Part shown: in pieces, positions 1-52,466 of the stretch | Layout of the letters: every line of letters begins with the position of its first letter | Numbering within the stretch: the first letter of the stretch is position 1 | Assembly (NCBI GenBank): GCA_964538485.1 | Contig: CAZIHJ010000007.1 | Location: forward strand, 1-52,466 | Direction of reading: 5' to 3' | DNA: 52,466 nt | From: an uncultured Chitinophagales bacterium | GTDB taxonomy: Bacteria > Bacteroidota > Ignavibacteria > UBA10030 > UBA6906 | Translations under genes and position numbers: made by a program | The notes under the pieces: generated by a model | Told to the model about the DNA's origin: nothing | What the model saw: only the letters and a program-made list of their open reading frames with translations | Database searches by the model: none

Positions 1-1
1 A

Positions 2-2842
2 TTGCGAACGTCAACGAAGAGTGTTAAGGAAAAAAAGGTGGGGACGGTAGTGGCTGCGGACAAGATCATTATCCGTGGGGCACGTGTTCATAATCTCAAA
101 AACATTAATCTTGAATTTCCGCGCAACAAGCTCGTTGTTATTACGGGAGTGAGCGGTTCCGGCAAGTCCAGCCTTGCGTTCGATACGCTCTATGCTGAAG
201 GCCAAAGGCGATACGTGGAGAGTTTGTCGTCGTATGCCCGCCAGTTCCTTGAGCGTATGGACAAACCGGATGTTGATGTCATCCAGGGGATCAGTCCTGC
301 ACTCGCTATTGAACAGAAAACATCCACGCGCAATCCCCGATCCACGGTGGGTACCACAACAGAAGTGTATGATTACCTCCGCCTGTTGTTCGCCCGGGTA
401 GGCAGAACGTATTGCTCGAATTGCGGACGATTGGTAACAAAGGACTCCGTTCATACTGTTACTGAGGCGTTGCGCGAAGAGCTCAAACGTAACGAAGGGA
501 CGTTGAAACTGTATGTGACATTTCCATTGCAGGCCCATCCTGACGAGAATCTCCAGCAAACGATTGCGAACCTCAAGAAGGAAGGTTTCTTCCGGGTGGT
601 TGTTGCCGGGCAGCTCATTGACCTGAACGATGGTGAAGTGCCGGGCGGAACCCGGGTTGCGGATATTCAGGTCCTCGTTGATCGCCTGACTTTCGACAAA
701 GGAGAAGATCCCACGCGTCTCGCAGATTCGATTGAGACCGCCTTTGCCTCCGGCAATGGTAATGCAACTGTCGTGCTTCCGGAGAAGTCGCAACGTCTGT
801 ATTTCAGTCAGAAGTTTGTTTGTGCACCCTGCAATATTGAATATGAAGAACCTAACCCCCAGCTATTCTCTTTCAATAACCCTTTTGGTGCGTGCCCGGA
901 GTGTCAGGGTTTTGGCCGTGCCGTGGGAATTGATCTTAACCTCGTCGTGCCCAATACTTCGAAGAGTATCCGGCAAGGCGCCATTGCGCCTTGGACAACA
1001 CCAAAGTTCAAACCCTTTCTGGAGAAGTTGATCCGTCAAGCTCCGTCAGGCAACATTCGGTTGGATATTCCCTTTGCGGATTTAAGTGATGATGAACGTG
1101 GGAAGATCATCAAGGGGTTTGGTGGCTACGAAGGTCTCAATGGGTTCTTCAAGATGGTGGAGAAGAAATCATACAAGATTTATTATCGGGTCTTGTTGAG
1201 CCGCTATCGGGGCTACACAACATGCCTCACCTGTGACGGTTCCCGGTTGAGGCAAAGTGCAATGAATATCAAGCTAGGCGGGAAGAACATCGGCGAAGTG
1301 GTCCGGATGACGATTGCACAAACAGCGGACTTCTTCTCTACATTATCGCTCAGTCCGTATGAGCTGGAAATCGGCAAACGGATTCTGGGGGAATTGAACA
1401 AGCGTATTGCATTCCTCAATGATGTGGGCATTGGATATCTCACGTTTGACAGACTGTCCAATACGCTTTCCGGGGGAGAGTCACAACGTATTAATCTGGC
1501 AACTTCCCTCGGATCTTCTCTCGTTGGTGCCATGTATGTGCTTGACGAGCCCAGCATTGGTTTGCACCCGCGTGATAATGAACGGCTTATTCGAATCCTA
1601 AAAGCCTTGCGTGACGCCGGCAATTCCGTTGTGGTTGTCGAGCACGATGCCGACATGATGAAGGCGAGTGACATTATTGTGGATATGGGACCAAAGGCAG
1701 GTGAGCATGGTGGCCAGGTTGTGTATGCCGGACCCTCGTCTGATATTATCCGCTCGCCCGATTCTCTCACCGGGCAGTATCTTTCAGGCAAGCTGGCAAT
1801 TCCCTTTCCGCGCAACAGGCGGACGGGAAAGGGGTTGTCTATTGCAATTGAAGGGGCCACAGCACACAATCTCAAAGGTGAATCAGTCCGCTTTCCCTTG
1901 AACAGGTTGGTATGTGTGACTGGTGTGAGTGGAAGCGGGAAAAGCACGCTCGTTCATGACATTCTCTATGGTGGTTTGAAGAGAATGAAAGGAGAATCAG
2001 TCGAGCGCGTTGGCATATTTACATCTCTTTCGGGCTCGGAGCATATCAGCTCGGTTGAGCTGGTTGATCAATCGCCGATCGGCCGCAGCCCTCGTTCCAA
2101 TCCGATTACCTACATTCAGGTCTTCGATCACATTCGCAATCTGTTTGCGGGTGTTCAGGCATCCAAGGTTCATGGTTTCAAGTCGGGACATTTCTCGTTC
2201 AATGTTCCGGGCGGGCGATGTGAATCGTGCGAGGGAGATGGTGTGGTGAAAGTGGAAATGCAGTTTCTTGCAGATCTGTATCTCCCCTGCGATGCTTGCA
2301 AAGGGAAACGGTACAGACCGGAGATTCTGCAGGTAACATATCGGGGGAAGAACATCGACGATGTACTGAATATGACGGTCAGTGAAGCTATCCAGTTCTT
2401 TGGTTCAGAAGCTACCGGTCGCAAGACGGCCCAGAAGTTAAAGGTGTTGCAGGATGTCGGGCTCGGATACATACGGCTAGGACAGTCAGCCACCACGTTG
2501 TCCGGAGGAGAAGCTCAGCGTGTCAAACTCTCTGCCCATCTGAATGCCTCTGATGATGGTCGACATACACTGTTCATACTGGACGAACCGACGACCGGAT
2601 TGCATTTTGATGATATTGCCAGACTGCTGTCATGTTTCAATGCACTGATTGAGGCAGGAAACTCTGTCATTCTGATCGAACATAATCTTGATGTGATCAA
2701 ATGTGCGGACCATGTGATTGATCTTGGCCCCGAAGCCGGTGCAGCAGGTGGAAGAATTGTTGCGGTTGGCACACCGGAGGAGATTGCTGGAAACAAAGAA
2801 TCGCATACCGGGCGATTTCTGCGGGAGTATTTATCATCCTGA
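2..2842 (+). CDS. uvrA: Excinuclease ABC subunit A (UvrA); true start probably GTG at 38 or 50, or upstream of the window
   Basis: Two Walker A motifs (GVSGSGKS twice), two ABC signatures (LSGGESQR, LSGGEAQR), LYAEGQRRYVESLS motif, several CxxC zinc-binding pairs, 946 aa. Confidence 0.97.
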   Translation: MRTSTKSVKEKKVGTVVAADKIIIRGARVHNLKNINLEFPRNKLVVITGVSGSGKSSLAFDTLYAEGQRRYVESLSSYARQFLERMDKPDVDVIQGISPALAIEQKTSTRNPRSTVGTTTEVYDYLRLLFARVGRTYCSNCGRLVTKDSVHTVTEALREELKRNEGTLKLYVTFPLQAHPDENLQQTIANLKKEGFFRVVVAGQLIDLNDGEVPGGTRVADIQVLVDRLTFDKGEDPTRLADSIETAFASGNGNATVVLPEKSQRLYFSQKFVCAPCNIEYEEPNPQLFSFNNPFGACPECQGFGRAVGIDLNLVVPNTSKSIRQGAIAPWTTPKFKPFLEKLIRQAPSGNIRLDIPFADLSDDERGKIIKGFGGYEGLNGFFKMVEKKSYKIYYRVLLSRYRGYTTCLTCDGSRLRQSAMNIKLGGKNIGEVVRMTIAQTADFFSTLSLSPYELEIGKRILGELNKRIAFLNDVGIGYLTFDRLSNTLSGGESQRINLATSLGSSLVGAMYVLDEPSIGLHPRDNERLIRILKALRDAGNSVVVVEHDADMMKASDIIVDMGPKAGEHGGQVVYAGPSSDIIRSPDSLTGQYLSGKLAIPFPRNRRTGKGLSIAIEGATAHNLKGESVRFPLNRLVCVTGVSGSGKSTLVHDILYGGLKRMKGESVERVGIFTSLSGSEHISSVELVDQSPIGRSPRSNPITYIQVFDHIRNLFAGVQASKVHGFKSGHFSFNVPGGRCESCEGDGVVKVEMQFLADLYLPCDACKGKRYRPEILQVTYRGKNIDDVLNMTVSEAIQFFGSEATGRKTAQKLKVLQDVGLGYIRLGQSATTLSGGEAQRVKLSAHLNASDDGRHTLFILDEPTTGLHFDDIARLLSCFNALIEAGNSVILIEHNLDVIKCADHVIDLGPEAGAAGGRIVAVGTPEEIAGNKESHTGRFLREYLSS

Positions 2843-2913
2843 CATGAGGCCCAGTGATTGGCATCACTACATGCGGAACGGGATTGTATTAGATTGGTTG
2901 TGCAATAACAATT

Positions 2914-2974
2914 GAAAGGCACTGGATACACAATGGATTTAGGGGAGGTCCTGCGTGCGATTCCAGTGCCTTTC
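2914..2974. repeat. 13-bp perfect inverted repeat with a 35-nt spacer between convergent genes
   Basis: GAAAGGCACTGGA (2914-2926) and TCCAGTGCCTTTC (2962-2974); the stem extends to AATTG/CAATT with a 2-nt bulge. Confidence 0.75.
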
Positions 2975-2980
2975 GCAATT

Positions 2981-3733
2981 CTAGTAGGAAAGGCCGACGT
3001 TCAACGTAATAAAGAACCCGCCAAAATCCTTCTTCGTCCCTGCCACTTCACCTGTTCGCTCGTTGTAGAGTGATGGGAGCCCGTCCGAAAAGAGATACGT
3101 GAAGTAATAGCGGAAGTTGACTCCAAACAGATTGTTCTTATCCGAGCCAAAATTTGCTCCCACTCCAACAAAAGCGGAAGCAGTATAATGTGGCCGGCCC
3201 TTTCCCAGGCTCTTAAAGAAGTCCACTTGTCTGATTTGAATACCTGTGGTTGTTTGTGTTATCTCTGTAAATGGTGAGACGAAAATCAATGACGGGCCCG
3301 CACCGGCATTGATGTACGGACGAAACGTATCCATGATGTCCTCTCGAAACAACCGATGCTGTACTCCGAACATCAATGGCATTACAAGGAACCGGTTCAG
3401 TTTGCCCGGGACAAATGAGACTTGCGTATAAGGATCGTAACGCTCGACCTCTCTGCCGTCTTTCGACTCCGAGATTGAAAATGAGGCGAACCCGAAAAGA
3501 TCCTGAGTGAACTCTCGTCGATAAAATGTGCCGAGTCCGAATCCATCGTTTGAGATTAGAATATCAAGGCCCCAGGCATTGAGGCGTGGTTCGGTCAAGG
3601 GGGAGTTCAGGTCCAACGAGTCGGTATTCGGTGAGCTAAACTGGAGTGAGGATGATTCCTGTGCAAGGCCTTGAAACGAAACAACCGTCAGCACAACGGC
3701 CATCCATGTCAACTGCTTCAGTCCCTTCTTCAT
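2981..3733 (-). CDS. Hypothetical outer-membrane beta-barrel protein
   Basis: Signal peptide, amphipathic beta-strands (RPYINAGAG, FGVNFRYYF), C-terminal beta-signal-like FFITLNVGLSY, strong SD (GGAGGAGG) upstream. Confidence 0.75.
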   Translation of the reverse strand: MKKGLKQLTWMAVVLTVVSFQGLAQESSSLQFSSPNTDSLDLNSPLTEPRLNAWGLDILISNDGFGLGTFYRREFTQDLFGFASFSISESKDGREVERYDPYTQVSFVPGKLNRFLVMPLMFGVQHRLFREDIMDTFRPYINAGAGPSLIFVSPFTEITQTTTGIQIRQVDFFKSLGKGRPHYTASAFVGVGANFGSDKNNLFGVNFRYYFTYLFSDGLPSLYNERTGEVAGTKKDFGGFFITLNVGLSY

Positions 3734-3812
3734 ACCTCTCCTCCTCCAAGGCGGTTTATGAACATCAATATTAGTACTTCATCAAGATAATTTCTTTTAT
3801 CGGGAAATGCAA

Positions 3813-4997
3813 TCAGAGGATACGGAGGATGACAAACTTGAGGTAGTGTGTTTCAGGGACCCGTGGTAAGACCGGATGGTCCGGGGATGCACCCCTCCAA
3901 TCGAGCATTTGAATACGGCGCCCAACCCGCCGGGCGGACTCTGCGATGATGTCAATGAAAACACCGGATTCAATATGATGGGAACAGGAGGCGGTCACCA
4001 GAATGCCACCCGGCTGTACGACACGCATCCCCTTCATCTGAAGTTCGCGATAGCCCTTCCTCGCAGCAGGTACCGTCTTTCTGTTCTTGGTGAACGACGG
4101 TGGATCGAGAATAACCATATCGAAAACTTCTCCGGCAAGATGCAGTTGTTCGAGCTTTTCAAAAACATCACCCTGCTCGAAACGGACGTTGCCAAGTGTG
4201 TTCGTGGAAGCGTTTAGCGACGCCCTCCGAATAGCTTCTTCAGAAATGTCAATGCCTGTCACTTCCCTTGCTCCTGCCGCTGCTGCATTCAATGCGAACC
4301 CCCCATAATTGCAGAAGCAGTCGAGTACCCGGGCGTTCTTGCTGAATCTCCGGATTGTCAGTCTATTCTCCCGTTGATCAAGGAAGAACCCGGTTTTTTG
4401 TCCATGCAGTGCGTCAATCGCATAGCGTATCCCGTGTTCAACGATCTCAGTTTCGTGCTCTGTACCGCGCAACATGCTCGAGTGCATGGGAAGAGTCTCG
4501 AGTGCTCGCAACGGGGATTCGTTACGTTCAATAATCGAGGCGGGATGGAGCAAGGATTCGATGGCATTACAGAGTAGCTGCAGGCGCGCATCCATGCCAA
4601 AGGAAAGAGCCTGCACAACAATCAGGTTATTGAAGCGATCGATGACAAGTCCGGGCAAAAAATCGCTTTCACCATGAACAAGACGGTACACGGTACTGTC
4701 GGGAAAAAGCTTCTCGCGCAAACGCAACGCATCAGTAAGGCGCTGTGTAAAGAATTCCTGATCAAGCACAACGGCAGTTGCGGAGAGGATACGGACGGCA
4801 ATAAGCGAATGAGGATTGTACAGACCGACGCCGAGTGATTCGCCTCGCGATGAACCAACCTCAACGAGATCCCCGATCACCGGTCCACCACGAATCTCGC
4901 TGATTTCGTTGCTAAATACCCATGGGTGGCCGCCAGCAATGCGTCTGTCTTCGTTCTTTTTGAGAAGAACATGTTTATCGAGTGAAATTGTTTTCAT
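3813..4997 (-). CDS. rlmI: RlmI-like class I SAM-dependent 23S rRNA m5C methyltransferase
   Basis: N-terminal PUA-like GHPWVFSNE, GQKTGFFLDQRENR, VLDCFCNYGGF SAM motif, DPPSF and terminal TASCS cysteine; start placed at ATG 4997. Confidence 0.85.
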   Translation of the reverse strand: MKTISLDKHVLLKKNEDRRIAGGHPWVFSNEISEIRGGPVIGDLVEVGSSRGESLGVGLYNPHSLIAVRILSATAVVLDQEFFTQRLTDALRLREKLFPDSTVYRLVHGESDFLPGLVIDRFNNLIVVQALSFGMDARLQLLCNAIESLLHPASIIERNESPLRALETLPMHSSMLRGTEHETEIVEHGIRYAIDALHGQKTGFFLDQRENRLTIRRFSKNARVLDCFCNYGGFALNAAAAGAREVTGIDISEEAIRRASLNASTNTLGNVRFEQGDVFEKLEQLHLAGEVFDMVILDPPSFTKNRKTVPAARKGYRELQMKGMRVVQPGGILVTASCSHHIESGVFIDIIAESARRVGRRIQMLDWRGASPDHPVLPRVPETHYLKFVILRIL

Positions 4998-5105
4998 CGC
5001 GCACCAAGTTATCAAGTTCAACTCCGAATAGCAACACTCACGTTCGTTGATATTCGCGACCATATTGGTTACCTTTTCATATTCTCCAGCACAAGTGGTG
5101 AGAGT

Positions 5106-5765
5106 ATGTCGCCTTCATTATTTGAGTGCATCATTTTTGACATGGATGGCACTCTGACACAAACCAATGAGCTCATCTTCGCGAGCTTCAATCACGTTGC
5201 GGAAAAATACCTTGGCCGAACGCTGACAACTGAACAGATTATCGCGCTCTTCGGGCCACCTGAAGAAGGCGGAATAGAGCGGTTGGTGGGAAAGGCCGAT
5301 GTGGGATCTGCAATGAATGACCTGTGCGCTTTTTATGCCGCGCACCACTCTCGTATGGCAAGGTTGCATGAAGGTGTCGAAAAAACACTTGCCTATCTTA
5401 GAAGCCGGGGGATTCGCCTTGCAGTCTTCACGGGCAAAGGATCAAGGACGGCGAACATCACCATGGCCAATCTGGATCTCGCCGGTTACTTCGATCTTGT
5501 GGTTTCCGGGACAGACGTGAAGCAACACAAGCCGCATCCCGAGGGCATCGAACGTATCATCAGTACATTTTCTGTCTCACGAGATCGCACTCTTATGGTC
5601 GGGGACTCACTGTCCGACCTCGCTGCTTCCCGTTCGGCCGGTGTTCATATGGCAGCTGTGTTATGGGATTCCTACGACAGGGAACGCATGCTCAAACAGG
5701 AAACACGTCTGACGTTTCATACGGTCGAAGAAATGACAACGTGGTTTCACGAGCATATCAATTGA
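5106..5765 (+). CDS. HAD-superfamily hydrolase (Gph/PpaX-like)
   Basis: Motif I FDMDGTL, motif II FTGK, KPHPEG, motif IV MVGDSLSD. Confidence 0.9.
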   Translation: MSPSLFECIIFDMDGTLTQTNELIFASFNHVAEKYLGRTLTTEQIIALFGPPEEGGIERLVGKADVGSAMNDLCAFYAAHHSRMARLHEGVEKTLAYLRSRGIRLAVFTGKGSRTANITMANLDLAGYFDLVVSGTDVKQHKPHPEGIERIISTFSVSRDRTLMVGDSLSDLAASRSAGVHMAAVLWDSYDRERMLKQETRLTFHTVEEMTTWFHEHIN

Positions 5766-5783
5766 CCGTTCGGAGTTAAGCTG

Positions 5784-7091
5784 GTGAACGACGAACATCC
5801 TGCGCTCTCTCTCAACCTCGCCAGGTTTGGTCTTCCGGCAATCATCCTCATATTCTATATGACAGCGATACTCGCATTTGAGTACACGCCCGATTCCACT
5901 TACGAGGAGCTTCTTCTGGCAAAAGGGCTGACCGCTGGTGACATTAGCACACCGGGTACAATATGGAGGTTGCTGCTCGGTGTTGGCGAGCTGCTTCATC
6001 TTGATTCGCTGCTTGTCGTAAAGGTATTAAGTCTCCTTTTCTCTTGCGCGGCAATCCTCATGAGTTTCCTTATTGCCTTTGAGATCCTCGTGGATCGGGT
6101 GCTTGCCTTTTCCATTGCACTTGTCGTCGGGGTACAACCGTGGCTGATACAGCTTGCTGTCTCAGGAAGTTCCGTGTCCCTTGGTGCAGCGTTGACGCTT
6201 GCCACGGTATTCTTTATGCTCAGAAATGAATATCTCCTTGCGGCCATACTTGCCGGTGTGTCCGCGTTGACATTCTGGCAAGGAACCGGATTGTTGATCA
6301 TCCTTGTGATTGACGCACTAATGAATTCTCTGAGCCCCCAACGAGGAATGAAAGTCGCAGCCAGCGTATTACTGGTCGGACTCGTCACGTGGCTTCCATG
6401 GACTCTCTTTGCTCTGGTAACAAAGCATACAGTTGGTCTTCCCGACATCGTTCCTGTTACGGATGTGGAATTGCCATCCCTGACGACTACAGTTGTGTTG
6501 ATCGTGCTTGGCATTTCAATTGCAATCATGGCGGGCATTTCCTGGCGCGAGGGCGGTGAATCCGGAGCATTATTGCGCAACCAGTTGGCTCCAACAATGG
6601 TCGTTCTTTGGTTGGGACTTTCATCCTGGATTTCAGGATCATTTTCGTGGCTGATCGGACTACCAATTTGTTTAGCTCTTCTGGTACTTACCTTGCGAAT
6701 GTTCCTCGCTGCGAACAACCGTGGCCATCTCGTCCATGGATACTCTTTTCTCGTCATCGGAGTCCTCCTCGTGCTGTTTCAACTCGACTTTTATAGAAGC
6801 ACAAAACCCTGTATGCAATCCCGCATTGCGAGTTCAAATGAGCTGATGGCCATCGCGTACTGGATTCGTTCGAACGTGCCGGTCGCAAATGAAGTCAACG
6901 CCGATTCCCCCTGGATATTGGCGTACTATTCCGGACGACGTATTGACAGGGTGAATGATGTGCCAGCAATGTATGTGGTTTCTTCCGTGCGACCGGATAC
7001 AAGCTATAAACCCGTGTATGATCCAGTGAAGGAATACCCCGACCAGTTTGTTGGTTCATCAGATCGGTGGAGATTGTGGAGGAGGATGTAA
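5784..7091 (+). CDS. Multi-pass membrane protein, GT-C-like glycosyltransferase fold with degenerate motifs
   Basis: About 10 hydrophobic segments, luminal loop YTPDSTY after TM1, AVSGSSVSL, LTFWQG, and soluble C-terminal domain with LAYYSGRRID. Confidence 0.55.
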   Translation: MNDEHPALSLNLARFGLPAIILIFYMTAILAFEYTPDSTYEELLLAKGLTAGDISTPGTIWRLLLGVGELLHLDSLLVVKVLSLLFSCAAILMSFLIAFEILVDRVLAFSIALVVGVQPWLIQLAVSGSSVSLGAALTLATVFFMLRNEYLLAAILAGVSALTFWQGTGLLIILVIDALMNSLSPQRGMKVAASVLLVGLVTWLPWTLFALVTKHTVGLPDIVPVTDVELPSLTTTVVLIVLGISIAIMAGISWREGGESGALLRNQLAPTMVVLWLGLSSWISGSFSWLIGLPICLALLVLTLRMFLAANNRGHLVHGYSFLVIGVLLVLFQLDFYRSTKPCMQSRIASSNELMAIAYWIRSNVPVANEVNADSPWILAYYSGRRIDRVNDVPAMYVVSSVRPDTSYKPVYDPVKEYPDQFVGSSDRWRLWRRM

Positions 7092-8405
7092 ATGAAGTAT
7101 CTGATGTTCGGCGTGGTGATTTGTTTTGCGCTGTGCCTTGCACCTTACGCCGCCTGGCCGGCTGAACCCGGAAGGGTTTCTCTTCGAGGCATCACGGTGT
7201 ATGGGGCAGGTGGCGAACATGCGTTCCCTGTCATCGTGCGTGACACCGTCTATCGCAGAGGAAAACCACAGGTGACTTCAGGTTCCCTGACTATTCAATT
7301 TGATGTTGCTGCAGATGAGCCGCCACAGCTGAAGATCCGGTTTCTCCATTGCACACGCGATTGGGTTGTGGAGGACAATCCGTTTCTGCAGGATGATCAA
7401 CACAACACATCATTCACGCTCGAGTACAAGGCCTCGCCCGGTGGCGTGCGACACTATAATTATCGTTACATCAATCGTTTTCCCGATGCGAGAGACATTG
7501 TCCGATTCACATATTCCGGAAATTGGATGTTTCGTGTCATGGACAAGAGTGAAACGGAGGTATTTGCAGAAGGTCGATTCATGGTTGTTGATAATATCTC
7601 ACCGGTGATGGTTGATATTTCCAATGAATACATGACCGAACTTGCTTCCCCCCTGAATCAAGTCCACAAGGTCAAGGCGACTGTCAAGCTTCCTGACGAA
7701 ATCGAAGGGGCGCGCTATTCTGCTGTTGATGTGTACCAAAATCGTCGCCTCCACGATCCATTTCGGATTGATGAGCAGGATCGTGATCCATACACATTTG
7801 TCGATGGGTACAACACAGGTACCCGGACATTTTCCATATCCAATATTCACCCCGGCAACGAGTACCGTGTGTTTGATCTTAGCAACGCAACGCGCTATCC
7901 CAATTGGGCTGTTGCCCGATCGCTGGAGGGCGTTGATCTACCCCGGGTCTCTTGGCTAGGGGCACCCGACCATAACGGCATTACGGTGCTTAACAAGTTC
8001 GCCGGTCTCAATTCCGACTATCTCGATGTCGAGTTTCGATTTGATCCTGCACACCTTCATCAGAAGTTGACTTCTGGTGATCGCAACGTGTATCTTGTAA
8101 GTTCGTTCAACGCCTGGGTGCCGTCCGGAAGGGATACCATGGGATTTGATGCAAGTGAACGTCTATTCACCACCAACCGTCTTCTTCGTCGGGGTGTCTA
8201 TGACTACCAGTATGTGACAGGGAGATTGGATGAGCAACAGAAAGTGGTCGAGGTGGACTGGCTTGAGTTGGAGGGAAACGACTGGAGGACGACGACCACG
8301 TACACTGTGTTCGTTTATTATAAAGACCCGCGGTTCAGTGGGATCGATCGGATTGTAGGTTACGGCACCGGTGAAAGTGTTTCCGCACTTCCGGGATCAA
8401 GGTAA
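7092..8405 (+). CDS. DUF5103 / type IX secretion system plug-like protein
   Basis: Signal peptide, HCTRDW, YNYRY, SGNW, CBM48-like VYLVSSFNAW, RGVYDYQY, and WLELEGNDWRTTTTYTVFVYYKDPRFSGIDRIVG C-terminus. Confidence 0.75.
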   Translation: MKYLMFGVVICFALCLAPYAAWPAEPGRVSLRGITVYGAGGEHAFPVIVRDTVYRRGKPQVTSGSLTIQFDVAADEPPQLKIRFLHCTRDWVVEDNPFLQDDQHNTSFTLEYKASPGGVRHYNYRYINRFPDARDIVRFTYSGNWMFRVMDKSETEVFAEGRFMVVDNISPVMVDISNEYMTELASPLNQVHKVKATVKLPDEIEGARYSAVDVYQNRRLHDPFRIDEQDRDPYTFVDGYNTGTRTFSISNIHPGNEYRVFDLSNATRYPNWAVARSLEGVDLPRVSWLGAPDHNGITVLNKFAGLNSDYLDVEFRFDPAHLHQKLTSGDRNVYLVSSFNAWVPSGRDTMGFDASERLFTTNRLLRRGVYDYQYVTGRLDEQQKVVEVDWLELEGNDWRTTTTYTVFVYYKDPRFSGIDRIVGYGTGESVSALPGSR

Positions 8406-9413
8406 ATGGAGGCTCGCATGGACCGTGTTGCAGTCGGCGTGATTGGTATTGGCCATCTGGGTTCTCTGCATGCAAAAATGCTCACCCAAATTCCCACGGC
8501 GAATTTCATGGGTGTGTTTGATATTGACGGAAGCAAGTCCGGTCGTGTTGCCGCAGAGTTTGGTGTGCGGGCATACGACTCTCTCGATGCATTGCTCTCT
8601 GAAGTCGATGCGGTCACTGTCGCGACAAACACGATGACACATTTTGAGACAGTGCGCAAGGCGCTTGAGGCCGGAAAGCATGTGTTTGTTGAGAAACCCA
8701 TCACTGATACGGTTGAGGAAGCAGATCAGCTTTGCACAATTGCACGAGGGCGAAACCTCATACTTCAAGTGGGTCATATTGAGCGATTCAATCCGGCCAT
8801 CCTGGCGCTCGAGAAGTACGACATCAGCCCGATGTTTGTCGAATCCCACCGGCTTGCTCAGTTCAATCCCCGGGGAACCGACGTTGCCGTGGTGCTCGAT
8901 CTGATGATTCATGATATCGACATCATTCTCAGTTTTGTGCGTTCTCCGGTTTCGCACATCGACGCCAACGGGGTGGCGGTTGTGTCTGACAGCGTGGATA
9001 TAGCGAACGCCCGGATCCAGTTTGAGAATGGCTGTGTTGCGAACGTCACCGCATCGCGCATTTCGCAGAAGAAGATGCGGAAGATGCGGCTGTTCCAAAG
9101 AAACGAATATATCTCTATTGATTTCTCAGAAGGGCTGGCCGAAGTCTTTCGCATGTTGAAAGAGGATGATCCCACTGTCCCGGGAACTATGATGCTCGGC
9201 GAACTCGGTTCAGGAAAAAACAAACGCAAAATTGTGTACGAGCAGCCAGAGGTGAAGGAGGTCAACGCACTTCAGTACGAACTGGACCTTTTCCTTCAGT
9301 GCGTGCGTACCGGTACCAGGCCTGTCGTTTCAGGTGACGATGGAAAGCGTGCGTTGGAGGTTGCCGAGAATATCATGCGCAAGATTGACCAACATACGAT
9401 GCGTGCCTCGTGA
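8406..9413 (+). CDS. Gfo/Idh/MocA NAD-dependent oxidoreductase (GnnA-like subgroup)
   Basis: GIGHLG Rossmann motif, GKHVFVEKP, VGHIERFNPA, DLMIHDID, ANVTASRIS. Confidence 0.9.
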   Translation: MEARMDRVAVGVIGIGHLGSLHAKMLTQIPTANFMGVFDIDGSKSGRVAAEFGVRAYDSLDALLSEVDAVTVATNTMTHFETVRKALEAGKHVFVEKPITDTVEEADQLCTIARGRNLILQVGHIERFNPAILALEKYDISPMFVESHRLAQFNPRGTDVAVVLDLMIHDIDIILSFVRSPVSHIDANGVAVVSDSVDIANARIQFENGCVANVTASRISQKKMRKMRLFQRNEYISIDFSEGLAEVFRMLKEDDPTVPGTMMLGELGSGKNKRKIVYEQPEVKEVNALQYELDLFLQCVRTGTRPVVSGDDGKRALEVAENIMRKIDQHTMRAS

Positions 9414-10828
9414 TCGATAGCCAGTCACATATTATCCTTGACAATACACTTCTCAAACGCATTGGTGGGGTGGGGGATGAAGTTGGCGCGGAAGTGTTTG
9501 TTGTAGGTGGTTATGTGCGTGATACGCTACTCGGGTTGAATGGAAAGGATATCGATATTCTTGTCATCGGCGATGGAGTGTCCTTTGCGCGTGCTGTTGC
9601 GCGTTCACTCGGTGTACACACTGTCGTCGTTCATGAGAAATTCGGCACTGCCTTGGTTCCTGTTGACGGCGGAAAGGTGGAATTCGTAGGTGCAAGGAAG
9701 GAGCACTATATCCCCGAGTCGCGGAAGCCGATGGTGCAAGGTGGAACCCTCGAGGAAGACCTGGCGCGACGGGATTTTACGGTGAACGCGCTTGCCGTCT
9801 CGTTGAATGATCGCTCGTACGGCCGACTTCTTGACCCATTCAATGGGCGCCAGGATTTGCGGGATAAGATTCTTCGTACGCCACTGGATCCTCTGACGAC
9901 ATTTGGGGATGATCCGTTACGCATCATGCGGGCGATCAGGTTTGCCTCACAGCTTCAGTTTGATATTGACGAGCAGGCACTTCAGGGCGTGCGTTTGATG
10001 GCACCAAGACTTTCCATTATTTCCCAGGAGCGGATTACCGATGAGTTGCTGAAGATCCTGAGAACACCAAAACCCTCCGTCGGGTTACGATTGATGTTTG
10101 ATACGGGCGTGATGCAGATTGTCTTACCGGAAGTTGCGCAGATGGCTGGTGTTGATCAACGGAAAGATCATCATCATAAAGACGTCTTCCTGCATACCTG
10201 CATTGTTGTGGACAATATTGCACAAACAACAGATAATGTCTGGCTGCGATTAGTTGCCCTCATGCATGATATTGCCAAGCCAAGAACGAAAGCATTCAAA
10301 GAGGGTATCGGGTGGACGTTCCACGGACACGAGGAACTTGGTGCACGCATGATGAAATCCATCTTCCGGAAACTAAAACTTCCAATGGATCCGCTGCCAT
10401 ATGTAGAGAAACTCGTTCGCTTGCATTTGCGGCCGATGGTTCTTGTGGATGAAATTGTGACTGATTCCGCGGTACGCAGGCTCGTATTCGAGGCAGGCAA
10501 CGATGTTGACGATTTGATGAAACTCTGTCGTGCAGACATTACCTCCAAGAATCCCCGCCTCGTGGAGAGATATCTCCGCAACTACGATGTCGTGATGCAG
10601 AAAATTGTTGAAGTGGAGGAGAAGGACAAGCTTCGCAACTGGCAGCCTCCGGTCAAAGGGGAGGAAATCATGGCAGTCTGTGGTCTCCCACCCGGAAAAG
10701 CGATCGGCCTCCTCAAAACAGCAATTGAAGAAGCGGTTCTCGACGGCCGGATTCCGAATGAACATGATGCCGCGCTGGAGTACTTGTTACAAGTGAAAGA
10801 TGACATTCTCTCCCTGGCTCAGAAATAG
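9410..10828 (+). CDS. cca: Class II CCA-adding tRNA nucleotidyltransferase with HD domain
   Basis: VGGYVRD, DID catalytic motif, RKEHY loop, EEDLARRDFTVNA, DDPLRIMRAIRFA, LMHDIAKP HD motif; GTGA overlap with the upstream gene. Confidence 0.9.
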   Translation: MIDSQSHIILDNTLLKRIGGVGDEVGAEVFVVGGYVRDTLLGLNGKDIDILVIGDGVSFARAVARSLGVHTVVVHEKFGTALVPVDGGKVEFVGARKEHYIPESRKPMVQGGTLEEDLARRDFTVNALAVSLNDRSYGRLLDPFNGRQDLRDKILRTPLDPLTTFGDDPLRIMRAIRFASQLQFDIDEQALQGVRLMAPRLSIISQERITDELLKILRTPKPSVGLRLMFDTGVMQIVLPEVAQMAGVDQRKDHHHKDVFLHTCIVVDNIAQTTDNVWLRLVALMHDIAKPRTKAFKEGIGWTFHGHEELGARMMKSIFRKLKLPMDPLPYVEKLVRLHLRPMVLVDEIVTDSAVRRLVFEAGNDVDDLMKLCRADITSKNPRLVERYLRNYDVVMQKIVEVEEKDKLRNWQPPVKGEEIMAVCGLPPGKAIGLLKTAIEEAVLDGRIPNEHDAALEYLLQVKDDILSLAQK

Positions 10829-10838
10829 ACTTTTCCGA

Positions 10839-10868
10839 TGAAACTTTTGCTTCCAGAATAACGTCTAA
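10839..10868 (+). promoter_or_regulatory. ECF sigma-type promoter (TGAAAC ... CGTCTAA) upstream of the TolC-MacAB operon
   Basis: TGAAACTTTTGCTTCCAGAATAACGTCTAA = AAC-N18-GTCTAA with a T-tract after -35; same architecture upstream of both ECF genes. Confidence 0.7.
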
Positions 10869-10937
10869 TCTCTTGACATTACTGTACAAGAGGTGGCTTT
10901 TTCCTCCCGAAATCCCACTAAATCGATGGAGTCAGAT

Positions 10938-12302
10938 ATGAGATCCCTGGCAATAACCGGTAGTATTGTGATGGCCGGACTGCTTCTGTTTGTGAATCTG
11001 GGTGCTGCCCAGCAAAAAACGCTGACGCTTGATCAGGCGAAACAGATCGCTCTCGAGCAAAATCTCAATGTTGTTCAGGCACAGAACAATGTTGAATCAG
11101 CGCAGGCTCGAGCGCTCGCTGCACGCGGCGAGTACCTGCCATTTGTTTCGGCGTCCGCCAATTGGAGGAGATCTCAAAATGATAGCCCCGGAGGGTCATC
11201 GGTGGTCTTATCCAGTGGCCAGATCATTCCGGGATCGTCCGGGTTCAGCGTGAATAATTCCTTCTCAACAGGTATTGATCTGAGCTATACGATTTTCGAC
11301 GGTTTCCGCCGCGAGGGAAATCTCGGGGCAGCGACTTCGAATGCTGTTGCTTCGGAACATACGTCCACCCGTGCACGCCAGACAGTCATTTACCAAACGG
11401 AATCCGCGTACATCAGTGTCCTCAGGAACGAGCAGCTCGTAAAGGTCAGCGAGGAGAATCTTAAACGTGACCTCAGGCAGTTGGAGCGTATTACGGAAGC
11501 AAATCGTGTAGGAGCGCTTTCTCTTGCAGACGTATATCGCCAACAATCACAAGTTGCCCAGGATGAACTGACCCTGATCCGTGCTCAGAACGACTATGAT
11601 AAATCCAAAGCAGATTTCGTTGCGCTCATTGGCCTGGATGTGTTTGAAGAGTATCTGTTCACCGATCCCGGATTGGAGAGTCAACTTGCAGCTCTTGAGA
11701 ATGGTGTACCTTCCACGACGCAACCGCACAACGTGGGTGAGCTTACTCAGCGTGCAATTGCAGCGCGTCCTGACTATCTCAGCGTTCAGGAAGGATACGA
11801 TGCGGCAGAGTCCGGCGTCTCCTCGGCACGTGCGGGGTATCTGCCGACCATCTCAGCGTCGGCCGGGTATTCACTGTCGAATGACCGCCTTTCCCGGATT
11901 ACGGACAACAAGTCACTGAACTGGGGTATTGGACTTCGCTGGAATCTGTTTGATGGGTTTCAGACGAACCAGTCTCTGCAAGCGGCAATTGTGCAACGGC
12001 GAAATGCAGAGGTGTCGATGCACCAGGCGCAGCGTGATATCAGTGTCGAGATGAAGAAAGCATTACTGGACCTGGATGCTGCAGGCAAGGCCCTTGAAGC
12101 AAGTCTGAAAGGACTGAAGTCCGCCCAGGAGGATCGCAAGATTGCAGAGGAACGGTACAACCTTGGTGCCGGAACACTTTTGGACCTCTTGACGGCAAGT
12201 GCCGGCTACGTCAGCGCGCAAGCGAACAAGGTGAACGCTGCCTATGGATATATCATAGCACAGCGGAATATCGAGTACGTGCTCGGTGAACGTACCTACT
12301 AA
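10938..12302 (+). CDS. TolC-family outer membrane efflux protein
   Basis: Signal peptide, two OEP repeats (YLPFVS, YLPTIS), ERYNLGAGTLLDLL; GGAG SD before ATG 10938. Confidence 0.92.
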   Translation: MRSLAITGSIVMAGLLLFVNLGAAQQKTLTLDQAKQIALEQNLNVVQAQNNVESAQARALAARGEYLPFVSASANWRRSQNDSPGGSSVVLSSGQIIPGSSGFSVNNSFSTGIDLSYTIFDGFRREGNLGAATSNAVASEHTSTRARQTVIYQTESAYISVLRNEQLVKVSEENLKRDLRQLERITEANRVGALSLADVYRQQSQVAQDELTLIRAQNDYDKSKADFVALIGLDVFEEYLFTDPGLESQLAALENGVPSTTQPHNVGELTQRAIAARPDYLSVQEGYDAAESGVSSARAGYLPTISASAGYSLSNDRLSRITDNKSLNWGIGLRWNLFDGFQTNQSLQAAIVQRRNAEVSMHQAQRDISVEMKKALLDLDAAGKALEASLKGLKSAQEDRKIAEERYNLGAGTLLDLLTASAGYVSAQANKVNAAYGYIIAQRNIEYVLGERTY

Positions 12303-12353
12303 CAGGTGTCCGATCAAAGTTTGATTCCACTCAACGAAAGGAGTGTTTGAATT

Positions 12354-13625
12354 ATGTCCGTAAAGAAATCAAAGAAAAAACTCTTCATCTTCTCCGGCAT
12401 CGGGTTGGTTGTGATTGCTCTGGTTTTGATTCTGTTCCTCGGGAGCAAAAAAGAGACCGTTGTCGCGATCCAAGTCGAGAAGGTAAAGCGTCACACCATT
12501 ACACAAGTGGTGACGGCAACTGGAAAGATCCAGCCGGAAGTTCAGGTGAAGATCTCTCCTGAAGTTAGCGGCGAGATTGTTGCGCTGCCGGTGAAAGAGG
12601 GTCAAAAGGTGAAGAAGGGTGATCTCTTGATGAAGATCAAGCCCGACACCTATGTGGCCCAGCGGGATCAATTTGCTGCAGGGCTGCTTTCTGCAAAGGC
12701 GGCGCTCAGCCGGACCGAGCCGGAGTTCAAACGCTTCGATGAACTCTATAAGAAGAATCTTGTGTCAGAGGCCGAATACGATCAGGCAAGGGCTTCATAC
12801 GAATCAAGCAAGGCACAATACGCGCAGGCAAGGGCGTCGCTGGATCAGGCGGAAGAAAGTCTGAGAAAAACAACGGTGTTTGCCCCAATGGATGGCACTA
12901 TCAGCCAGCTAAATTCCGAACTTGGCGAGCGTGTGTTGGGGACACAACAGTTTCAGGGTACAGACGTCATGACTGTTGCTGACCTTAGCCGCATGGAGGC
13001 CCGTGTTGATGTGAGCGAAACAGATGTAGTGTTGCTCTCTGTCGGTGATACAGCGCGTATTACGGTGGATGCCATGCCCGAACGCAAAGTAAACGCCATC
13101 ATTTATGAAATCGCAAACACGGCTAACACCAAAGGACTCGGAACGCAGGAGGAAGTGACGAATTTTCAAGTGAAGATGCGGATTATCGATAAGGGTGTAA
13201 CATTGCGCCCGGGGATGTCGATGACAGCAGATATTGAAACAGAGACAAAGCAGAATGTGCTCGCTGTACCGATTCAAAGTGTCACAACCCGTGCTCCGAA
13301 AATGGAACAGAAGGAGGGGGAAAAGGACGGGCAGCAGGGCGAATTCGTGGTGAATGGTGGCGGATCCGGTCCGGGTAATGGTGGAATGAAACCGCGCGAG
13401 GTAGTATTTGTAATGGAAAATGGCGCGGTGAAGACCATGCAAGTGAAACGTGGTATCAGTAATGCCTCGCACGTTGAAATCATCGAAGGGATTGATGAAG
13501 GTGCTGAGGTTGTCTCCGGGAGCTACAAAGCGATCAATCGCGAGCTGGAGGATGGTACCAAGGTTCGCATTGAAGAACCGCGCAACCAACGTACTGGTGG
13601 CGGACCTCAGGCAGAGAACGCATAA
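12354..13625 (+). CDS. MacA-like periplasmic adaptor (membrane fusion protein)
   Basis: N-terminal anchor, [21 protein letters not shown] lipoyl motif, coiled-coil hairpin, [15 protein letters not shown]. Confidence 0.92.
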
Positions 13626-13645
13626 CCGACATCAGGGAAAACACA

Positions 13646-14356
13646 ATGAATGTCATCGACCTCAAGAATATTACCAAGACCTACGATATGGGAGGAGCCG
13701 AGCAAGTGCAAGCATTGCGCGGAGCGTCACTCTCAATCGGTAAGAATGAATATGTTGCCATCATGGGTCCATCGGGTTCCGGAAAATCAACACTCATGAA
13801 CGTTATTGGCTGTCTTGATACGCCGACATCCGGACTGTACGAATTTAACGGTGTTAACGTCAGCGATATGGATGACAACGAGCTGGCAAAGATTCGGAAC
13901 AAAGAAATCGGGTTTGTTTTTCAGACATTCAACCTTCTTCCCCGGTCCGATGCTCTGCATAATGTTGAGCTTCCGTTGATCTATGCCGGCATCAATGCGG
14001 GCGAACGCCGGAGACGTGCGGAGGAAAAGCTGCAACACGTGGGTCTTGGCGATCGGATTCACCACAAGCCCAATGAACTTTCCGGAGGCCAGCGCCAGCG
14101 TGTCGCTGTTGCCCGTGCGCTTGTGACTAATCCGTCAATCATTCTTGCGGACGAGCCGACTGGAAATCTGGACTCCAAAACCGGCGAAGAAATCATGGGC
14201 CTGTTTGAAGAGCTTCACCGTCAGGGGAATACCATCATTCTCGTAACCCACGAAGCAGAGATTGCCGAGCACGCGCATCGCACGATCCGTCTGCGTGACG
14301 GGAAAATCGAAAGCGACGAGAAAGTCCTCAAACGAAAAACCTACGCTGTTGCATAA
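13646..14356 (+). CDS. MacB/LolD-type ABC transporter ATP-binding protein
   Basis: [44 protein letters not shown]. Confidence 0.95.
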
Positions 14357-14374
14357 CCAGCAAACGGAGGAAGA

Positions 14375-15604
14375 GTGTATTTGCTGACAGAGTTACAGGA
14401 AGGCCTCGCCATCTCGCTCAGGGCAATCCGGGCCAACAAGATGCGCTCTGTGCTCACCATGATGGGAATTTTCATCGGGATTCTTGCCGTGACAGGTATG
14501 GCGACCGCCATTGATTTTATCAATAAGGCGTTTGAGCGAAGTGCTTCGGCATTTGGCACAGAGACGATGTATGTCGAGAAATTCCCGTGGGTTTCGAATG
14601 ACGACTGGTCAACAATGCGCTACAGTGGTGATTTATAAGTTGAGTATGCTGATTTGTTGCAGATTCATGCATCGCTTTTGGAGGCGGTAACTTCTGTGTT
14701 GGGGACGCGTCGCCCGGTCAAGTTTGAAGGGAATCAGATGGAAAGCGCGATCATCACCGGAACCACGTCCGCGTACATGAAGACCTCCGGCAATTCCTCC
14801 ATCGATGGCAGGTTTTTCTCCGAAGAAGAGTCGTCGGGAGGGAGACCGGTATGCGCTATTGGTGCAATCGTTGCTGAAAACCTTTTCCCGAAGGGGGACC
14901 CCATTGGCAAGGTAATCCGTGTCGGAGGACATCCTTACACAGTATTAGGAGTGTTTGAGAAGCAGGGTGGTATGTTTGGAGAGTTTACCAGCGATACCAG
15001 GGTGTTTGTCCCTCTTCATTCTTTTATCAGCCATTTTGGTGGTCGCCGGTACGTCTCCATTCAGATCAAGGCCGTAAGTCAAAGAGCAATGGAAGATGCC
15101 AGACTTGAGGCAGAAGGCATTATGAGGAACATTCGACGCGTTCCTCCCGGCGCTCCCAGTGATTTTAGCATCAACGCTTCAGATCAGCTCACCAATTTCT
15201 TCGGACCCGTCAGTCTCACTATTGGTGCTATTGGTTTATTCATAACAGGATTGTCCCTCTTTGTCGGTGGAATTGGCATCATGAATATCATGTTCGTCTC
15301 GGTCACCGAACGCACGCGGGAGATTGGCATCCGTAAGGCCATCGGGGCAAAGAGACGGGCCATACTCCTTCAATTCCTTACCGAGGCCATTGTGCTGTGT
15401 ATTGTGGGAAGTTTGATCGGCCTTTTCGTTTCATTTATTCTTGTTCTTATTGTCAGTAACATGATGGACCTTGAAGCATCCATGCCATTTGCTGTGGTGA
15501 TTGTCGCACTGGTTGTTTCGGTTGTGGTGGGAGTCGTTTCCGGATTTCTCCCTGCCTATCGTGCTGCAAAAATGGACCCCGTGGAGGCATTACGATATGA
15601 GTAA
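14375..15604 (+). pseudogene. MacB/FtsX-type ABC permease interrupted by one in-frame TAA at 14636-14638 (pseudogene or sequencing error)
   Basis: ORFs 14375-14638 and 14654-15604 share a frame. The first has ANKMRSVLTMMGIFIG (TM1); the second has GIGIMNIMFVSVTERTREIGIRKAIGA and PVEALRYE. Confidence 0.75.
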
Positions 15605-16856
15605 AACCTTGCTTGATCTTGCGATGTTCAAGGAAAGCCTCGCAATGGCCTTGAATGCAGTTCGTACCAACAAGCTTCGTTCAGCCCTTACTCTGGTGGG
15701 TATTGTTGTCGGCATTTTTTCGATCATTTCTGTTATGACGGCAATGGGTGTACTCCGTAATGCCATTGAAGAGGGCATTATGCAGCTTGGAGCAAACACG
15801 GTGCAACTCCAGAAGTTTCCTCCCGGTGGGCCCGGTGGTGGGGAACGGTGGAGATTCCGTAACCGGAAGAACATCACTTACGAGCAGGCACTGCAGATTC
15901 GGAACAAAGCAACCCTCGCGGAAGCAGTTGGCATCGAAGCATGGGAGTTTGGGAGGATAATCTGGTGGAGCGGACAGAAAACCAATCCCAATGTTTCCGT
16001 CGCGGGCGAGAACCCCGAGGGACTGATAACAAATGACTGGGTCGTTGATAATGGCCGTGGTATTACCAACGAAGACATGGATCTTGGCCGTGACGTGGTG
16101 GTGATTGGGAATCCGGTTGCAGAAAAGCTCTTTCCCCCGAGTATTAATCCGCTCGGTGAGACAGTACGTATTGATGGGTCAATGTATCAGGTGATCGGTG
16201 TTCTGAAACCGAAAGGTGGTGTTCTTGGGGACGGCGACCAGGATAATCTTGTTATCATGCCCATCACCACGTTTTTCCAGAAATATGGAAAAGACAAAGA
16301 CATCCATGTGATGGTAAAGGCATACAGCCGCGAAGTTGTAGACGATGCCATTGAGCAATCCCGCATGATTCTTCGTGCCGCACGCAAAGTCCCGCCTGGT
16401 GCCGAGGATGACTTTGGATACTTTTCCAACGACTCCATCCTGAAGCAGTTTAATGAGTTCACGCTGTATTTTCGCATTGGTGTCCTTGTTATCAGTTCTA
16501 TTGCACTTCTCGCGGCCGGCGTCGGCATTATGAATATCATGCTTGTCTCGGTAACGGAGCGGACACGTGAAATTGGCATCCGCAAGGCAATCGGAGCGCA
16601 AAAGAGAGACGTCCTCTCACAGTTTATTATCGAAGCGATCATTCTTTGTCAGATTGGAGGCGTTCTTGGCGTTCTCCTCGGTATCATTGTTGGGAACGTT
16701 GTCATCGGGCTTTGGTTGGGGACGTCGATTGTAATTCCGTGGGATTGGGCTGTGATTGGAGTTGTAGTGTGTTCGCTTGTAGGGATGATCTTTGGCGTCT
16801 ATCCTGCGTGGAAAGCATCGACACTCGATCCCATCGAGGCATTGCGCTACGAATAA
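15597..16856 (+). CDS. MacB/FtsX-type ABC permease (second permease)
   Basis: NKLRSALTLVGIVVG, GVGIMNIMLVSVTERTREIGIRKAIGA, LDPIEALRYE; ATG 15597 overlaps the upstream stop region. Confidence 0.93.
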   Translation: MSKTLLDLAMFKESLAMALNAVRTNKLRSALTLVGIVVGIFSIISVMTAMGVLRNAIEEGIMQLGANTVQLQKFPPGGPGGGERWRFRNRKNITYEQALQIRNKATLAEAVGIEAWEFGRIIWWSGQKTNPNVSVAGENPEGLITNDWVVDNGRGITNEDMDLGRDVVVIGNPVAEKLFPPSINPLGETVRIDGSMYQVIGVLKPKGGVLGDGDQDNLVIMPITTFFQKYGKDKDIHVMVKAYSREVVDDAIEQSRMILRAARKVPPGAEDDFGYFSNDSILKQFNEFTLYFRIGVLVISSIALLAAGVGIMNIMLVSVTERTREIGIRKAIGAQKRDVLSQFIIEAIILCQIGGVLGVLLGIIVGNVVIGLWLGTSIVIPWDWAVIGVVVCSLVGMIFGVYPAWKASTLDPIEALRYE

Positions 16857-17025
16857 ATCGAATCCCATAAGGATTGTTCGCGCAGACACGAAACTGGGCG
16901 TAGCGTTCAGCATGTCCTGGTTTGGAGGTCTCCGGTATTGAGTCCTTCTTGATTTTGCCCTCCATTTTCTTATCTTTTTCCTGCAATTAGTATTTCTCTC
17001 CTCTGAAGAGGCGCCGACAAATCGC

Positions 17026-18579
17026 GTGTGGTTGAAGTTCTCCCTGCATACACTCCAGGTAATACTCATCGTTGCGTCCGTGATTTCAAGACCGTTCCTT
17101 TCAGCCCAGGAATTGCCCTCCAGTCCGGTTTTCAAGAGCTATCGCACTCCCGGTCTCGGTGCGCTCGTCGTACAATCCGACGCCACATATCAGATGTGGC
17201 AGACGTTCCAATTAACACAGAAGGCAAACGCCGGAGATGCTCTTGCACAGCATGAACTCGGCATCAGATACCTCATAGGTCGTGGTGTTCAAGCCGATAC
17301 CGCAAAGGGAGCATATTGGACACTCAAAGCCGCGGCCCAACAACTGTTGCCGGCGCGATTCAACCATGGCATCCTCCTGCAGAATGGTTGGGGAGTGGAG
17401 TGGAGTCCGTTCAAGGCGTATGAAGAATTTGCGTGGTGCGCCGAACGTGGAATGCCGGAGGCGCAGTATGCAATGGCTCAGTTTCTCACGGATAACATCA
17501 TTGTTCCACGTAACCGGGCTGAGGCCTATAAGTGGGTGAAGGCCGCCGCAGACTCGGGATTTGAACCGGCAAAGGAAGTTCTACCCGATTTTATTAAACG
17601 TGGCTACGGAGTTGATTCATCATCGGTATTGCCGGTCATACACTCCCCATCGTTGCAGCCGCGATTGCAATGGACTCCGGTATTTCTGGATTTTGATGCG
17701 GATACCTTGAGCAAAGTGCAAGACGGTACTTTGCTTAAGGATCTTCTCCGTGAAGCATCGCCAGCACTGCAGCAGGCTCTTGGCAATCAAACAACAGATA
17801 CATCTCTGGTCATGGATAGCGTTGCGATCCAGTTTGTGAATCGGGCAGCCAATGCAGGAAGTCCCGAGGCCCTCGTTGTGCTTGGACGTTGTTATGAAAA
17901 AGGGATATTTGTTGAGAAGAGCGCCGTAAAAGCAATAATGTTCTATGTCCAGGCTGTGCGGTTTGATTCCCCACACGCACGAGAGTTGTTGTGGACAGTC
18001 TTGGAGCACCAGCCCTCAGTTGCGACATTGAAAGCTCATGCTGCGCGCGGAGATCAAGACGCAATGTTCAGTCTTGCTGCGCTTGCCGCCCTTGGACTTC
18101 AGCATCCGTTGTTGAGCAGTCAGTCTGCTGTAACGGAAGCGCAGGCTTTAGAATTGCTTGAGTCGTCATCGAAAACCGGTCATATACCTTCGATGATCGA
18201 ATTGGGTCTTTGCCACTTTTCGGGGCGTTGGGTGAAGGAGGACAGGATTCGGGCCCTGAGTATTTGGTCGGATGCCGAACACCTGGGAAGTCTTGATGCC
18301 GCGGTTCGGGTTGCCGCAACGCTTGTCATCAATTCAAGAATCGCCTCTGATTCCCTTGTGGAAACTCTTCAAACAGGTATTAAGGAGGGCTCGGTCCTGG
18401 CACAGGTTGCCGTTGGTTACTGTTTTGAGCACGGAGTGGGCGTCGAACGCAGGAAGGGAGAAGCAGCGCGATGGTATCGTATCGCTGCATCACGTGGAAG
18501 TCAGGATGGATACAGGGCGCTCATCCGCCTTCATGATGAGATTCGTCCCGAGGAAGTCCGTTATCGTATTACCGATTAG
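17026..18579 (+). CDS. Secreted Sel1-repeat (SLR/TPR) protein
   Basis: Signal peptide, repeated AQHELGIRYLIGRGV, AQYAMAQF, ALVVLGRCYEKG and AQVAVGYCFEHGVGV motifs. Confidence 0.85.
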   Translation: MWLKFSLHTLQVILIVASVISRPFLSAQELPSSPVFKSYRTPGLGALVVQSDATYQMWQTFQLTQKANAGDALAQHELGIRYLIGRGVQADTAKGAYWTLKAAAQQLLPARFNHGILLQNGWGVEWSPFKAYEEFAWCAERGMPEAQYAMAQFLTDNIIVPRNRAEAYKWVKAAADSGFEPAKEVLPDFIKRGYGVDSSSVLPVIHSPSLQPRLQWTPVFLDFDADTLSKVQDGTLLKDLLREASPALQQALGNQTTDTSLVMDSVAIQFVNRAANAGSPEALVVLGRCYEKGIFVEKSAVKAIMFYVQAVRFDSPHARELLWTVLEHQPSVATLKAHAARGDQDAMFSLAALAALGLQHPLLSSQSAVTEAQALELLESSSKTGHIPSMIELGLCHFSGRWVKEDRIRALSIWSDAEHLGSLDAAVRVAATLVINSRIASDSLVETLQTGIKEGSVLAQVAVGYCFEHGVGVERRKGEAARWYRIAASRGSQDGYRALIRLHDEIRPEEVRYRITD

Positions 18580-21500
18580 TGAGGCGCGCTGTCTATGGCG
18601 CGTCGCAAAACTGTCAACATCTCGTTGATCTGATAGGGTTTGTGGATAAAATCCAGTGCACCCGACTGGAGCAGTTCTTTTTTCTTCTCTTCTCTGATGA
18701 ACCCGGTGCTAAAAAGGATTCGTACCCCCGGATTGATTCTTTGCAGCTGCTTGAAGACCTGCTCACCCGAGAGCTTTGGCAAACCCATGTCCGAGATGAC
18801 AATGTTGATTGAGTCTTTATTCTTCCCGTACACGGCGACCCCTTCTTCACCGTCCCGCGCTTCGAGGACCGCGTATCCTGCCCTGGTCAAGACATCGACA
18901 ATGAGGGAGCGTAACACTTCCTCATCTTCAATAACAAGTATAGTCTCCCCGTTCCCTCGAGCCGGGGCCTGAGCCTGGGCGGCTTCCGAAGCGTTCTTCT
19001 GTGAAACAATGGGAAAATATACCGAAAACGTTGTATGCTCGCCGACACGGCTCTCGACGCCAATATGTCCGTTGTGTGATTTGACAATTCCATGGACAAT
19101 GGAGAGCCCGAGCCCCGTTCCTTTGCCGATTTCTTTTGTGGTGAAGAACGGCTCGAAGATTCTGCGCTGCACTTCTGGCGGGATCCCGGCACCTGTATCG
19201 GAGACACGCAATACGGCATACTCGTCTGCTGTGATCATCCCAAACCGTTCCTTGACTGTGTGGCCCGAAACAGACTCCAACGCAATTGACAAAACTCCAT
19301 TCCTTTGATCTGTCATGGCATCACGGGCATTAATGCAGAGGTTCAATAATACCTGGTGAATCTGCCCTTCGTCACCCATAATCACACCTTGCTTCATATT
19401 GATCGAGATGCCAATCTCGATTGTCTTCGGGAATGAATGATCGAGGATCTTTTTCACTTCGTTGACGATATGCGACAAGGAAATCGGGGAGAGCTTCGCA
19501 GCCTCGGCTCTTGAGAACTGCAACAGCTGTTTTGCGATAGCAGCGCCACGGAGAGTGGTTTCTTCGACCATGTTTGCATATCGAACGATTTGAGGATCGG
19601 TAGACTGTTGTTTGATCATTTGCGCTGCGGTCAGGGTTACTCCCATGACATTGTTGAAATCGTGGGCAATGCCGCTAGCGAGCTGTCCGACGGCCTCCAT
19701 TTTTTGCGCCTGCAGCAACTGGTCTTCCAGCCGTTTGCGCTCAGTGTTATCAAACAAATATCCCTTTATCCCGGTCAGTTCTCCATGGTCGTCGAATGAA
19801 CCGATGAGATTTGCCACCACATAAATTGGTTTGCCGTCCTTCCGACGGAGTTCGGTTTCAAAATAGTCGAGTTTCTTCATCCTCCTCACGGATTCGAAGA
19901 TATTCTCACGACTCTCCACATCCTTGTGAAGGACGCGGCAGTCATTCCTGAGGGCCTCCTCCACGGAGGCGAATCCGAAGATGCGAGCAAATGCGGAATT
20001 GCACGCCAACACCTTCCCGTCGGGAGCCGAAATAAAATCACCCGTGAGGTCGTCTTCGAACATCTGACGATAGCGTTCTTCGCTCTCGCGCAGAGCGACT
20101 TCGGAACGCTTCCGCTCAATTGCCTTGGCCACTTGTGTGGAAACGAATTCCAGCATGTGCTGCTCAACAACCCCATACGCCTTTGCATCCGAATAGTGCT
20201 GTACGACCATCGCCCCGATCGTCTTGTTCGCAACAATGAGAGGTACACCGAGCCAGATGGGAGAGGGGGCACCGACCAACTCTGCCTCTCCTTTTCTGAT
20301 GAGTTCAGAGAGAATCTCGTCCGGGCACAACAGCGATCGGCCGTTACGAAGCACGTATGCCGTCAACCCTTTACCCGGTGGCATTGGCGGTGATGGGACG
20401 TCTACCTCATCAACGAAGTAGGGAAAGTGTAACAGATCCTGCTGCTCGTCATACAGGGCAATGTAGAAGTTGTTTGCAGGCATCACCTCTTGAATTATCC
20501 CATGAACTGCCTTGTAGATATCATCAAGGTTGAGTGCGGTATCTGCCGCTTGTGCAATGCGGTACACTGCATCCTGGAGTTTCTCGGCCCTCTTTTCTTC
20601 TGTAACATCCCGCGCAACACCCATTAACGCAAGTGGTTCACCGTTTTCACCACGGACGACAGAGGTGGAGAGAGAGATGAGAAACTCGCTGCCGTCTTTC
20701 CGGCAGTTCCATAACTCGCCCTCCCATGCACCGTGCAACGTTCCCTCGAGCACCTGTTCAATGATCTCCGGGGAATTTCGCCGGGACCGAACGATGCTGA
20801 TGTGTTTCCCGATAACTTCGCTTTCCTTGTATCCGTACATCCGGAGAAAGGCATCGTTCACAAAGAGAATATTGTCATCAAGGTCTGTAAGGGTAACACC
20901 TTCTGTAATGCTGCGTAGCGCATGGGCAAGCATTGCCAGCCGGCTCTCTGTCTGTTTGCGTTCGGTGATATCGCGCTGCGTTCCCCATGCTCTGATGAGG
21001 TGACCGTCTTCAACCGTACCCACGAGATTATTCAGGAAATAATGCATGATGCCATCACTGTCGGGCTCGTGGGACTCGGCGTTCAAGAGCCGATAGCCGG
21101 AACGGATAAAGCCCTGAATGTAGTGAAGATTTTCTGTATCGCTCCGTATGAGCAGCTCCTTGAGGCGTGTTCCCTGGAGGTCCTCAGCGCTGGAGAGTCC
21201 ATACATCCGGGCCATAACATCATTGCATTGGGCCAGATAACCGTGTGAGTAGAGGAAGTCGATTTGGTCCTGTTCGCATAATGAAACCGGCATCGGCACG
21301 TCAATCTCAAGGCGCCAAATGGCCTCGGAACTCTGCTCGACAAATGCCCGATAACGTTCCTCACTTTTGCTCAGTGCTTCAACGGCATCCTTCCGCTCCG
21401 TGATATCACGGTAGTTGACGACAATCGCGCGGACAGCAGGATCAGTCAGGAGATTTGTTCCCATCCCTTCCATCCATTTCAACGCGCCGTTCTTGTGAAG

Positions 21501-22568
21501 AATGCGATACTCTGTGGTCACAGACTTTCCAGGGTGAGCCACCAGCTCCGCCAGAAGTTGCTTTGTCCTGGGGATGTCATCCGGATGCAACGTTGAGAAT
21601 GCGTTCATACCGGTGAACTCAGACACGGTGTATCCGAGTATTCGTTCGGTTGAAGGACCTGCATACAGCACAAGGCCTGATTGGTCAACAAGCGCAATTC
21701 CTTCGGAGCTATGCTCAATTAGCGACCGGAATCGTTGTTCGCTCGCGCGGATTGTATCTTCAGTGCGCTTCCGCTCTGTAATGTCTCTGGAGACAACCAC
21801 GATTCGGGAGGGTTGCCCCCTGTGATCGGTAATGACATTTCCCTGTGATTCAATAAAGCGAATTGATCCATCCTTCAGGAGAAACCGGTACTCAGCACGC
21901 CGACCGTTTCCAGTACGAATAGTGTCTGCAAATATCTGCTTGACACGTTCACGGTCATCCGGATGAATTTCGGTGAACGAATCCGTTCCCCGCAGTGCTT
22001 CCGGATCGCCGAGAATATCCCTGTACGAAGGGCTGTTGTAAATGCGTCTGCCATTCAAGTCCACAACTGCTATGAGATCGGATACATGTCCGGCAATATG
22101 GCGGAGGGTTTCTTCACTCTGGCGCAACGCAGACTCCGCTTGTGCCTTCGCCTCTCGTTCCCGCTTCAATGCAAGGGCACCCTCAATTGCAGGAACAAGA
22201 AGGTGCAACTGGTTCTTGTTGACATAGTCAGTTGCACCGGCACGCATACAACTGACGGCTATTTCCTCTGTATTGGACCCCGTGACGATAATTACCGGGA
22301 CTTCCCGTGCCTGTGACCGGAAGACTTCCAGGACATCCAGCCCGTTGAGGTCGGGGAGAGTAAAGTCGGAAAGGACAAAATGAGGATCGAATTCCGCCAA
22401 CGCTTCTGCAATTCCTGCTTTCGTTGCTACGCGCAGGGTTTGAAAAGGGGCGGGGAGCTTTGACAGGGCAAACTCAATGAGTTTGCCGTCAGTCGGCGAA
22501 TCTTCGACCATCAGGATACGCAACATCCCGTTGCCGTGTTCTTTTGAACGATGAACCGTCAAGGACAT
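18576..22568 (-). CDS. Cytoplasmic hybrid histidine kinase: REC-PAS x4-GAF-PAS-HisKA-HATPase-REC
   Basis: N-terminal REC (MVEDS...LSDFTLP), five PAS/PAC units ending RDITERK-like, GAF, H-box [16 protein letters not shown]-terminal REC (ISDMGLP). Confidence 0.95.
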
Positions 22569-22685
22569 CCTCTGGAAATGTGAACGAACCTGACCCGGCC
22601 CTCGTTGCTGTACCCAACCTGAATCGATTTCAAAAGTGAAAAATTCGGTACTTTCAAGATACCCCTGCTGTGCAAAGCGATGTCG

Positions 22686-25007
22686 TTACCCTGGAGATTG
22701 CTCTTCATCGCCGGAAGTTTCGAGTTCGGCATTCAGAAGCTCACTAATCTTGACAAGGAGTGTGTCCGCGGCGTAAGGCTTCGGGAGAATCGCATCGACG
22801 CTCTCTTCGTCAAGGGCTGCGTATCCGGAGGAAAGACCGCTTGAGGCAATGATCTTTACGTCCGAATCAATTCCACGGATGACACGTACCATCTCCGGAC
22901 CGTTCATTACCGGCATCATCATATCTGTCAATATTACTCGAATCTGACCTTGCATTCTTGAATGCAGAGCAACTCCCTCAGTCCCATCTCCCGCCGTAAT
23001 TACCTGGTATCCGAAAGACTCGAGAGTTGCCTTGGTAATCTGGCAAATAGCCGCTTCGTCATCGACGATCATGACCAGTTCACCATGACCGTGCGGCATC
23101 GTTCGTTTTTGCTCGACGTGTGTTCGTTCCGTTTCAGCAGTTGTTGCAGGCAGATACACCTTGAATTCGGTTCCCTTGTATGGTGTGCTGGAGACACTCA
23201 CAAAGCCGCCGTGACCCCGTACGATGGAGAGAACCGTGGAGAGTCCCAGGCCCGTGCCAACACCAACTTCCTTTGTTGTAAAAAATGGATCGAATATCTT
23301 GTGAATGATGTCGAGTGGAATGCCGGTTCCTGTGTCGCAAACAGTGAACACCACATGCGGGCCGGTCTGAGCCCCTTCGTGCAACGACTTCAATGTCTCA
23401 TCGACCTCTACATTGTCAAGCGACAGTGTCAATGTTCCACCATTGGGCATTGCGTCTCGTGCGTTCACGCTCAGATTCAGCAATACCTGATGCAATTGCG
23501 TTGCATCTCCTGAGACAATCCAGATATCGCGTGGTGAACGGATGACGATATCGATTGAGGGCGGGAATGTCTCCTTGACGATATTCTCCATTTCTTTGAT
23601 GAGATGGCGCGGCTGCAGGGTCACGCGCTCACCTTCGACGCCCCGGGCAAAAGTTAATACCTGCTTCACCATCTCTGCTCCGCGTTTTGCGCTTTGCTCG
23701 AGAGAGCCCAGCATCCGCTGACTTGGTTCGTCCTTGAACCGATTACGGAACACCTCAACAGACATCAAGATCGGAGCGAGGACATTGTTGAGATCGTGGG
23801 CAATACCTCCGGCGAGAGTTCCGATACTTTCCATGCGCTGAGCACGGAGAAACTGTTTCTCGAGCTTCTTATTCTCTGTAATATCGGTGCTCACCACGAG
23901 TATGGATTTTGGGTTCCCCATCGCATCCCGTACCGTTGTCCACCGACTTTCAACAATGATCTCAGTACCACTTCTTGTAATCTGCCGGAGTTCTCCACGC
24001 CATTCTCCTTTTTGAAAGAGTATTTCCATGGCCCGATCATTTGAGGGAGAAGCCGGGTTATGAAGCAGGTCTGTAAAGCTGTTTCCGGTGACCTCCTGTG
24101 CAGTCCATCCATAGAGCTGCTCTGCCCCGGTATTCCAGAACAAGATCGTGTCATCAAAATTACGCACAATGATGGCATCCTGAGAAATATTGAGGAGTGC
24201 TGCCTGTTCGCGGATTTTCTCCTCCGCTTGCCTTCGCTCTGCAATTTCCTGTAGCAGCTCCTTTGTACGATCCCTGACGCGTGTTTCGAGACTACGATTC
24301 AGATTCTCCAGTTCACGTCTCGCGGATTCCAGTCTATCCACCATCTGATTGAAGGATCTGGCGAGATAACCCACTTCGTCTTTGGAATACACCGTTGCCC
24401 GTCGTTTCAGATCTCCTTTGGCGATGCGTTCGGCCGTTTGTACCATGTGACGCAGTGGCCCTGTCGCCATCAAGCTAATGCCATATACTGCGAATACCCC
24501 AATGACGAAGATGGCGAGACTGGTGAGGGCGATGGTCCGTTGTGTCCGACGGATTTCTTCGCGCATCTGCTTCAATGAGAGTCCGATGTACACACTTCCG
24601 ATGTTTCTACCACGGTGTGAGATTGTTGCAAATGTCCGGTACACGTCACCTATGTTCGCTGCATGCTGGCTATCGTCGATTGTCCGATACTTGAGAATAT
24701 CCGCCTTGACCTTGTCCTTGGCAACAAAGATCTTTCCGGAGTGGTCGAACGCGAGGAGGTATACGATTTCAGGGTTCTGCCGCACGCTTTCGAGTGCTTC
24801 ATTTGCGGTTTCTGGTTCACTGTGTGCAAGGGCCGGGGCAATAACAAACGCCGTCATCGCCGCTATACTGTTCCCTTTCTCCATGCTTGCCTTCAATGCC
24901 TCTTCTTCGAGACGCGAAGGGAAGTAGAGATAGATGAACAGAGAGTTTGCAGCGATGAACAGCGTAAAAAGAACGACCAGTTTAAGCCTGATAGAAATAC
25001 TGTCCAT
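22686..25007 (-). CDS. Membrane hybrid histidine kinase: TM-sensor-TM-HAMP-PAS-HisKA-HATPase-REC
   Basis: Two TM segments, HAMP (DEVGYLARSFNQM), PAS, IAHDLNN, GVGTGLGL, REC (LTDMMMP). Confidence 0.95.
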   Translation of the reverse strand: MDSISIRLKLVVLFTLFIAANSLFIYLYFPSRLEEEALKASMEKGNSIAAMTAFVIAPALAHSEPETANEALESVRQNPEIVYLLAFDHSGKIFVAKDKVKADILKYRTIDDSQHAANIGDVYRTFATISHRGRNIGSVYIGLSLKQMREEIRRTQRTIALTSLAIFVIGVFAVYGISLMATGPLRHMVQTAERIAKGDLKRRATVYSKDEVGYLARSFNQMVDRLESARRELENLNRSLETRVRDRTKELLQEIAERRQAEEKIREQAALLNISQDAIIVRNFDDTILFWNTGAEQLYGWTAQEVTGNSFTDLLHNPASPSNDRAMEILFQKGEWRGELRQITRSGTEIIVESRWTTVRDAMGNPKSILVVSTDITENKKLEKQFLRAQRMESIGTLAGGIAHDLNNVLAPILMSVEVFRNRFKDEPSQRMLGSLEQSAKRGAEMVKQVLTFARGVEGERVTLQPRHLIKEMENIVKETFPPSIDIVIRSPRDIWIVSGDATQLHQVLLNLSVNARDAMPNGGTLTLSLDNVEVDETLKSLHEGAQTGPHVVFTVCDTGTGIPLDIIHKIFDPFFTTKEVGVGTGLGLSTVLSIVRGHGGFVSVSSTPYKGTEFKVYLPATTAETERTHVEQKRTMPHGHGELVMIVDDEAAICQITKATLESFGYQVITAGDGTEGVALHSRMQGQIRVILTDMMMPVMNGPEMVRVIRGIDSDVKIIASSGLSSGYAALDEESVDAILPKPYAADTLLVKISELLNAELETSGDEEQSPG

Positions 25008-25054
25008 GAACTTGCCTTTTGTCCCTGTGATTTAGGGGATAACCACCACATACG

Positions 25055-25070
25055 GTCAACTCCCGTGCCA
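25055..25070 (-). promoter_or_regulatory. Sigma54-like promoter with a non-canonical -12 (GG-N10-GA)
   Basis: Minus strand TGGCACGGGAGTTGAC vs consensus TGGCACG-N4-TTGC; 47 nt upstream of the kinase ATG. Confidence 0.45.
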
Positions 25071-25126
25071 CAGAGGGTGCTGGTTTTTCGAGGTGTTTTT
25101 AGCTGAATGAAGGAGGGGTGAGGCGG

Positions 25127-25160
25127 CCGGAAGGCAATTTTGCTTCCGGAAGGTAGTTTT
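25127..25160. repeat. Tandem CCGGAAGG(C/T)A(A/G)TTTT repeat with an embedded inverted repeat; candidate activator site
   Basis: CCGGAAGGCAATTTT at 25127 and CCGGAAGGTAGTTTT at 25146; CCGGAA/TTCCGG dyad between them. Confidence 0.5.
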
Positions 25161-25197
25161 TGGATGGAAGATATGGAACCGAGACCTGCCCGAAGAA

Positions 25198-25223
25198 AAC
25201 CAGGCGGGGAAACCCGCCTGGTT
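25198..25223 (-). terminator. Intrinsic terminator after the DUF2911 gene
   Basis: 11-bp perfect stem AACCAGGCGGG/CCCGCCTGGTT, 4-nt loop, followed by TTCTTC on the minus strand. Confidence 0.85.
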
Positions 25224-25234
25224 GCTGGACTCCG

Positions 25235-26209
25235 CTACTTTGCTTGAATGGTCACAGAATAGATCCTGTCATCCCAGCCAAGTTTCATCAGGGCTGAGTT
25301 GTTGGCATTGCTTTCAAACTCCATCATGAATGGGTCAATCGTCTCACGTGATTTCTCCATCGTCATGGGAATGCGTACGAGGTCCAATGACTGATCGTAT
25401 TGCGCTGATCCGGGGGCTTTCTTACTGATGATCAATTCAAAGCCATCCTTCTTTGGCAGAGAATACAGCGTGTACGTTCCAGCCGGAACGAGTTTGCCGC
25501 CGATTGTAAGCTCTTTTTCGGTGGAGAATACGGTGGCCTGGTTTGCGCCTGTCCGCCATATGGAGTCCATTGGTACAACAACTCCCCAGATTTGTCGCCC
25601 ACGCTTGTATGGCTTGCTGAACTTCAAAAAGACCTTTCCATCCCCGAGAGTTGTTTCCACCGAATCCAGAGGACTGAGAGGACGAATCTTATCGTTTCTT
25701 TCGAAGGTCGTGGAGACGAGTGTGTTTTCCCACATCATTTTGAGCGATCCCGAAACGCCCTGTCTCGGTTCGAGGGCAATCGTAAATTGCTCGACTGGCT
25801 TTTCGGTTGTTGATACAACCGCTTTGAATCGTGCCAGATCCTGTGTCTCGTCGTATTTTGTTCCCCATTGCTTGGTCTGTTTATTCAAAATAATCGTCCA
25901 GCTATCCGGAGCAGGGATTGTCCACAACGTGTAGGTTCCGCGCGGTACCGGAACTCCCCCGATGATCATATCAAAATTCGTCTTGAAATGTGTTGCTTCG
26001 TTGGCGCCGGTCCGCCAGACTGCATTCCACGGAACCAGATCGCCCATGATTTTCCGTCCTCGCATCGAAGGGCGGCCATAATTCACAGAAACGACGTTGG
26101 TGTCCAGGGTAAGCGAAACCGAATCACGCGGACTCAATTTCTCCTGCGACACTCCGGGAGTTGCGATGCAGAATAGCAATGTATGGCAGAGAATAACAAA
26201 ATATTTCAT
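25235..26209 (-). CDS. Secreted protein with two tandem DUF2911 domains
   Basis: Signal peptide from ATG 26209; two copies of LSP.DSV...RGR.I.G..VP....WRTGAN.AT and G.YTL. Confidence 0.85.
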   Translation of the reverse strand: MKYFVILCHTLLFCIATPGVSQEKLSPRDSVSLTLDTNVVSVNYGRPSMRGRKIMGDLVPWNAVWRTGANEATHFKTNFDMIIGGVPVPRGTYTLWTIPAPDSWTIILNKQTKQWGTKYDETQDLARFKAVVSTTEKPVEQFTIALEPRQGVSGSLKMMWENTLVSTTFERNDKIRPLSPLDSVETTLGDGKVFLKFSKPYKRGRQIWGVVVPMDSIWRTGANQATVFSTEKELTIGGKLVPAGTYTLYSLPKKDGFELIISKKAPGSAQYDQSLDLVRIPMTMEKSRETIDPFMMEFESNANNSALMKLGWDDRIYSVTIQAK

Positions 26210-26225
26210 GAACGTGAATCCTTGA

Positions 26226-27233
26226 TTACTTGAACTTGATTGAGTTGACGACCTTTTCATAAATGGGCATGTACACGTCGCGCTGCGGCTTGTACCAGTC
26301 AAGTGTTGCGCGAACGACCTTGTCATTCTTCACGGTGAAATAAATGCGACGTTCAACGTCTCGGGTCGCAGAGTACGTAAGAAACTTCGCCGGCTCACCC
26401 CCCAATTTCCCTTCGCCAAATGTCGCACCTTTGAACTTGCCTTTGTTCTGATCAAATACTTTGTCTACAGTCAATCCCTGCGCCTCGAATACATCGAATT
26501 GGATGCCGCAATCAAGCCGCACACCGCGCAATCCGACGACGAGTTCGTTCTTGCCTTTTGGGGGATTGATGAAATTGAAGTTCTCCGGGTAGTCAAATGT
26601 AAACATGGCTGTAGTGGAACTGGCAAACGTCTCCGACGGAAGTGTTTCGTCTCGTCCTGCCTCTTTCGGTTTGGGGGCCTGGAAGGAATTCAACACGGCC
26701 TCGAACACCGCAGCGTGAGCAAGGTAGTGTTCACCGAATCCTGAGAACCCGAGGTCATACATCGCCGAATCTACTGCGAGCAGAATATGATGGCTGTTAA
26801 TAAGGTTTCCCTCGCCGTAGTTTGCTGAATAGGGAATTTTTGTTCCCTGAACTCCACCGACAGTTACTGATTGTTCCTGTCCAAGTTGAACTCCAGACTG
26901 GCCCCAGTCGGCTTTTAGTTGATTGATTGCACCGGCAACATCAGCTGTTTTTGTAACACGAACAGCGATCTCGGCGCCTGTTGGTCCTGGATCCGTGGGG
27001 ACGCGAAATTTTCCCTCCACTCCTTCCGCGCTGTAAAATAGAGCCTGACCAACCTGTGTGTTGGCAACCCATGCCTTCGGGTAACTGATACTGAAGCCAA
27101 TACCAGGATCGTTGTATACTGTCATTTCACCGACTGGAACCGGTTCTGTTTTCTTTTCTCCGGCGCACCCGGTGACCATTACCGCGGCAACCGTCAACGC
27201 GGTAACCAGGAAGATGTATTGTTTTGCTTGCAT
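26226..27233 (-). CDS. Lipoprotein with two tandem PsbP/Mog1-like domains
   Basis: Lipobox VMVTGC; two halves starting GFSISYPKAW / MFTFDYPENF and ending VFEAVLNSF / IYEKVVNSI. Confidence 0.65.
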   Translation of the reverse strand: MQAKQYIFLVTALTVAAVMVTGCAGEKKTEPVPVGEMTVYNDPGIGFSISYPKAWVANTQVGQALFYSAEGVEGKFRVPTDPGPTGAEIAVRVTKTADVAGAINQLKADWGQSGVQLGQEQSVTVGGVQGTKIPYSANYGEGNLINSHHILLAVDSAMYDLGFSGFGEHYLAHAAVFEAVLNSFQAPKPKEAGRDETLPSETFASSTTAMFTFDYPENFNFINPPKGKNELVVGLRGVRLDCGIQFDVFEAQGLTVDKVFDQNKGKFKGATFGEGKLGGEPAKFLTYSATRDVERRIYFTVKNDKVVRATLDWYKPQRDVYMPIYEKVVNSIKFK

Positions 27234-27257
27234 TGTGGGGCCTCTCAAAAAGGTTCG

Positions 27258-28760
27258 TTAATCCTTGGGAACAACTGTGTCATACCACGTTTTTTTTGCC
27301 CGTACTCCAACTTCATCAATATGGACATGCTTTGCTTCTGTGTATTCCTTCAGCCCATCAACACCAAATTCACGACCAATGCCGCTTTGCTTATAGCCGC
27401 CGAATGGCGCTCGCTCGCTCAACAGGTGCCATTCGTTTATCCAGACTGTTCCTGTCCTGAGTTTGCGCGCAACCGACAGCGCTTTCTCGGGATCTCTTGA
27501 CCATACGCCGCCGGCAAGACCAAAACTCGAATCGTTTGCCATACGCACCGCATCATCTACAGACTTGTAACGGATCACCGACAACACCGGGCCAAAGATC
27601 TCCTCTTGTGCAATTGTCGAGGAGTTGTTTACATGGTCGAAGATCGTGGGCTCAACGAAGAAGCCGCGCGCACATTCCGGGTTTTCAGGTATTCCGCCTC
27701 CCGTGACCACATCGGCGCCCTCCCGTTTTCCTTTTGCAATATACGCGAGAACGGTTTCCTGTTGCTTCTTGGAAACGAGCGGACCAATGTCTGTGCTCAT
27801 CTGGGTGGGATCACCCACCTTCATCTTTCGGGTCTTTTCCACCAAGCGATTCACAAATTCGTCCGCCTTGCTCTCCGGGAGGAAAAGACGTGTCCCTGCT
27901 TCGCAGCATTGCCCTTGATGATAAAAGATTGCATACAATGCACCATCAACGGCGATCTCCATGTCCGCATCATCAAGAATGATGTTTGCCGACTTGCCGC
28001 CGCATTCCAGCGTAATTTTCTTGAGTGTTCCGGCAGCGGCCCTCATGATTGCCTGACCGACAGGTGTCGATCCCGTGAACGCCACCTTATCCACCATGGG
28101 GTTTGTCGTCATCTCGAGCCCGGCATCACTGCCAAAACCGGTAATGATGTTCACCACTCCCTTCGGCAGACCGCATTCATGGATCAGTCGTGCAAGTTCC
28201 ATTGCGGTTACCGGAGTTTCCTGTGAGGGCTTGAGGATGACGGTATTCCCGGCCGCAAGTGCTGGCCCGAGTTTCCAGATTGCCATCTTCAGCGGGAAGT
28301 TCCACGGGATGATTGCTGAGACTACCCCAATCGGCTCTCGTAACAACCAGTTCTTGCTGAAGCCGGGTTTGGAAACCGCATCGAGAGGTTCGTCAAGGTT
28401 CATCAGTGCGAGTTTGGAGAAGCTGTTCATGTTCCGCGCACTCAGGTAAACGTCTTCTTTTGCCTTTCGAAGAGTGGAGCCGGAGTCAGCCACCTCGAGT
28501 TCTGTAAGCAAAGCAGAGTTTTCGTTAATCTTATCTGAGATGGCCTTGATATAGGCAGCCCGCTCCTCCCGGGACATTCGGGGCCACGGGCCATCATCAA
28601 ATGCAGCCCGTGCAGCGGCAATGGCCTTTTGCGCATCACGCACACCTGCACGTGCGAAGGTGGCAATTACTTCTTGATTGAACGGGTTAATGGAGGTAAA
28701 ACTCTGACGTTCAGTAGAATCAACAAATTCACTGTTGATATAGAGCTTGTATGAGCGCAA
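27258..28760 (-). CDS. NAD-dependent aldehyde dehydrogenase
   Basis: IIPWNFP, LKPS, AFTGST, LECGGKS, GQCCEAG catalytic Cys region, EEIFGPV, FGGYKQSG. Confidence 0.95.
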   Translation of the reverse strand: MRSYKLYINSEFVDSTERQSFTSINPFNQEVIATFARAGVRDAQKAIAAARAAFDDGPWPRMSREERAAYIKAISDKINENSALLTELEVADSGSTLRKAKEDVYLSARNMNSFSKLALMNLDEPLDAVSKPGFSKNWLLREPIGVVSAIIPWNFPLKMAIWKLGPALAAGNTVILKPSQETPVTAMELARLIHECGLPKGVVNIITGFGSDAGLEMTTNPMVDKVAFTGSTPVGQAIMRAAAGTLKKITLECGGKSANIILDDADMEIAVDGALYAIFYHQGQCCEAGTRLFLPESKADEFVNRLVEKTRKMKVGDPTQMSTDIGPLVSKKQQETVLAYIAKGKREGADVVTGGGIPENPECARGFFVEPTIFDHVNNSSTIAQEEIFGPVLSVIRYKSVDDAVRMANDSSFGLAGGVWSRDPEKALSVARKLRTGTVWINEWHLLSERAPFGGYKQSGIGREFGVDGLKEYTEAKHVHIDEVGVRAKKTWYDTVVPKD

Positions 28761-28929
28761 TGGAGTTCAGTCGAAAATTGAATTGGAAAGGTATGAACTT
28801 TGGACGGGGCAAGATAGGCAAAAAAGTGGAATTCCTCAACCCGGTACCGGTTCAGAGTACCATTCAATTTGGAGAAATTCACAGAAAGGGTGTATGAACT
28901 GAGGAAACGCAGACTTTCAACCCCGCCGA

Positions 28930-29334
28930 CTACACAAGAGCTCTCGGGTAGGTGTCCGGTCGTTGTGGATCGAATATCGCATCGGTTAACGCAATGGTAT
29001 ATAAGTCTTGTTCCCCGCTGTTGACGATGGCGTGCGATGATAGGGGCTCGACGGTCAGGAGTACGGCGCCACCTCCACTGAACTTGCGTTGCGTGATAGG
29101 TGTCCCGATTCCCAAGTCCCAGTACAGTGTCCATTCATCTCTGTGGAGAATGACGATAACTTCCTTCCGGACTTTGTGGAAATGATTGCCGCGAATGGCT
29201 CCCGGATGAAGCGTGGTAAGGTGGAGATCGACAGCGGAAGGGAGGAAGTCGCTCCATCTGCGGTCAACTGAGAAACTGCTCCCGCGCTTGTCACCGCGGT
29301 CTGTGAGTACTGATATGGAAACAGGGGATGTCAA
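28930..29334 (-). CDS. Small cupin-fold protein (WxcM/CapF-C-like sugar isomerase family)
   Basis: DKRG motif, RGNHFHKVRKE metal-binding His motif, SHAIVN. Confidence 0.65.
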   Translation of the reverse strand: MTSPVSISVLTDRGDKRGSSFSVDRRWSDFLPSAVDLHLTTLHPGAIRGNHFHKVRKEVIVILHRDEWTLYWDLGIGTPITQRKFSGGGAVLLTVEPLSSHAIVNSGEQDLYTIALTDAIFDPQRPDTYPRALV

Positions 29335-29463
29335 CTATGAACGATTGTTGTAGTCCTTTAAGAACTTTTCAGAGAGAATATTCACATTTGGAGGAGAAGA
29401 ATCAAGATTCATGGCAAATGCTTGTCGATCTTTCGTTGCTGAGAGTCGAACTCCTGTTCGTTG

Positions 29464-30591
29464 TTACCCCTTTTTCAACCGAATATCGCCGTTGATAGTC
29501 TTGATACGGACTTTGTTCTTGCCGCCACCGACGGAGCCAGTCCCATAAATGTACTTTCTTGGTGATCCATCGTCTCTTTTCCATTCCTTGGTATGTTCTT
29601 GTTGTAACGGGAAGTCGCTCAGAATTTGATAGTCACCGTCGCTATCCCGGGTATACGCCAGTGTGACCTCAAGTTCCATTGAAAGATCGGCAGGTACCGT
29701 CAATGTCACCTCGCCCCCCATGGAGGAAATTTCCACGTCACGTTTGCCGTCGCTTGCATTCCCCACCATGGTAACCGTAATATCGCCTCCCATGGTCGTA
29801 GCTTGTACGGAACCATCCACCGCAGAGATTTCTATATTGCCTCCCATGGTCTTTGCCTTTGCAAACTTTGCAGCGGAGCGGATTCGAATATCTCCACCCA
29901 TCGTATGCACATTCGCGCCATCCGGCGCATCATCGACATTGATGTCGCCACCCATAGTGTTGATGTTGACATCCGTTCCTTTGGCTTCTCCGGAACGTCT
30001 CTTCACATTTCTCTGTGTTATCTCCCCACCTTGTGAAGTCGCCTTCACGCCACCGGTGACATCCTCCACCAGAACTCTCCCTCCCATCGTCTTTACACTA
30101 CCATCGACATCAGATTGCCTGAGCGTGATCTCTCCACCCATCGTGACAAAATCAAGGCGTCCGCGAAGATTACTGAAATCCAGTTCACCACCCATCGTTC
30201 TTCCCTCCATGGTTCCCTCTACGCCGTCGATCTTTACCGCTCCTCCCATGGACTCGATATCGAGATCATATTTCTTCGGGACTTGAATTCTGAATCGTAA
30301 ATCCGAGCTTGTGTTCTTTCTCCGGCCGTCAAACCGCGCTGTGATTGAAATGCCATCCACATCTTCTTCGATTCTCACATCAGTGCGGTCGGCATCACGT
30401 CCGCGTTTGTCCACCTCCACCTTCACGGACTCCTTGTCCCATGCGGAGATTTCGATTGAACCTCCCGTTTCTATATCCACGGTGAGTCGATCGCCGCTCT
30501 TCGTTGGTAATTCCCGCTCAAGTTTTTCTCCACTCAATACCTGGGCACCAAGAAACAAGAATCCGATTGAGAGTATACAGAATCGTTTCAT
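29464..30591 (-). CDS. DUF4097 beta-strand-repeat secreted protein with (T/S)MGG repeats
   Basis: Signal peptide (GGAG SD before ATG 30591), nine (T/S)MGG[DENAR] repeats, C-terminal KTINGDIRLKK. Confidence 0.85.
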   Translation of the reverse strand: MKRFCILSIGFLFLGAQVLSGEKLERELPTKSGDRLTVDIETGGSIEISAWDKESVKVEVDKRGRDADRTDVRIEEDVDGISITARFDGRRKNTSSDLRFRIQVPKKYDLDIESMGGAVKIDGVEGTMEGRTMGGELDFSNLRGRLDFVTMGGEITLRQSDVDGSVKTMGGRVLVEDVTGGVKATSQGGEITQRNVKRRSGEAKGTDVNINTMGGDINVDDAPDGANVHTMGGDIRIRSAAKFAKAKTMGGNIEISAVDGSVQATTMGGDITVTMVGNASDGKRDVEISSMGGEVTLTVPADLSMELEVTLAYTRDSDGDYQILSDFPLQQEHTKEWKRDDGSPRKYIYGTGSVGGGKNKVRIKTINGDIRLKKG

Positions 30592-30618
30592 ATGATTCTC
30601 CATTGTAATCTTCATGAG

Positions 30619-33273
30619 TTATTGGCTCCACCAGTATGCCAGTTTCACCATAAGAATATTGTCTGCCTCCGCTTTGATCAGCCGTTGAAATGACCGGCCG
30701 AACCTGAAATTGCCGATTTCTTCTTCATCGACGCGACTTTGTGTCCAGACAAAGTACATTGTTGAACCGGGAAGGAATTCCCAACGCAAGACGGCGTTCC
30801 CCCGTAGTGATTTGAAATTGAAATCGGGGTTTGAGAACTCAATCGGTGCGGCCGGTCCAGCCCCGTCCGGATCAGCGACATAGCTGATATTGCCATTGTC
30901 ATCTGTTCGCTCGACCAGTGTCGAGCCATTCGCTTGACCGAAGATATCGAAATCATAGGAACGTCCGCGGGCAAGAGATTTGAAATTCGTAAACGCGCCG
31001 GCTGAGATCAGCGGCTGGATGTACACTTGCAGGCTGAGTTCCGGCGTAAAGGTCCAGTCCAACCGAATACTCGTTGAGAATGTTGTCTGTTGCATTTCCC
31101 CGAACACGTATCGCCGTCCATAAGTGGCTGTGGCGATGGGATCCGTGAAAGCCCCGACCCATTGCGATGCCTGGAAGTTGCGCGAAAGTGCGGGTGAGAG
31201 ACTGAGGGTTACGCTGGGCGCAGGCCTCCAGCGGAACTGCGTCCAAAGTTCCCAGTTATCTGTGTAGTCGGACCAATACGAGTACCATTCAAGGTCCACA
31301 AAGAAATCCCGCCGCACATCCGATTCAAACCCGACAAAATACTCCCGGCCCGGCGGTGTGATTGTTGATGGGCCACCCCTCGTCCGACGGATGCTGATTG
31401 TTTCGGGATTATATGCGAACTTCAATTCAGCGCTGTAGTAGTTTGGGAATTGCATGTAGAAATAATTCCAAATGCCCTGCCAGGTTATATTTCCGTCGAA
31501 ATCGTAACTGCGGAACAGGGCTGCGCCCAGCTCAAGCCAGCGATACACATCCGTTGGTTCGGACCACTTGTATCCTCCCGCAACATGCGAGTTGATGACA
31601 TCCGTGCGCGATTGAAAACCGAGATCATTCATCTCAAATCCCGGACTCACCAGGCCCAGTGAACCGTTGAGAAAGGAACTCCCCTTGGATTTTGTGAAAA
31701 AGAGGCGACTGATATATCCGGTCAGTGATCTGGCGCTACTATCAACGCTTACATGGCCGGCATCAGGCCGCTGATAATAGCGCGCAGAGCTTCGTTGCAG
31801 GGCGATCATGCGCTCGGGAGTTCCGGCAACATGGGAGAGAGCGCCGTATGCAGTAATCACCCAGGTACGCGATGAATCGAGGAATGTCCATCCGTCAAGT
31901 CCTACAAGTGTGCCCGAAGCGTTCATCTGATCTCGCAGCCTGTCGTCCTTGAACCCGCGCGAAGTCTGGGTTGCGAGCATGCCGATGCCATAGTGTCCAT
32001 TGTCGATCTCCTTCAGTGCGCGGGCAATGCCATAGTATGTGAGCGGTTCAACCTCGGAAGAGAAACGAGTCCCCGCCATTTCCAGATTTGCGTGTTCGCG
32101 GGCAGTGACGGCGTGTATTGTGCCGATATTCCAATTGTCTGCGACTTTGCCCGTCAGCTTCGCTGCACCGATAATGTCCGTTCCTGATGGAATCTCGGCA
32201 AAATCGGCATCGGGAAGTCCGCCCTGGGGTGTGCGACCGATACGGCGGCTGTAGAAGAATGTGGGTGTGCTCCAATTGAAACTCCAGTTGTTTGTCGCTC
32301 CTCCCTGGCCAAACCGGAGAGTACTGGATCCTTCAATAAAAAAAGGTCTTTTCTCTTGGAAGAACGTTTCTACATCACTCAAGTTGACCACTGCCGGATC
32401 GACCTCGACCTGCCCAAAGTCAGGGTTGACAGTGCCGTCGAGGGTAAGGTTGCTTCCCAAGCCAAGCTTAAAATCAGCGCCAACGCGAGATCCGTATGTA
32501 GAGCCGTCGTTGAACGGATCACCAGCAGCGTGACGTGTAAACTCTGCTTTGGTGGTGAGGTAGGGAAGAACCTCGAATTGACGGACCGGCGCGATACCTT
32601 GTATGCCAACCAGGTCAACGAAGCGGGAAACGAATCCTGTGCCATTCTTGGGTGTGTAGACGATGTAGTCCCGTTCGTTGGTACGAGTGAGATCGCGACG
32701 GAAGTTGATCCCCCAGACATTGTTCACTTGTTCATGAAATCGGAGTTGAGAGAAGGGGATGCGCATTTCGGCGCACCAGCCATTTGTGTTTATCGTGACC
32801 TTGCCTTCCCATATTCCATCCCAACTGTTATCGTCCCAATCATCATTCTCCAGAATTCCATCGTAGAGTGTGCCCGCTGCGTCAAGTCCGAAATAGAAAC
32901 CACTGCGTTTATCATGGTATGGGTCAACAAAGAACATGATTGCGTCTCCGTCTCCCCAGGAGTCACGTCTGCCGAGGCGTACTGCGATGGACTCAGGTGC
33001 GGTGTCGTGCATCTGCGTTGCCACATACAGTGCGGCATCATCGTACGCGATCCAGATTTCCGTTTTCTGACTCGGTGTGCCACCTTCCATCGGTTCACGC
33101 TGGGTGAATTGGGAGAATCCCTGCTGGTGCCAGGCCGGCTCGGAGAGAACTCCATCGATGATAATTGGTGTACCAGTTCTTACGGCAGTTACTGACACAC
33201 CAGGGGTTTGGGCGAGCAACAATTGTACGCACACCATCATGGCGATCGTCACCGAAAAACCAAATCGAAACAT
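30619..33273 (-). CDS. CBM9-like/DUF5916 outer membrane protein
   Basis: IDGVLSEPAW, W.AEMRIPFSQLRF, WGINFRR, TVNPDFGQVEVD, EKRPFFIEG, FFYSRRIG, NAVLRWEFLPGST, C-terminal KLAYWW. Confidence 0.88.
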   Translation of the reverse strand: MFRFGFSVTIAMMVCVQLLLAQTPGVSVTAVRTGTPIIIDGVLSEPAWHQQGFSQFTQREPMEGGTPSQKTEIWIAYDDAALYVATQMHDTAPESIAVRLGRRDSWGDGDAIMFFVDPYHDKRSGFYFGLDAAGTLYDGILENDDWDDNSWDGIWEGKVTINTNGWCAEMRIPFSQLRFHEQVNNVWGINFRRDLTRTNERDYIVYTPKNGTGFVSRFVDLVGIQGIAPVRQFEVLPYLTTKAEFTRHAAGDPFNDGSTYGSRVGADFKLGLGSNLTLDGTVNPDFGQVEVDPAVVNLSDVETFFQEKRPFFIEGSSTLRFGQGGATNNWSFNWSTPTFFYSRRIGRTPQGGLPDADFAEIPSGTDIIGAAKLTGKVADNWNIGTIHAVTAREHANLEMAGTRFSSEVEPLTYYGIARALKEIDNGHYGIGMLATQTSRGFKDDRLRDQMNASGTLVGLDGWTFLDSSRTWVITAYGALSHVAGTPERMIALQRSSARYYQRPDAGHVSVDSSARSLTGYISRLFFTKSKGSSFLNGSLGLVSPGFEMNDLGFQSRTDVINSHVAGGYKWSEPTDVYRWLELGAALFRSYDFDGNITWQGIWNYFYMQFPNYYSAELKFAYNPETISIRRTRGGPSTITPPGREYFVGFESDVRRDFFVDLEWYSYWSDYTDNWELWTQFRWRPAPSVTLSLSPALSRNFQASQWVGAFTDPIATATYGRRYVFGEMQQTTFSTSIRLDWTFTPELSLQVYIQPLISAGAFTNFKSLARGRSYDFDIFGQANGSTLVERTDDNGNISYVADPDGAGPAAPIEFSNPDFNFKSLRGNAVLRWEFLPGSTMYFVWTQSRVDEEEIGNFRFGRSFQRLIKAEADNILMVKLAYWWSQ

Positions 33274-33393
33274 GGCGATCAGTCCTTTTTCATTGTTTGT
33301 CTAACAGTGATTGTCGTTGCCCCTGCGGGTATTCCAAGGGTCCAGCTTCAGCACTGATGGTGTGTTGATAATGAGAGGTCCGACAAACCCGCA

Positions 33394-34533
33394 CTATCGT
33401 TTTCTAATATTGATATCAGAATTGACTGTTTCGAGCACGATGGTTTCTCCTCCACCATTTATGACGTATGTTGACCTGATTTCTTTTTCCTCGCGGTTAC
33501 CTGATTTGGTTTGCGATGGAAAGTCCGACCTGATCTCGTACGTTTCGTCATGGTCCCGCCACCGTCCCTGAATACGGATACGGGCTTCAATGGTTGCCTT
33601 TGCGTTTTCCGGAAGTATGAGAGTAATTTCACCCGCGGCCGAAGAAAGCCGGCTTCTCCCATTCCCGGACGGGGTCAATTCAGCGCGAATCTCGCCACCT
33701 GCTGTACGCGCTTCCACCGACCCGGAAATTCGCTCAAGGAGAACGTCGCCACCGCTTGTTGCTGCGCGAATGGAACCGCTTCCGCCTTTCAGTTGAATAT
33801 CGCCCCCCGATGTTTTCATGTCCACTCTTCCGGAGACCTTTCCTACGACGATGTTTCCGCCCGAAGTTGAGACCACTGCTTCGCTTCCCACATCACCGAT
33901 CATGATATCGCCGCCAGAAGTGGAGGCCTTCAACGACTTTCCCACGTCACCCAGCGTAATATTGCCGCCTGAAGTGTGAAGGGCAAGTTCACCGGTGATG
34001 CTCCGAAGGTCAATATCACCACCCGAGGTGTTCAGCGAGGCGTTCCCGGTGATCTTGCCGGTTCTGATGTCGCCGCCGGAGGTTCGGACTCTCACTTCAC
34101 CCTCTATATCATCCATCCTGATGTTTCCCGCGGATGTTTCCACGTCAAGGGTACCGATCAGTTTGTCCCGCAAGGTGATGTCACCGTGCGTGGTCTCAAT
34201 CGTGACATCAAACTGTGTTGGAATCGTAACCATCAACCGTGTCCCTTCATACCCCCAACCGTGACGATTGACAATGCGGACTGTATTTCCTGACTGTGTC
34301 ATCTTCAGGTCATCAATCTCTTCTTCATCAACATATTCAATCTTCACGGCAATTTCGTTCCGGTCCCATGTACTCAACCGAACATCGCCTCCATCGAGTG
34401 CGACGTCCAGCAGCCCACCTTTTGTGACTGTAAATGTTTTCTCCTTGAATCGACCATCATCATCCTTTTGGGCAGCAACAACTGCTGTACAAAGTAAAAT
34501 GACAGTGAGAATAGTGTGAATAGTCTCCTTCAT
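33394..34533 (-). CDS. DUF4097 beta-strand-repeat secreted protein with TSGG repeats
   Basis: Signal peptide, seven TSGG[DN][IV] repeats at an 18-aa period, C-terminal ETVNSDINIRKR. Confidence 0.88.
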   Translation of the reverse strand: MKETIHTILTVILLCTAVVAAQKDDDGRFKEKTFTVTKGGLLDVALDGGDVRLSTWDRNEIAVKIEYVDEEEIDDLKMTQSGNTVRIVNRHGWGYEGTRLMVTIPTQFDVTIETTHGDITLRDKLIGTLDVETSAGNIRMDDIEGEVRVRTSGGDIRTGKITGNASLNTSGGDIDLRSITGELALHTSGGNITLGDVGKSLKASTSGGDIMIGDVGSEAVVSTSGGNIVVGKVSGRVDMKTSGGDIQLKGGSGSIRAATSGGDVLLERISGSVEARTAGGEIRAELTPSGNGRSRLSSAAGEITLILPENAKATIEARIRIQGRWRDHDETYEIRSDFPSQTKSGNREEKEIRSTYVINGGGETIVLETVNSDINIRKR

Positions 34534-35498
34534 TGGTTCTCTACCTCCTGAAGTACTGCTTTGGAACGGATGCGTACGTAGTTATTATTGTCGGTTTGCA
34601 TTCGGTCATGTAATACGCGCTTCAACTCCTGATCAGTTCCGGTTCCAACAACTCGTGCCGAGTCGAGCGCGTTAATGGCAGCAATGCGGACACCGGAATT
34701 CTTATCGTGCATGAGTGCATATAAAAAAGCATCTTTGATTTCTTCGTCGAACTGGAATCCCCGTAATACGCGCAAGGCCTCACGGCGTACACCTGGATTT
34801 GTATCTGCTTTCAATGCGGAAACCAGGCCGGCTTTCAGTTCGCGATCAGGGAGCTTCAAACTCCGTGCTCCAACAGCATTGACCGATCGCAGTCGTATAC
34901 CAGGGTTGTGGTCATTCACCATGGCATGTGCGAGTGCCTGTTGCACCCGATCGTCGTTGACACTTCCCCTGATTCGCACTGGTGTTACTGCATCGAATGT
35001 AAATTCAATCTCGCCGTCGCTCGCATCCGAATCAATAAAACGAAGACCCGTAATGTGCGTTGAGCCCTGATTTGTTGATGTCAGTAAAGCGGCATTGGTT
35101 GAATCATTCGGGGAATCAGGAGAGAGGTGGGAGGATGAAAACCAGAAGTACCCACCGAGCAGTCCTGCGGCGAGCATCCCAACGCCGCCCAGGACAATGC
35201 GGTACGAAGGAAATATCGAATCCAAAAGCTCAAGAAAACGCTGTCCCACTGTTCGTTCTGATTCCTCCTGCGCTAGTGCCTGACGCAGTTGTGCTCTTGC
35301 TTCATTCAGAAGCTGCTCATTTACTTGAATTGTGTGCCGGTGAGCAAGCACACCGTGAAGCTGTTTCAGCTCTTCGAGTTCACGTCCACATGTCTCACAG
35401 TCTACCAGATGAGCCTGAAGTCGTTGGTATTCTGTCTCACTCAACTCATCATACATAAACCGGGGGAGGAGTCGCATGGCGTTCGTATGTTCCATCAT
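34530..35498 (-). CDS. Zinc anti-sigma factor (zf-HC2) with a TM segment and C-terminal HEAT repeats
   Basis: HLVDCETC (HxxxCxxC), TM IVLGGVGMLAAGLLGGYFWF, repeats D.N.G.R..A..AL; GAAGGAG SD. Confidence 0.88.
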   Translation of the reverse strand: MMEHTNAMRLLPRFMYDELSETEYQRLQAHLVDCETCGRELEELKQLHGVLAHRHTIQVNEQLLNEARAQLRQALAQEESERTVGQRFLELLDSIFPSYRIVLGGVGMLAAGLLGGYFWFSSSHLSPDSPNDSTNAALLTSTNQGSTHITGLRFIDSDASDGEIEFTFDAVTPVRIRGSVNDDRVQQALAHAMVNDHNPGIRLRSVNAVGARSLKLPDRELKAGLVSALKADTNPGVRREALRVLRGFQFDEEIKDAFLYALMHDKNSGVRIAAINALDSARVVGTGTDQELKRVLHDRMQTDNNNYVRIRSKAVLQEVENQ

Positions 35499-35505
35499 TT
35501 CTCCT

Positions 35506-36087
35506 TCAATCCTTCTCGTGGTATTCCCGCAGCAGCTCGCGCATCGCATGTGTAGCAAGAAAGAGATACCGTTTTACCGTTCCTTCGGTGCAGTCCATCA
35601 TTGTTGCAATTTCCCGGAGTTTGTATCCCTGATAATGCCTCAGGGTGAATACCATCTTCTGTTTTGGTGCCAGACAATCGAGTGCCGCTTCGATTCTTTC
35701 TGCAATTTCGGTGGTGATGCGTGCTTGATCAGGGGCGGCCGTGTCAGCCGTGATCGCTTGTGTATGTGGCTCTCCATCTTCATCAGTGAACGCCCCACGC
35801 ATTGGCGATTCCGTTTGTTGCTGTCTCCTTGTCCGATGAGTCAGGCATACATTCGTGGTAATTCTGTAAAGCCAGGTACTAAACTCACTCCGGAACTGAA
35901 ATTTCTTGATTCCTCGGAATACTCTGATAAACACTTCCTGATAAATATCTTTGGCATCGTCGGCATTTGACACGTAACGGGTGGCAATGGCAAGCACTTG
36001 TCGGTCGTAACGAAGAACAAGTTGCTCAAATGCCTCTGTATTACCGGCCTGGGCGCGTAGGATTAATTCATTCTCTGAGTATTGCAT
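35506..36087 (-). CDS. ECF RNA polymerase sigma factor (copy 1)
   Basis: AFEQLV, DAKDIYQEVF, FSTWLYRITTN, EIATMMDCTEGTVKRYL. Confidence 0.95.
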   Translation of the reverse strand: MQYSENELILRAQAGNTEAFEQLVLRYDRQVLAIATRYVSNADDAKDIYQEVFIRVFRGIKKFQFRSEFSTWLYRITTNVCLTHRTRRQQQTESPMRGAFTDEDGEPHTQAITADTAAPDQARITTEIAERIEAALDCLAPKQKMVFTLRHYQGYKLREIATMMDCTEGTVKRYLFLATHAMRELLREYHEKD

Positions 36088-36114
36088 GCAGGCCTGGTGA
36101 TGGTGTTCTGTGCA

Positions 36115-36144
36115 TTAGACTTGTGACGCAGGAAAAAGGTTGTA
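36115..36144 (-). promoter_or_regulatory. ECF-type promoter upstream of sigma copy 1
   Basis: Minus strand TACAAC-CTTTTTCCTGCGTCACAA-GTCTAA (AAC-N18-GTCTAA), ending 27 nt before the ATG. Confidence 0.7.
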
Positions 36145-36163
36145 GTCGCAGGAGGGAAAAGGG

Positions 36164-36196
36164 GGGCCGAATGAACACAATTGCAGAATCCGGCCC
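36164..36196 (-). terminator. Weak hairpin separating the two ECF units
   Basis: GGGCCGGA/TTCGGCCC 8-bp stem with one G-U pair, 17-nt loop, CCCTTTT tail. Confidence 0.4.
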
Positions 36197-36211
36197 AAAT
36201 TGTCGGCATTG

Positions 36212-37204
36212 TCAGCAGTGGATGGACAATTGACGTGTTCCTCCACTCGTTTTTGAGAGACTCTCCCTAAATGAATGGTGCAAGTCCTCCATTTCAAAAC
36301 GAAGATCATCCCTCAAATGGTCGAGCTCAAGCCGAAGCTCCTCCAGCAGTGGGTCCAATTCTTCCATTTCGAAGCCAAAGTCATCCCAATCGTCCAGTCT
36401 CTCATGAAGGTCCCCACGAAAATAATATTGGTATCCCCTTGGTGAATTGAGGTCGCCTACATCCATTGTAAGCTTCATGGAGCCGCCTTTGCGAAGAATC
36501 TCGACGTCCACCTTTTCGTCGTTGTCGTAGTTGTTCAGCGCCCTTCGAATGTCGCGAACATCTTCAATGACGTCTTTGCCGATTTTTGTAATCACATCGC
36601 CGGCTTTGAAGCCTGCTTTCTCTGCCGCGCTTTCTTCTTCGACCTCTTCAACGAGTACCCCACGTTTGTTCGGTGCCTGAAAATACGCCCCCAGTTGCTC
36701 GTTGAGTTCCCGCAGTTCAAGTCCCTTTACGCCCGATCTCTCGAGCATGTGCATTGCAGGTGGGATCGGAGGGGCGACAGCAACCGCCCGCCGGCGTGGA
36801 ATTGCGCCCAGGGTTACTTCCAGCGACATCCGTTCGTCTCCTCTGACGACAACGAGGTTTGCCGCGGTCTCTGGTTTGGTAGCTCGTACTGCGTCCGAAA
36901 GGTCCGAGGCATCATTAATTGTTATTCCTTGAAATTCAACGATGATGTCTTCATTCCTAATGCCTGCCTTTTCCGCCGGACTATCATCCACAACATCATT
37001 GACAAGAGCTCCTTTGGTGGTCTTGCTGTTGATTGAACGGGCAAGTCGCGATGTCATGTCCTGCGTAAATACTCCCAGCCATCCGCGATCCCTCGATTTG
37101 TCTTTGACTACTATGACATCGGGAGGTGCTGCAAGCTGCGGACTAATACTCCCAGTAAACAGTGTGGCCAGGCAGACGATACAGCCGAGTATGAATATCT
37201 TCAT
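36212..37204 (-). CDS. Secreted tandem-PDZ protein without a protease domain
   Basis: Signal peptide; RGWLGV...SPAEKAGI...DII and GVLV...SAAEKAGFKAGDVI; acidic helical tail; no trypsin domain. Confidence 0.85.
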   Translation of the reverse strand: MKIFILGCIVCLATLFTGSISPQLAAPPDVIVVKDKSRDRGWLGVFTQDMTSRLARSINSKTTKGALVNDVVDDSPAEKAGIRNEDIIVEFQGITINDASDLSDAVRATKPETAANLVVVRGDERMSLEVTLGAIPRRRAVAVAPPIPPAMHMLERSGVKGLELRELNEQLGAYFQAPNKRGVLVEEVEEESAAEKAGFKAGDVITKIGKDVIEDVRDIRRALNNYDNDEKVDVEILRKGGSMKLTMDVGDLNSPRGYQYYFRGDLHERLDDWDDFGFEMEELDPLLEELRLELDHLRDDLRFEMEDLHHSFRESLSKTSGGTRQLSIHC

Positions 37205-37266
37205 TTGTCATTCCTTCGTTGTTTGCGGCTTTTCAATACGGACGATATTCCTGTTGCATTGTTTCG

Positions 37267-38400
37267 TTACTTTCCTTTCAAGACTTCGTAGAGTGCCCCC
37301 CGGGCCTTTTCTCCTCCGATATTTCCAAGATAGTATATGGCATCGCGCCGAAATCCGTAGTTATTGTGTGAAAGGGCCACTGTTCTGAGAAAATCCACCG
37401 CCTTGTCATTCCCCACTTCGGCAATCGCATAGAAAATTGTTTCAACCGGTTCGCGACGTTGGTGCGGTATGCTATTGAAGAGATCAATCAATAGTCCCAC
37501 GGAACGGTTTTTATCCGGTGTTTCGTTACCTATGAAATCAATGGCATACGCCTGGAGTTGTTCGTTGGTGTCCTTAAGAACAATTTCCATGAGCACGGGA
37601 AGGACATCATGCTTTTTGAAATCAACGAGGACATCCAACGATGCCTCACGCAAGGGAAGGGGCTGTTTGATGTCAACCGCAATGTCACGGAGTGTTGCAA
37701 AGGATTTGTCGTCCTCCTTTGCTTCGCCGAGTGCATACAGCGCCTCCATCTTGAGGCGTGTTTCGGGATCGAGGTCTTCATCAACATTCATTGCCAGGGG
37801 AGTCATGCTGATTCCCCTTGGGTACCGCCAGCGTACCATGGATCTGCTTTGTCTTTTAAGTTGGCGCTCGACATCGCGCATGTGTGGAGCCATTGAGTAT
37901 GCATATCCGCCGCCGGGTGCTTTGGTAATACTCACTGCACCGGCTGATGTCCCCGGAGCGATGACATACACATCAGATTCAAGTTGAGCAAGATCAGAGA
38001 TGGCATCGTCGTAGTAACTGCTCTTCGGATACTGCTCGATGAATTGCTCGTATGCAGCTGTTGCCTTTTTCCTATCCTGGTGTCGCAATGCGTAAGCCGA
38101 CCAGTACCGTGCATCATCAACGTACTCGCTCTTGGAGTACTTGCTGATGACTTCGGTAAATTTCTTGCGTGCTTCGTTCCATTGCTCGTCAAGAATCAAT
38201 GTGTATCCCTCTCGATAGGTGTTGTACGCCGGGTCATCGGATTGTTCCTGGGCGAGCGGAAGCAAAGAGAGAGCCGCTGCAGGCGGGCGATCCGGTGGAG
38301 GTGATGTTGCTGCACGCGCTCGTGATGTCGTGGTCTGTGCATGAATGGAAACAGCCGCGAGCAGCACGAACGCGAGGTGATAGAGAGATATCCTGTTCAT
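37267..38400 (-). CDS. Secreted TPR (BamD/YfiO-like) plus HEAT-repeat protein
   Basis: Signal peptide, WNEARKKF...SEYVDDARYWSAY, YPKSSYYDDA, then HEAT-like helices (RRDAIYYLGNIGG). Confidence 0.8.
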   Translation of the reverse strand: MNRISLYHLAFVLLAAVSIHAQTTTSRARAATSPPPDRPPAAALSLLPLAQEQSDDPAYNTYREGYTLILDEQWNEARKKFTEVISKYSKSEYVDDARYWSAYALRHQDRKKATAAYEQFIEQYPKSSYYDDAISDLAQLESDVYVIAPGTSAGAVSITKAPGGGYAYSMAPHMRDVERQLKRQSRSMVRWRYPRGISMTPLAMNVDEDLDPETRLKMEALYALGEAKEDDKSFATLRDIAVDIKQPLPLREASLDVLVDFKKHDVLPVLMEIVLKDTNEQLQAYAIDFIGNETPDKNRSVGLLIDLFNSIPHQRREPVETIFYAIAEVGNDKAVDFLRTVALSHNNYGFRRDAIYYLGNIGGEKARGALYEVLKGK

Positions 38401-39203
38401 AATACACTCCTGGAGTATTTTGCATGAATCAATCGTACCGAGTCTCTTGTTGCTTCGGCCATCCGGATCTTAAAAAGGAGGTTTTCCTGTTCGATGCCAC
38501 TGCGGATGATTTCGACGTTGGGAAGATCTGATTGTTGTTCCATGTTTGCCAGTTCAATAAGAATTTTCTGGAGATCTCTTAACAAGAGAACGGAACGGGG
38601 ATCGAGGTGTTCCTCGCCGAGGTTTCTGGCCTCCCGAATCAATTCCCGTGACACTGTTCGTTCAACTGAAAGGTCAACAGGACTACCATCAGCTGTTTTC
38701 AGATTTGAGAGTCCGACCAACAACACCTTGGAGCGGCGCAAATATTGTCCCATCGGGTCTACCGTGTTCTCAACATGTTGCACAGTGTTCAGAGGAGGTT
38801 CCGGGTGCGCCGTCTGCCGACGCATCCATTCGTTTGATCCGAACCATAACAGCCCTAAAACTGCCACCGCACCTCCCGTAGCAACCATAAAGCGTCGTTG
38901 TGGAACAATAGTATCGTGAAGATATGAGAAGGGAGTCTCCCACCACTTCATGGGTGGCGGTGATGATTTTGCGATGCGTCTCTCCACGCTTCCTGCAAAT
39001 GCATCCCAGAAGGCAGTTTGCCGTTCATCTGCCGGAGACAAGGAAGGTGGTAATACCTCTGCAAGAGTTGACCGTAGCCCTTGTAATTCCTTGGCGCACT
39101 CAATGCAAGATGCGAGATGGTGTTCAACTTCGTTGTGCAGTGTAGGGGAGAGTCCGTCGTGGAGATAGTCATACAATTGTTGTCTAACGGCTTTGTGTGT
39201 CAT
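38397..39203 (-). CDS. Zinc anti-sigma factor (zf-HC2) with a TM segment and helical periplasmic domain
   Basis: HLASCIEC, TM FMVATGGAVAVLGLLWFG; ATG 39203 overlaps the sigma stop (ATGA). Confidence 0.85.
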   Translation of the reverse strand: MTHKAVRQQLYDYLHDGLSPTLHNEVEHHLASCIECAKELQGLRSTLAEVLPPSLSPADERQTAFWDAFAGSVERRIAKSSPPPMKWWETPFSYLHDTIVPQRRFMVATGGAVAVLGLLWFGSNEWMRRQTAHPEPPLNTVQHVENTVDPMGQYLRRSKVLLVGLSNLKTADGSPVDLSVERTVSRELIREARNLGEEHLDPRSVLLLRDLQKILIELANMEQQSDLPNVEIIRSGIEQENLLFKIRMAEATRDSVRLIHAKYSRSVL

Positions 39204-39760
39204 AATGCCATTTCCGTTCTGAAATACTCCAGACGTGTTCGCATTTTCTTCAATCCACGAAACAGATGGGTTTTTACCGTTCCTTCCGAGCATGCAAGTA
39301 TTCCACTTACCTGTTTTGTTGAGAGCCCTTCGATATGGCGGAGCAGCACTACCGCTCTTTGGAGTGTGGGCAGTTCGTGTAATGCCTTTTCAATGTGTGT
39401 TCGTAGTTCCCCGTTCTCCGGTGTCTCCTGTGCGGCATAGGGAGTATGGTGTTCTCGCTCTTCATTGAGGGCGAAACGTGCCCCATGTGCCTTCTCTTTT
39501 TTTACACGGTTGAGTGCCATGTTGGTGACGATGCGATACAGCCACGTGGAAAACTCGGCATCTCCGCGAAAGGATGGTAAACCTTGATACACACGGACGA
39601 ACGCCTCCTGTGCCACGTCTTCGGCCTGTTCGTGGTTACGGAGAAATCCATGTGAGATGTTGTACGCCTGCTTCATGTAGCGCTCAACGAGCTGGCGGAA
39701 TGCCTCATGGTTTCCCTCCTGTGCTGCAATGATGAGTTGCCGTTCATCGGCAACGCCCAT
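39200..39760 (-). CDS. ECF RNA polymerase sigma factor (copy 2)
   Basis: AFRQLVERY, AEDVAQEAF, FSTWLYRIVTN, GTVKTHLFRG; start placed at ATG 39760. Confidence 0.95.
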   Translation of the reverse strand: MGVADERQLIIAAQEGNHEAFRQLVERYMKQAYNISHGFLRNHEQAEDVAQEAFVRVYQGLPSFRGDAEFSTWLYRIVTNMALNRVKKEKAHGARFALNEEREHHTPYAAQETPENGELRTHIEKALHELPTLQRAVVLLRHIEGLSTKQVSGILACSEGTVKTHLFRGLKKMRTRLEYFRTEMAL

Positions 39761-39791
39761 GTGGAGAACCTGTTCATGTGTTTGGTGATGT

Positions 39792-39821
39792 TTAGACAAG
39801 ACAGGGAGGCAATCGGTTGAC
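39792..39821 (-). promoter_or_regulatory. ECF-type promoter upstream of sigma copy 2
   Basis: Minus strand GTCAAC-CGATTGCCTCCCTGTCTT-GTCTAA (AAC-N18-GTCTAA), ending 31 nt before the ATG. Confidence 0.7.
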
Positions 39822-39900
39822 ATATGAAGGAGGATGTTTTGAGATATAACTACGTTTGGAGGGGTCAAAAGATACGGAAGGGAGCCATGTTAAAAACACC

Positions 39901-39929
39901 GTGCCGCCCGGTGAACAACCGGACGGCAC
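39901..39929 (-). terminator. Intrinsic terminator after SdrD-B protein A
   Basis: 11-bp stem GTGCCGTCCGG/CCGGGCGGCAC with one G-U pair on the minus strand, followed by GGTGTTTTT. Confidence 0.7.
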
Positions 39930-39960
39930 AATGGAGGCAGAAAAGAACAACCTTGTCTTT

Positions 39961-42789
39961 TTACCGCAGGAGGCTCATTTTCTTCATTTCCACAACATCG
40001 CCGGACCGCATCTGGTAGAAATAGATACCACTACCAACCTGCATACCGTTAGCGTCGCGGCCATCCCAGGTAACTTCATGCATGCCGGCTTCGATCATGC
40101 CATCCATCAATGTGCGGACTTCCTGGCCAAGTGTATTGTAGATTTTCAACGTAACCTGGCTCGCCTCGGGAACCACGAAATAGATTGCAGTTTCCGGATT
40201 GAACGGATTAGGATAGTTCTGCATCAACTGGGCCGTGGTCGGAATCTCTTCCTGACCGGCAATACCACTTCTGTTCAGCGGACATCCCTGCTCGTTGAAG
40301 TCCTCGAAGATATTCTTCAGGGTTTCGTAGTTCGAGCTGTTTCCAGGATACACATTGTTGAACATGGTGATCACTTGTTGCGTAGTCAGATTATAGTCGA
40401 TACCGTCTGACTTCGCGTTCAGGAGGGCTGCCACAGTATGACGTCCGAGAGCATTGAGGCCGCCACCGTTTAGCTGCAGTACCTGCAACAAGGTCTTGCT
40501 GCCGAATGCGTTGTCAAACACATCCTTGAATTTTGTCCACGGCTTATACGGATAAGGCCATGAATCGTAGTGCTGGCACTGTTTCCAGTAACCAGGTGTA
40601 CAGCCGTCTCCACCGCTTTGCTCGCAGTATCCAAAATCAATCGTGAGGTCGACCTTGGTGTCTGTCGAAAGAACCACACTCGACGGACTGCAGTTGCTGT
40701 TGGAGCCGTTGCTGGCTACGTTGCTGCATGTCGTTGCGGTATACCCGGGCGGCAATGTGCTTGTTTCGACTTTTACCGAATAGCATCCTGCGCACAAGCC
40801 TGCAAATTCATAGTAACCATTTGCATCGGTTACTGTGGTTTTGATCTGGTTGTCAGGACCGTATAATTTTACTGTCACACCCGCAATGCCCGGTTCACCG
40901 GTGTCCTGGTATCCATCGCAGTCAGTGTCTTTCCAGACACGGTCACCGATCTTCCCTGAACACTGTGGCGGTGGAACGCAACCGAACTCCAGCTTTCTGA
41001 TCTTGAACTGGTCTTCCGGAGTCGTGTCCGCGATATCGGCCGCGATCACCAAAACGTTCGCAAAAATCTGCCCGCCGTTGAAGCTCGCCCATCGGGCACT
41101 ACTGCTGCCTGTTTCGTTTTGCTCGGTGAGCATGCCGGATAGTACGGCATCACTGAGGGTGGTATGGTTGTTGAATGGGTCAGCCAGGGTTCCGAACCAT
41201 ATGGAGATATCGCTATCCGTTACGATCGCATCGAGGAAGGCACGGGTCAGCACGACCGGTGTGGAAAACTCGAACAACACGTAGTTGTTCTTGTCGATGT
41301 TGTCCACCCGATGAGAACCGTTTCCGCCGCTGCCCTCGTATCTATCGGTGACGCCGAGACCCGAACTATACAATCCGAGGTAACCGGTCTCCCAGGTGGC
41401 AGCATTCTTGAACCGACTGAACGCGCTCACCTTTACTGAGATGCCGTTGACCGTAAAGGTGCGGATGTTGCCATATGTCCCGGATGTTGACGTGTTCCCA
41501 GTAAAAGAGAATATGCCGGACACGCATGGCGGTGGTTCGCAATAGCCAAAATCAATAGTGCGATCCTCGCTGGTGTTTGTCTCAAGACAAACAGGTGCAG
41601 GGCTACAATTACTATTATTAGCAACGTTCGGAGCGTTAGTACATGTGGTTGGTGTATAACCTGCAGGAAGGGTCGTTACATCGACAACGATAGTATAACA
41701 TTCGGCGCACAAACCGGCAAACTCATAGTATCCGTTTGCGTTTGTTGTTGTAGTTGCAAGGACGTTATCGTTGCCATCAAGAAGCTTCACCGTAACACCG
41801 GCAATCCCCGGTTCACCGGCGTCTTGAATACCGTCACAATCGAGATCCTTCCAAACAAAATCACCGATCAGGCCTTCACAAGAAATCGGTACTGACAACG
41901 CGGAAGCAACCCATGTAAATGATGCAGGCCGCTCCTCGGGCGTATTCTCATCTTCATCGCCACCCGGACCGGAGATTGCCTGAACAGTGACTTCAGTTTC
42001 TCCTGCGGGGATATTGACGTTCAATGAGTAGGTATCCCATTCCTCTCCTTCGTTGCTGTTCAAAACGTCATCGTAGTTCGTTGTGATCCCACCGACAGTC
42101 ACACTGATCCGGCTCGGACGAAGAATCCCGCCTGTTGATGCTGTTCCCTGAACACTCGAAAAGAACATATTGAGTGGTGCTATTCGGGCCGAAGTTGAAG
42201 GTGCAAACGTGAAGGTTTGAGCAACCGATGCATCAAGCGGGCTGGCAAAGAATCTATACAAACAGTCATTTCCATCACTCAATTGAAGGTCCACATCGTT
42301 GCCATCGTCATAGATAACGAGGATGCCGGCTCCGTTTGCTGCGCGATCATAGATAAGTCCCTCTACTGAAACAGCATTTGCTCCGTCAGTTATCACATTC
42401 AGGGATGTAATATCTGCACGATACGTTGTGCTGTACGTGGGTGTCGTACCGCCCGTGAGGAAGAAATTTGTCGGACCACCGATAAGGGTGCCCGTCACGG
42501 CGTTGCCATTGACCACAATGTCCTCATCGCCAGTGGCACTGAAATTCTGGCCCTCCCAGTACAGTAGTACCTGCTGTACGGTTGCTCCGGCCGGGACGTT
42601 GATATTGATGATACCCGGCTGAGTCAGGAGCCCGACTCCTGCAGCTGCAATACCCGATCCTCCGGCGATTGCGATTGAAGGTGCGCCAAGAGTCTCTGTT
42701 CCATCTGCGAGCAGTGGAGAGATGCTCGACAGCATCAATAGCAGAACAGCAACCCCACACCTCCAGGAATTGGAGACGAAGTTATTCAT
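39961..42789 (-). CDS. Secreted SdrD-B-repeat protein A with T9SS/FlgD-like C-terminal domain
   Basis: Signal peptide, N-domain, SdrD-B (IGDFVWKDLDCDGIQD...DFGY), X domain, second SdrD-B, GCTPGYWK domain, QNYPNPFNPET...GIYFY CTD. Confidence 0.88.
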   Translation of the reverse strand: MNNFVSNSWRCGVAVLLLMLSSISPLLADGTETLGAPSIAIAGGSGIAAAGVGLLTQPGIININVPAGATVQQVLLYWEGQNFSATGDEDIVVNGNAVTGTLIGGPTNFFLTGGTTPTYSTTYRADITSLNVITDGANAVSVEGLIYDRAANGAGILVIYDDGNDVDLQLSDGNDCLYRFFASPLDASVAQTFTFAPSTSARIAPLNMFFSSVQGTASTGGILRPSRISVTVGGITTNYDDVLNSNEGEEWDTYSLNVNIPAGETEVTVQAISGPGGDEDENTPEERPASFTWVASALSVPISCEGLIGDFVWKDLDCDGIQDAGEPGIAGVTVKLLDGNDNVLATTTTNANGYYEFAGLCAECYTIVVDVTTLPAGYTPTTCTNAPNVANNSNCSPAPVCLETNTSEDRTIDFGYCEPPPCVSGIFSFTGNTSTSGTYGNIRTFTVNGISVKVSAFSRFKNAATWETGYLGLYSSGLGVTDRYEGSGGNGSHRVDNIDKNNYVLFEFSTPVVLTRAFLDAIVTDSDISIWFGTLADPFNNHTTLSDAVLSGMLTEQNETGSSSARWASFNGGQIFANVLVIAADIADTTPEDQFKIRKLEFGCVPPPQCSGKIGDRVWKDTDCDGYQDTGEPGIAGVTVKLYGPDNQIKTTVTDANGYYEFAGLCAGCYSVKVETSTLPPGYTATTCSNVASNGSNSNCSPSSVVLSTDTKVDLTIDFGYCEQSGGDGCTPGYWKQCQHYDSWPYPYKPWTKFKDVFDNAFGSKTLLQVLQLNGGGLNALGRHTVAALLNAKSDGIDYNLTTQQVITMFNNVYPGNSSNYETLKNIFEDFNEQGCPLNRSGIAGQEEIPTTAQLMQNYPNPFNPETAIYFVVPEASQVTLKIYNTLGQEVRTLMDGMIEAGMHEVTWDGRDANGMQVGSGIYFYQMRSGDVVEMKKMSLLR

Positions 42790-43057
42790 GTTTCCCCTTT
42801 ATTATGATTTGTTAGTGATGATGAGTTAGATGATTGATTGCATGCGAAAGAAACAGCCACGATTAGCTGAATGAAAGCACTAATCCGGCGGACAATTGAA
42901 CACTTTGGAATATGAGAGCAGGGGAGGGGAATTGCCTTCCGGTTCTAATGGAAGACGTGTGTAGAATAATGAAAGGGGATGACTCGCAGTGTACCGTCGC
43001 GCACAAATCCGATCGTTTATCGGATAGACATGATTTACTTGATTACAGGAACAAGAA

Positions 43058-43095
43058 GAAGCGCCGTTCCCACTCTTTCGAATGGAAACGGCGCT
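43058..43095 (-). terminator. Long-stem, probably bidirectional terminator after SdrD-B protein B; a second hairpin lies at about 43115-43142
   Basis: 17-bp stem AAGCGCCGTTTCCATTC-GAAA-GAGTGGGAACGGCGCTT, A-run before and TCTTCTT after on the minus strand. Confidence 0.8.
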
Positions 43096-43145
43096 TTTTC
43101 AATAAACCACCAGAGAACCTGAGGAGTGTACCCTCAGGGTTCACT

Positions 43146-46019
43146 TTACTTCAAGAGACTCATCTTCTTGACGGAAGTGAAGTCCTTTGCCCGCAACACG
43201 TACATGTACATACCGCTGCTGAGCTTGTTCCCTTGATTGTCTGTTGCATCCCAACGCATCGAGTAGGAACCTGCCTCGAGATTGCCTTCGACCAGGGTTT
43301 TTACTTCCTGACCGAGCGTGTTGTAGATGCGCAGAGTGACATCGCCTGCCTCAGGAATGAGGAATGCAATTTCCGTTTCCGGATTGAACGGATTCGGGTA
43401 GTTCTGCATCAACTGATATGTTGTTGGCGTGCTCTCAGTTGTCGGATCTTCGGTCTCGTCGCCAGGAATCTCAGGGTTTGCTGCTCCTGATGGGCCTGTC
43501 GGGCAGATGACTTCGATCTTCCTGATCTTGAACCAGTCTTCCGGATTCGTGTCCATAACATCGGCCGCGATAACCAGAACATTGGCCGTGACCTGACCAC
43601 CGTTGAATGATGCCCAACGAGCGCTGCTGCTTGTCGTTGTATTCTGCTCGGTCACCATGCTGGCAAGCACAGCATCACTCAGATTCAGGTGGTTCGTGTA
43701 TGGCGAAGCAAATGTTCCGTACCACACCGAGATATCGCTGTCAGTCAACACTGCATCAAGATATGCCCTGGTGATTGTGACAGGAGTGGAGAACTCGAAC
43801 AGAACGTAATTGTTCTTGTCAATGTTGTCCACGCGGTGTTTGTTGGAACCACCAGAACCCTCGTACTTATCCGTAACGCCGAAGCCATAGCTGTAAAGGC
43901 CAAGGTACGCTTTGTCCCATGTCGCTGAAGTCTTCAGTCGGCTGAATGCACTCACCTTGACTGAGATGCCGTTGACTGTGAAGGTGCGGATGTTACCCGC
44001 TGTTCCACAGGTTGATGTACTGCCGCAGAACGTGAATGTCACCGGAACACACGGCGGTGGCGGACAATAACCGAAGTCGATCGTCAGATTTGTGCTCGAA
44101 TTCGAGCTGAGCACAACCGTCGCAGGACTGCAATTACTGTTGGTACCGCTTGTTGAACTGTTGCTGCAAGTGGTTGCCTTGTATCCGGTGGGCAATGTTG
44201 AAGTATCAACCTTTATCTTATAGCAACCGGCGCAAAGGTTGGTGAAATAGTATTTCCCGTATGCGTCAGTCACAGTTGAATCTAGAATTGCGTTGGTATT
44301 GCCATTGAGCAGATATACCTTGACGCCAGCAATACCGGGTTCATCGCTGTCCTGGCAGCCATCGCAATCCTTGTCCTTCCATACCTTGTCTCCAATTTTA
44401 CCCGAACACTGTGGCGGCGGGCAATAACCGAAGTCAATGGTCAGATTTGTGCTTGAGTTTGTGCTTAACACAACTGTTGCCGGACTGCAGTTACTATTCG
44501 TTCCGCTTGTGGAGCTATTGCTGCAAGTTGTAGCAGTGTAGCCGGCAGGCAGAGTAGAGGTGTTGACCTTGATCTTGTAGCAGCCTGCACAGAGGTTATT
44601 GAAGTAGTAATATCCGTCTGCATCCGTCACGGTTGAGTCGAGAATTGCATTCGTATTACCGTCCAGCAAATAGATCTTAACACCAGCAATACCAGGTTCT
44701 CCGCTATCCTGGTAGCCGTCACAATCCACATCCTTCCAGACCTTGTCACCGATTTTGCCGGAACATTCCGGTGGTGCACAATAGCCGAAGTCGATGGTAC
44801 GATCTTCGCTGGCGTCTGTGGTCAAGCACACAGGTGCCGGGCTGCAATTGCTGTTGTTGCCGATATTTGCATCGTTGCTGCACGTTGTCGGTGTGTAACC
44901 GGCCGGAATTGTGCTCGCATCGACGACAACTGTGTAGCAAGCGGCGCACAGTCCTGTAAACTCATAATATCCGTTGGCATCTGTAGTCGTTGTTGCAATG
45001 ACGTTGTTGCCCGCATCAAGCAGGTTCACTGTGACATTTGGTATGCCGGGTTCTCCGCCATCCTGAACGCCATCGCAATCAAGATCTTTCCATACGAAGT
45101 CGCCAATCAGTCCCGTGCAGGGCATTGAGAGTGAAGACGCAATCCACGTAAATGATGCCGGACGGGGAATGTCATTGTCTGGATCTTCATCACCGGCAGG
45201 ACCGGAGGTTGCTTGTACGGTGATTTCTGTAACTCCGGCAGGAATGTTGACGCTGAGACTGTACGTGTCCCACTCCTCGCCGTCATTGCTGTTCAGAACA
45301 TCGTCATAATCTGTCGTGATGCCATCGACGGTAACGCTCACTCTGTTTGGACGCTGTGAGCCGCCGGTGGAAACAGTTCCTTCGACGCTTGAGAAGAACA
45401 TTGCCAGAGACGCTACACGTGCCGTTGAGGAGGCCGGGAATGTATACGTCTGGGCAACCGAGCCATCCAGAGGTGGAGCGAAGAACTTGTATACGCAGTC
45501 GTTTCCATCACGCATCTGAATGCTCGCGCCGGAACCATCATCATAAACGACATACAAACCCGCACCGTTTGCAGCACGGTCATACACAAGACCTCCAACA
45601 GAAACGGCATTAGCACCCGGACTCACAACATTCAATGCAGTGATGTCCGCGCGGAATGTGGTGCTGTATGTCGGAGTAACTCCGTTCGTGAGGAAAAACA
45701 GTGTGGGCCCGCCGATCAATGTGCCCGTCACTTCGGTTCCATTGACCTCAATTGTTTCGTCTCCTGTTGCTGAGAAGTTCTGTCCTTCCCAGTAAATGAG
45801 TACTTGTTCAACAGACGCACCTGCCGGTACGTTGATGTTGATGATGCCGGGTTGACCCAGTGTGAGTCCTACACCTGCTGCAGAGAAACCGGAGCCGGTT
45901 GCAACCGTGGTTGCACCGAGTGTCTCGGTGCCATCCGCAAGAGCAACGTTTGCGAATAGCACGCTCAGACAGACGAGTGCTACGATACGCAGCCGTCCGA
46001 GTGTTGGTAGCGCTAACAT
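43146..46019 (-). CDS. Secreted SdrD-B-repeat protein B with T9SS/FlgD-like C-terminal domain
   Basis: Signal peptide from ATG 46019 (GGGGG SD-like), N-domain, three SdrD-B repeats, X domain, acidic linker, QNYPNPFNPET CTD. Confidence 0.88.
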   Translation of the reverse strand: MLALPTLGRLRIVALVCLSVLFANVALADGTETLGATTVATGSGFSAAGVGLTLGQPGIININVPAGASVEQVLIYWEGQNFSATGDETIEVNGTEVTGTLIGGPTLFFLTNGVTPTYSTTFRADITALNVVSPGANAVSVGGLVYDRAANGAGLYVVYDDGSGASIQMRDGNDCVYKFFAPPLDGSVAQTYTFPASSTARVASLAMFFSSVEGTVSTGGSQRPNRVSVTVDGITTDYDDVLNSNDGEEWDTYSLSVNIPAGVTEITVQATSGPAGDEDPDNDIPRPASFTWIASSLSMPCTGLIGDFVWKDLDCDGVQDGGEPGIPNVTVNLLDAGNNVIATTTTDANGYYEFTGLCAACYTVVVDASTIPAGYTPTTCSNDANIGNNSNCSPAPVCLTTDASEDRTIDFGYCAPPECSGKIGDKVWKDVDCDGYQDSGEPGIAGVKIYLLDGNTNAILDSTVTDADGYYYFNNLCAGCYKIKVNTSTLPAGYTATTCSNSSTSGTNSNCSPATVVLSTNSSTNLTIDFGYCPPPQCSGKIGDKVWKDKDCDGCQDSDEPGIAGVKVYLLNGNTNAILDSTVTDAYGKYYFTNLCAGCYKIKVDTSTLPTGYKATTCSNSSTSGTNSNCSPATVVLSSNSSTNLTIDFGYCPPPPCVPVTFTFCGSTSTCGTAGNIRTFTVNGISVKVSAFSRLKTSATWDKAYLGLYSYGFGVTDKYEGSGGSNKHRVDNIDKNNYVLFEFSTPVTITRAYLDAVLTDSDISVWYGTFASPYTNHLNLSDAVLASMVTEQNTTTSSSARWASFNGGQVTANVLVIAADVMDTNPEDWFKIRKIEVICPTGPSGAANPEIPGDETEDPTTESTPTTYQLMQNYPNPFNPETEIAFLIPEAGDVTLRIYNTLGQEVKTLVEGNLEAGSYSMRWDATDNQGNKLSSGMYMYVLRAKDFTSVKKMSLLK
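44064..45119 (-). repeat. Three tandem intragenic SdrD-B repeats (44778-45119, 44421-44765, 44064-44408)
   Basis: 114-115 aa units; repeats 2 and 3 are near-identical in protein with many synonymous DNA differences. Confidence 0.9.
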
Positions 46020-46157
46020 ATACTTACCCCCTATATTGTGGATTGTGTGAGTTACGTGAATTGCCATTGCCATGTTTATGACTGAAATTGAGGAGTACTT
46101 TGATCCCGCAGTTGATTGCGGGAAATGAACAATGTTAGATTTCTTTTGACGAAGAGA

Positions 46158-46173
46158 TGCGTACGCCGTGCCC
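46158..46173 (-). promoter_or_regulatory. Possible sigma54-like motif upstream of SdrD-B protein B
   Basis: GGGCACGGCGTACGCA has exact GG-N10-GC spacing and GGCACG, but lacks the TT before GC. Confidence 0.3.
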
Positions 46174-46271
46174 CCTAAGGCTACGATTCAGTTCTGAAGT
46201 TGATTCTAAGAAGTGTAGGCAATCAAGACGTGGCTCCGGGGAAAAGCCATATTGCCAGAACGTACGGTGTA

Positions 46272-46300
46272 AATATACACATACGTCGCATATGTTTCAA
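46272..46300 (-). promoter_or_regulatory. Sigma70-type promoter upstream of SdrD-B protein B
   Basis: TTGAAA-N17-TATATT with a TG extended -10 and T-tracts upstream of -35 (46305-46328). Confidence 0.5.
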
Positions 46301-46398
46301 AGAGAAAAAAATGCAGGGAGAAAAAAAATAATCTTGAGTCTGATTCAGGTCAACTAGACGACCCGCACGAAAACTGTTTCGGTGACTGGTGTCACCTG

Positions 46399-47604
46399 TT
46401 AGGGCATTGCCTCGACGACCACGGCGACTCCCTGGCCCACCCCGATGCACATCGTCGCCAAACCGTAGCGGCCGTGTTGTCGTGTGAGTTCGTGGACAAG
46501 TGTCGTCACGATTCGTGCGCCGCTGCATCCAAGGGGATGACCGAGGGCTATTGCCCCGCCGTTTGGATTCAGCTTCGATAGTTGAATGTGAAGGTCTCGC
46601 GCAACAGCAATAGATTGCGCGGCAAATGCCTCGTTGAGCTCAATAATATCGATTTTCTCCATCGACAGCCCGCCCTTGGCAAGGGCCTTTTGGGATGCAG
46701 TGACGGGGCCAATTCCCATGAAACGCGGGTCGACTCCAGCGATGCCAGTGGAGAGAATCCTCGCCAGCGGTTTTCGTCCCAGAGAATTTGCCTTCGATTC
46801 TTCCATAAGAAGAACTCCTGCGGCTCCATCGTTCAGGGAAGATGAATTTCCGGCCGTCACCGACCCTCCTTTGCGGAATACCGGTTCGAGCTGGGAGAGT
46901 TTCTCCAGTGACGTGTCACCCCGTGGCCCCTCGTCCTTATCGATGATGGTGACCTGCCCTTTTTTCCCCGTGACTTGGACTGCGACAATTTCTTGGGTGA
47001 ACTTTCCAGACGTTTGCGACGCAGCCGCTTTTTGATGGCTTGCGAGAGCGAATTCATCCTGTTCGCGTCTCCCAATACCATATTTCTCAGCAACATTTTC
47101 TGCGGTCTCTCCCATGCTCTCAAGGGGAAACATCTCTTTCATTCTGGGGTTCGGATAGCGCCAGCCGAGTGCGGTATCGTAAGCAGTGACATTGCCGAAA
47201 GCACCCGAGTGGTTCTTCGCAATAGAATAGGGTGCCCGGCTCATGCTTTCCACACCTCCTGCCACCACTACATCGGCGTCACCTGACCAGATTGCCCGTG
47301 CGCCTTGAATGATACAATCGAGACTTGAACCACAGAGACGGTTGATTGTGTTGGCGGGAACGGAGTATGGAAGTCCGGCGAGCAGGGCGCTCATCCTTCC
47401 AACATTGCGATTGTCTTCCCCGGCTTGATTTGCACATCCCCACATTACATCGTCGATCGAAACCGGATCGATTCCGGATTGCTCCACGAGTGCTTTGATG
47501 ACAACTGCACCGAGATCATCCGGACGAACATCGCGGAGAACGCCCCCATATTTTCCGATGGGAGTACGAAGGGCACTGACGATGACGACGTTTCGCTGTT
47601 GCAT
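46399..47604 (-). CDS. Acetyl-CoA C-acyltransferase (thiolase, PaaJ/PcaF-like)
   Basis: NRLCGSS catalytic Cys, NEAFAAQ, GGAIALGHPLGCSG, TMCIGVGQG. Confidence 0.95.
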   Translation of the reverse strand: MQQRNVVIVSALRTPIGKYGGVLRDVRPDDLGAVVIKALVEQSGIDPVSIDDVMWGCANQAGEDNRNVGRMSALLAGLPYSVPANTINRLCGSSLDCIIQGARAIWSGDADVVVAGGVESMSRAPYSIAKNHSGAFGNVTAYDTALGWRYPNPRMKEMFPLESMGETAENVAEKYGIGRREQDEFALASHQKAAASQTSGKFTQEIVAVQVTGKKGQVTIIDKDEGPRGDTSLEKLSQLEPVFRKGGSVTAGNSSSLNDGAAGVLLMEESKANSLGRKPLARILSTGIAGVDPRFMGIGPVTASQKALAKGGLSMEKIDIIELNEAFAAQSIAVARDLHIQLSKLNPNGGAIALGHPLGCSGARIVTTLVHELTRQHGRYGLATMCIGVGQGVAVVVEAMP

Positions 47605-47642
47605 TTGTTCTGATTCTTCTGGGGAGAAGATGCCGGAAAAAC

Positions 47643-47669
47643 AAAAGGGACAAGCATCTTGTCCCCTTT
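47643..47669 (-). terminator. Intrinsic terminator after the DUF1573 gene
   Basis: Minus strand AAAGGGGACAAG-ATG-CTTGTCCCTTTT followed by GTTTTT. Confidence 0.75.
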
Positions 47670-47692
47670 ATCGGTGGAGGTATCCTTGCGGA

Positions 47693-48388
47693 TTATTCAA
47701 ACTTGAATTCTTTTACTGCTCCATAGATCTGAATGTAGATTTGTGGTTGCGAGTTGCTGCTTGTGTTCAGAAAGACACCGTCGCTAAGTACCGGACGTTT
47801 TGCCTTCGGCTTAAACTCCGCAACCAACTCCGCCGATGCTCCGGGTTGGATCGGGCCTTCGGGCAACTTCAAAGTGAACCCCTCAAGCTGGGTCTTTGTC
47901 CCGGTAAGCGTCACCGGCGCTTTTCCCTGGTTCTTGACAGTCAGGGTGGCCGTGCTTGTGGTGCCTACTTGTGCATCCTGAAACCATATATGAGCAGGCG
48001 TAAGCGAGATTTCCTCAATTACAGTCGCTGAGAACTCCACAACCGTTGCTTTCGCATCTTCAGCGTTGGAGTGAATTGTAACGGTTTTGTGTACGAGCCC
48101 GGTGAAGTTCTTTGAGTCGAACGTGATAAGGACGGTTCCGGTCTTGCCGGGTTCGATGTTGCGTTCTGAGATAATCGTTCCGGTACAGCCACAGGACACG
48201 TCCACTTTACTTACCTCCAGAGTCGCAGTACCGATGTTCTTGAGAGTCAACTTTCGCTCGACCTTGTTGCCCCGGCTGATAGTACCAAAGTCGAATTTCA
48301 TACCTTCAACGATTTCCATTCTGGGCTGGCTGAAGACCACCACACTGCCGAGAACAAGCACTACCACAGCGCTGAGCATTCGCTTCAT
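47693..48388 (-). CDS. Secreted DUF1573 Ig-like protein (two domains)
   Basis: Signal peptide, FDFGTI, VDVSCGCT, IEPGKTG, KTVTIHSNA, second Ig-like unit with IQPGASAEL. Confidence 0.85.
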   Translation of the reverse strand: MKRMLSAVVVLVLGSVVVFSQPRMEIVEGMKFDFGTISRGNKVERKLTLKNIGTATLEVSKVDVSCGCTGTIISERNIEPGKTGTVLITFDSKNFTGLVHKTVTIHSNAEDAKATVVEFSATVIEEISLTPAHIWFQDAQVGTTSTATLTVKNQGKAPVTLTGTKTQLEGFTLKLPEGPIQPGASAELVAEFKPKAKRPVLSDGVFLNTSSNSQPQIYIQIYGAVKEFKFE

Positions 48389-48469
48389 ACTTGAGTTACC
48401 CCTGTTGTTATTGGAACCGTACTGTTGACAATATAATCAGAAGAAAGGCGAATATGCAACGCCCTCTTT

Positions 48470-49201
48470 TCAACCCGTCTGAATGCTGCGAAAATAGAGT
48501 TCTTGCAGGAGCGGAGCAGGCCGATATCGGTCCTCACCAAATGCTCGATACAACGCCGAGACTACTGCATGAACCTGATCAATTCCTATGCGGCTCGTCC
48601 ATTCCACGAGGCCGAAAGGATAATTTGTCCCAAGCTTCATTGCCGTATCGATGTCGTCTCCTGATGCGATACTCTCCATCATTGCAAAATGGGCTTCGTT
48701 TGCAAGCGAACAGAGAATCCTCGGCATCACCATCCCGATGCTATCCTTAACAACCGAGGTTTCCTTGTCAAGGTTCCGGAGAAACTCCTTCGCGTGATCC
48801 AATGCACTTTCTCCTCCTGCAACAGGGGCGGCCAATTCAACAAGTTGGCCGTCAAGCAATGAGGGAAGTGCGCCAATACCGATAAGGCGGTGCGGGTGTT
48901 TCACCCAGCCGGACTGTTCAGCCAGTGTCACCGTTACCGACGATGAGAGGATTGGAGTACGTGATGGCAAGGTCTTATCCAACTCAATGATATTCTTCTT
49001 CTTGACGTCCGAAGACGTGTTGGTGAGTTCGAATGCAATCGCAACCGTTTTCATCGGACGGACGAGTTTCTTCACTCCCCTGGGTAAACGCGGTGAGGAA
49101 CCGGAATTCACCCGTGCGGAAACGCCGAGGCCTTTGGCGAGTGCAAGTGACGCATACTCTTCAACAAGGGACAACTCACCGAGAATGCAGATTGCGCTCA
49201 T
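48470..49201 (-). CDS. 3-hydroxyacyl-CoA dehydrogenase C-terminal-type protein with no NAD-binding motif
   Basis: DSIGMVMPRILCSLANEA, DIDTAMKLGTNYPFG, YRPAPLL; no GxGxxG; TGATG overlap with the upstream gene. Confidence 0.75.
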   Translation of the reverse strand: MSAICILGELSLVEEYASLALAKGLGVSARVNSGSSPRLPRGVKKLVRPMKTVAIAFELTNTSSDVKKKNIIELDKTLPSRTPILSSSVTVTLAEQSGWVKHPHRLIGIGALPSLLDGQLVELAAPVAGGESALDHAKEFLRNLDKETSVVKDSIGMVMPRILCSLANEAHFAMMESIASGDDIDTAMKLGTNYPFGLVEWTSRIGIDQVHAVVSALYRAFGEDRYRPAPLLQELYFRSIQTG

Positions 49202-50049
49202 CAATATGAATAGAATCCCTTCTTTGTCTTGCGTCCGAGAGTACCGGCTTCCACCATTTGCCGTTGGATGGGATGTGGGCGGAAGCGCGGCTCGTGAAAG
49301 AACTGTTCATAGACTGATTGTGTCACCGAATAGTTAATATCTATTCCGATCAAATCCATCAACTCAAAGGGGCCCATCTTAAATCCACCTGATCGCTTTA
49401 CGATGTTGTCAATCTCCTCGACCGAAGCCACCCCTTCACCAAGGAGTCGCAATGCCTCGCCATAGAACGGTCGTGCTACACGATTTACAATAAACCCCGG
49501 TGTATCCTTGCACACTACTGGAGTCTTCCTCATCCGGACGGCGAGATCAACCGTTGTCTTGACCGCGGCATCGCTGGTGTAGTTACCCCGGACAACTTCG
49601 ACGAGCTTCATGAGTGGGGGCGGATTGAAGAAGTGCATCCCCACTACATTTCCCGGTGTTCTGGCAAACGCCCCGATTGATGTAACGGAGAGGGAGGAGG
49701 TGTTCGTTGCAAGAATAACATCAGGGCGAACAACCGCGTCGAGGTTTCCGATGATCTCTTTTTTTGTATTCAGATCTTCAATCGCAGCTTCGATGATAAA
49801 GTCAGCGTGGGCCAATTCGGCGAAATGCCGGCGCGGATGAATTGCTGCAAGAGCTTTGGTGGACTGTTCCGGCGTGAACTTTCCCTTTTCCACTCCACCG
49901 CGGAGACTTTCTTTGATCTTCCCCATTGCAATCTGGAGGACATCGGCAGACACGTCGTGAAGAACAACATCAAGGCCCGCCATCGCTGATACCTGTGCAA
50001 TGCCGCTCCCCATTGTACCGGCGCCAATAATACCGATTATGTTGATCAT
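49201..50049 (-). CDS. 3-hydroxyacyl-CoA (3-hydroxybutyryl-CoA/PaaH-like) dehydrogenase
   Basis: GAGTMGSGIA, IEAAIE, TNTSSLS, GMHFFNP, PGFIVNR, MGPFELMD, GRKTKKGFY. Confidence 0.93.
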   Translation of the reverse strand: MINIIGIIGAGTMGSGIAQVSAMAGLDVVLHDVSADVLQIAMGKIKESLRGGVEKGKFTPEQSTKALAAIHPRRHFAELAHADFIIEAAIEDLNTKKEIIGNLDAVVRPDVILATNTSSLSVTSIGAFARTPGNVVGMHFFNPPPLMKLVEVVRGNYTSDAAVKTTVDLAVRMRKTPVVCKDTPGFIVNRVARPFYGEALRLLGEGVASVEEIDNIVKRSGGFKMGPFELMDLIGIDINYSVTQSVYEQFFHEPRFRPHPIQRQMVEAGTLGRKTKKGFYSY

Positions 50050-50165
50050 GAAAGAAGGAAGATGTTAGCGTGGTTGGATTATGATAAAAGTATAGAGAGA
50101 ATGGGGGAGAGAATCAAACCTCATCCATGACATTCACCCGGGGGTGTCCGGCCCGATTCATTGCT

Positions 50166-52466
50166 TCATTTTGTCATCGTGAGGAGAACAACGTCACTTG
50201 TCGTTTGGCCGTGTGCAACTGCGAGATTCCTTCCATCCGGCGACCAGGCGAATGCGAAGATACGTCCCGATGTAAACGTGGAGACCTGCCTTGTCGAGTT
50301 CTTTGCATAGTCGAACGCCCAGACATTGGAGATACCTTTGCGCGTATCCACGTAGTGAACCGATTTGCCGTCGGGGGCCCATTGGAAAGCATTGGCACTT
50401 GCGGTAAGAGGGAGGTCGAATAAGGAGAGGAGCTTTCCGTCCGGGAAGGAGAGGAGCCCCATCCTGTCCCTCTTTTCTGCCTCATCGTAATAACGGCACA
50501 GGACAAACCGCCCGTCGGGTGAAATCTTTGGTCGTGTCGCACTGGCACAAAACAATGTGGCGGTGTCCTTTCCGTCGATCTGTAGTCGCCACAGAGATCG
50601 CGTTCCTGACTTCCAGCTATCGAAGAGGAGCCACTTGCCATCGTGCGAGACTTCCGGGTTATAATCTTCTGATTCTGTTATCCTTACCGGATTGCTTCCA
50701 TCAAGTTTCATCTTCCAGATGTGCGGGAGTTTTTCATCTCTGGAGACATAGAAAATCTCTCCACCGCCCGTGTTCGCTGCCGGCGTGACCGATACCGATG
50801 TGCTGAAGGAGAGTTGCCTGGCGGTCTCTCCTTCAAGATCTGAAACCCAAAGATTTATTGTCTTGCCACTGAGAGAAGAATACACAATCTGTTGATTGGA
50901 CAGCCATGTGATTCCCCCTCCTCCATCCTGGCGAGTCGCACCACGTGTGATCTCCCTTGTACGGGCACCGTTTCCCGCCGGAGCCACCATAACAGTTGAG
51001 CTTGAACTTGTTTGCGCACTGACGATTGCCGACGCGTCCCGGGTGATGCTCAGACTGGTCGGACCGTAGGCAAGCAGGTCGTTGGTGATTTTGGAAACTT
51101 CGCCTCCGGGGTAGGATACATATGAAATCTGCGACTGTTCACCTTCGGTCACCGAACAGACGAGAAGTCCGCTTCCGTCCGGATACCATACAATTCTGCC
51201 GACATCCTGCCAGAATGTTTCCGTGATTGGTATGTCACGTGGATTCTCGAGTGGAACGGTAACGATACTTACTTTGAATCCATCTGTTGTTAATCCTGCA
51301 GGACAAGCAATGACTGAACCGTCGGGGCTCCAGGCCGGGGCGCCTCCTTGAGAGATATAGAAGAGGTTCTTTCCGTCCCTCTGAATCAAGTTCCTTTCGC
51401 CGGAGCCGTCGGCATTTGCAACAAACAACGCCTCTACCCCTGTGGCCGGGAACGTGCGGAAGAATGCGATGCGACCGTCGTCTGGTGAGAGTGTTACGGA
51501 GCCAACCACATCCTCAATAATTTTGCGCGGTGGGGCTCCACCAAGTACCGGCATTCTGTAAACCGTTGGCACAGGGGAACCCGGAAGAGTTGCAGTGTAG
51601 TAGAGGTAGTTGCCGTCATTCGAGAACGTCGTTCCTTCGATCAGAACGTCGGAAGGCGGAATCACCATCACATCCGTTGCAGAAGCGACCTGCCGGATCC
51701 AGAGACTTACTTCACCCCGTTCGCCTTTCGCATAGACAACATATTTTCCGTCCGGCGAAATTGTTGCGTAACCGGCGTTTCCTGCTGATGTCAGTCTGCT
51801 CATACGTACATTGCTGATGGAAGGGAGGACATGATCATTCTTCAACGTCAGAAGTAGAATGATAGCAATTGCAGAAGCCAACAAGACGGCGACCAGTCCC
51901 ACCTTTGGTATTTTCGCCAGTATTCCGGTTTTTGGAGATATTCTTGAAGTAGTTCCGGTCTGAAACGCAGTGTCTGAAGTCTGCGCGCCGGCCGAAGACG
52001 GAACCAGTACATGCGCTGAACTCTGCTGAACGGAATACTGCCGAGTGACGCGTGGTGCGCTCTTTCGGAGTCTCCTGAGGTCCACTAGCATTTCCGAAAC
52101 CGATTGGTATCTCTCAGCCGGATCTTTTTCAAGTGATTTCGAAACGAGAAGGACCAACTCGGGCGGAGCATCGGGGAGATACTTTGTAAGCGGCTCGGGA
52201 TCCTCATTCATGATGGAATAGATGATTGCTGCCTCATGTTCACCCTTGAACGGAAGCCGGCCGGTCAACATTTCGAAGATCAACACGCCGAAAGAGAAGA
52301 GATCAGATCGGGCATCAACATCCCCGCCACCGATTTGTTCCGGTGCCATGTAGCCGAGCGTTCCGACAGTCGAGGAGGTCCTCGTCAATTTCATGGACCC
52401 TTTCAGCTTTGCAAGGCCGAAGTCCATCACCTTCACCTGTCCTTTTGAGGTCAGCATGATGTTATC
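50166..52466 (-). CDS. Hanks-type Ser/Thr kinase with a TM segment and PD40/TolB-like propeller, 5'-truncated by the window edge
   Basis: DNIML...KVMDFGLAK, GTLGYMAPEQ, SDLFSFG, TM segment, repeated ISPDG/WSPDG/WAPDG blades. Confidence 0.93.
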   Translation of the reverse strand, partial: DNIMLTSKGQVKVMDFGLAKLKGSMKLTRTSSTVGTLGYMAPEQIGGGDVDARSDLFSFGVLIFEMLTGRLPFKGEHEAAIIYSIMNEDPEPLTKYLPDAPPELVLLVSKSLEKDPAERYQSVSEMLVDLRRLRKSAPRVTRQYSVQQSSAHVLVPSSAGAQTSDTAFQTGTTSRISPKTGILAKIPKVGLVAVLLASAIAIILLLTLKNDHVLPSISNVRMSRLTSAGNAGYATISPDGKYVVYAKGERGEVSLWIRQVASATDVMVIPPSDVLIEGTTFSNDGNYLYYTATLPGSPVPTVYRMPVLGGAPPRKIIEDVVGSVTLSPDDGRIAFFRTFPATGVEALFVANADGSGERNLIQRDGKNLFYISQGGAPAWSPDGSVIACPAGLTTDGFKVSIVTVPLENPRDIPITETFWQDVGRIVWYPDGSGLLVCSVTEGEQSQISYVSYPGGEVSKITNDLLAYGPTSLSITRDASAIVSAQTSSSSTVMVAPAGNGARTREITRGATRQDGGGGITWLSNQQIVYSSLSGKTINLWVSDLEGETARQLSFSTSVSVTPAANTGGGEIFYVSRDEKLPHIWKMKLDGSNPVRITESEDYNPEVSHDGKWLLFDSWKSGTRSLWRLQIDGKDTATLFCASATRPKISPDGRFVLCRYYDEAEKRDRMGLLSFPDGKLLSLFDLPLTASANAFQWAPDGKSVHYVDTRKGISNVWAFDYAKNSTRQVSTFTSGRIFAFAWSPDGRNLAVAHGQTTSDVVLLTMTK

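Follow-up and report, generated by a model that had tools for sequence, protein, structure and literature searches.

Do two ECF sigma factors and a TolC-MacAB exporter encoded on the same stretch of DNA share one promoter and form one regulon? The first-pass annotation of this stretch, 52,466 nucleotides long and called the window below, had described three intergenic, correctly oriented AAC-N18-GTCTAA sites of identical spacing, and had proposed a single regulon in which zinc anti-sigma sensing drives both sigma operons and the exporter. The description of the sites is borne out. Over both strands of the whole window the pattern matches exactly 3 times, at 10842-10868 (+), 36115-36141 (-) and 39792-39818 (-); the 30-nt intervals given originally are the pattern plus the three bases 5' of AAC. 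Each site faces its next gene, the end of GTCTAA lying 69 nt before the start codon of tolC (ATG 10938), 27 nt before that of sigma-1 (ATG 36087) and 31 nt before that of sigma-2 (ATG 39760). By our own gene map 94% of the window is coding, and 3/3 matches fall in the remaining 6%. Dinucleotide-preserving shuffles hold a mean of 0.18 matches, with at least three in 0/100; the earlier estimate of about 0.4 is right for uniform composition (2 x 52466 / 4^9). Relaxed scans of the window (spacer 17-19; NTCTAA; GTCNAA) gave no extra intergenic sites, and shortened -10 cores (GTCT, GTCTA) gave additional matches solely within genes. Profile matches also agree with the genes as first named: those of a TolC-MacAB exporter, and two ECF sigma genes, each with a zf-HC2 anti-sigma gene after it (Table 1).

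Table 1. Predicted promoters, genes and terminator of the three operons, with positions in the window.
Feature	Position	Strand	Remarks
tolC-class ECF-type promoter (predicted)	10839..10869	+	TGAAACTTTT-N13-CGTCTAAT; AAC 10842-10844, CGT 10862-10864, GTCTAA 10863-10868
tolC-like outer membrane factor, first exporter-operon gene	10938..12302	+	Pfam OEP 3.6e-63; TIGR01844 5.4e-52, under its cutoff; orthologs 55-80% identical
Periplasmic adaptor (MacA/HlyD-type membrane fusion protein)	12354..13625	+	HlyD_D23, HlyD_3, Biotin_lipoyl_2; TIGR01730 204.7 bits, above its cutoff of 94.9
Separate ABC ATPase (equivalent of the MacB nucleotide-binding domain)	13646..14356	+	ABC_tran 1.9e-33; best NCBIfam match the N-terminal part of MacB, 2.6e-80
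MacB-type permease 1 (MacB_PCD + FtsX)	14375..15604	+	Broken by in-frame TAA 14636-14638, where orthologs have Lys
MacB-type permease 2	15501..16856 (ORF coordinates)	+	MacB_PCD 1.2e-34, FtsX 2.2e-21; true start probably near 15600
Sel1-repeat protein, syntenic final cluster gene	17026..18579	+	Sel1 8.7e-32; position conserved in many orthologous loci
DUF4097 gene (33394-34533) and DUF5916/CBM9 gene (30619-33273)	30619..34533	-	Downstream in sigma-1 operon; synteny sigma1-antisigma1-DUF4097-(DUF5916) conserved
Anti-sigma 1	34530..35558 (ORF coordinates)	-	N-terminal zf-HC2 (HxxxCxxC), one membrane span, C-terminal HEAT repeats
ECF sigma factor 1	35506..36087	-	Sigma70_r2 + Sigma70_r4_2; TIGR02937 113.3 bits, above its cutoff of 42.9
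sigma-1-class ECF promoter (predicted)	36114..36145	-	ACAACCTTTTT-N13-AGTCTAAT; AAC 36141-36139, GTCTAA 36120-36115
Rest of sigma-2 operon	36212..39293	-	The next three genes; gene order also in loci L161, L163, L165
Double-PDZ protein	36212-37204	-	sigma-2 operon
TPR/HEAT YfiO-like protein	37267-38400	-	sigma-2 operon
zf-HC2 anti-sigma 2	38397-39293	-	sigma-2 operon
ECF sigma factor 2	39200..39760	-	Profile matches; 39% identical to sigma 1
sigma-2-class ECF promoter (predicted)	39791..39824	-	TGTCAACCGATT-N12-TGTCTAAA; AAC 39818-39816, GTCTAA 39797-39792
Intrinsic terminator	39897..39933	-	16-pair stem then TTTTT; insulates sigma-2 promoter from upstream gene

The nine bases common to the three sites are the generic ECF core (AAC, GT) plus CTAA. 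An alignment of orthologous upstream regions, proposed in the first-pass annotation as a check, separates them: in our comparison set of about 170 related loci all three sites are conserved at orthologous positions, among proteins 50-80% identical and with unconserved spacers, but as three classes and not as one motif. For the exporter, 80 loci in Ignavibacteriota MAGs share the order cca-tolC-macA-ABC-ftsX(2-4)-sel1, and 75/76 orthologous cca-tolC spacers carry TG(A/T)AAC(T/A)TT-N13/14-CGT(C/T)(T/A)A, the TG of which lies outside the search pattern used. The -35 composition is T93% G100% (A78/T17) AAC (T76/A21) T97 T100, and that of the -10, after 13-14 unconserved bases, CGT (T60/C38)(T69/A29) A94. 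GTCTAA occurs in just 18/75 of these sites and the exact AAC-N18-GTCTAA in just 4/75. At 74/75 sigma-1 orthologs (50-70% identity) the motif is C-x-x-CAAC(C71/T28)(T59/A37)TT...(G55/A43)GTCTAA(T/C), with GTCTAA in 63/66 distinct sites; at sigma-2 it is GTCAAC(C/G)(G/A)..N..GTC(T/C)AA with an 18-nt spacer (14/14 distinct ortholog sites). With the window left out of each matrix, its three sites rank top in the window for their own class: tolC at 27.8 bits (matrix from the 75 orthologous cca-tolC spacers only), sigma-1 at 30.4 bits (66 distinct ortholog sites) and sigma-2 at 27.8 bits, on a matrix built on just 6 distinct sites.

Thus the sites fall into three predicted promoter classes, which differ at positions known to set ECF specificity; what the alignments show directly is which motifs there are, at which positions they are conserved and how the classes differ. 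Just before AAC both sigma classes have C, whereas tolC sites have A or T, with C in 4% of them. The base before that is G in 100% of tolC sites, always T at sigma-2, and at sigma-1 never T, with G in 14%. Before GT, tolC always has C and sigma-1 has G or A; after GT, C is invariant at the sigma genes as against T60/C38 at tolC, and nearly every sigma-gene site has GTCTAA. ECF sigmas are strongly affected by single-base changes, and in RpoE the contact positions of Ser172 (-34) and Asn84 (-12/-13) set specificity (PMC7776599). The equivalents of these residues differ from RpoE and between our two sigmas: Arg and Thr in sigma-1, Thr and Asn in sigma-2. The matrices separate the window's own sites as well: with the sigma-1 matrix the tolC site reaches 10.0 bits and with the sigma-2 matrix 4.6, and the sigma sites get 2.4 and -17.0 with the tolC matrix.

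Of the shared-promoter proposal, then, one part stands, since all three sites are ECF-type and conserved at orthologs, and the other, a single specificity, does not. The three promoter classes among orthologs therefore leave a single regulon of both sigmas and TolC-MacAB unsupported: an ortholog-derived matrix for one class does not recognise the sites of another, and CTAA is kept at the sigma genes and not at tolC. We think it probable that these are three different ECF-type promoters, each sigma autoregulating and tolC-macAB obeying a third ECF sigma. Once let go by its membrane-bound zf-HC2 anti-sigma, each sigma would form a holoenzyme with RNA polymerase that transcribes the sigma's own operon, sigma1-antisigma1-DUF4097-DUF5916 from the sigma-1-class promoter and sigma2-antisigma2-TPR/HEAT-PDZ from the sigma-2-class promoter. 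Autoregulation, already suggested in the first-pass annotation, has its expected signature at both sigma genes, a conserved class-specific candidate site directly upstream. The promoter of tolC-macA-ABC-permeases-sel1 would most likely be read by a third ECF sigma encoded outside this window; in about 2 Mb of fetched loci (two neighbourhood kinds only) we found no ECF gene with a tolC-class site upstream. The apparent shared pattern would arise because the tolC -10 of this lineage happens to be the CGTCTAA variant with a longer spacer. We infer promoter function and the assignment of sigmas to promoters from conservation alone, and class-specific conservation could partly reflect other constraints, orthologous sites being related by descent. 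Inducing signals are likewise a matter of interpretation. Both anti-sigmas do carry HxxxCxxC, but zinc sensing was over-read: each crosses the membrane once and has a large C-terminal domain, which points to envelope signalling rather than to zinc or redox sensing.

Might sigma-1, sigma-2 or both read the tolC promoter directly, alone or with another sigma, so that envelope signals sensed by the anti-sigmas switch on the exporter? We regard this as rather unlikely, although several observations speak for it. AAC, the 18-nt spacing and GTCTAA are common to all three sites in the closest relative too. The tolC site is the third-best sigma-1-matrix match in the window, and because its 10.0 bits exceed all 600 background segments (max 9.3), while staying just below the weakest accepted sigma-1 site (11.8), some weak cross-recognition by sigma-1 is possible in this lineage. 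In B. subtilis the ECF paralogs sigma-M, -W, -X and -V are documented to overlap in the promoters they recognise, notably on CGTC-type -10 elements, and such overlap is favoured by a -35-proximal T-tract, which the tolC site has (PMC5758882). Regulons also seem to touch in some lineages, where tolC-class sites lie near sigma-1 operons: an extra distal site of at least 15 bits is found in 5/69 sigma-1 upstream regions, against 0.1 expected. Yet the bases selected across the 75 tolC sites are TG.AAC and CGT, not CAAC and GTCTAA, and the median score of the tolC ortholog sites is -10.3 bits with the sigma-1 matrix and -7.1 with the sigma-2 matrix. Two other genomes pair a diverged tolC -10 with an unchanged sigma-2 site: CGTTAAA (L052) and TGTCTAA (L163) in CAVVIT010000005, and TGTAACTTT..CGTTAAT (L060) and TGTCTAA (L177) in the MAG CAZAFL. 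In the closest relative, where the sigma-1 operon is missing from this place, a 30.3-bit sigma-1-class site stands in front of DUF5916; because this putative non-autoregulatory target is sigma-1-class, sigma-1 targets appear to follow the sigma-1 consensus and not that of tolC. Before DUF5916 in L096, L110, L129 and L131, sigma-1-class and tolC-class sites stand in tandem 35 nt apart, a redundant arrangement if one sigma read both. The reported sensitivity of ECF sigmas to single-base changes argues the same way (PMC7776599).

It is far less probable still that the tolC-upstream element is a non-promoter signal, a regulator site or part of a leader, with tolC transcribed by read-through from cca. 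Such read-through would suit the adjoining, co-oriented cca and tolC of every locus, and the window's cca-tolC interval has no terminator-like site. The element itself has the exact two-block ECF architecture, with a fixed orientation 35-140 nt before ATG; it is not palindromic, Rfam has no family matching it, and other lineages have the same pair of blocks in front of DUF5916 and sigma-1. Functionless coincidence we set aside almost entirely: the pattern fixes just nine bases and the first scan was non-exhaustive, but the shuffles, the intergenic placement in the right orientation and the retention of each site at its orthologous position in dozens of divergent genomes all stand against it.

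The preferred reading, three promoters and a third sigma for the exporter, makes this a system of an ordinary kind. Bacillus subtilis ECF sigma-W, -M, -X and -V promoters read tGAAACnTTTt ... CGTA/CGTC/CGAC; the -35 tGAAACnTTTt is of sigma-W/V type, the -10 (CGTA, CGTC or CGAC) decides which ECF reads the promoter, and the regulons partly overlap (PMC5758882). The predicted tolC-class promoter, conserved across Ignavibacteriota, resembles the Bacillus sigma-W consensus almost fully, agreeing in the -35, the -35-proximal T-tract, the spacing and the CGT -10. As in Bacillus, there are several paralogous ECF sigmas, with promoters that differ in a base or two near AAC and CGT. The host, however, is a diderm of Ignavibacteriota and not a Firmicute, and the fourth -10 base at tolC is T or C where A sets Bacillus sigma-W selectivity. 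Sigma-1 and sigma-2 are akin to SigW at family level only (NCBIfam SigW models give 116-131 bits vs cutoffs of 209-243).

The sigma operons are close in kind to sigma-E (RpoE)-RseA of E. coli, an ECF system for envelope stress that regulates itself and has the consensus GGAACTT-N16-TCAAA/TCTAA. Sigma-1 and sigma-2 each have the sigma2+sigma4 architecture, a co-transcribed membrane anti-sigma and, directly upstream, a conserved site in which AAC and a T-rich stretch are combined with a (G)TCTAA -10. Among solved structures, RpoE (1or7) ranks with the best matches. The PDZ protein of the sigma-2 operon recalls the PDZ-dependent signalling of the RpoE pathway, although, unlike there, a domain search detected no protease domain in it. 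The base before AAC is C and not G, and the anti-sigmas are of zf-HC2 and not RseA type.

For the exporter, a close counterpart is YknWXYZ, the MacB-family pump of Bacillus (PMC4887032, PMC5985334). Sigma-W induces secondary SDP resistance (PMC6818787). Both pumps keep the ATPase (YknY) separate from the FtsX/MacB_PCD permease (YknZ) and have a MacA-like adaptor (YknX), the window's adaptor having YknX-type domain matches in the relative's annotation. The secondary SDP resistance in question we take to be YknWXYZ, again a MacB-family pump behind an ECF-type TGAAAC...CGT promoter, here a predicted one. Ours differs in being tripartite: it has an outer membrane factor of TolC type, between two and four paralogous permeases and a Sel1 protein, and the exporter cluster has no YknW. 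It shares with E. coli MacAB-TolC the OEP outer membrane factor, an adaptor with barrel-sandwich and lipoyl domains, and the MacB periplasmic core with FtsX permease; there, however, the ATPase is fused and tolC unlinked, whereas here the ATPase is a separate gene, tolC comes first in the operon and there are two different permease genes, one with an in-frame stop. In Pseudomonas aeruginosa, PvdRT-OpmQ depends on the ECF sigma PvdS. This pyoverdine exporter belongs to the MacAB-like pump family (PMC5985334) and is an earlier case of a tripartite MacB-family pump under an ECF sigma whose gene lies elsewhere, although the iron-starvation box promoter and the control by iron have nothing in common with our motifs, and the window has no siderophore gene context. 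Should a third ECF sigma indeed read the tolC promoter, the exporter would be part of an envelope- or antimicrobial-stress regulon.

An exhaustive scan of both strands returned exactly three matches to AAC-N18-GTCTAA in the window, the three that the first-pass annotation had reported, against a mean of 0.18 in dinucleotide-preserving shuffles, which never reached three. Although the gene map assigns about 94% of the window to coding sequence, each of the three matches falls between genes and is aimed at the adjoining gene, the first of an operon, just as had been claimed. Allowing spacers of 17-19 nt or relaxing one -10 base brought in no extra intergenic site in the window. The annotation had gone further, reading the three sites as one shared promoter that ties both ECF sigma genes (sigma-1 and sigma-2) and the tolC-macAB exporter operon into a single regulon. 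The reading as ECF-type promoters holds for all three sites; it is the one shared promoter and the one regulon that found no support in the comparison with orthologous loci.

Coordinates of promoter sites and other features in the window and in fetched loci of relatives (L numbers)
Feature	Position	Strand	Remark
tolC site	window 10842-10868	+	AAC-N18-GTCTAA match; GTCTAA ends 69 nt before the tolC ATG (10938)
sigma-1 site	window 36115-36141	-	AAC-N18-GTCTAA match; GTCTAA ends 27 nt before the sigma-1 ATG (36087)
sigma-2 site	window 39792-39818	-	AAC-N18-GTCTAA match; GTCTAA ends 31 nt before the sigma-2 ATG (39760)
T9SS plug-like protein	window 7092-8405	+	
cca-internal tolC-class match	window ~10514-10554	+	8 bits
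ABC ATPase gene	window 13646-14356		followed by two permease genes
permease 1	window ~14375-15604	+	in-frame TAA at 14636-14638
two hybrid histidine kinases	window 18576-25007	-	between exporter cluster and sigma loci
tolC-class-like match	window 37225-37263	-	7.2 bits; TPR/HEAT-PDZ spacer
T9SS-sorted surface protein	window 39961-42789	-	Por_Secre_tail
region without sigma-1 operon	L161 3791-6909 (contig JBJXHC010000075)		compared with window 30619-37204
tandem sites before DUF5916/CBM9 gene	L096 ~12774-12850		also in L110, L129, L131
distal tolC-class sites before sigma-1	L121 ~4009, L113 ~155, L137 ~343, L139 ~9854, L140 ~9850		15-22 bits, 124-221 nt before the sigma-1 ATG
truncated ECF paralog	L034, L036, L049, L051; ~1-700	-	~9.5 kb upstream of tolC

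Sigma-1 (193 aa) and sigma-2 (186 aa) are 39% identical, and both combine Sigma70_r2 with Sigma70_r4_2 without a region 3 match, which is the architecture of ECF (group 4) factors. TIGR02937 scores 113 bits for either protein (cutoff 42.9), and the best relatives of solved structure are in both cases ECFs of the AlgU/RpoE/SigW type. The sigma-1 site precedes genes for the sigma, a zf-HC2 anti-sigma, a DUF4097 protein and a DUF5916/CBM9 protein; the sigma-2 site precedes those for the sigma, a zf-HC2 anti-sigma, a TPR/HEAT YfiO-like protein and a double-PDZ protein, and a strong terminator separates this promoter from the gene 5' of it. The zf-HC2 genes overlap or abut both sigma genes, an order that is kept in orthologous loci. 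Both anti-sigmas carry HxxxCxxC (H-LVD-C-ET-C in anti-sigma 1, H-LAS-C-IE-C in anti-sigma 2) and match PF13490 (26.4 and 28.5 bits, cutoff 22.2); a zf-HC2 motif alone need not mean that zinc is sensed. A hydrophobic span lies behind the anti-sigma domain of each and is followed by a long C-terminal part, with HEAT repeats in that of anti-sigma 1, and this topology suggests that they respond to extracytoplasmic input rather than to a zinc or redox signal as in RsrA.

Scanning metagenomes with a sigma-1 alignment brought up 80 loci that carry the conserved operon sigma1-antisigma1-DUF4097-(DUF5916). The sigma-2 operon is also present in seven of them, and these seven plus further orthologs that we looked up form the sigma-2 set. 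With AAC and GTC as the sole requirements, C-x-x-CAAC(C/T)(T/A)TT...(G/A)GTCTAA(T/C) was found in 74 of 75 regions upstream of sigma-1, with spacers of 17 and 18 nt in equal shares. All 14 distinct sigma-2 sites read GTCAAC(C/G)(G/A)...GTC(T/C)AA, and their spacer is always 18 nt. We infer that each sigma reads the site upstream of its own gene; such autoregulation is usual for ECF sigmas, whose regulators are co-encoded (PMC7826278).

For tolC, an alignment-based scan with one genome per species yielded 80 loci, and the order cca-tolC-macA-ABC-ftsX(2-4)-(sel1) holds in every locus whose spacer was covered. The 260 nt before tolC were searched only for AAC plus the best AACTTT/CGTCTAA match. 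A two-block element fits 75 of the 76 cca-tolC loci: a -35 block T93 G100 (A78/T17) AAC (T76/A21) T97 T100 (numbers are percentages), 13-14 unconserved bases, then CGT (T60/C38)(T69/A29) A94. The TG was no part of the search pattern, which argues against selection bias in this motif. Among the -10 heptamers are CGTCTAA (18), CGTTAAA (13), CGTTTAC (11), CGTCTAT (9), CGTTTAT (7) and others, so the form common to the three window sites is not kept at tolC elsewhere: AAC-N18-GTCTAA is exact at 4 of 75 sites, and GTCTAA alone occurs at 18 of 75, against 63 of the 66 distinct sigma-1 sites. These frequencies point to TG.AAC.TT and CGT..A, rather than GTCTAA, as the core under selection. The distance from AAC to CGT is 16 nt (62 sites) or 17 nt (13 sites). 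With its TGAAAC -35, the T-tract next to it, the CGT -10 and this spacing, the element is of the sigma-W type and essentially identical to the consensus tGAAACnTTTt - about 16 nt - CGTA/CGTC (PMC5758882).

A single regulon calls for the same bases at the specificity positions beside AAC and GT, and these differ among the three promoter sets. The base before AAC is C at sigma-1 and sigma-2 and A or T at tolC; two bases before AAC, sigma-1 sites are unconstrained, sigma-2 sites have T and tolC sites G (100% each). GT is preceded by G/A at sigma-1, T/C at sigma-2 and C (100%) at tolC, and is followed by an invariant C at both sigma genes and by T (60%) or C (38%) at tolC. Nor do position-weight matrices, trained for each class on ortholog sites only, recognize one another's sites: own-class medians are 28.6-34.1 bits and cross-class medians -15.4 to 4.6. 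The sigma-2 matrix was built on six distinct sites, and eight later distinct sites fit it. Each window site, although excluded from training, ranks first in the window under its own-class matrix (27.8-30.4 bits). Under the tolC matrix the window's sigma-1 and sigma-2 sites reach 2.4 and -17.0 bits, and the sigma-1 matrix gives orthologous tolC sites a median of -10.3 bits. The closest relative, GCA_046160825 (TolC 80% and sigma-2 72% identical to those of the window), keeps each class, with TGAAACTTTT..CGTCTAAT at tolC and GTCAACCGTCC..TGTCTAAT at sigma-2. In contig CAVVIT010000005, TGAAACTTT..CGTTAAA at tolC (L052) stands against GTCAACCGATCG..TGTCTAAC at sigma-2 (L163), and in the MAG CAZAFL, TGTAACTTT..CGTTAAT (L060) against ..TGTCTAAC (L177); in these two, tolC and sigma-2 sites have only AAC and GT in common. 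One class is not supported, and the orthologous sites speak for three promoter specificities.

Further targets bear on this point. In the closest relative (L161), the stretch from the PDZ gene to DUF5916 lacks sigma1-antisigma1-DUF4097, and a sigma-1-class site of 30.3 bits stands in front of DUF5916. Thus, a non-autoregulatory sigma-1 target keeps the sigma-1 consensus, and since the operon is absent and the promoter kept, the sigma-1 operon seems to have been inserted or moved in the window's lineage. This relative has DUF5916 split over two ORFs. In four loci, a tolC-class site (16-21 bits) stands at a distance of 35 nt from a sigma-1-class site (21-28 bits) in which CATC replaces CAAC, both before a DUF5916/CBM9 outer-membrane-like gene, as expected if different sigmas act on one gene; if one sigma read both, the pair would be redundant. 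In 5 of 69 distinct regions upstream of sigma-1 there is a further, distal tolC-class site scoring 15 bits or more, where shuffles expect 0.1. This hints that, in these lineages, a third sigma reading tolC-class sites may feed into sigma-1 expression. In the window itself, the spacer between the TPR/HEAT and PDZ genes holds a weak tolC-class-like CGAAACAAT-N13-CGTCCGT, the fourth-best match to the tolC matrix.

How could nine identical bases be told apart? ECF specificity depends on few contacts, equivalent to RpoE Arg171/-31, Ser172/-34 and Asn84/-12,-13, and ECF sigmas reportedly respond strongly to the change of a single base (PMC7776599). Which ECF reads a promoter in B. subtilis is decided by one or two bases of the -10 (CGTA, CGTC, CGAC), and tGAAACnTTTt is the -35 at sigma-W/V-responsive promoters, with the greatest selectivity at autoregulatory ones (PMC5758882). 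Aligned to RpoE, the equivalents of Arg171/Ser172/Asn84 are Lys/Arg/Thr in sigma-1 and Lys/Thr/Asn in sigma-2, which is consistent with two specificities. Prediction from the Ser172 and Asn84 equivalents was rejected for the tolC class: sigma-2 and B. subtilis SigW share the region-4 Lys-Thr and differ before AAC, so this code is not deterministic enough for the assignment. Given this literature and the sigma-W-type consensus of the tolC class, we propose that sigma-1 and sigma-2, once freed from their membrane anti-sigmas, would each drive their own operon, and that a third, sigma-W-like ECF with its gene elsewhere would act on tolC-macAB. Sigma-1 could possibly read the window's tolC promoter weakly. 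This site scores 10.0 bits with the sigma-1 matrix (rank 3), above the highest background score of 9.3 (600 random segments of 260 nt) and below 11.8, the score of the weakest sigma-1 site accepted, so it is borderline for sigma-1; with 4.6 bits (rank 147) it is clearly negative for sigma-2. A bolder reading, which we consider improbable, is that in the window's lineage an ancestral sigma-W-like tolC promoter drifted to CGTCTAA and a longer spacer, now also fits the GTCTAA -10 of sigma-1 and sigma-2 and is bringing the exporter into both neighbouring, envelope-sensing ECF regulons, the third sigma having elsewhere gained sites at sigma-1 and DUF5916. If so, this would be an observable instance of regulons coming to overlap through the change of one or two bases, and the sites before sigma-1 and DUF5916 would make up a small ECF cascade.

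The sigma postulated by the three-sigma proposal was sought in the fetched loci. In about 2 Mb, the strict tolC-class pattern occurs solely before tolC; with looser patterns and matrices, DUF5916 and some regions upstream of sigma-1 came in as well, and no sigma gene. A phmmer search with both sigmas over every ORF of 140 aa or more in these loci returned sigma-1 and sigma-2 orthologs alone. A third sigma with a tolC-class site upstream was not found in these loci, which span two neighbourhoods only. A truncated ECF paralog upstream of tolC was rejected, its upstream motif being unrelated to the tolC class; it has a conserved motif of its own, GTGTAGCGT...GCGTCATAC, with an adjoining perfect palindrome (GGTGACTCGAGTCACC-like). 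A candidate tolC-class site before sigma-2 in L167-L169 scored below 12 bits and was left out. We also discounted tolC-class matches inside cca, about 440 nt before tolC (16-26 bits in L005, L006, L010, L013 and L026), which recur in the window and coincide with the conserved peptide LMKLCRADITSKN; they are probably a by-product of coding constraint, an internal promoter being the lesser possibility.

Downstream of the tolC site lie genes for an OEP/TolC-like protein, an HlyD/RND-type adaptor, a separate ABC ATPase, two MacB_PCD+FtsX permeases and a Sel1-repeat protein, and the outer membrane factor, periplasmic adaptor, MacB-type permease and ABC ATPase of a MacAB-TolC-type tripartite pump are all present. 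The gene 5' of the site, on the same strand, encodes the CCA-adding enzyme (cca). No terminator-like or sigma-70-like site was found in the cca-tolC spacer, and an Rfam search of the window gave zero matches, so a known RNA element is not supported. The exporter operon is kept in 80 loci; cca-tolC-macA-ABC ATPase-(2 to 4 MacB-type permeases)-Sel1 is syntenic across Ignavibacteriota (L001-L080), and the number of permease paralogs differs by lineage. In E. coli MacB the ATPase is fused to the permease, whereas the window has a separate ATPase gene ahead of two permease paralogs, a layout nearer YknXYZ/YknYZ or LolCDE (PMC5985334). In permease 1, an in-frame TAA replaces a Lys conserved in orthologs (..RNRRD[FM]K VEYA..) and may reflect a nonsense mutation, an error in sequencing or a split gene; the reading frames of permease 2 and the remaining exporter genes are intact. 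Of the two large hybrid histidine kinases nearby, one is PAS x4-GAF-HisKA-HATPase-REC x2 and the other CHASE8-HAMP-PAS-HisKA-HATPase-REC, and no connection between them and the three promoters was found. Two further proteins of the window fit an organism of the FCB group: an SdrD-B/CarboxypepD_reg surface protein sorted by T9SS, and a T9SS plug-like protein; homologs of the window's proteins are MAG proteins named Ignavibacteriota or Bacteroidota.

ECF control of MacB-family pumps has precedents in sigma-W with YknWXYZ and in PvdS with PvdRT-OpmQ. Both pump families are documented (PMC4887032, PMC5985334), and resistance to SDP is induced by sigma-W (PMC6818787). Our findings stay within known ECF biology and are a new instance of well-known regulation. 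A generic ECF core (AAC plus GTC/CGT) common to genes of one genome is insufficient to assign them to the same sigma; here, orthologous upstream regions resolved three specificities behind nine identical bases. The added value is modest: three clean and well-supported consensus motifs for Ignavibacteriota, a phylum rich in uncultured members, which can be used for regulon prediction, and a phylum-wide, sigma-W-like stress promoter behind which lies the conserved cca-tolC-macAB-sel1 cluster.

Follow-up and report, generated by a model that had tools for sequence, protein, structure and literature searches.

The window, i.e. the whole stretch of 52,466 nucleotides analysed here, comes from an uncultured Ignavibacteria-like bacterium and encodes two consecutive ECF sigma factor units, which are probably two separable, positively autoregulated operons of the RpoE/AlgU type that stand in tandem here by happenstance. 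Both sigma factors are RpoE/AlgU/SigW-like in sequence and promoter, which makes the locus a previously undescribed form of a well-known switch, that of RpoE-type envelope stress. The initial annotation had called it an uncharacterised periplasmic sensing and response system of two ECF/anti-sigma units, which agrees with our literature searches, in which no paper on DUF5916 and none tying toastrack proteins to anti-sigma factors was found.

Gene content and boundaries of the locus

The two units together consist of nine genes, all of them read from the minus strand (29464-39760), and an ORF check of the window together with Pfam searches recovered all nine reading frames with the domain content assigned initially. 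Unit 2 comprises ECF sigma factor 2 (39200..39760; 186 residues, RpoE/SigW-like), anti-sigma 2 with one transmembrane helix (38397..39203; 268 residues, zf-HC2 with HxxxCxxC), an exported protein of BamD/CpoB-like TPRs and PBS-lyase-type HEAT repeats (37267..38400; 377 residues, TPR_6/YfiO and HEAT_2), and an exported DegP/DegQ-like PDZ1-PDZ2 protein with an acidic helical tail (36212..37204; 330 residues, double PDZ match). Unit 1 comprises ECF sigma factor 1 (35506..36087; 193 residues, RpoE/AlgU-like), anti-sigma 1, which has a single transmembrane helix and, in the periplasm, a HEAT solenoid (34530..35498; 322 residues, zf-HC2 and HEAT_2), the exported DUF4097/LiaG-like toastrack protein a (33394..34533; 379 residues), an exported protein consisting of a CBM9-fold domain and a large outer-membrane beta-barrel (30619..33273; 884 residues, assigned by a DUF5916 match and an AF2 model), and the exported toastrack paralogue b (29464..30615; 383 residues, assigned by homology to toastrack a). 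A terminator-like hairpin on the minus strand (39897..39933; 16 bp stem, then TTTTT) ends the upstream SdrD_B/T9SS-cargo gene and sets it apart from unit 2, upstream of the sigma2 promoter.

Most junctions had been described as overlapping or within about 65 nt, and only two, of 120-124 nt, are longer. Of the others, one measures 62 nt, and four either overlap by 4 nt or leave a gap of 3-7 nt. The TPR-HEAT gene and the toastrack a gene overlap the stop codons of anti-sigma 2 and anti-sigma 1, respectively, by 4 nt. For sigma 2 a longer ORF starting with TTG (to 39868) was rejected because the promoter sits within it, and translation is assigned to the ATG at 39760. Anti-sigma 2 most likely begins at position 39203, where its start codon and the stop codon of sigma 2 overlap as ATGA; the orthologues start there as well. 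A gene for a site-1 or site-2 protease was not found within the locus.

Sigma and anti-sigma factors

Both sigma factors contain only sigma regions 2 and 4 (Pfam Sigma70_r2 and Sigma70_r4_2, E 1e-15 to 1e-19) and belong to the ECF (group IV) sigma-70 factors, with 113 bits against a cut-off of 42.9 for TIGR02937. Their best relatives in PDB and NCBIfam are AlgU, sigmaE, and SigW; neither reaches the SigW equivalog cut-offs or that of RpoE (TIGR02939; 120.6 bits for sigma 1 and 116.3 bits for sigma 2, cut-off 236). In the literature on ECF groups (Staron 2009; Casas-Pastor 2021), group ECF03 is noted as occurring mainly in Bacteroidetes.

By their zf-HC2 match, the HxxxCxxC motif, and one hydrophobic segment each, both anti-sigma factors are of ZAS class I, with putative zinc and sigma binding. 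Anti-sigma 1 consists of the ZAS-type domain, the transmembrane helix, a disordered linker, a three-stranded cap, and the HEAT solenoid. Its HxxxCxxC motif is nearly invariant in the family and missing from some orthologues, while that of anti-sigma 2 is invariant in 31 orthologues. The N-terminal domain of anti-sigma 2 resembles RsiW (5wuq_C, E=1.5e-4 in a PDB profile search), and its conserved periplasmic domain of about 115 residues, for which neither Pfam nor PDB gave a match, is a novel helical domain. By analogy with RsrA and ChrR, the HxxxCxxC motifs could instead serve cytoplasmic thiol or redox sensing.

Exported proteins

The initial statement that every non-sigma product is anchored or exported was borne out: in addition to the anti-sigmas, the five remaining proteins have a hydrophobic segment at the N-terminus, followed in four of them by an A|Q cleavage-type motif. 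In the PDZ1-PDZ2 protein the signal peptide is directly followed by PDZ1. Its matches are confined to the PDZ1-PDZ2 part of DegP/DegQ (chain residues about 230-470), and there is no match to the HtrA/DegP/DegS serine protease domain.

Concerning the two proteins annotated as DUF4097, only toastrack a is recognised by Pfam (PF13349, 71.9 bits versus a gathering score of 22.9); toastrack b has no DUF4097 match at E<=0.01, yet it is a full-length homologue of toastrack a (27% identity, E=1e-36). Both match the NCBIfam models LiaG and LiaX, b below the cut-offs (LiaG at 1e-11). Because of their predicted cleavable signal peptides both are placed in the periplasm. The DUF5916 match is unequivocal (PF19313, 192.7 bits versus 22.6) and that to CBM9_1 borderline (23.3 versus 23.4 bits). 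Besides a CBM9 fold (1i82, TMt 0.72, E=8e-8), the AF2 model contains a large beta-barrel, whose fold matches to SusC and TonB-dependent transporters are weak (TM 0.2-0.34). The C-terminal end of DUF5916 proteins is conserved (...YWWxx).

Promoters

Each unit had been proposed to have its own ECF-type promoter, and CAACC-N16-18-GTCTAA indeed matches exactly twice in the window, both times on the minus strand and 25-30 nt upstream of a sigma start codon; 0.06 matches are expected in the shuffled window, and none of 100 shuffles contained two or more. The predicted sigma2-type promoter is located at 39792..39822 (TGTCAACCGATT-N-TGTCTAA, with the CAACC-N17-GTCTAA match at 39792-39819) and the predicted sigma1-type promoter at 36112..36145 (CTACAACCTTTTT-N-AGTCTAA, with the match at 36115-36142). 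By sequence, each sigma gene is thus preceded by an autoregulatory-type promoter of the GGAAC-N16/17-TCTAA kind. In related loci the sigma1-type motif is present in 72 of 73 upstream regions of sigma1, with a fixed AACN-to-GTC spacer of 16-17 nt and a median distance of 23 nt between the end of the motif and the start codon, and the sigma2-type motif in 51 of the 53 sigma2 upstream regions examined.

The PDZ genes have their own sigma2-type promoter in at least nine other loci, and among those keeping it are PDZ genes that have moved downstream of unit 1. DUF5916 is preceded by a sigma1-type or RpoE-like promoter in L161, L164, L162, L130, L139, L044, and L047, and stand-alone DUF5916 genes also have sigma1-type promoters. 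The PDZ gene is therefore a predicted target of sigma2-type promoters and DUF5916 one of sigma1-type promoters.

Conservation and a possible sigma cascade

The comparison with 164 related loci revealed two core trios. Sigma1, anti-sigma1, and toastrack a are invariant (72-73/73): sigma1 occurs in 73/73 loci, and toastrack a, which always adjoins anti-sigma 1, in 72/72. Sigma2, anti-sigma2, and TPR/HEAT are likewise invariant (46-54/54; anti-sigma2 in 54/54, sigma2 in 46/46). The synteny thus extends well beyond this genome, as the gene-neighbourhood comparison suggested with the initial annotation was meant to establish, but the nine-gene set is not conserved as a whole. Almost all relatives are metagenome-assembled genomes labelled Ignavibacteria/Ignavibacteriota, Chlorobi-type, or "Bacteroidota", and a single unit-2-like module is from one labelled Latescibacteria. 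Metagenome-assembled genomes of Ignavibacterium and Melioribacter are among the carriers of unit 1 (L022, L059). Of the two phyla in which parts of the set had been expected, Acidobacteriota is represented by only two relatives, by label, but Gemmatimonadota by none.

A sigma cascade or cross-activating pair, as considered in the initial annotation, would mean that one sigma factor transcribes the operon of the other, or that both use both promoters, to give a single amplifying circuit. The two sigmas are paralogues (39% identical) with near-identical region 2.4, the motif with equal spacing is found in both promoters, tandem units recur across several lineages, and the PDZ and DUF5916 accessory genes move between the units, all of which would fit such a circuit. 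No terminator was found between the PDZ gene and sigma 1 in the window locus, so that read-through from unit 2 may also transcribe unit 1 here. However, sigma1 genes are found only with sigma1-type and sigma2 genes only with sigma2-type promoters, and the classes separate fully: 0 of 72 and 0 of 42 distinct sites, respectively, score higher with the matrix of the other class. The AAC...GTCTAA core is common to both, and the flanks are conserved per class (TGTCAACCga...TGTCTAA versus ccnCAACCtTTT...aGTCTAA). This pattern fits the sigma factors themselves, as region 2.4, common to both families, would account for the shared -10 element and the systematically different helices of region 4.2 for the divergent -35 flanks. 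In addition, the units are adjacent in only 4 of 55 genome loci and 7 of 39 metagenome loci, and in L161, the closest relative, the locus contains unit 2 and DUF5916 but not sigma1, anti-sigma1, and toastrack. A cascade is therefore unlikely, and the promoter flanks, conserved per class even though the core is shared, argue for units 1 and 2 being insulated autoregulated paralogues. Some cross-talk through the shared core or by tandem read-through may occur.

Proposed mechanism and alternative signals

In the arrangement of two separate operons, which we prefer, each single-pass anti-sigma would keep its sigma factor at the inner membrane by means of its putative zinc-binding (HxxxCxxC) cytoplasmic domain. 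A disturbance of the periplasm or outer membrane, presumably damage to the outer membrane or to envelope proteins, would be read by the periplasmic domain of the anti-sigma and the translationally coupled exported protein. Inactivation of the anti-sigma would follow, most probably through regulated proteolysis of the kind that acts on RseA, MucA, and RsiW, and the freed sigma would transcribe its own operon via its own promoter. In unit 2 the sensor would be the novel helical domain, binding the TPR-HEAT protein in the periplasm as its coupled partner, and sigma 2 would drive its own gene, anti-sigma 2, TPR-HEAT, and the protease-less DegP-like PDZ1-PDZ2 protein, which we take to bind either C-termini that are exposed or envelope proteins that are unfolded. 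In unit 1 the HEAT solenoid would be the sensor and toastrack a its partner, again by binding in the periplasm, and sigma 1 would drive its own gene, anti-sigma 1, toastrack a, the CBM9 and beta-barrel protein, and toastrack b.

The barrel protein could also be placed at the beginning of the pathway, its barrel, together with the CBM9-like domain, sensing an extracellular or outer-membrane ligand, e.g. a glycan, and signalling via the periplasmic toastrack protein to anti-sigma 1 at its HEAT domain. This would resemble FecA-FecR-FecI or SusC-like/anti-sigma pairs, with unrelated components. An N-terminal carbohydrate-binding fold and the invariable coupling of toastrack a to the anti-sigma would suit this role, and DUF5916 shares an operon with a sigma/anti-sigma pair in 32/53 loci, with paralogues flanking unit 2 in 8/29. 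The core trio, however, can do without DUF5916, which is missing from about 40% of the loci, and conversely DUF5916 occurs alone in KSB1. The DUF5916 family, with at least 8000 members, far exceeds the anti-sigma family. As a predicted target of sigma1-type promoters, DUF5916 is better explained as an output than as an input that the pathway requires, and FecR, STN, Plug, and TonB_dep_Rec gave no match above threshold in any of the nine proteins. Such trans-envelope signalling is thus quite unlikely. It is similarly improbable that anti-sigma 1 with its HEAT domain, toastrack a, and the CBM9-DUF5916 barrel constitute an undescribed TonB-independent chain, in which barrel state or ligand occupancy would be relayed by the periplasmic beta-helix protein to the ECF anti-sigma, with unit 2 as a paired monitor of the assembly of the same barrel through TPR-HEAT and a protease-less PDZ protein reading C-termini such as the ...YWWxx of DUF5916.

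It is very unlikely that the locus is a Psp/Lia-type membrane-stress module with the toastracks as core scaffolds or sensors like LiaG, LiaX, LiaF, and YvlB and the sigma/anti-sigma pair in place of LiaRS. In favour of such a module, both toastracks match Lia models, toastrack a invariantly adjoins anti-sigma 1, and according to PMC11237479 toastrack domains repeatedly accompany regulators of envelope stress, among them sigma factors linked to them in operons. However, the same paper has most toastrack domains predicted intracellular while those here have predicted cleavable signal peptides, neither the nine genes nor the scanned flanking genes of the window locus include PspA, PspC, or LiaI-LiaF-TM, and the co-regulated outer-membrane barrel points to the outer membrane or periplasm rather than the inner membrane.

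Comparison with known systems

LiaX, an extracytoplasmic toastrack protein that modulates an envelope-stress regulator, provides a precedent for the toastracks found here, which belong to the same DUF4097/toastrack beta-helix fold family as LiaG, LiaX, and LiaF. LiaFSR relies on a histidine kinase and a response regulator, in contrast to the ECF sigma/anti-sigma pair here, and our toastracks differ from those of Lia in being soluble, predicted to be exported to the periplasm of a diderm, and not accompanied by LiaI-LiaF-TM or PspC. Like FecI-FecR-FecA and the ECF/anti-sigma/SusC-like loci of Bacteroidota, which serve cell-surface signalling, our locus combines the genes for a sigma and an anti-sigma factor with that for an outer-membrane beta-barrel. 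However, the barrel here is not a TonB-dependent transducer, and its gene is, as judged by promoter sequence, a sigma target that is often absent or found elsewhere. Bacillus subtilis SigW-RsiW has in common with our locus the RsiW-like domain of anti-sigma 2, the ZAS motif, and the single-pass topology; it is Gram-positive, has no outer-membrane component, and its extracytoplasmic domains are unrelated to those here. The SigW regulon includes the toastrack protein YvlB. YvlB is discussed in PMC11237479 as part of a pspC operon.

Concerning Escherichia coli rpoE-rseABC and Pseudomonas aeruginosa algU-mucABCD, the differences are as follows. Both sigmas miss the RpoE equivalog cut-off by a wide margin, zf-HC2 (ZAS) proteins stand in the place of RseA/MucA as anti-sigmas, the DegP-like protein is devoid of a protease domain, and the HEAT, toastrack, and DUF5916 accessory proteins have no counterpart in those systems. 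As RseA_N, RseA_C, and RseB/MucB have no matches among the locus proteins, the Rse/Muc analogy is one of architecture only. AlgU and sigmaE are among the best relatives of both sigma factors, and an AAC-N17/18-(G)TCTAA-type promoter upstream of the sigma gene, for which the rpoE P2 consensus is GGAACTT-N16-TCTAA, suggests the same autoregulation. The order algU-mucA-mucB-mucD is paralleled by unit 2, in which a sigma factor is followed by a single-pass anti-sigma, an exported partner, and a DegP-like PDZ protein.

Gene content and gene boundaries

The ORF listing for window 29464-39868 contains nine open reading frames, all on the minus strand. In transcription order, unit 2 encodes an ECF sigma factor (sigma 2), a zf-HC2 anti-sigma factor (anti-sigma 2), a protein combining BamD/YfiO/CpoB-like TPRs with PBS-lyase-type HEAT repeats (TPR-HEAT, 37267-38400), and a protein with two PDZ domains. 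Unit 1 follows with a second ECF sigma factor (sigma 1), a zf-HC2 anti-sigma factor with C-terminal HEAT repeats (anti-sigma 1), a DUF4097 (toastrack, LiaG-like) protein (toastrack a, 33394-34533), a DUF5916 protein that also matches CBM9 at a borderline score (30619-33273), and a repeat protein (toastrack b, 29464-30615). The first eight were assigned with Pfam and NCBIfam. The initial annotation had described a two-unit double ECF/anti-sigma locus, and nine co-directional genes with a promoter before each sigma gene are indeed present. Its claim of two DUF4097 proteins holds by Pfam call for toastrack a but not for toastrack b, which is nevertheless a full-length homologue of toastrack a (27% identity, E=1e-36) and matches the NCBIfam families LiaG and LiaX.

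A start of sigma 2 at the TTG at 39868 was rejected because the ORF would be too long and the promoter would fall inside it. From the in-frame ATG at 39760 the gene encodes a normal ECF sigma factor of 186 aa. Anti-sigma 2 most likely starts at 39203, with an ATGA overlapping the sigma 2 stop, because the orthologues begin at that point. With the revised starts, the junctions are in order a 4-nt overlap, a 4-nt overlap, 62, 124, and 7 nt, a 4-nt overlap, 120, and 3 nt, and the sigma 1 promoter sits within the 124-nt junction. A strong terminator-like hairpin (39933-39897) lies between the upstream gene and unit 2; a terminator-like site was also sought between units 1 and 2 and not found there.

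The flanking genes are unrelated to the units. On the upstream side, the minus strand encodes two large proteins that have SdrD_B repeats and C-terminal sorting domains for type IX secretion (T9SS; 39961-42789 and 43146-46073); the genes on the downstream side include a Polysacc_synt_C fragment and an aldehyde dehydrogenase. The fragment, a short ORF of 134 aa (28930-29334, minus strand), matches the C-terminal part of Polysacc_synt_C alone, and it recurs with 131 aa at the same place in L161, the closest relative. It could be a remnant that has been conserved, or it could encode a small protein. A T9SS plug domain protein is encoded at 7092-8405 (plus strand), and the T9SS-type genes of the window fit an origin in the FCB superphylum. 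Neither an Rfam scan nor a tRNA scan of the window gave a hit, and an exact-match lookup of one window protein gave no match.

All non-sigma products had been proposed to be membrane-anchored or signal-bearing. This is borne out by one hydrophobic segment in each anti-sigma factor and a hydrophobic signal-like segment at the N-terminus of the five other proteins. In four of these five the segment ends in alanine followed by glutamine (HA/Q, AA/Q, LA/Q, and GA/Q, in 37267-38400, 33394-34533, 30619-33273, and 29464-30615), and in the TPR-HEAT family the glutamine after the alanine is conserved to about 90%. A "Q-rule" for signal peptidase I substrates has been described for Bacteroidetes and is not valid for the FCB group as a whole (PMC5837995). 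Judged from the sequences, the four putative cleavage sites would fit this rule.

Conservation and synteny

Related loci were collected in two sets, and synteny was counted only for loci with enough contig room. The genome set, in which anti-sigma 1 served as the anchor and each species was represented by one genome, comprises 80 loci, nearly all from MAGs labelled Ignavibacteria, Ignavibacteriota, Chlorobi-type, or "Bacteroidota". MAGs of Ignavibacterium and of Melioribacter are among the carriers of unit 1 (L022, L059). Here, sigma 1 precedes anti-sigma 1 in 73/73 loci, and anti-sigma 1 is in turn followed by a toastrack gene in 72/72. DUF5916 is present within 5 kb downstream in 32 of 53 loci and a second toastrack gene in 15 of 53, the latter on either side of DUF5916 or in its absence. 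Unit 2 is located directly upstream of unit 1 in only 4/55 loci. The metagenome set, anchored on the TPR-HEAT protein, adds 80 further loci, in which anti-sigma 2 (54/54) and sigma 2 (46/46) are always present. The next gene downstream is PDZ (18/39), sigma 1 in tandem units (7/39), DUF5916 (4/39), or another gene (10/39).

Thus, examining the gene neighbourhood outside this genome, as had been suggested, gives a divided answer: the three-gene cores recur, but the nine-gene arrangement is not a conserved entity, the nearest to it being a locus with 8/9 genes (L001). Conserved are the two three-gene cores and a small mobile pool of accessory genes between and around them. L161 (GCA_046160825.1, JBJXHC010000075.1, 4829-7923) has the same flanking genes as the window, the aldehyde dehydrogenase being 90% identical, and the order sigma 2, anti-sigma 2, TPR-HEAT, PDZ, a gap of 447 nt, and DUF5916 (80% identity). 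It is devoid of sigma 1, anti-sigma 1, and both toastrack genes, and the gap retains a perfect sigma1-type promoter upstream of DUF5916. The DUF5916 sequence of L161 is split between two gene calls (544 and 337 aa), pointing to a frameshift or to an error of assembly.

A distant DUF5916 paralogue (about 30% identity) is found just upstream of sigma 2 in 8 of 29 loci of the metagenome set. Loci with this paralogue include L027, L040, L087, L092, L095-L097, L101, L104, L105, L114, L117, and L118; it lies, in the same orientation, immediately 5' of the sigma 2 promoter, and no ECF-type promoter was found before it. In L007 (12190-14259), L027 (12095-13990), and L040 (12227-14164), toastrack a is followed by a protein of 630-690 aa with a C-terminal thioredoxin fold (AhpC-TSA/Redoxin), with TPR matches in L007 and L040 and none in L027. 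A DUF5916 paralogue comes next in L007 and L027. The combination of TPRs and a thioredoxin fold fits a theme of envelope protein folding.

Promoters and target genes

Among 73 regions upstream of sigma 1 (72 related loci and the window), 72 contain the motif ccnCAACC[T/A]TTT and [A/G]GTCTAA with 16-17 nt between AACN and GTC, the median distance from its end to the start codon being 23 nt. Similarly, 51 of 53 sigma 2 upstream regions contain TGTCAAC[C/G]-N-TGTC[T/C]AA. Both motifs have the AAC...GTCTAA core in common, with the spacing typical of RpoE-type promoters such as those of the E. coli consensus. Within the window there are exactly two matches to CAACC-N16-18-GTCTAA (0.06 expected), one upstream of each sigma gene. 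An earlier description of the sigma upstream regions as AAC-N10-12-CGT was abandoned, as comparative footprinting revealed the elements described here. In many loci (including L027, L040, L092, L093, L101, L104, L114, and L117) a conserved palindrome, AAGGGATCCCTTG and variants, directly precedes the sigma 2 start codon and could pair across the ribosome-binding region; the sigma 2 leader of the window has no clear equivalent.

The accessory genes can have promoters of their own. PDZ has a sigma2-type promoter (TGTCAACC...TGTC[T/C]AA) in at least nine loci, and in L011 and L091 it has been relocated downstream of unit 1 with this promoter kept. In the window, PDZ is probably co-transcribed with unit 2 because the 62-nt gap before it contains no sigma2-type motif. 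DUF5916 is usually co-transcribed with unit 1, and probably also with the upstream genes in the window, where an internal promoter before it was sought and not found. Where it stands apart from unit 1, RpoE-like elements are still found upstream. In addition to L161, this concerns L164 (a MAG labelled Latescibacteria), in which a perfect sigma1-type motif precedes an aminotransferase-DUF5916 pair adjoining a unit-2-like module, a stand-alone DUF5916 in L162 (KSB1) with CAACCTTTT-N18-GTCGTA upstream, and L130, L139, L044, and L047, with [G/A]AAC...GTCTAA 12-37 nt 5' of the start codon. Taken together, loci in which DUF5916 follows an RpoE-like promoter come from MAGs labelled Ignavibacteria/Bacteroidota, Latescibacteria, and KSB1. 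The idea of a Fec-like trans-envelope signalling system with DUF5916 as the sensor, the most novel of the possible readings, is weakened by these data, because the gene is often absent from the operon and behaves like a promoter target.

A sigma cascade or cross-activating pair, as proposed in the initial annotation, is not favoured, since the promoter data speak against it: each sigma gene has its own motif class, the flanks of the two motifs differ and are each conserved, and position matrices of the two sets misassign 0/72 and 0/42 sites. It is possible that transcription of unit 2 runs on into unit 1 and that each sigma factor recognises, to some extent, the core that the two promoters share. 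The two sigma families have region 2.4 (TWLYRI) in common, and systematic differences between them are seen in both region 4.2 helices (GyKlrEIA / EGTVKkyLF versus GLSTkqVS / EGTVKTHLF), as predicted by a common -10 and divergent -35 flanks. The nearest structural and family relatives of both are AlgU, sigmaE, and SigW, with scores well under the equivalog cut-offs.

The relaxed motif [GA]AAC-N17-19-GTCTAA is overall not supported as a mark of a wider regulon, with 12 matches against about 22 expected; four of the 12 directly precede DUF5916 genes. At 10838-10871 (plus strand) the window contains an RpoE-like look-alike, TGAAACTTTT-N-CGTCTAAT, 22 nt before a TolC-like OEP gene (10893-12302), which is followed by HlyD, ABC ATPase, and two MacB/FtsX permease genes. 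Because about one match per window to this relaxed pattern is expected by chance, the OEP gene is only a candidate for an additional regulon member. Comparable sites, AAAC...TGTCTAA, lie upstream of ORFs in L088 and L145 that look HlyD-like by eye at their N-termini.

The encoded proteins

An AlphaFold2 model of DUF5916 (alignment of 35 orthologues; mean pLDDT 78, pTM 0.74) predicts an N-terminal beta-sandwich, matching the fold of CBM9 (1i82, TM 0.72), and a large all-beta barrel that takes up the rest of the chain from about residue 230, with weak fold matches to large outer-membrane barrels (MtrB, SusC, TonB-dependent receptors, SlpA, SprA). Residues ~284-346 (NPDFGQVEVDPAVVNLSDVETFFQEKRPFFIEG...) are the most conserved stretch of the family, which has at least 8000 homologues, and the worst modelled (pLDDT 29-42), with an invariant segment at 284-315; they may form a plug or a partner-binding loop. 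PDB sequence searches with DUF5916 and toastrack a gave no match, and we found no literature on DUF5916, on toastrack proteins with anti-sigma factors, on DUF4097 with ECF sigma factors, or on HEAT-repeat anti-sigma factors.

In the model of anti-sigma 1 (pLDDT 82), the cytoplasmic domain is helical, and between the transmembrane helix and the HEAT solenoid lie a disordered linker and a three-strand cap; a fold search with this model retrieved nothing but generic HEAT/ARM repeats. A duplication linking its HEAT part to that of TPR-HEAT was dismissed, as the profile comparison (probability 0.9%) indicates no specific relationship. In anti-sigma 2 the HxxxCxxC motif is invariant, the N-terminal domain is RsiW-like, and the periplasmic domain, conserved and ~115 aa long, has no relative in Pfam or PDB. 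The TPR part of TPR-HEAT resembles CpoB and the N-terminal TPRs of BamD. The PDZ protein aligns with the PDZ1-PDZ2 part of DegP, DegQ, and MucD-type proteases, and the protease domain is absent.

Two RpoE-like modules, probably serving the cell envelope

The best-supported interpretation of the locus is that of a pair of RpoE/AlgU-like ECF modules, paralogous to each other and each under positive autoregulation, which monitor the cell envelope and respond to its state. The idea of an uncharacterised periplasmic sensing and response system is thereby supported in part, in the form of RpoE-like modules with novel partners. By analogy with RseA, MucA, and RsiW, stress would be sensed in the periplasm, the exported, translationally coupled proteins would bind the periplasmic domains of the anti-sigma factors, and sigma would be released through regulated proteolysis. 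In unit 1, the HEAT-bearing anti-sigma factor would be coupled to the periplasmic toastrack protein, and the unit would control the predicted outer-membrane barrel and the second toastrack protein. A cytoplasmic thiol/redox input via the zinc motif is possible.

Much bacterial signalling runs through ECF sigma/anti-sigma pairs, and how envelope stress is sensed beyond Proteobacteria and Firmicutes is poorly understood. For the Ignavibacteria lineage of the FCB superphylum, the analysis provides two sharp promoter motifs usable for regulon prediction and two sensing cores of three genes each, both invariant and both with periplasmic parts that are new: in one, a HEAT-solenoid anti-sigma factor is coupled to a toastrack protein; in the other, TPR-HEAT is the partner of a novel helical anti-sigma domain. 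DUF5916, modelled as a CBM9 domain and a large outer-membrane barrel, obtains a first functional handle and regulatory context, and the paralogous sigma pair with a shared core promoter and different flanks is a useful case for promoter insulation.

The general picture of how ECF systems work is unchanged by this locus. New are the periplasmic and outer-membrane partners of RpoE-like ECF envelope-stress modules, conserved across the Ignavibacteria lineage. Unit 2 has the same layout as algU-mucA-mucB-mucD, but its periplasmic parts are non-homologous and its DegP relative is without the protease.
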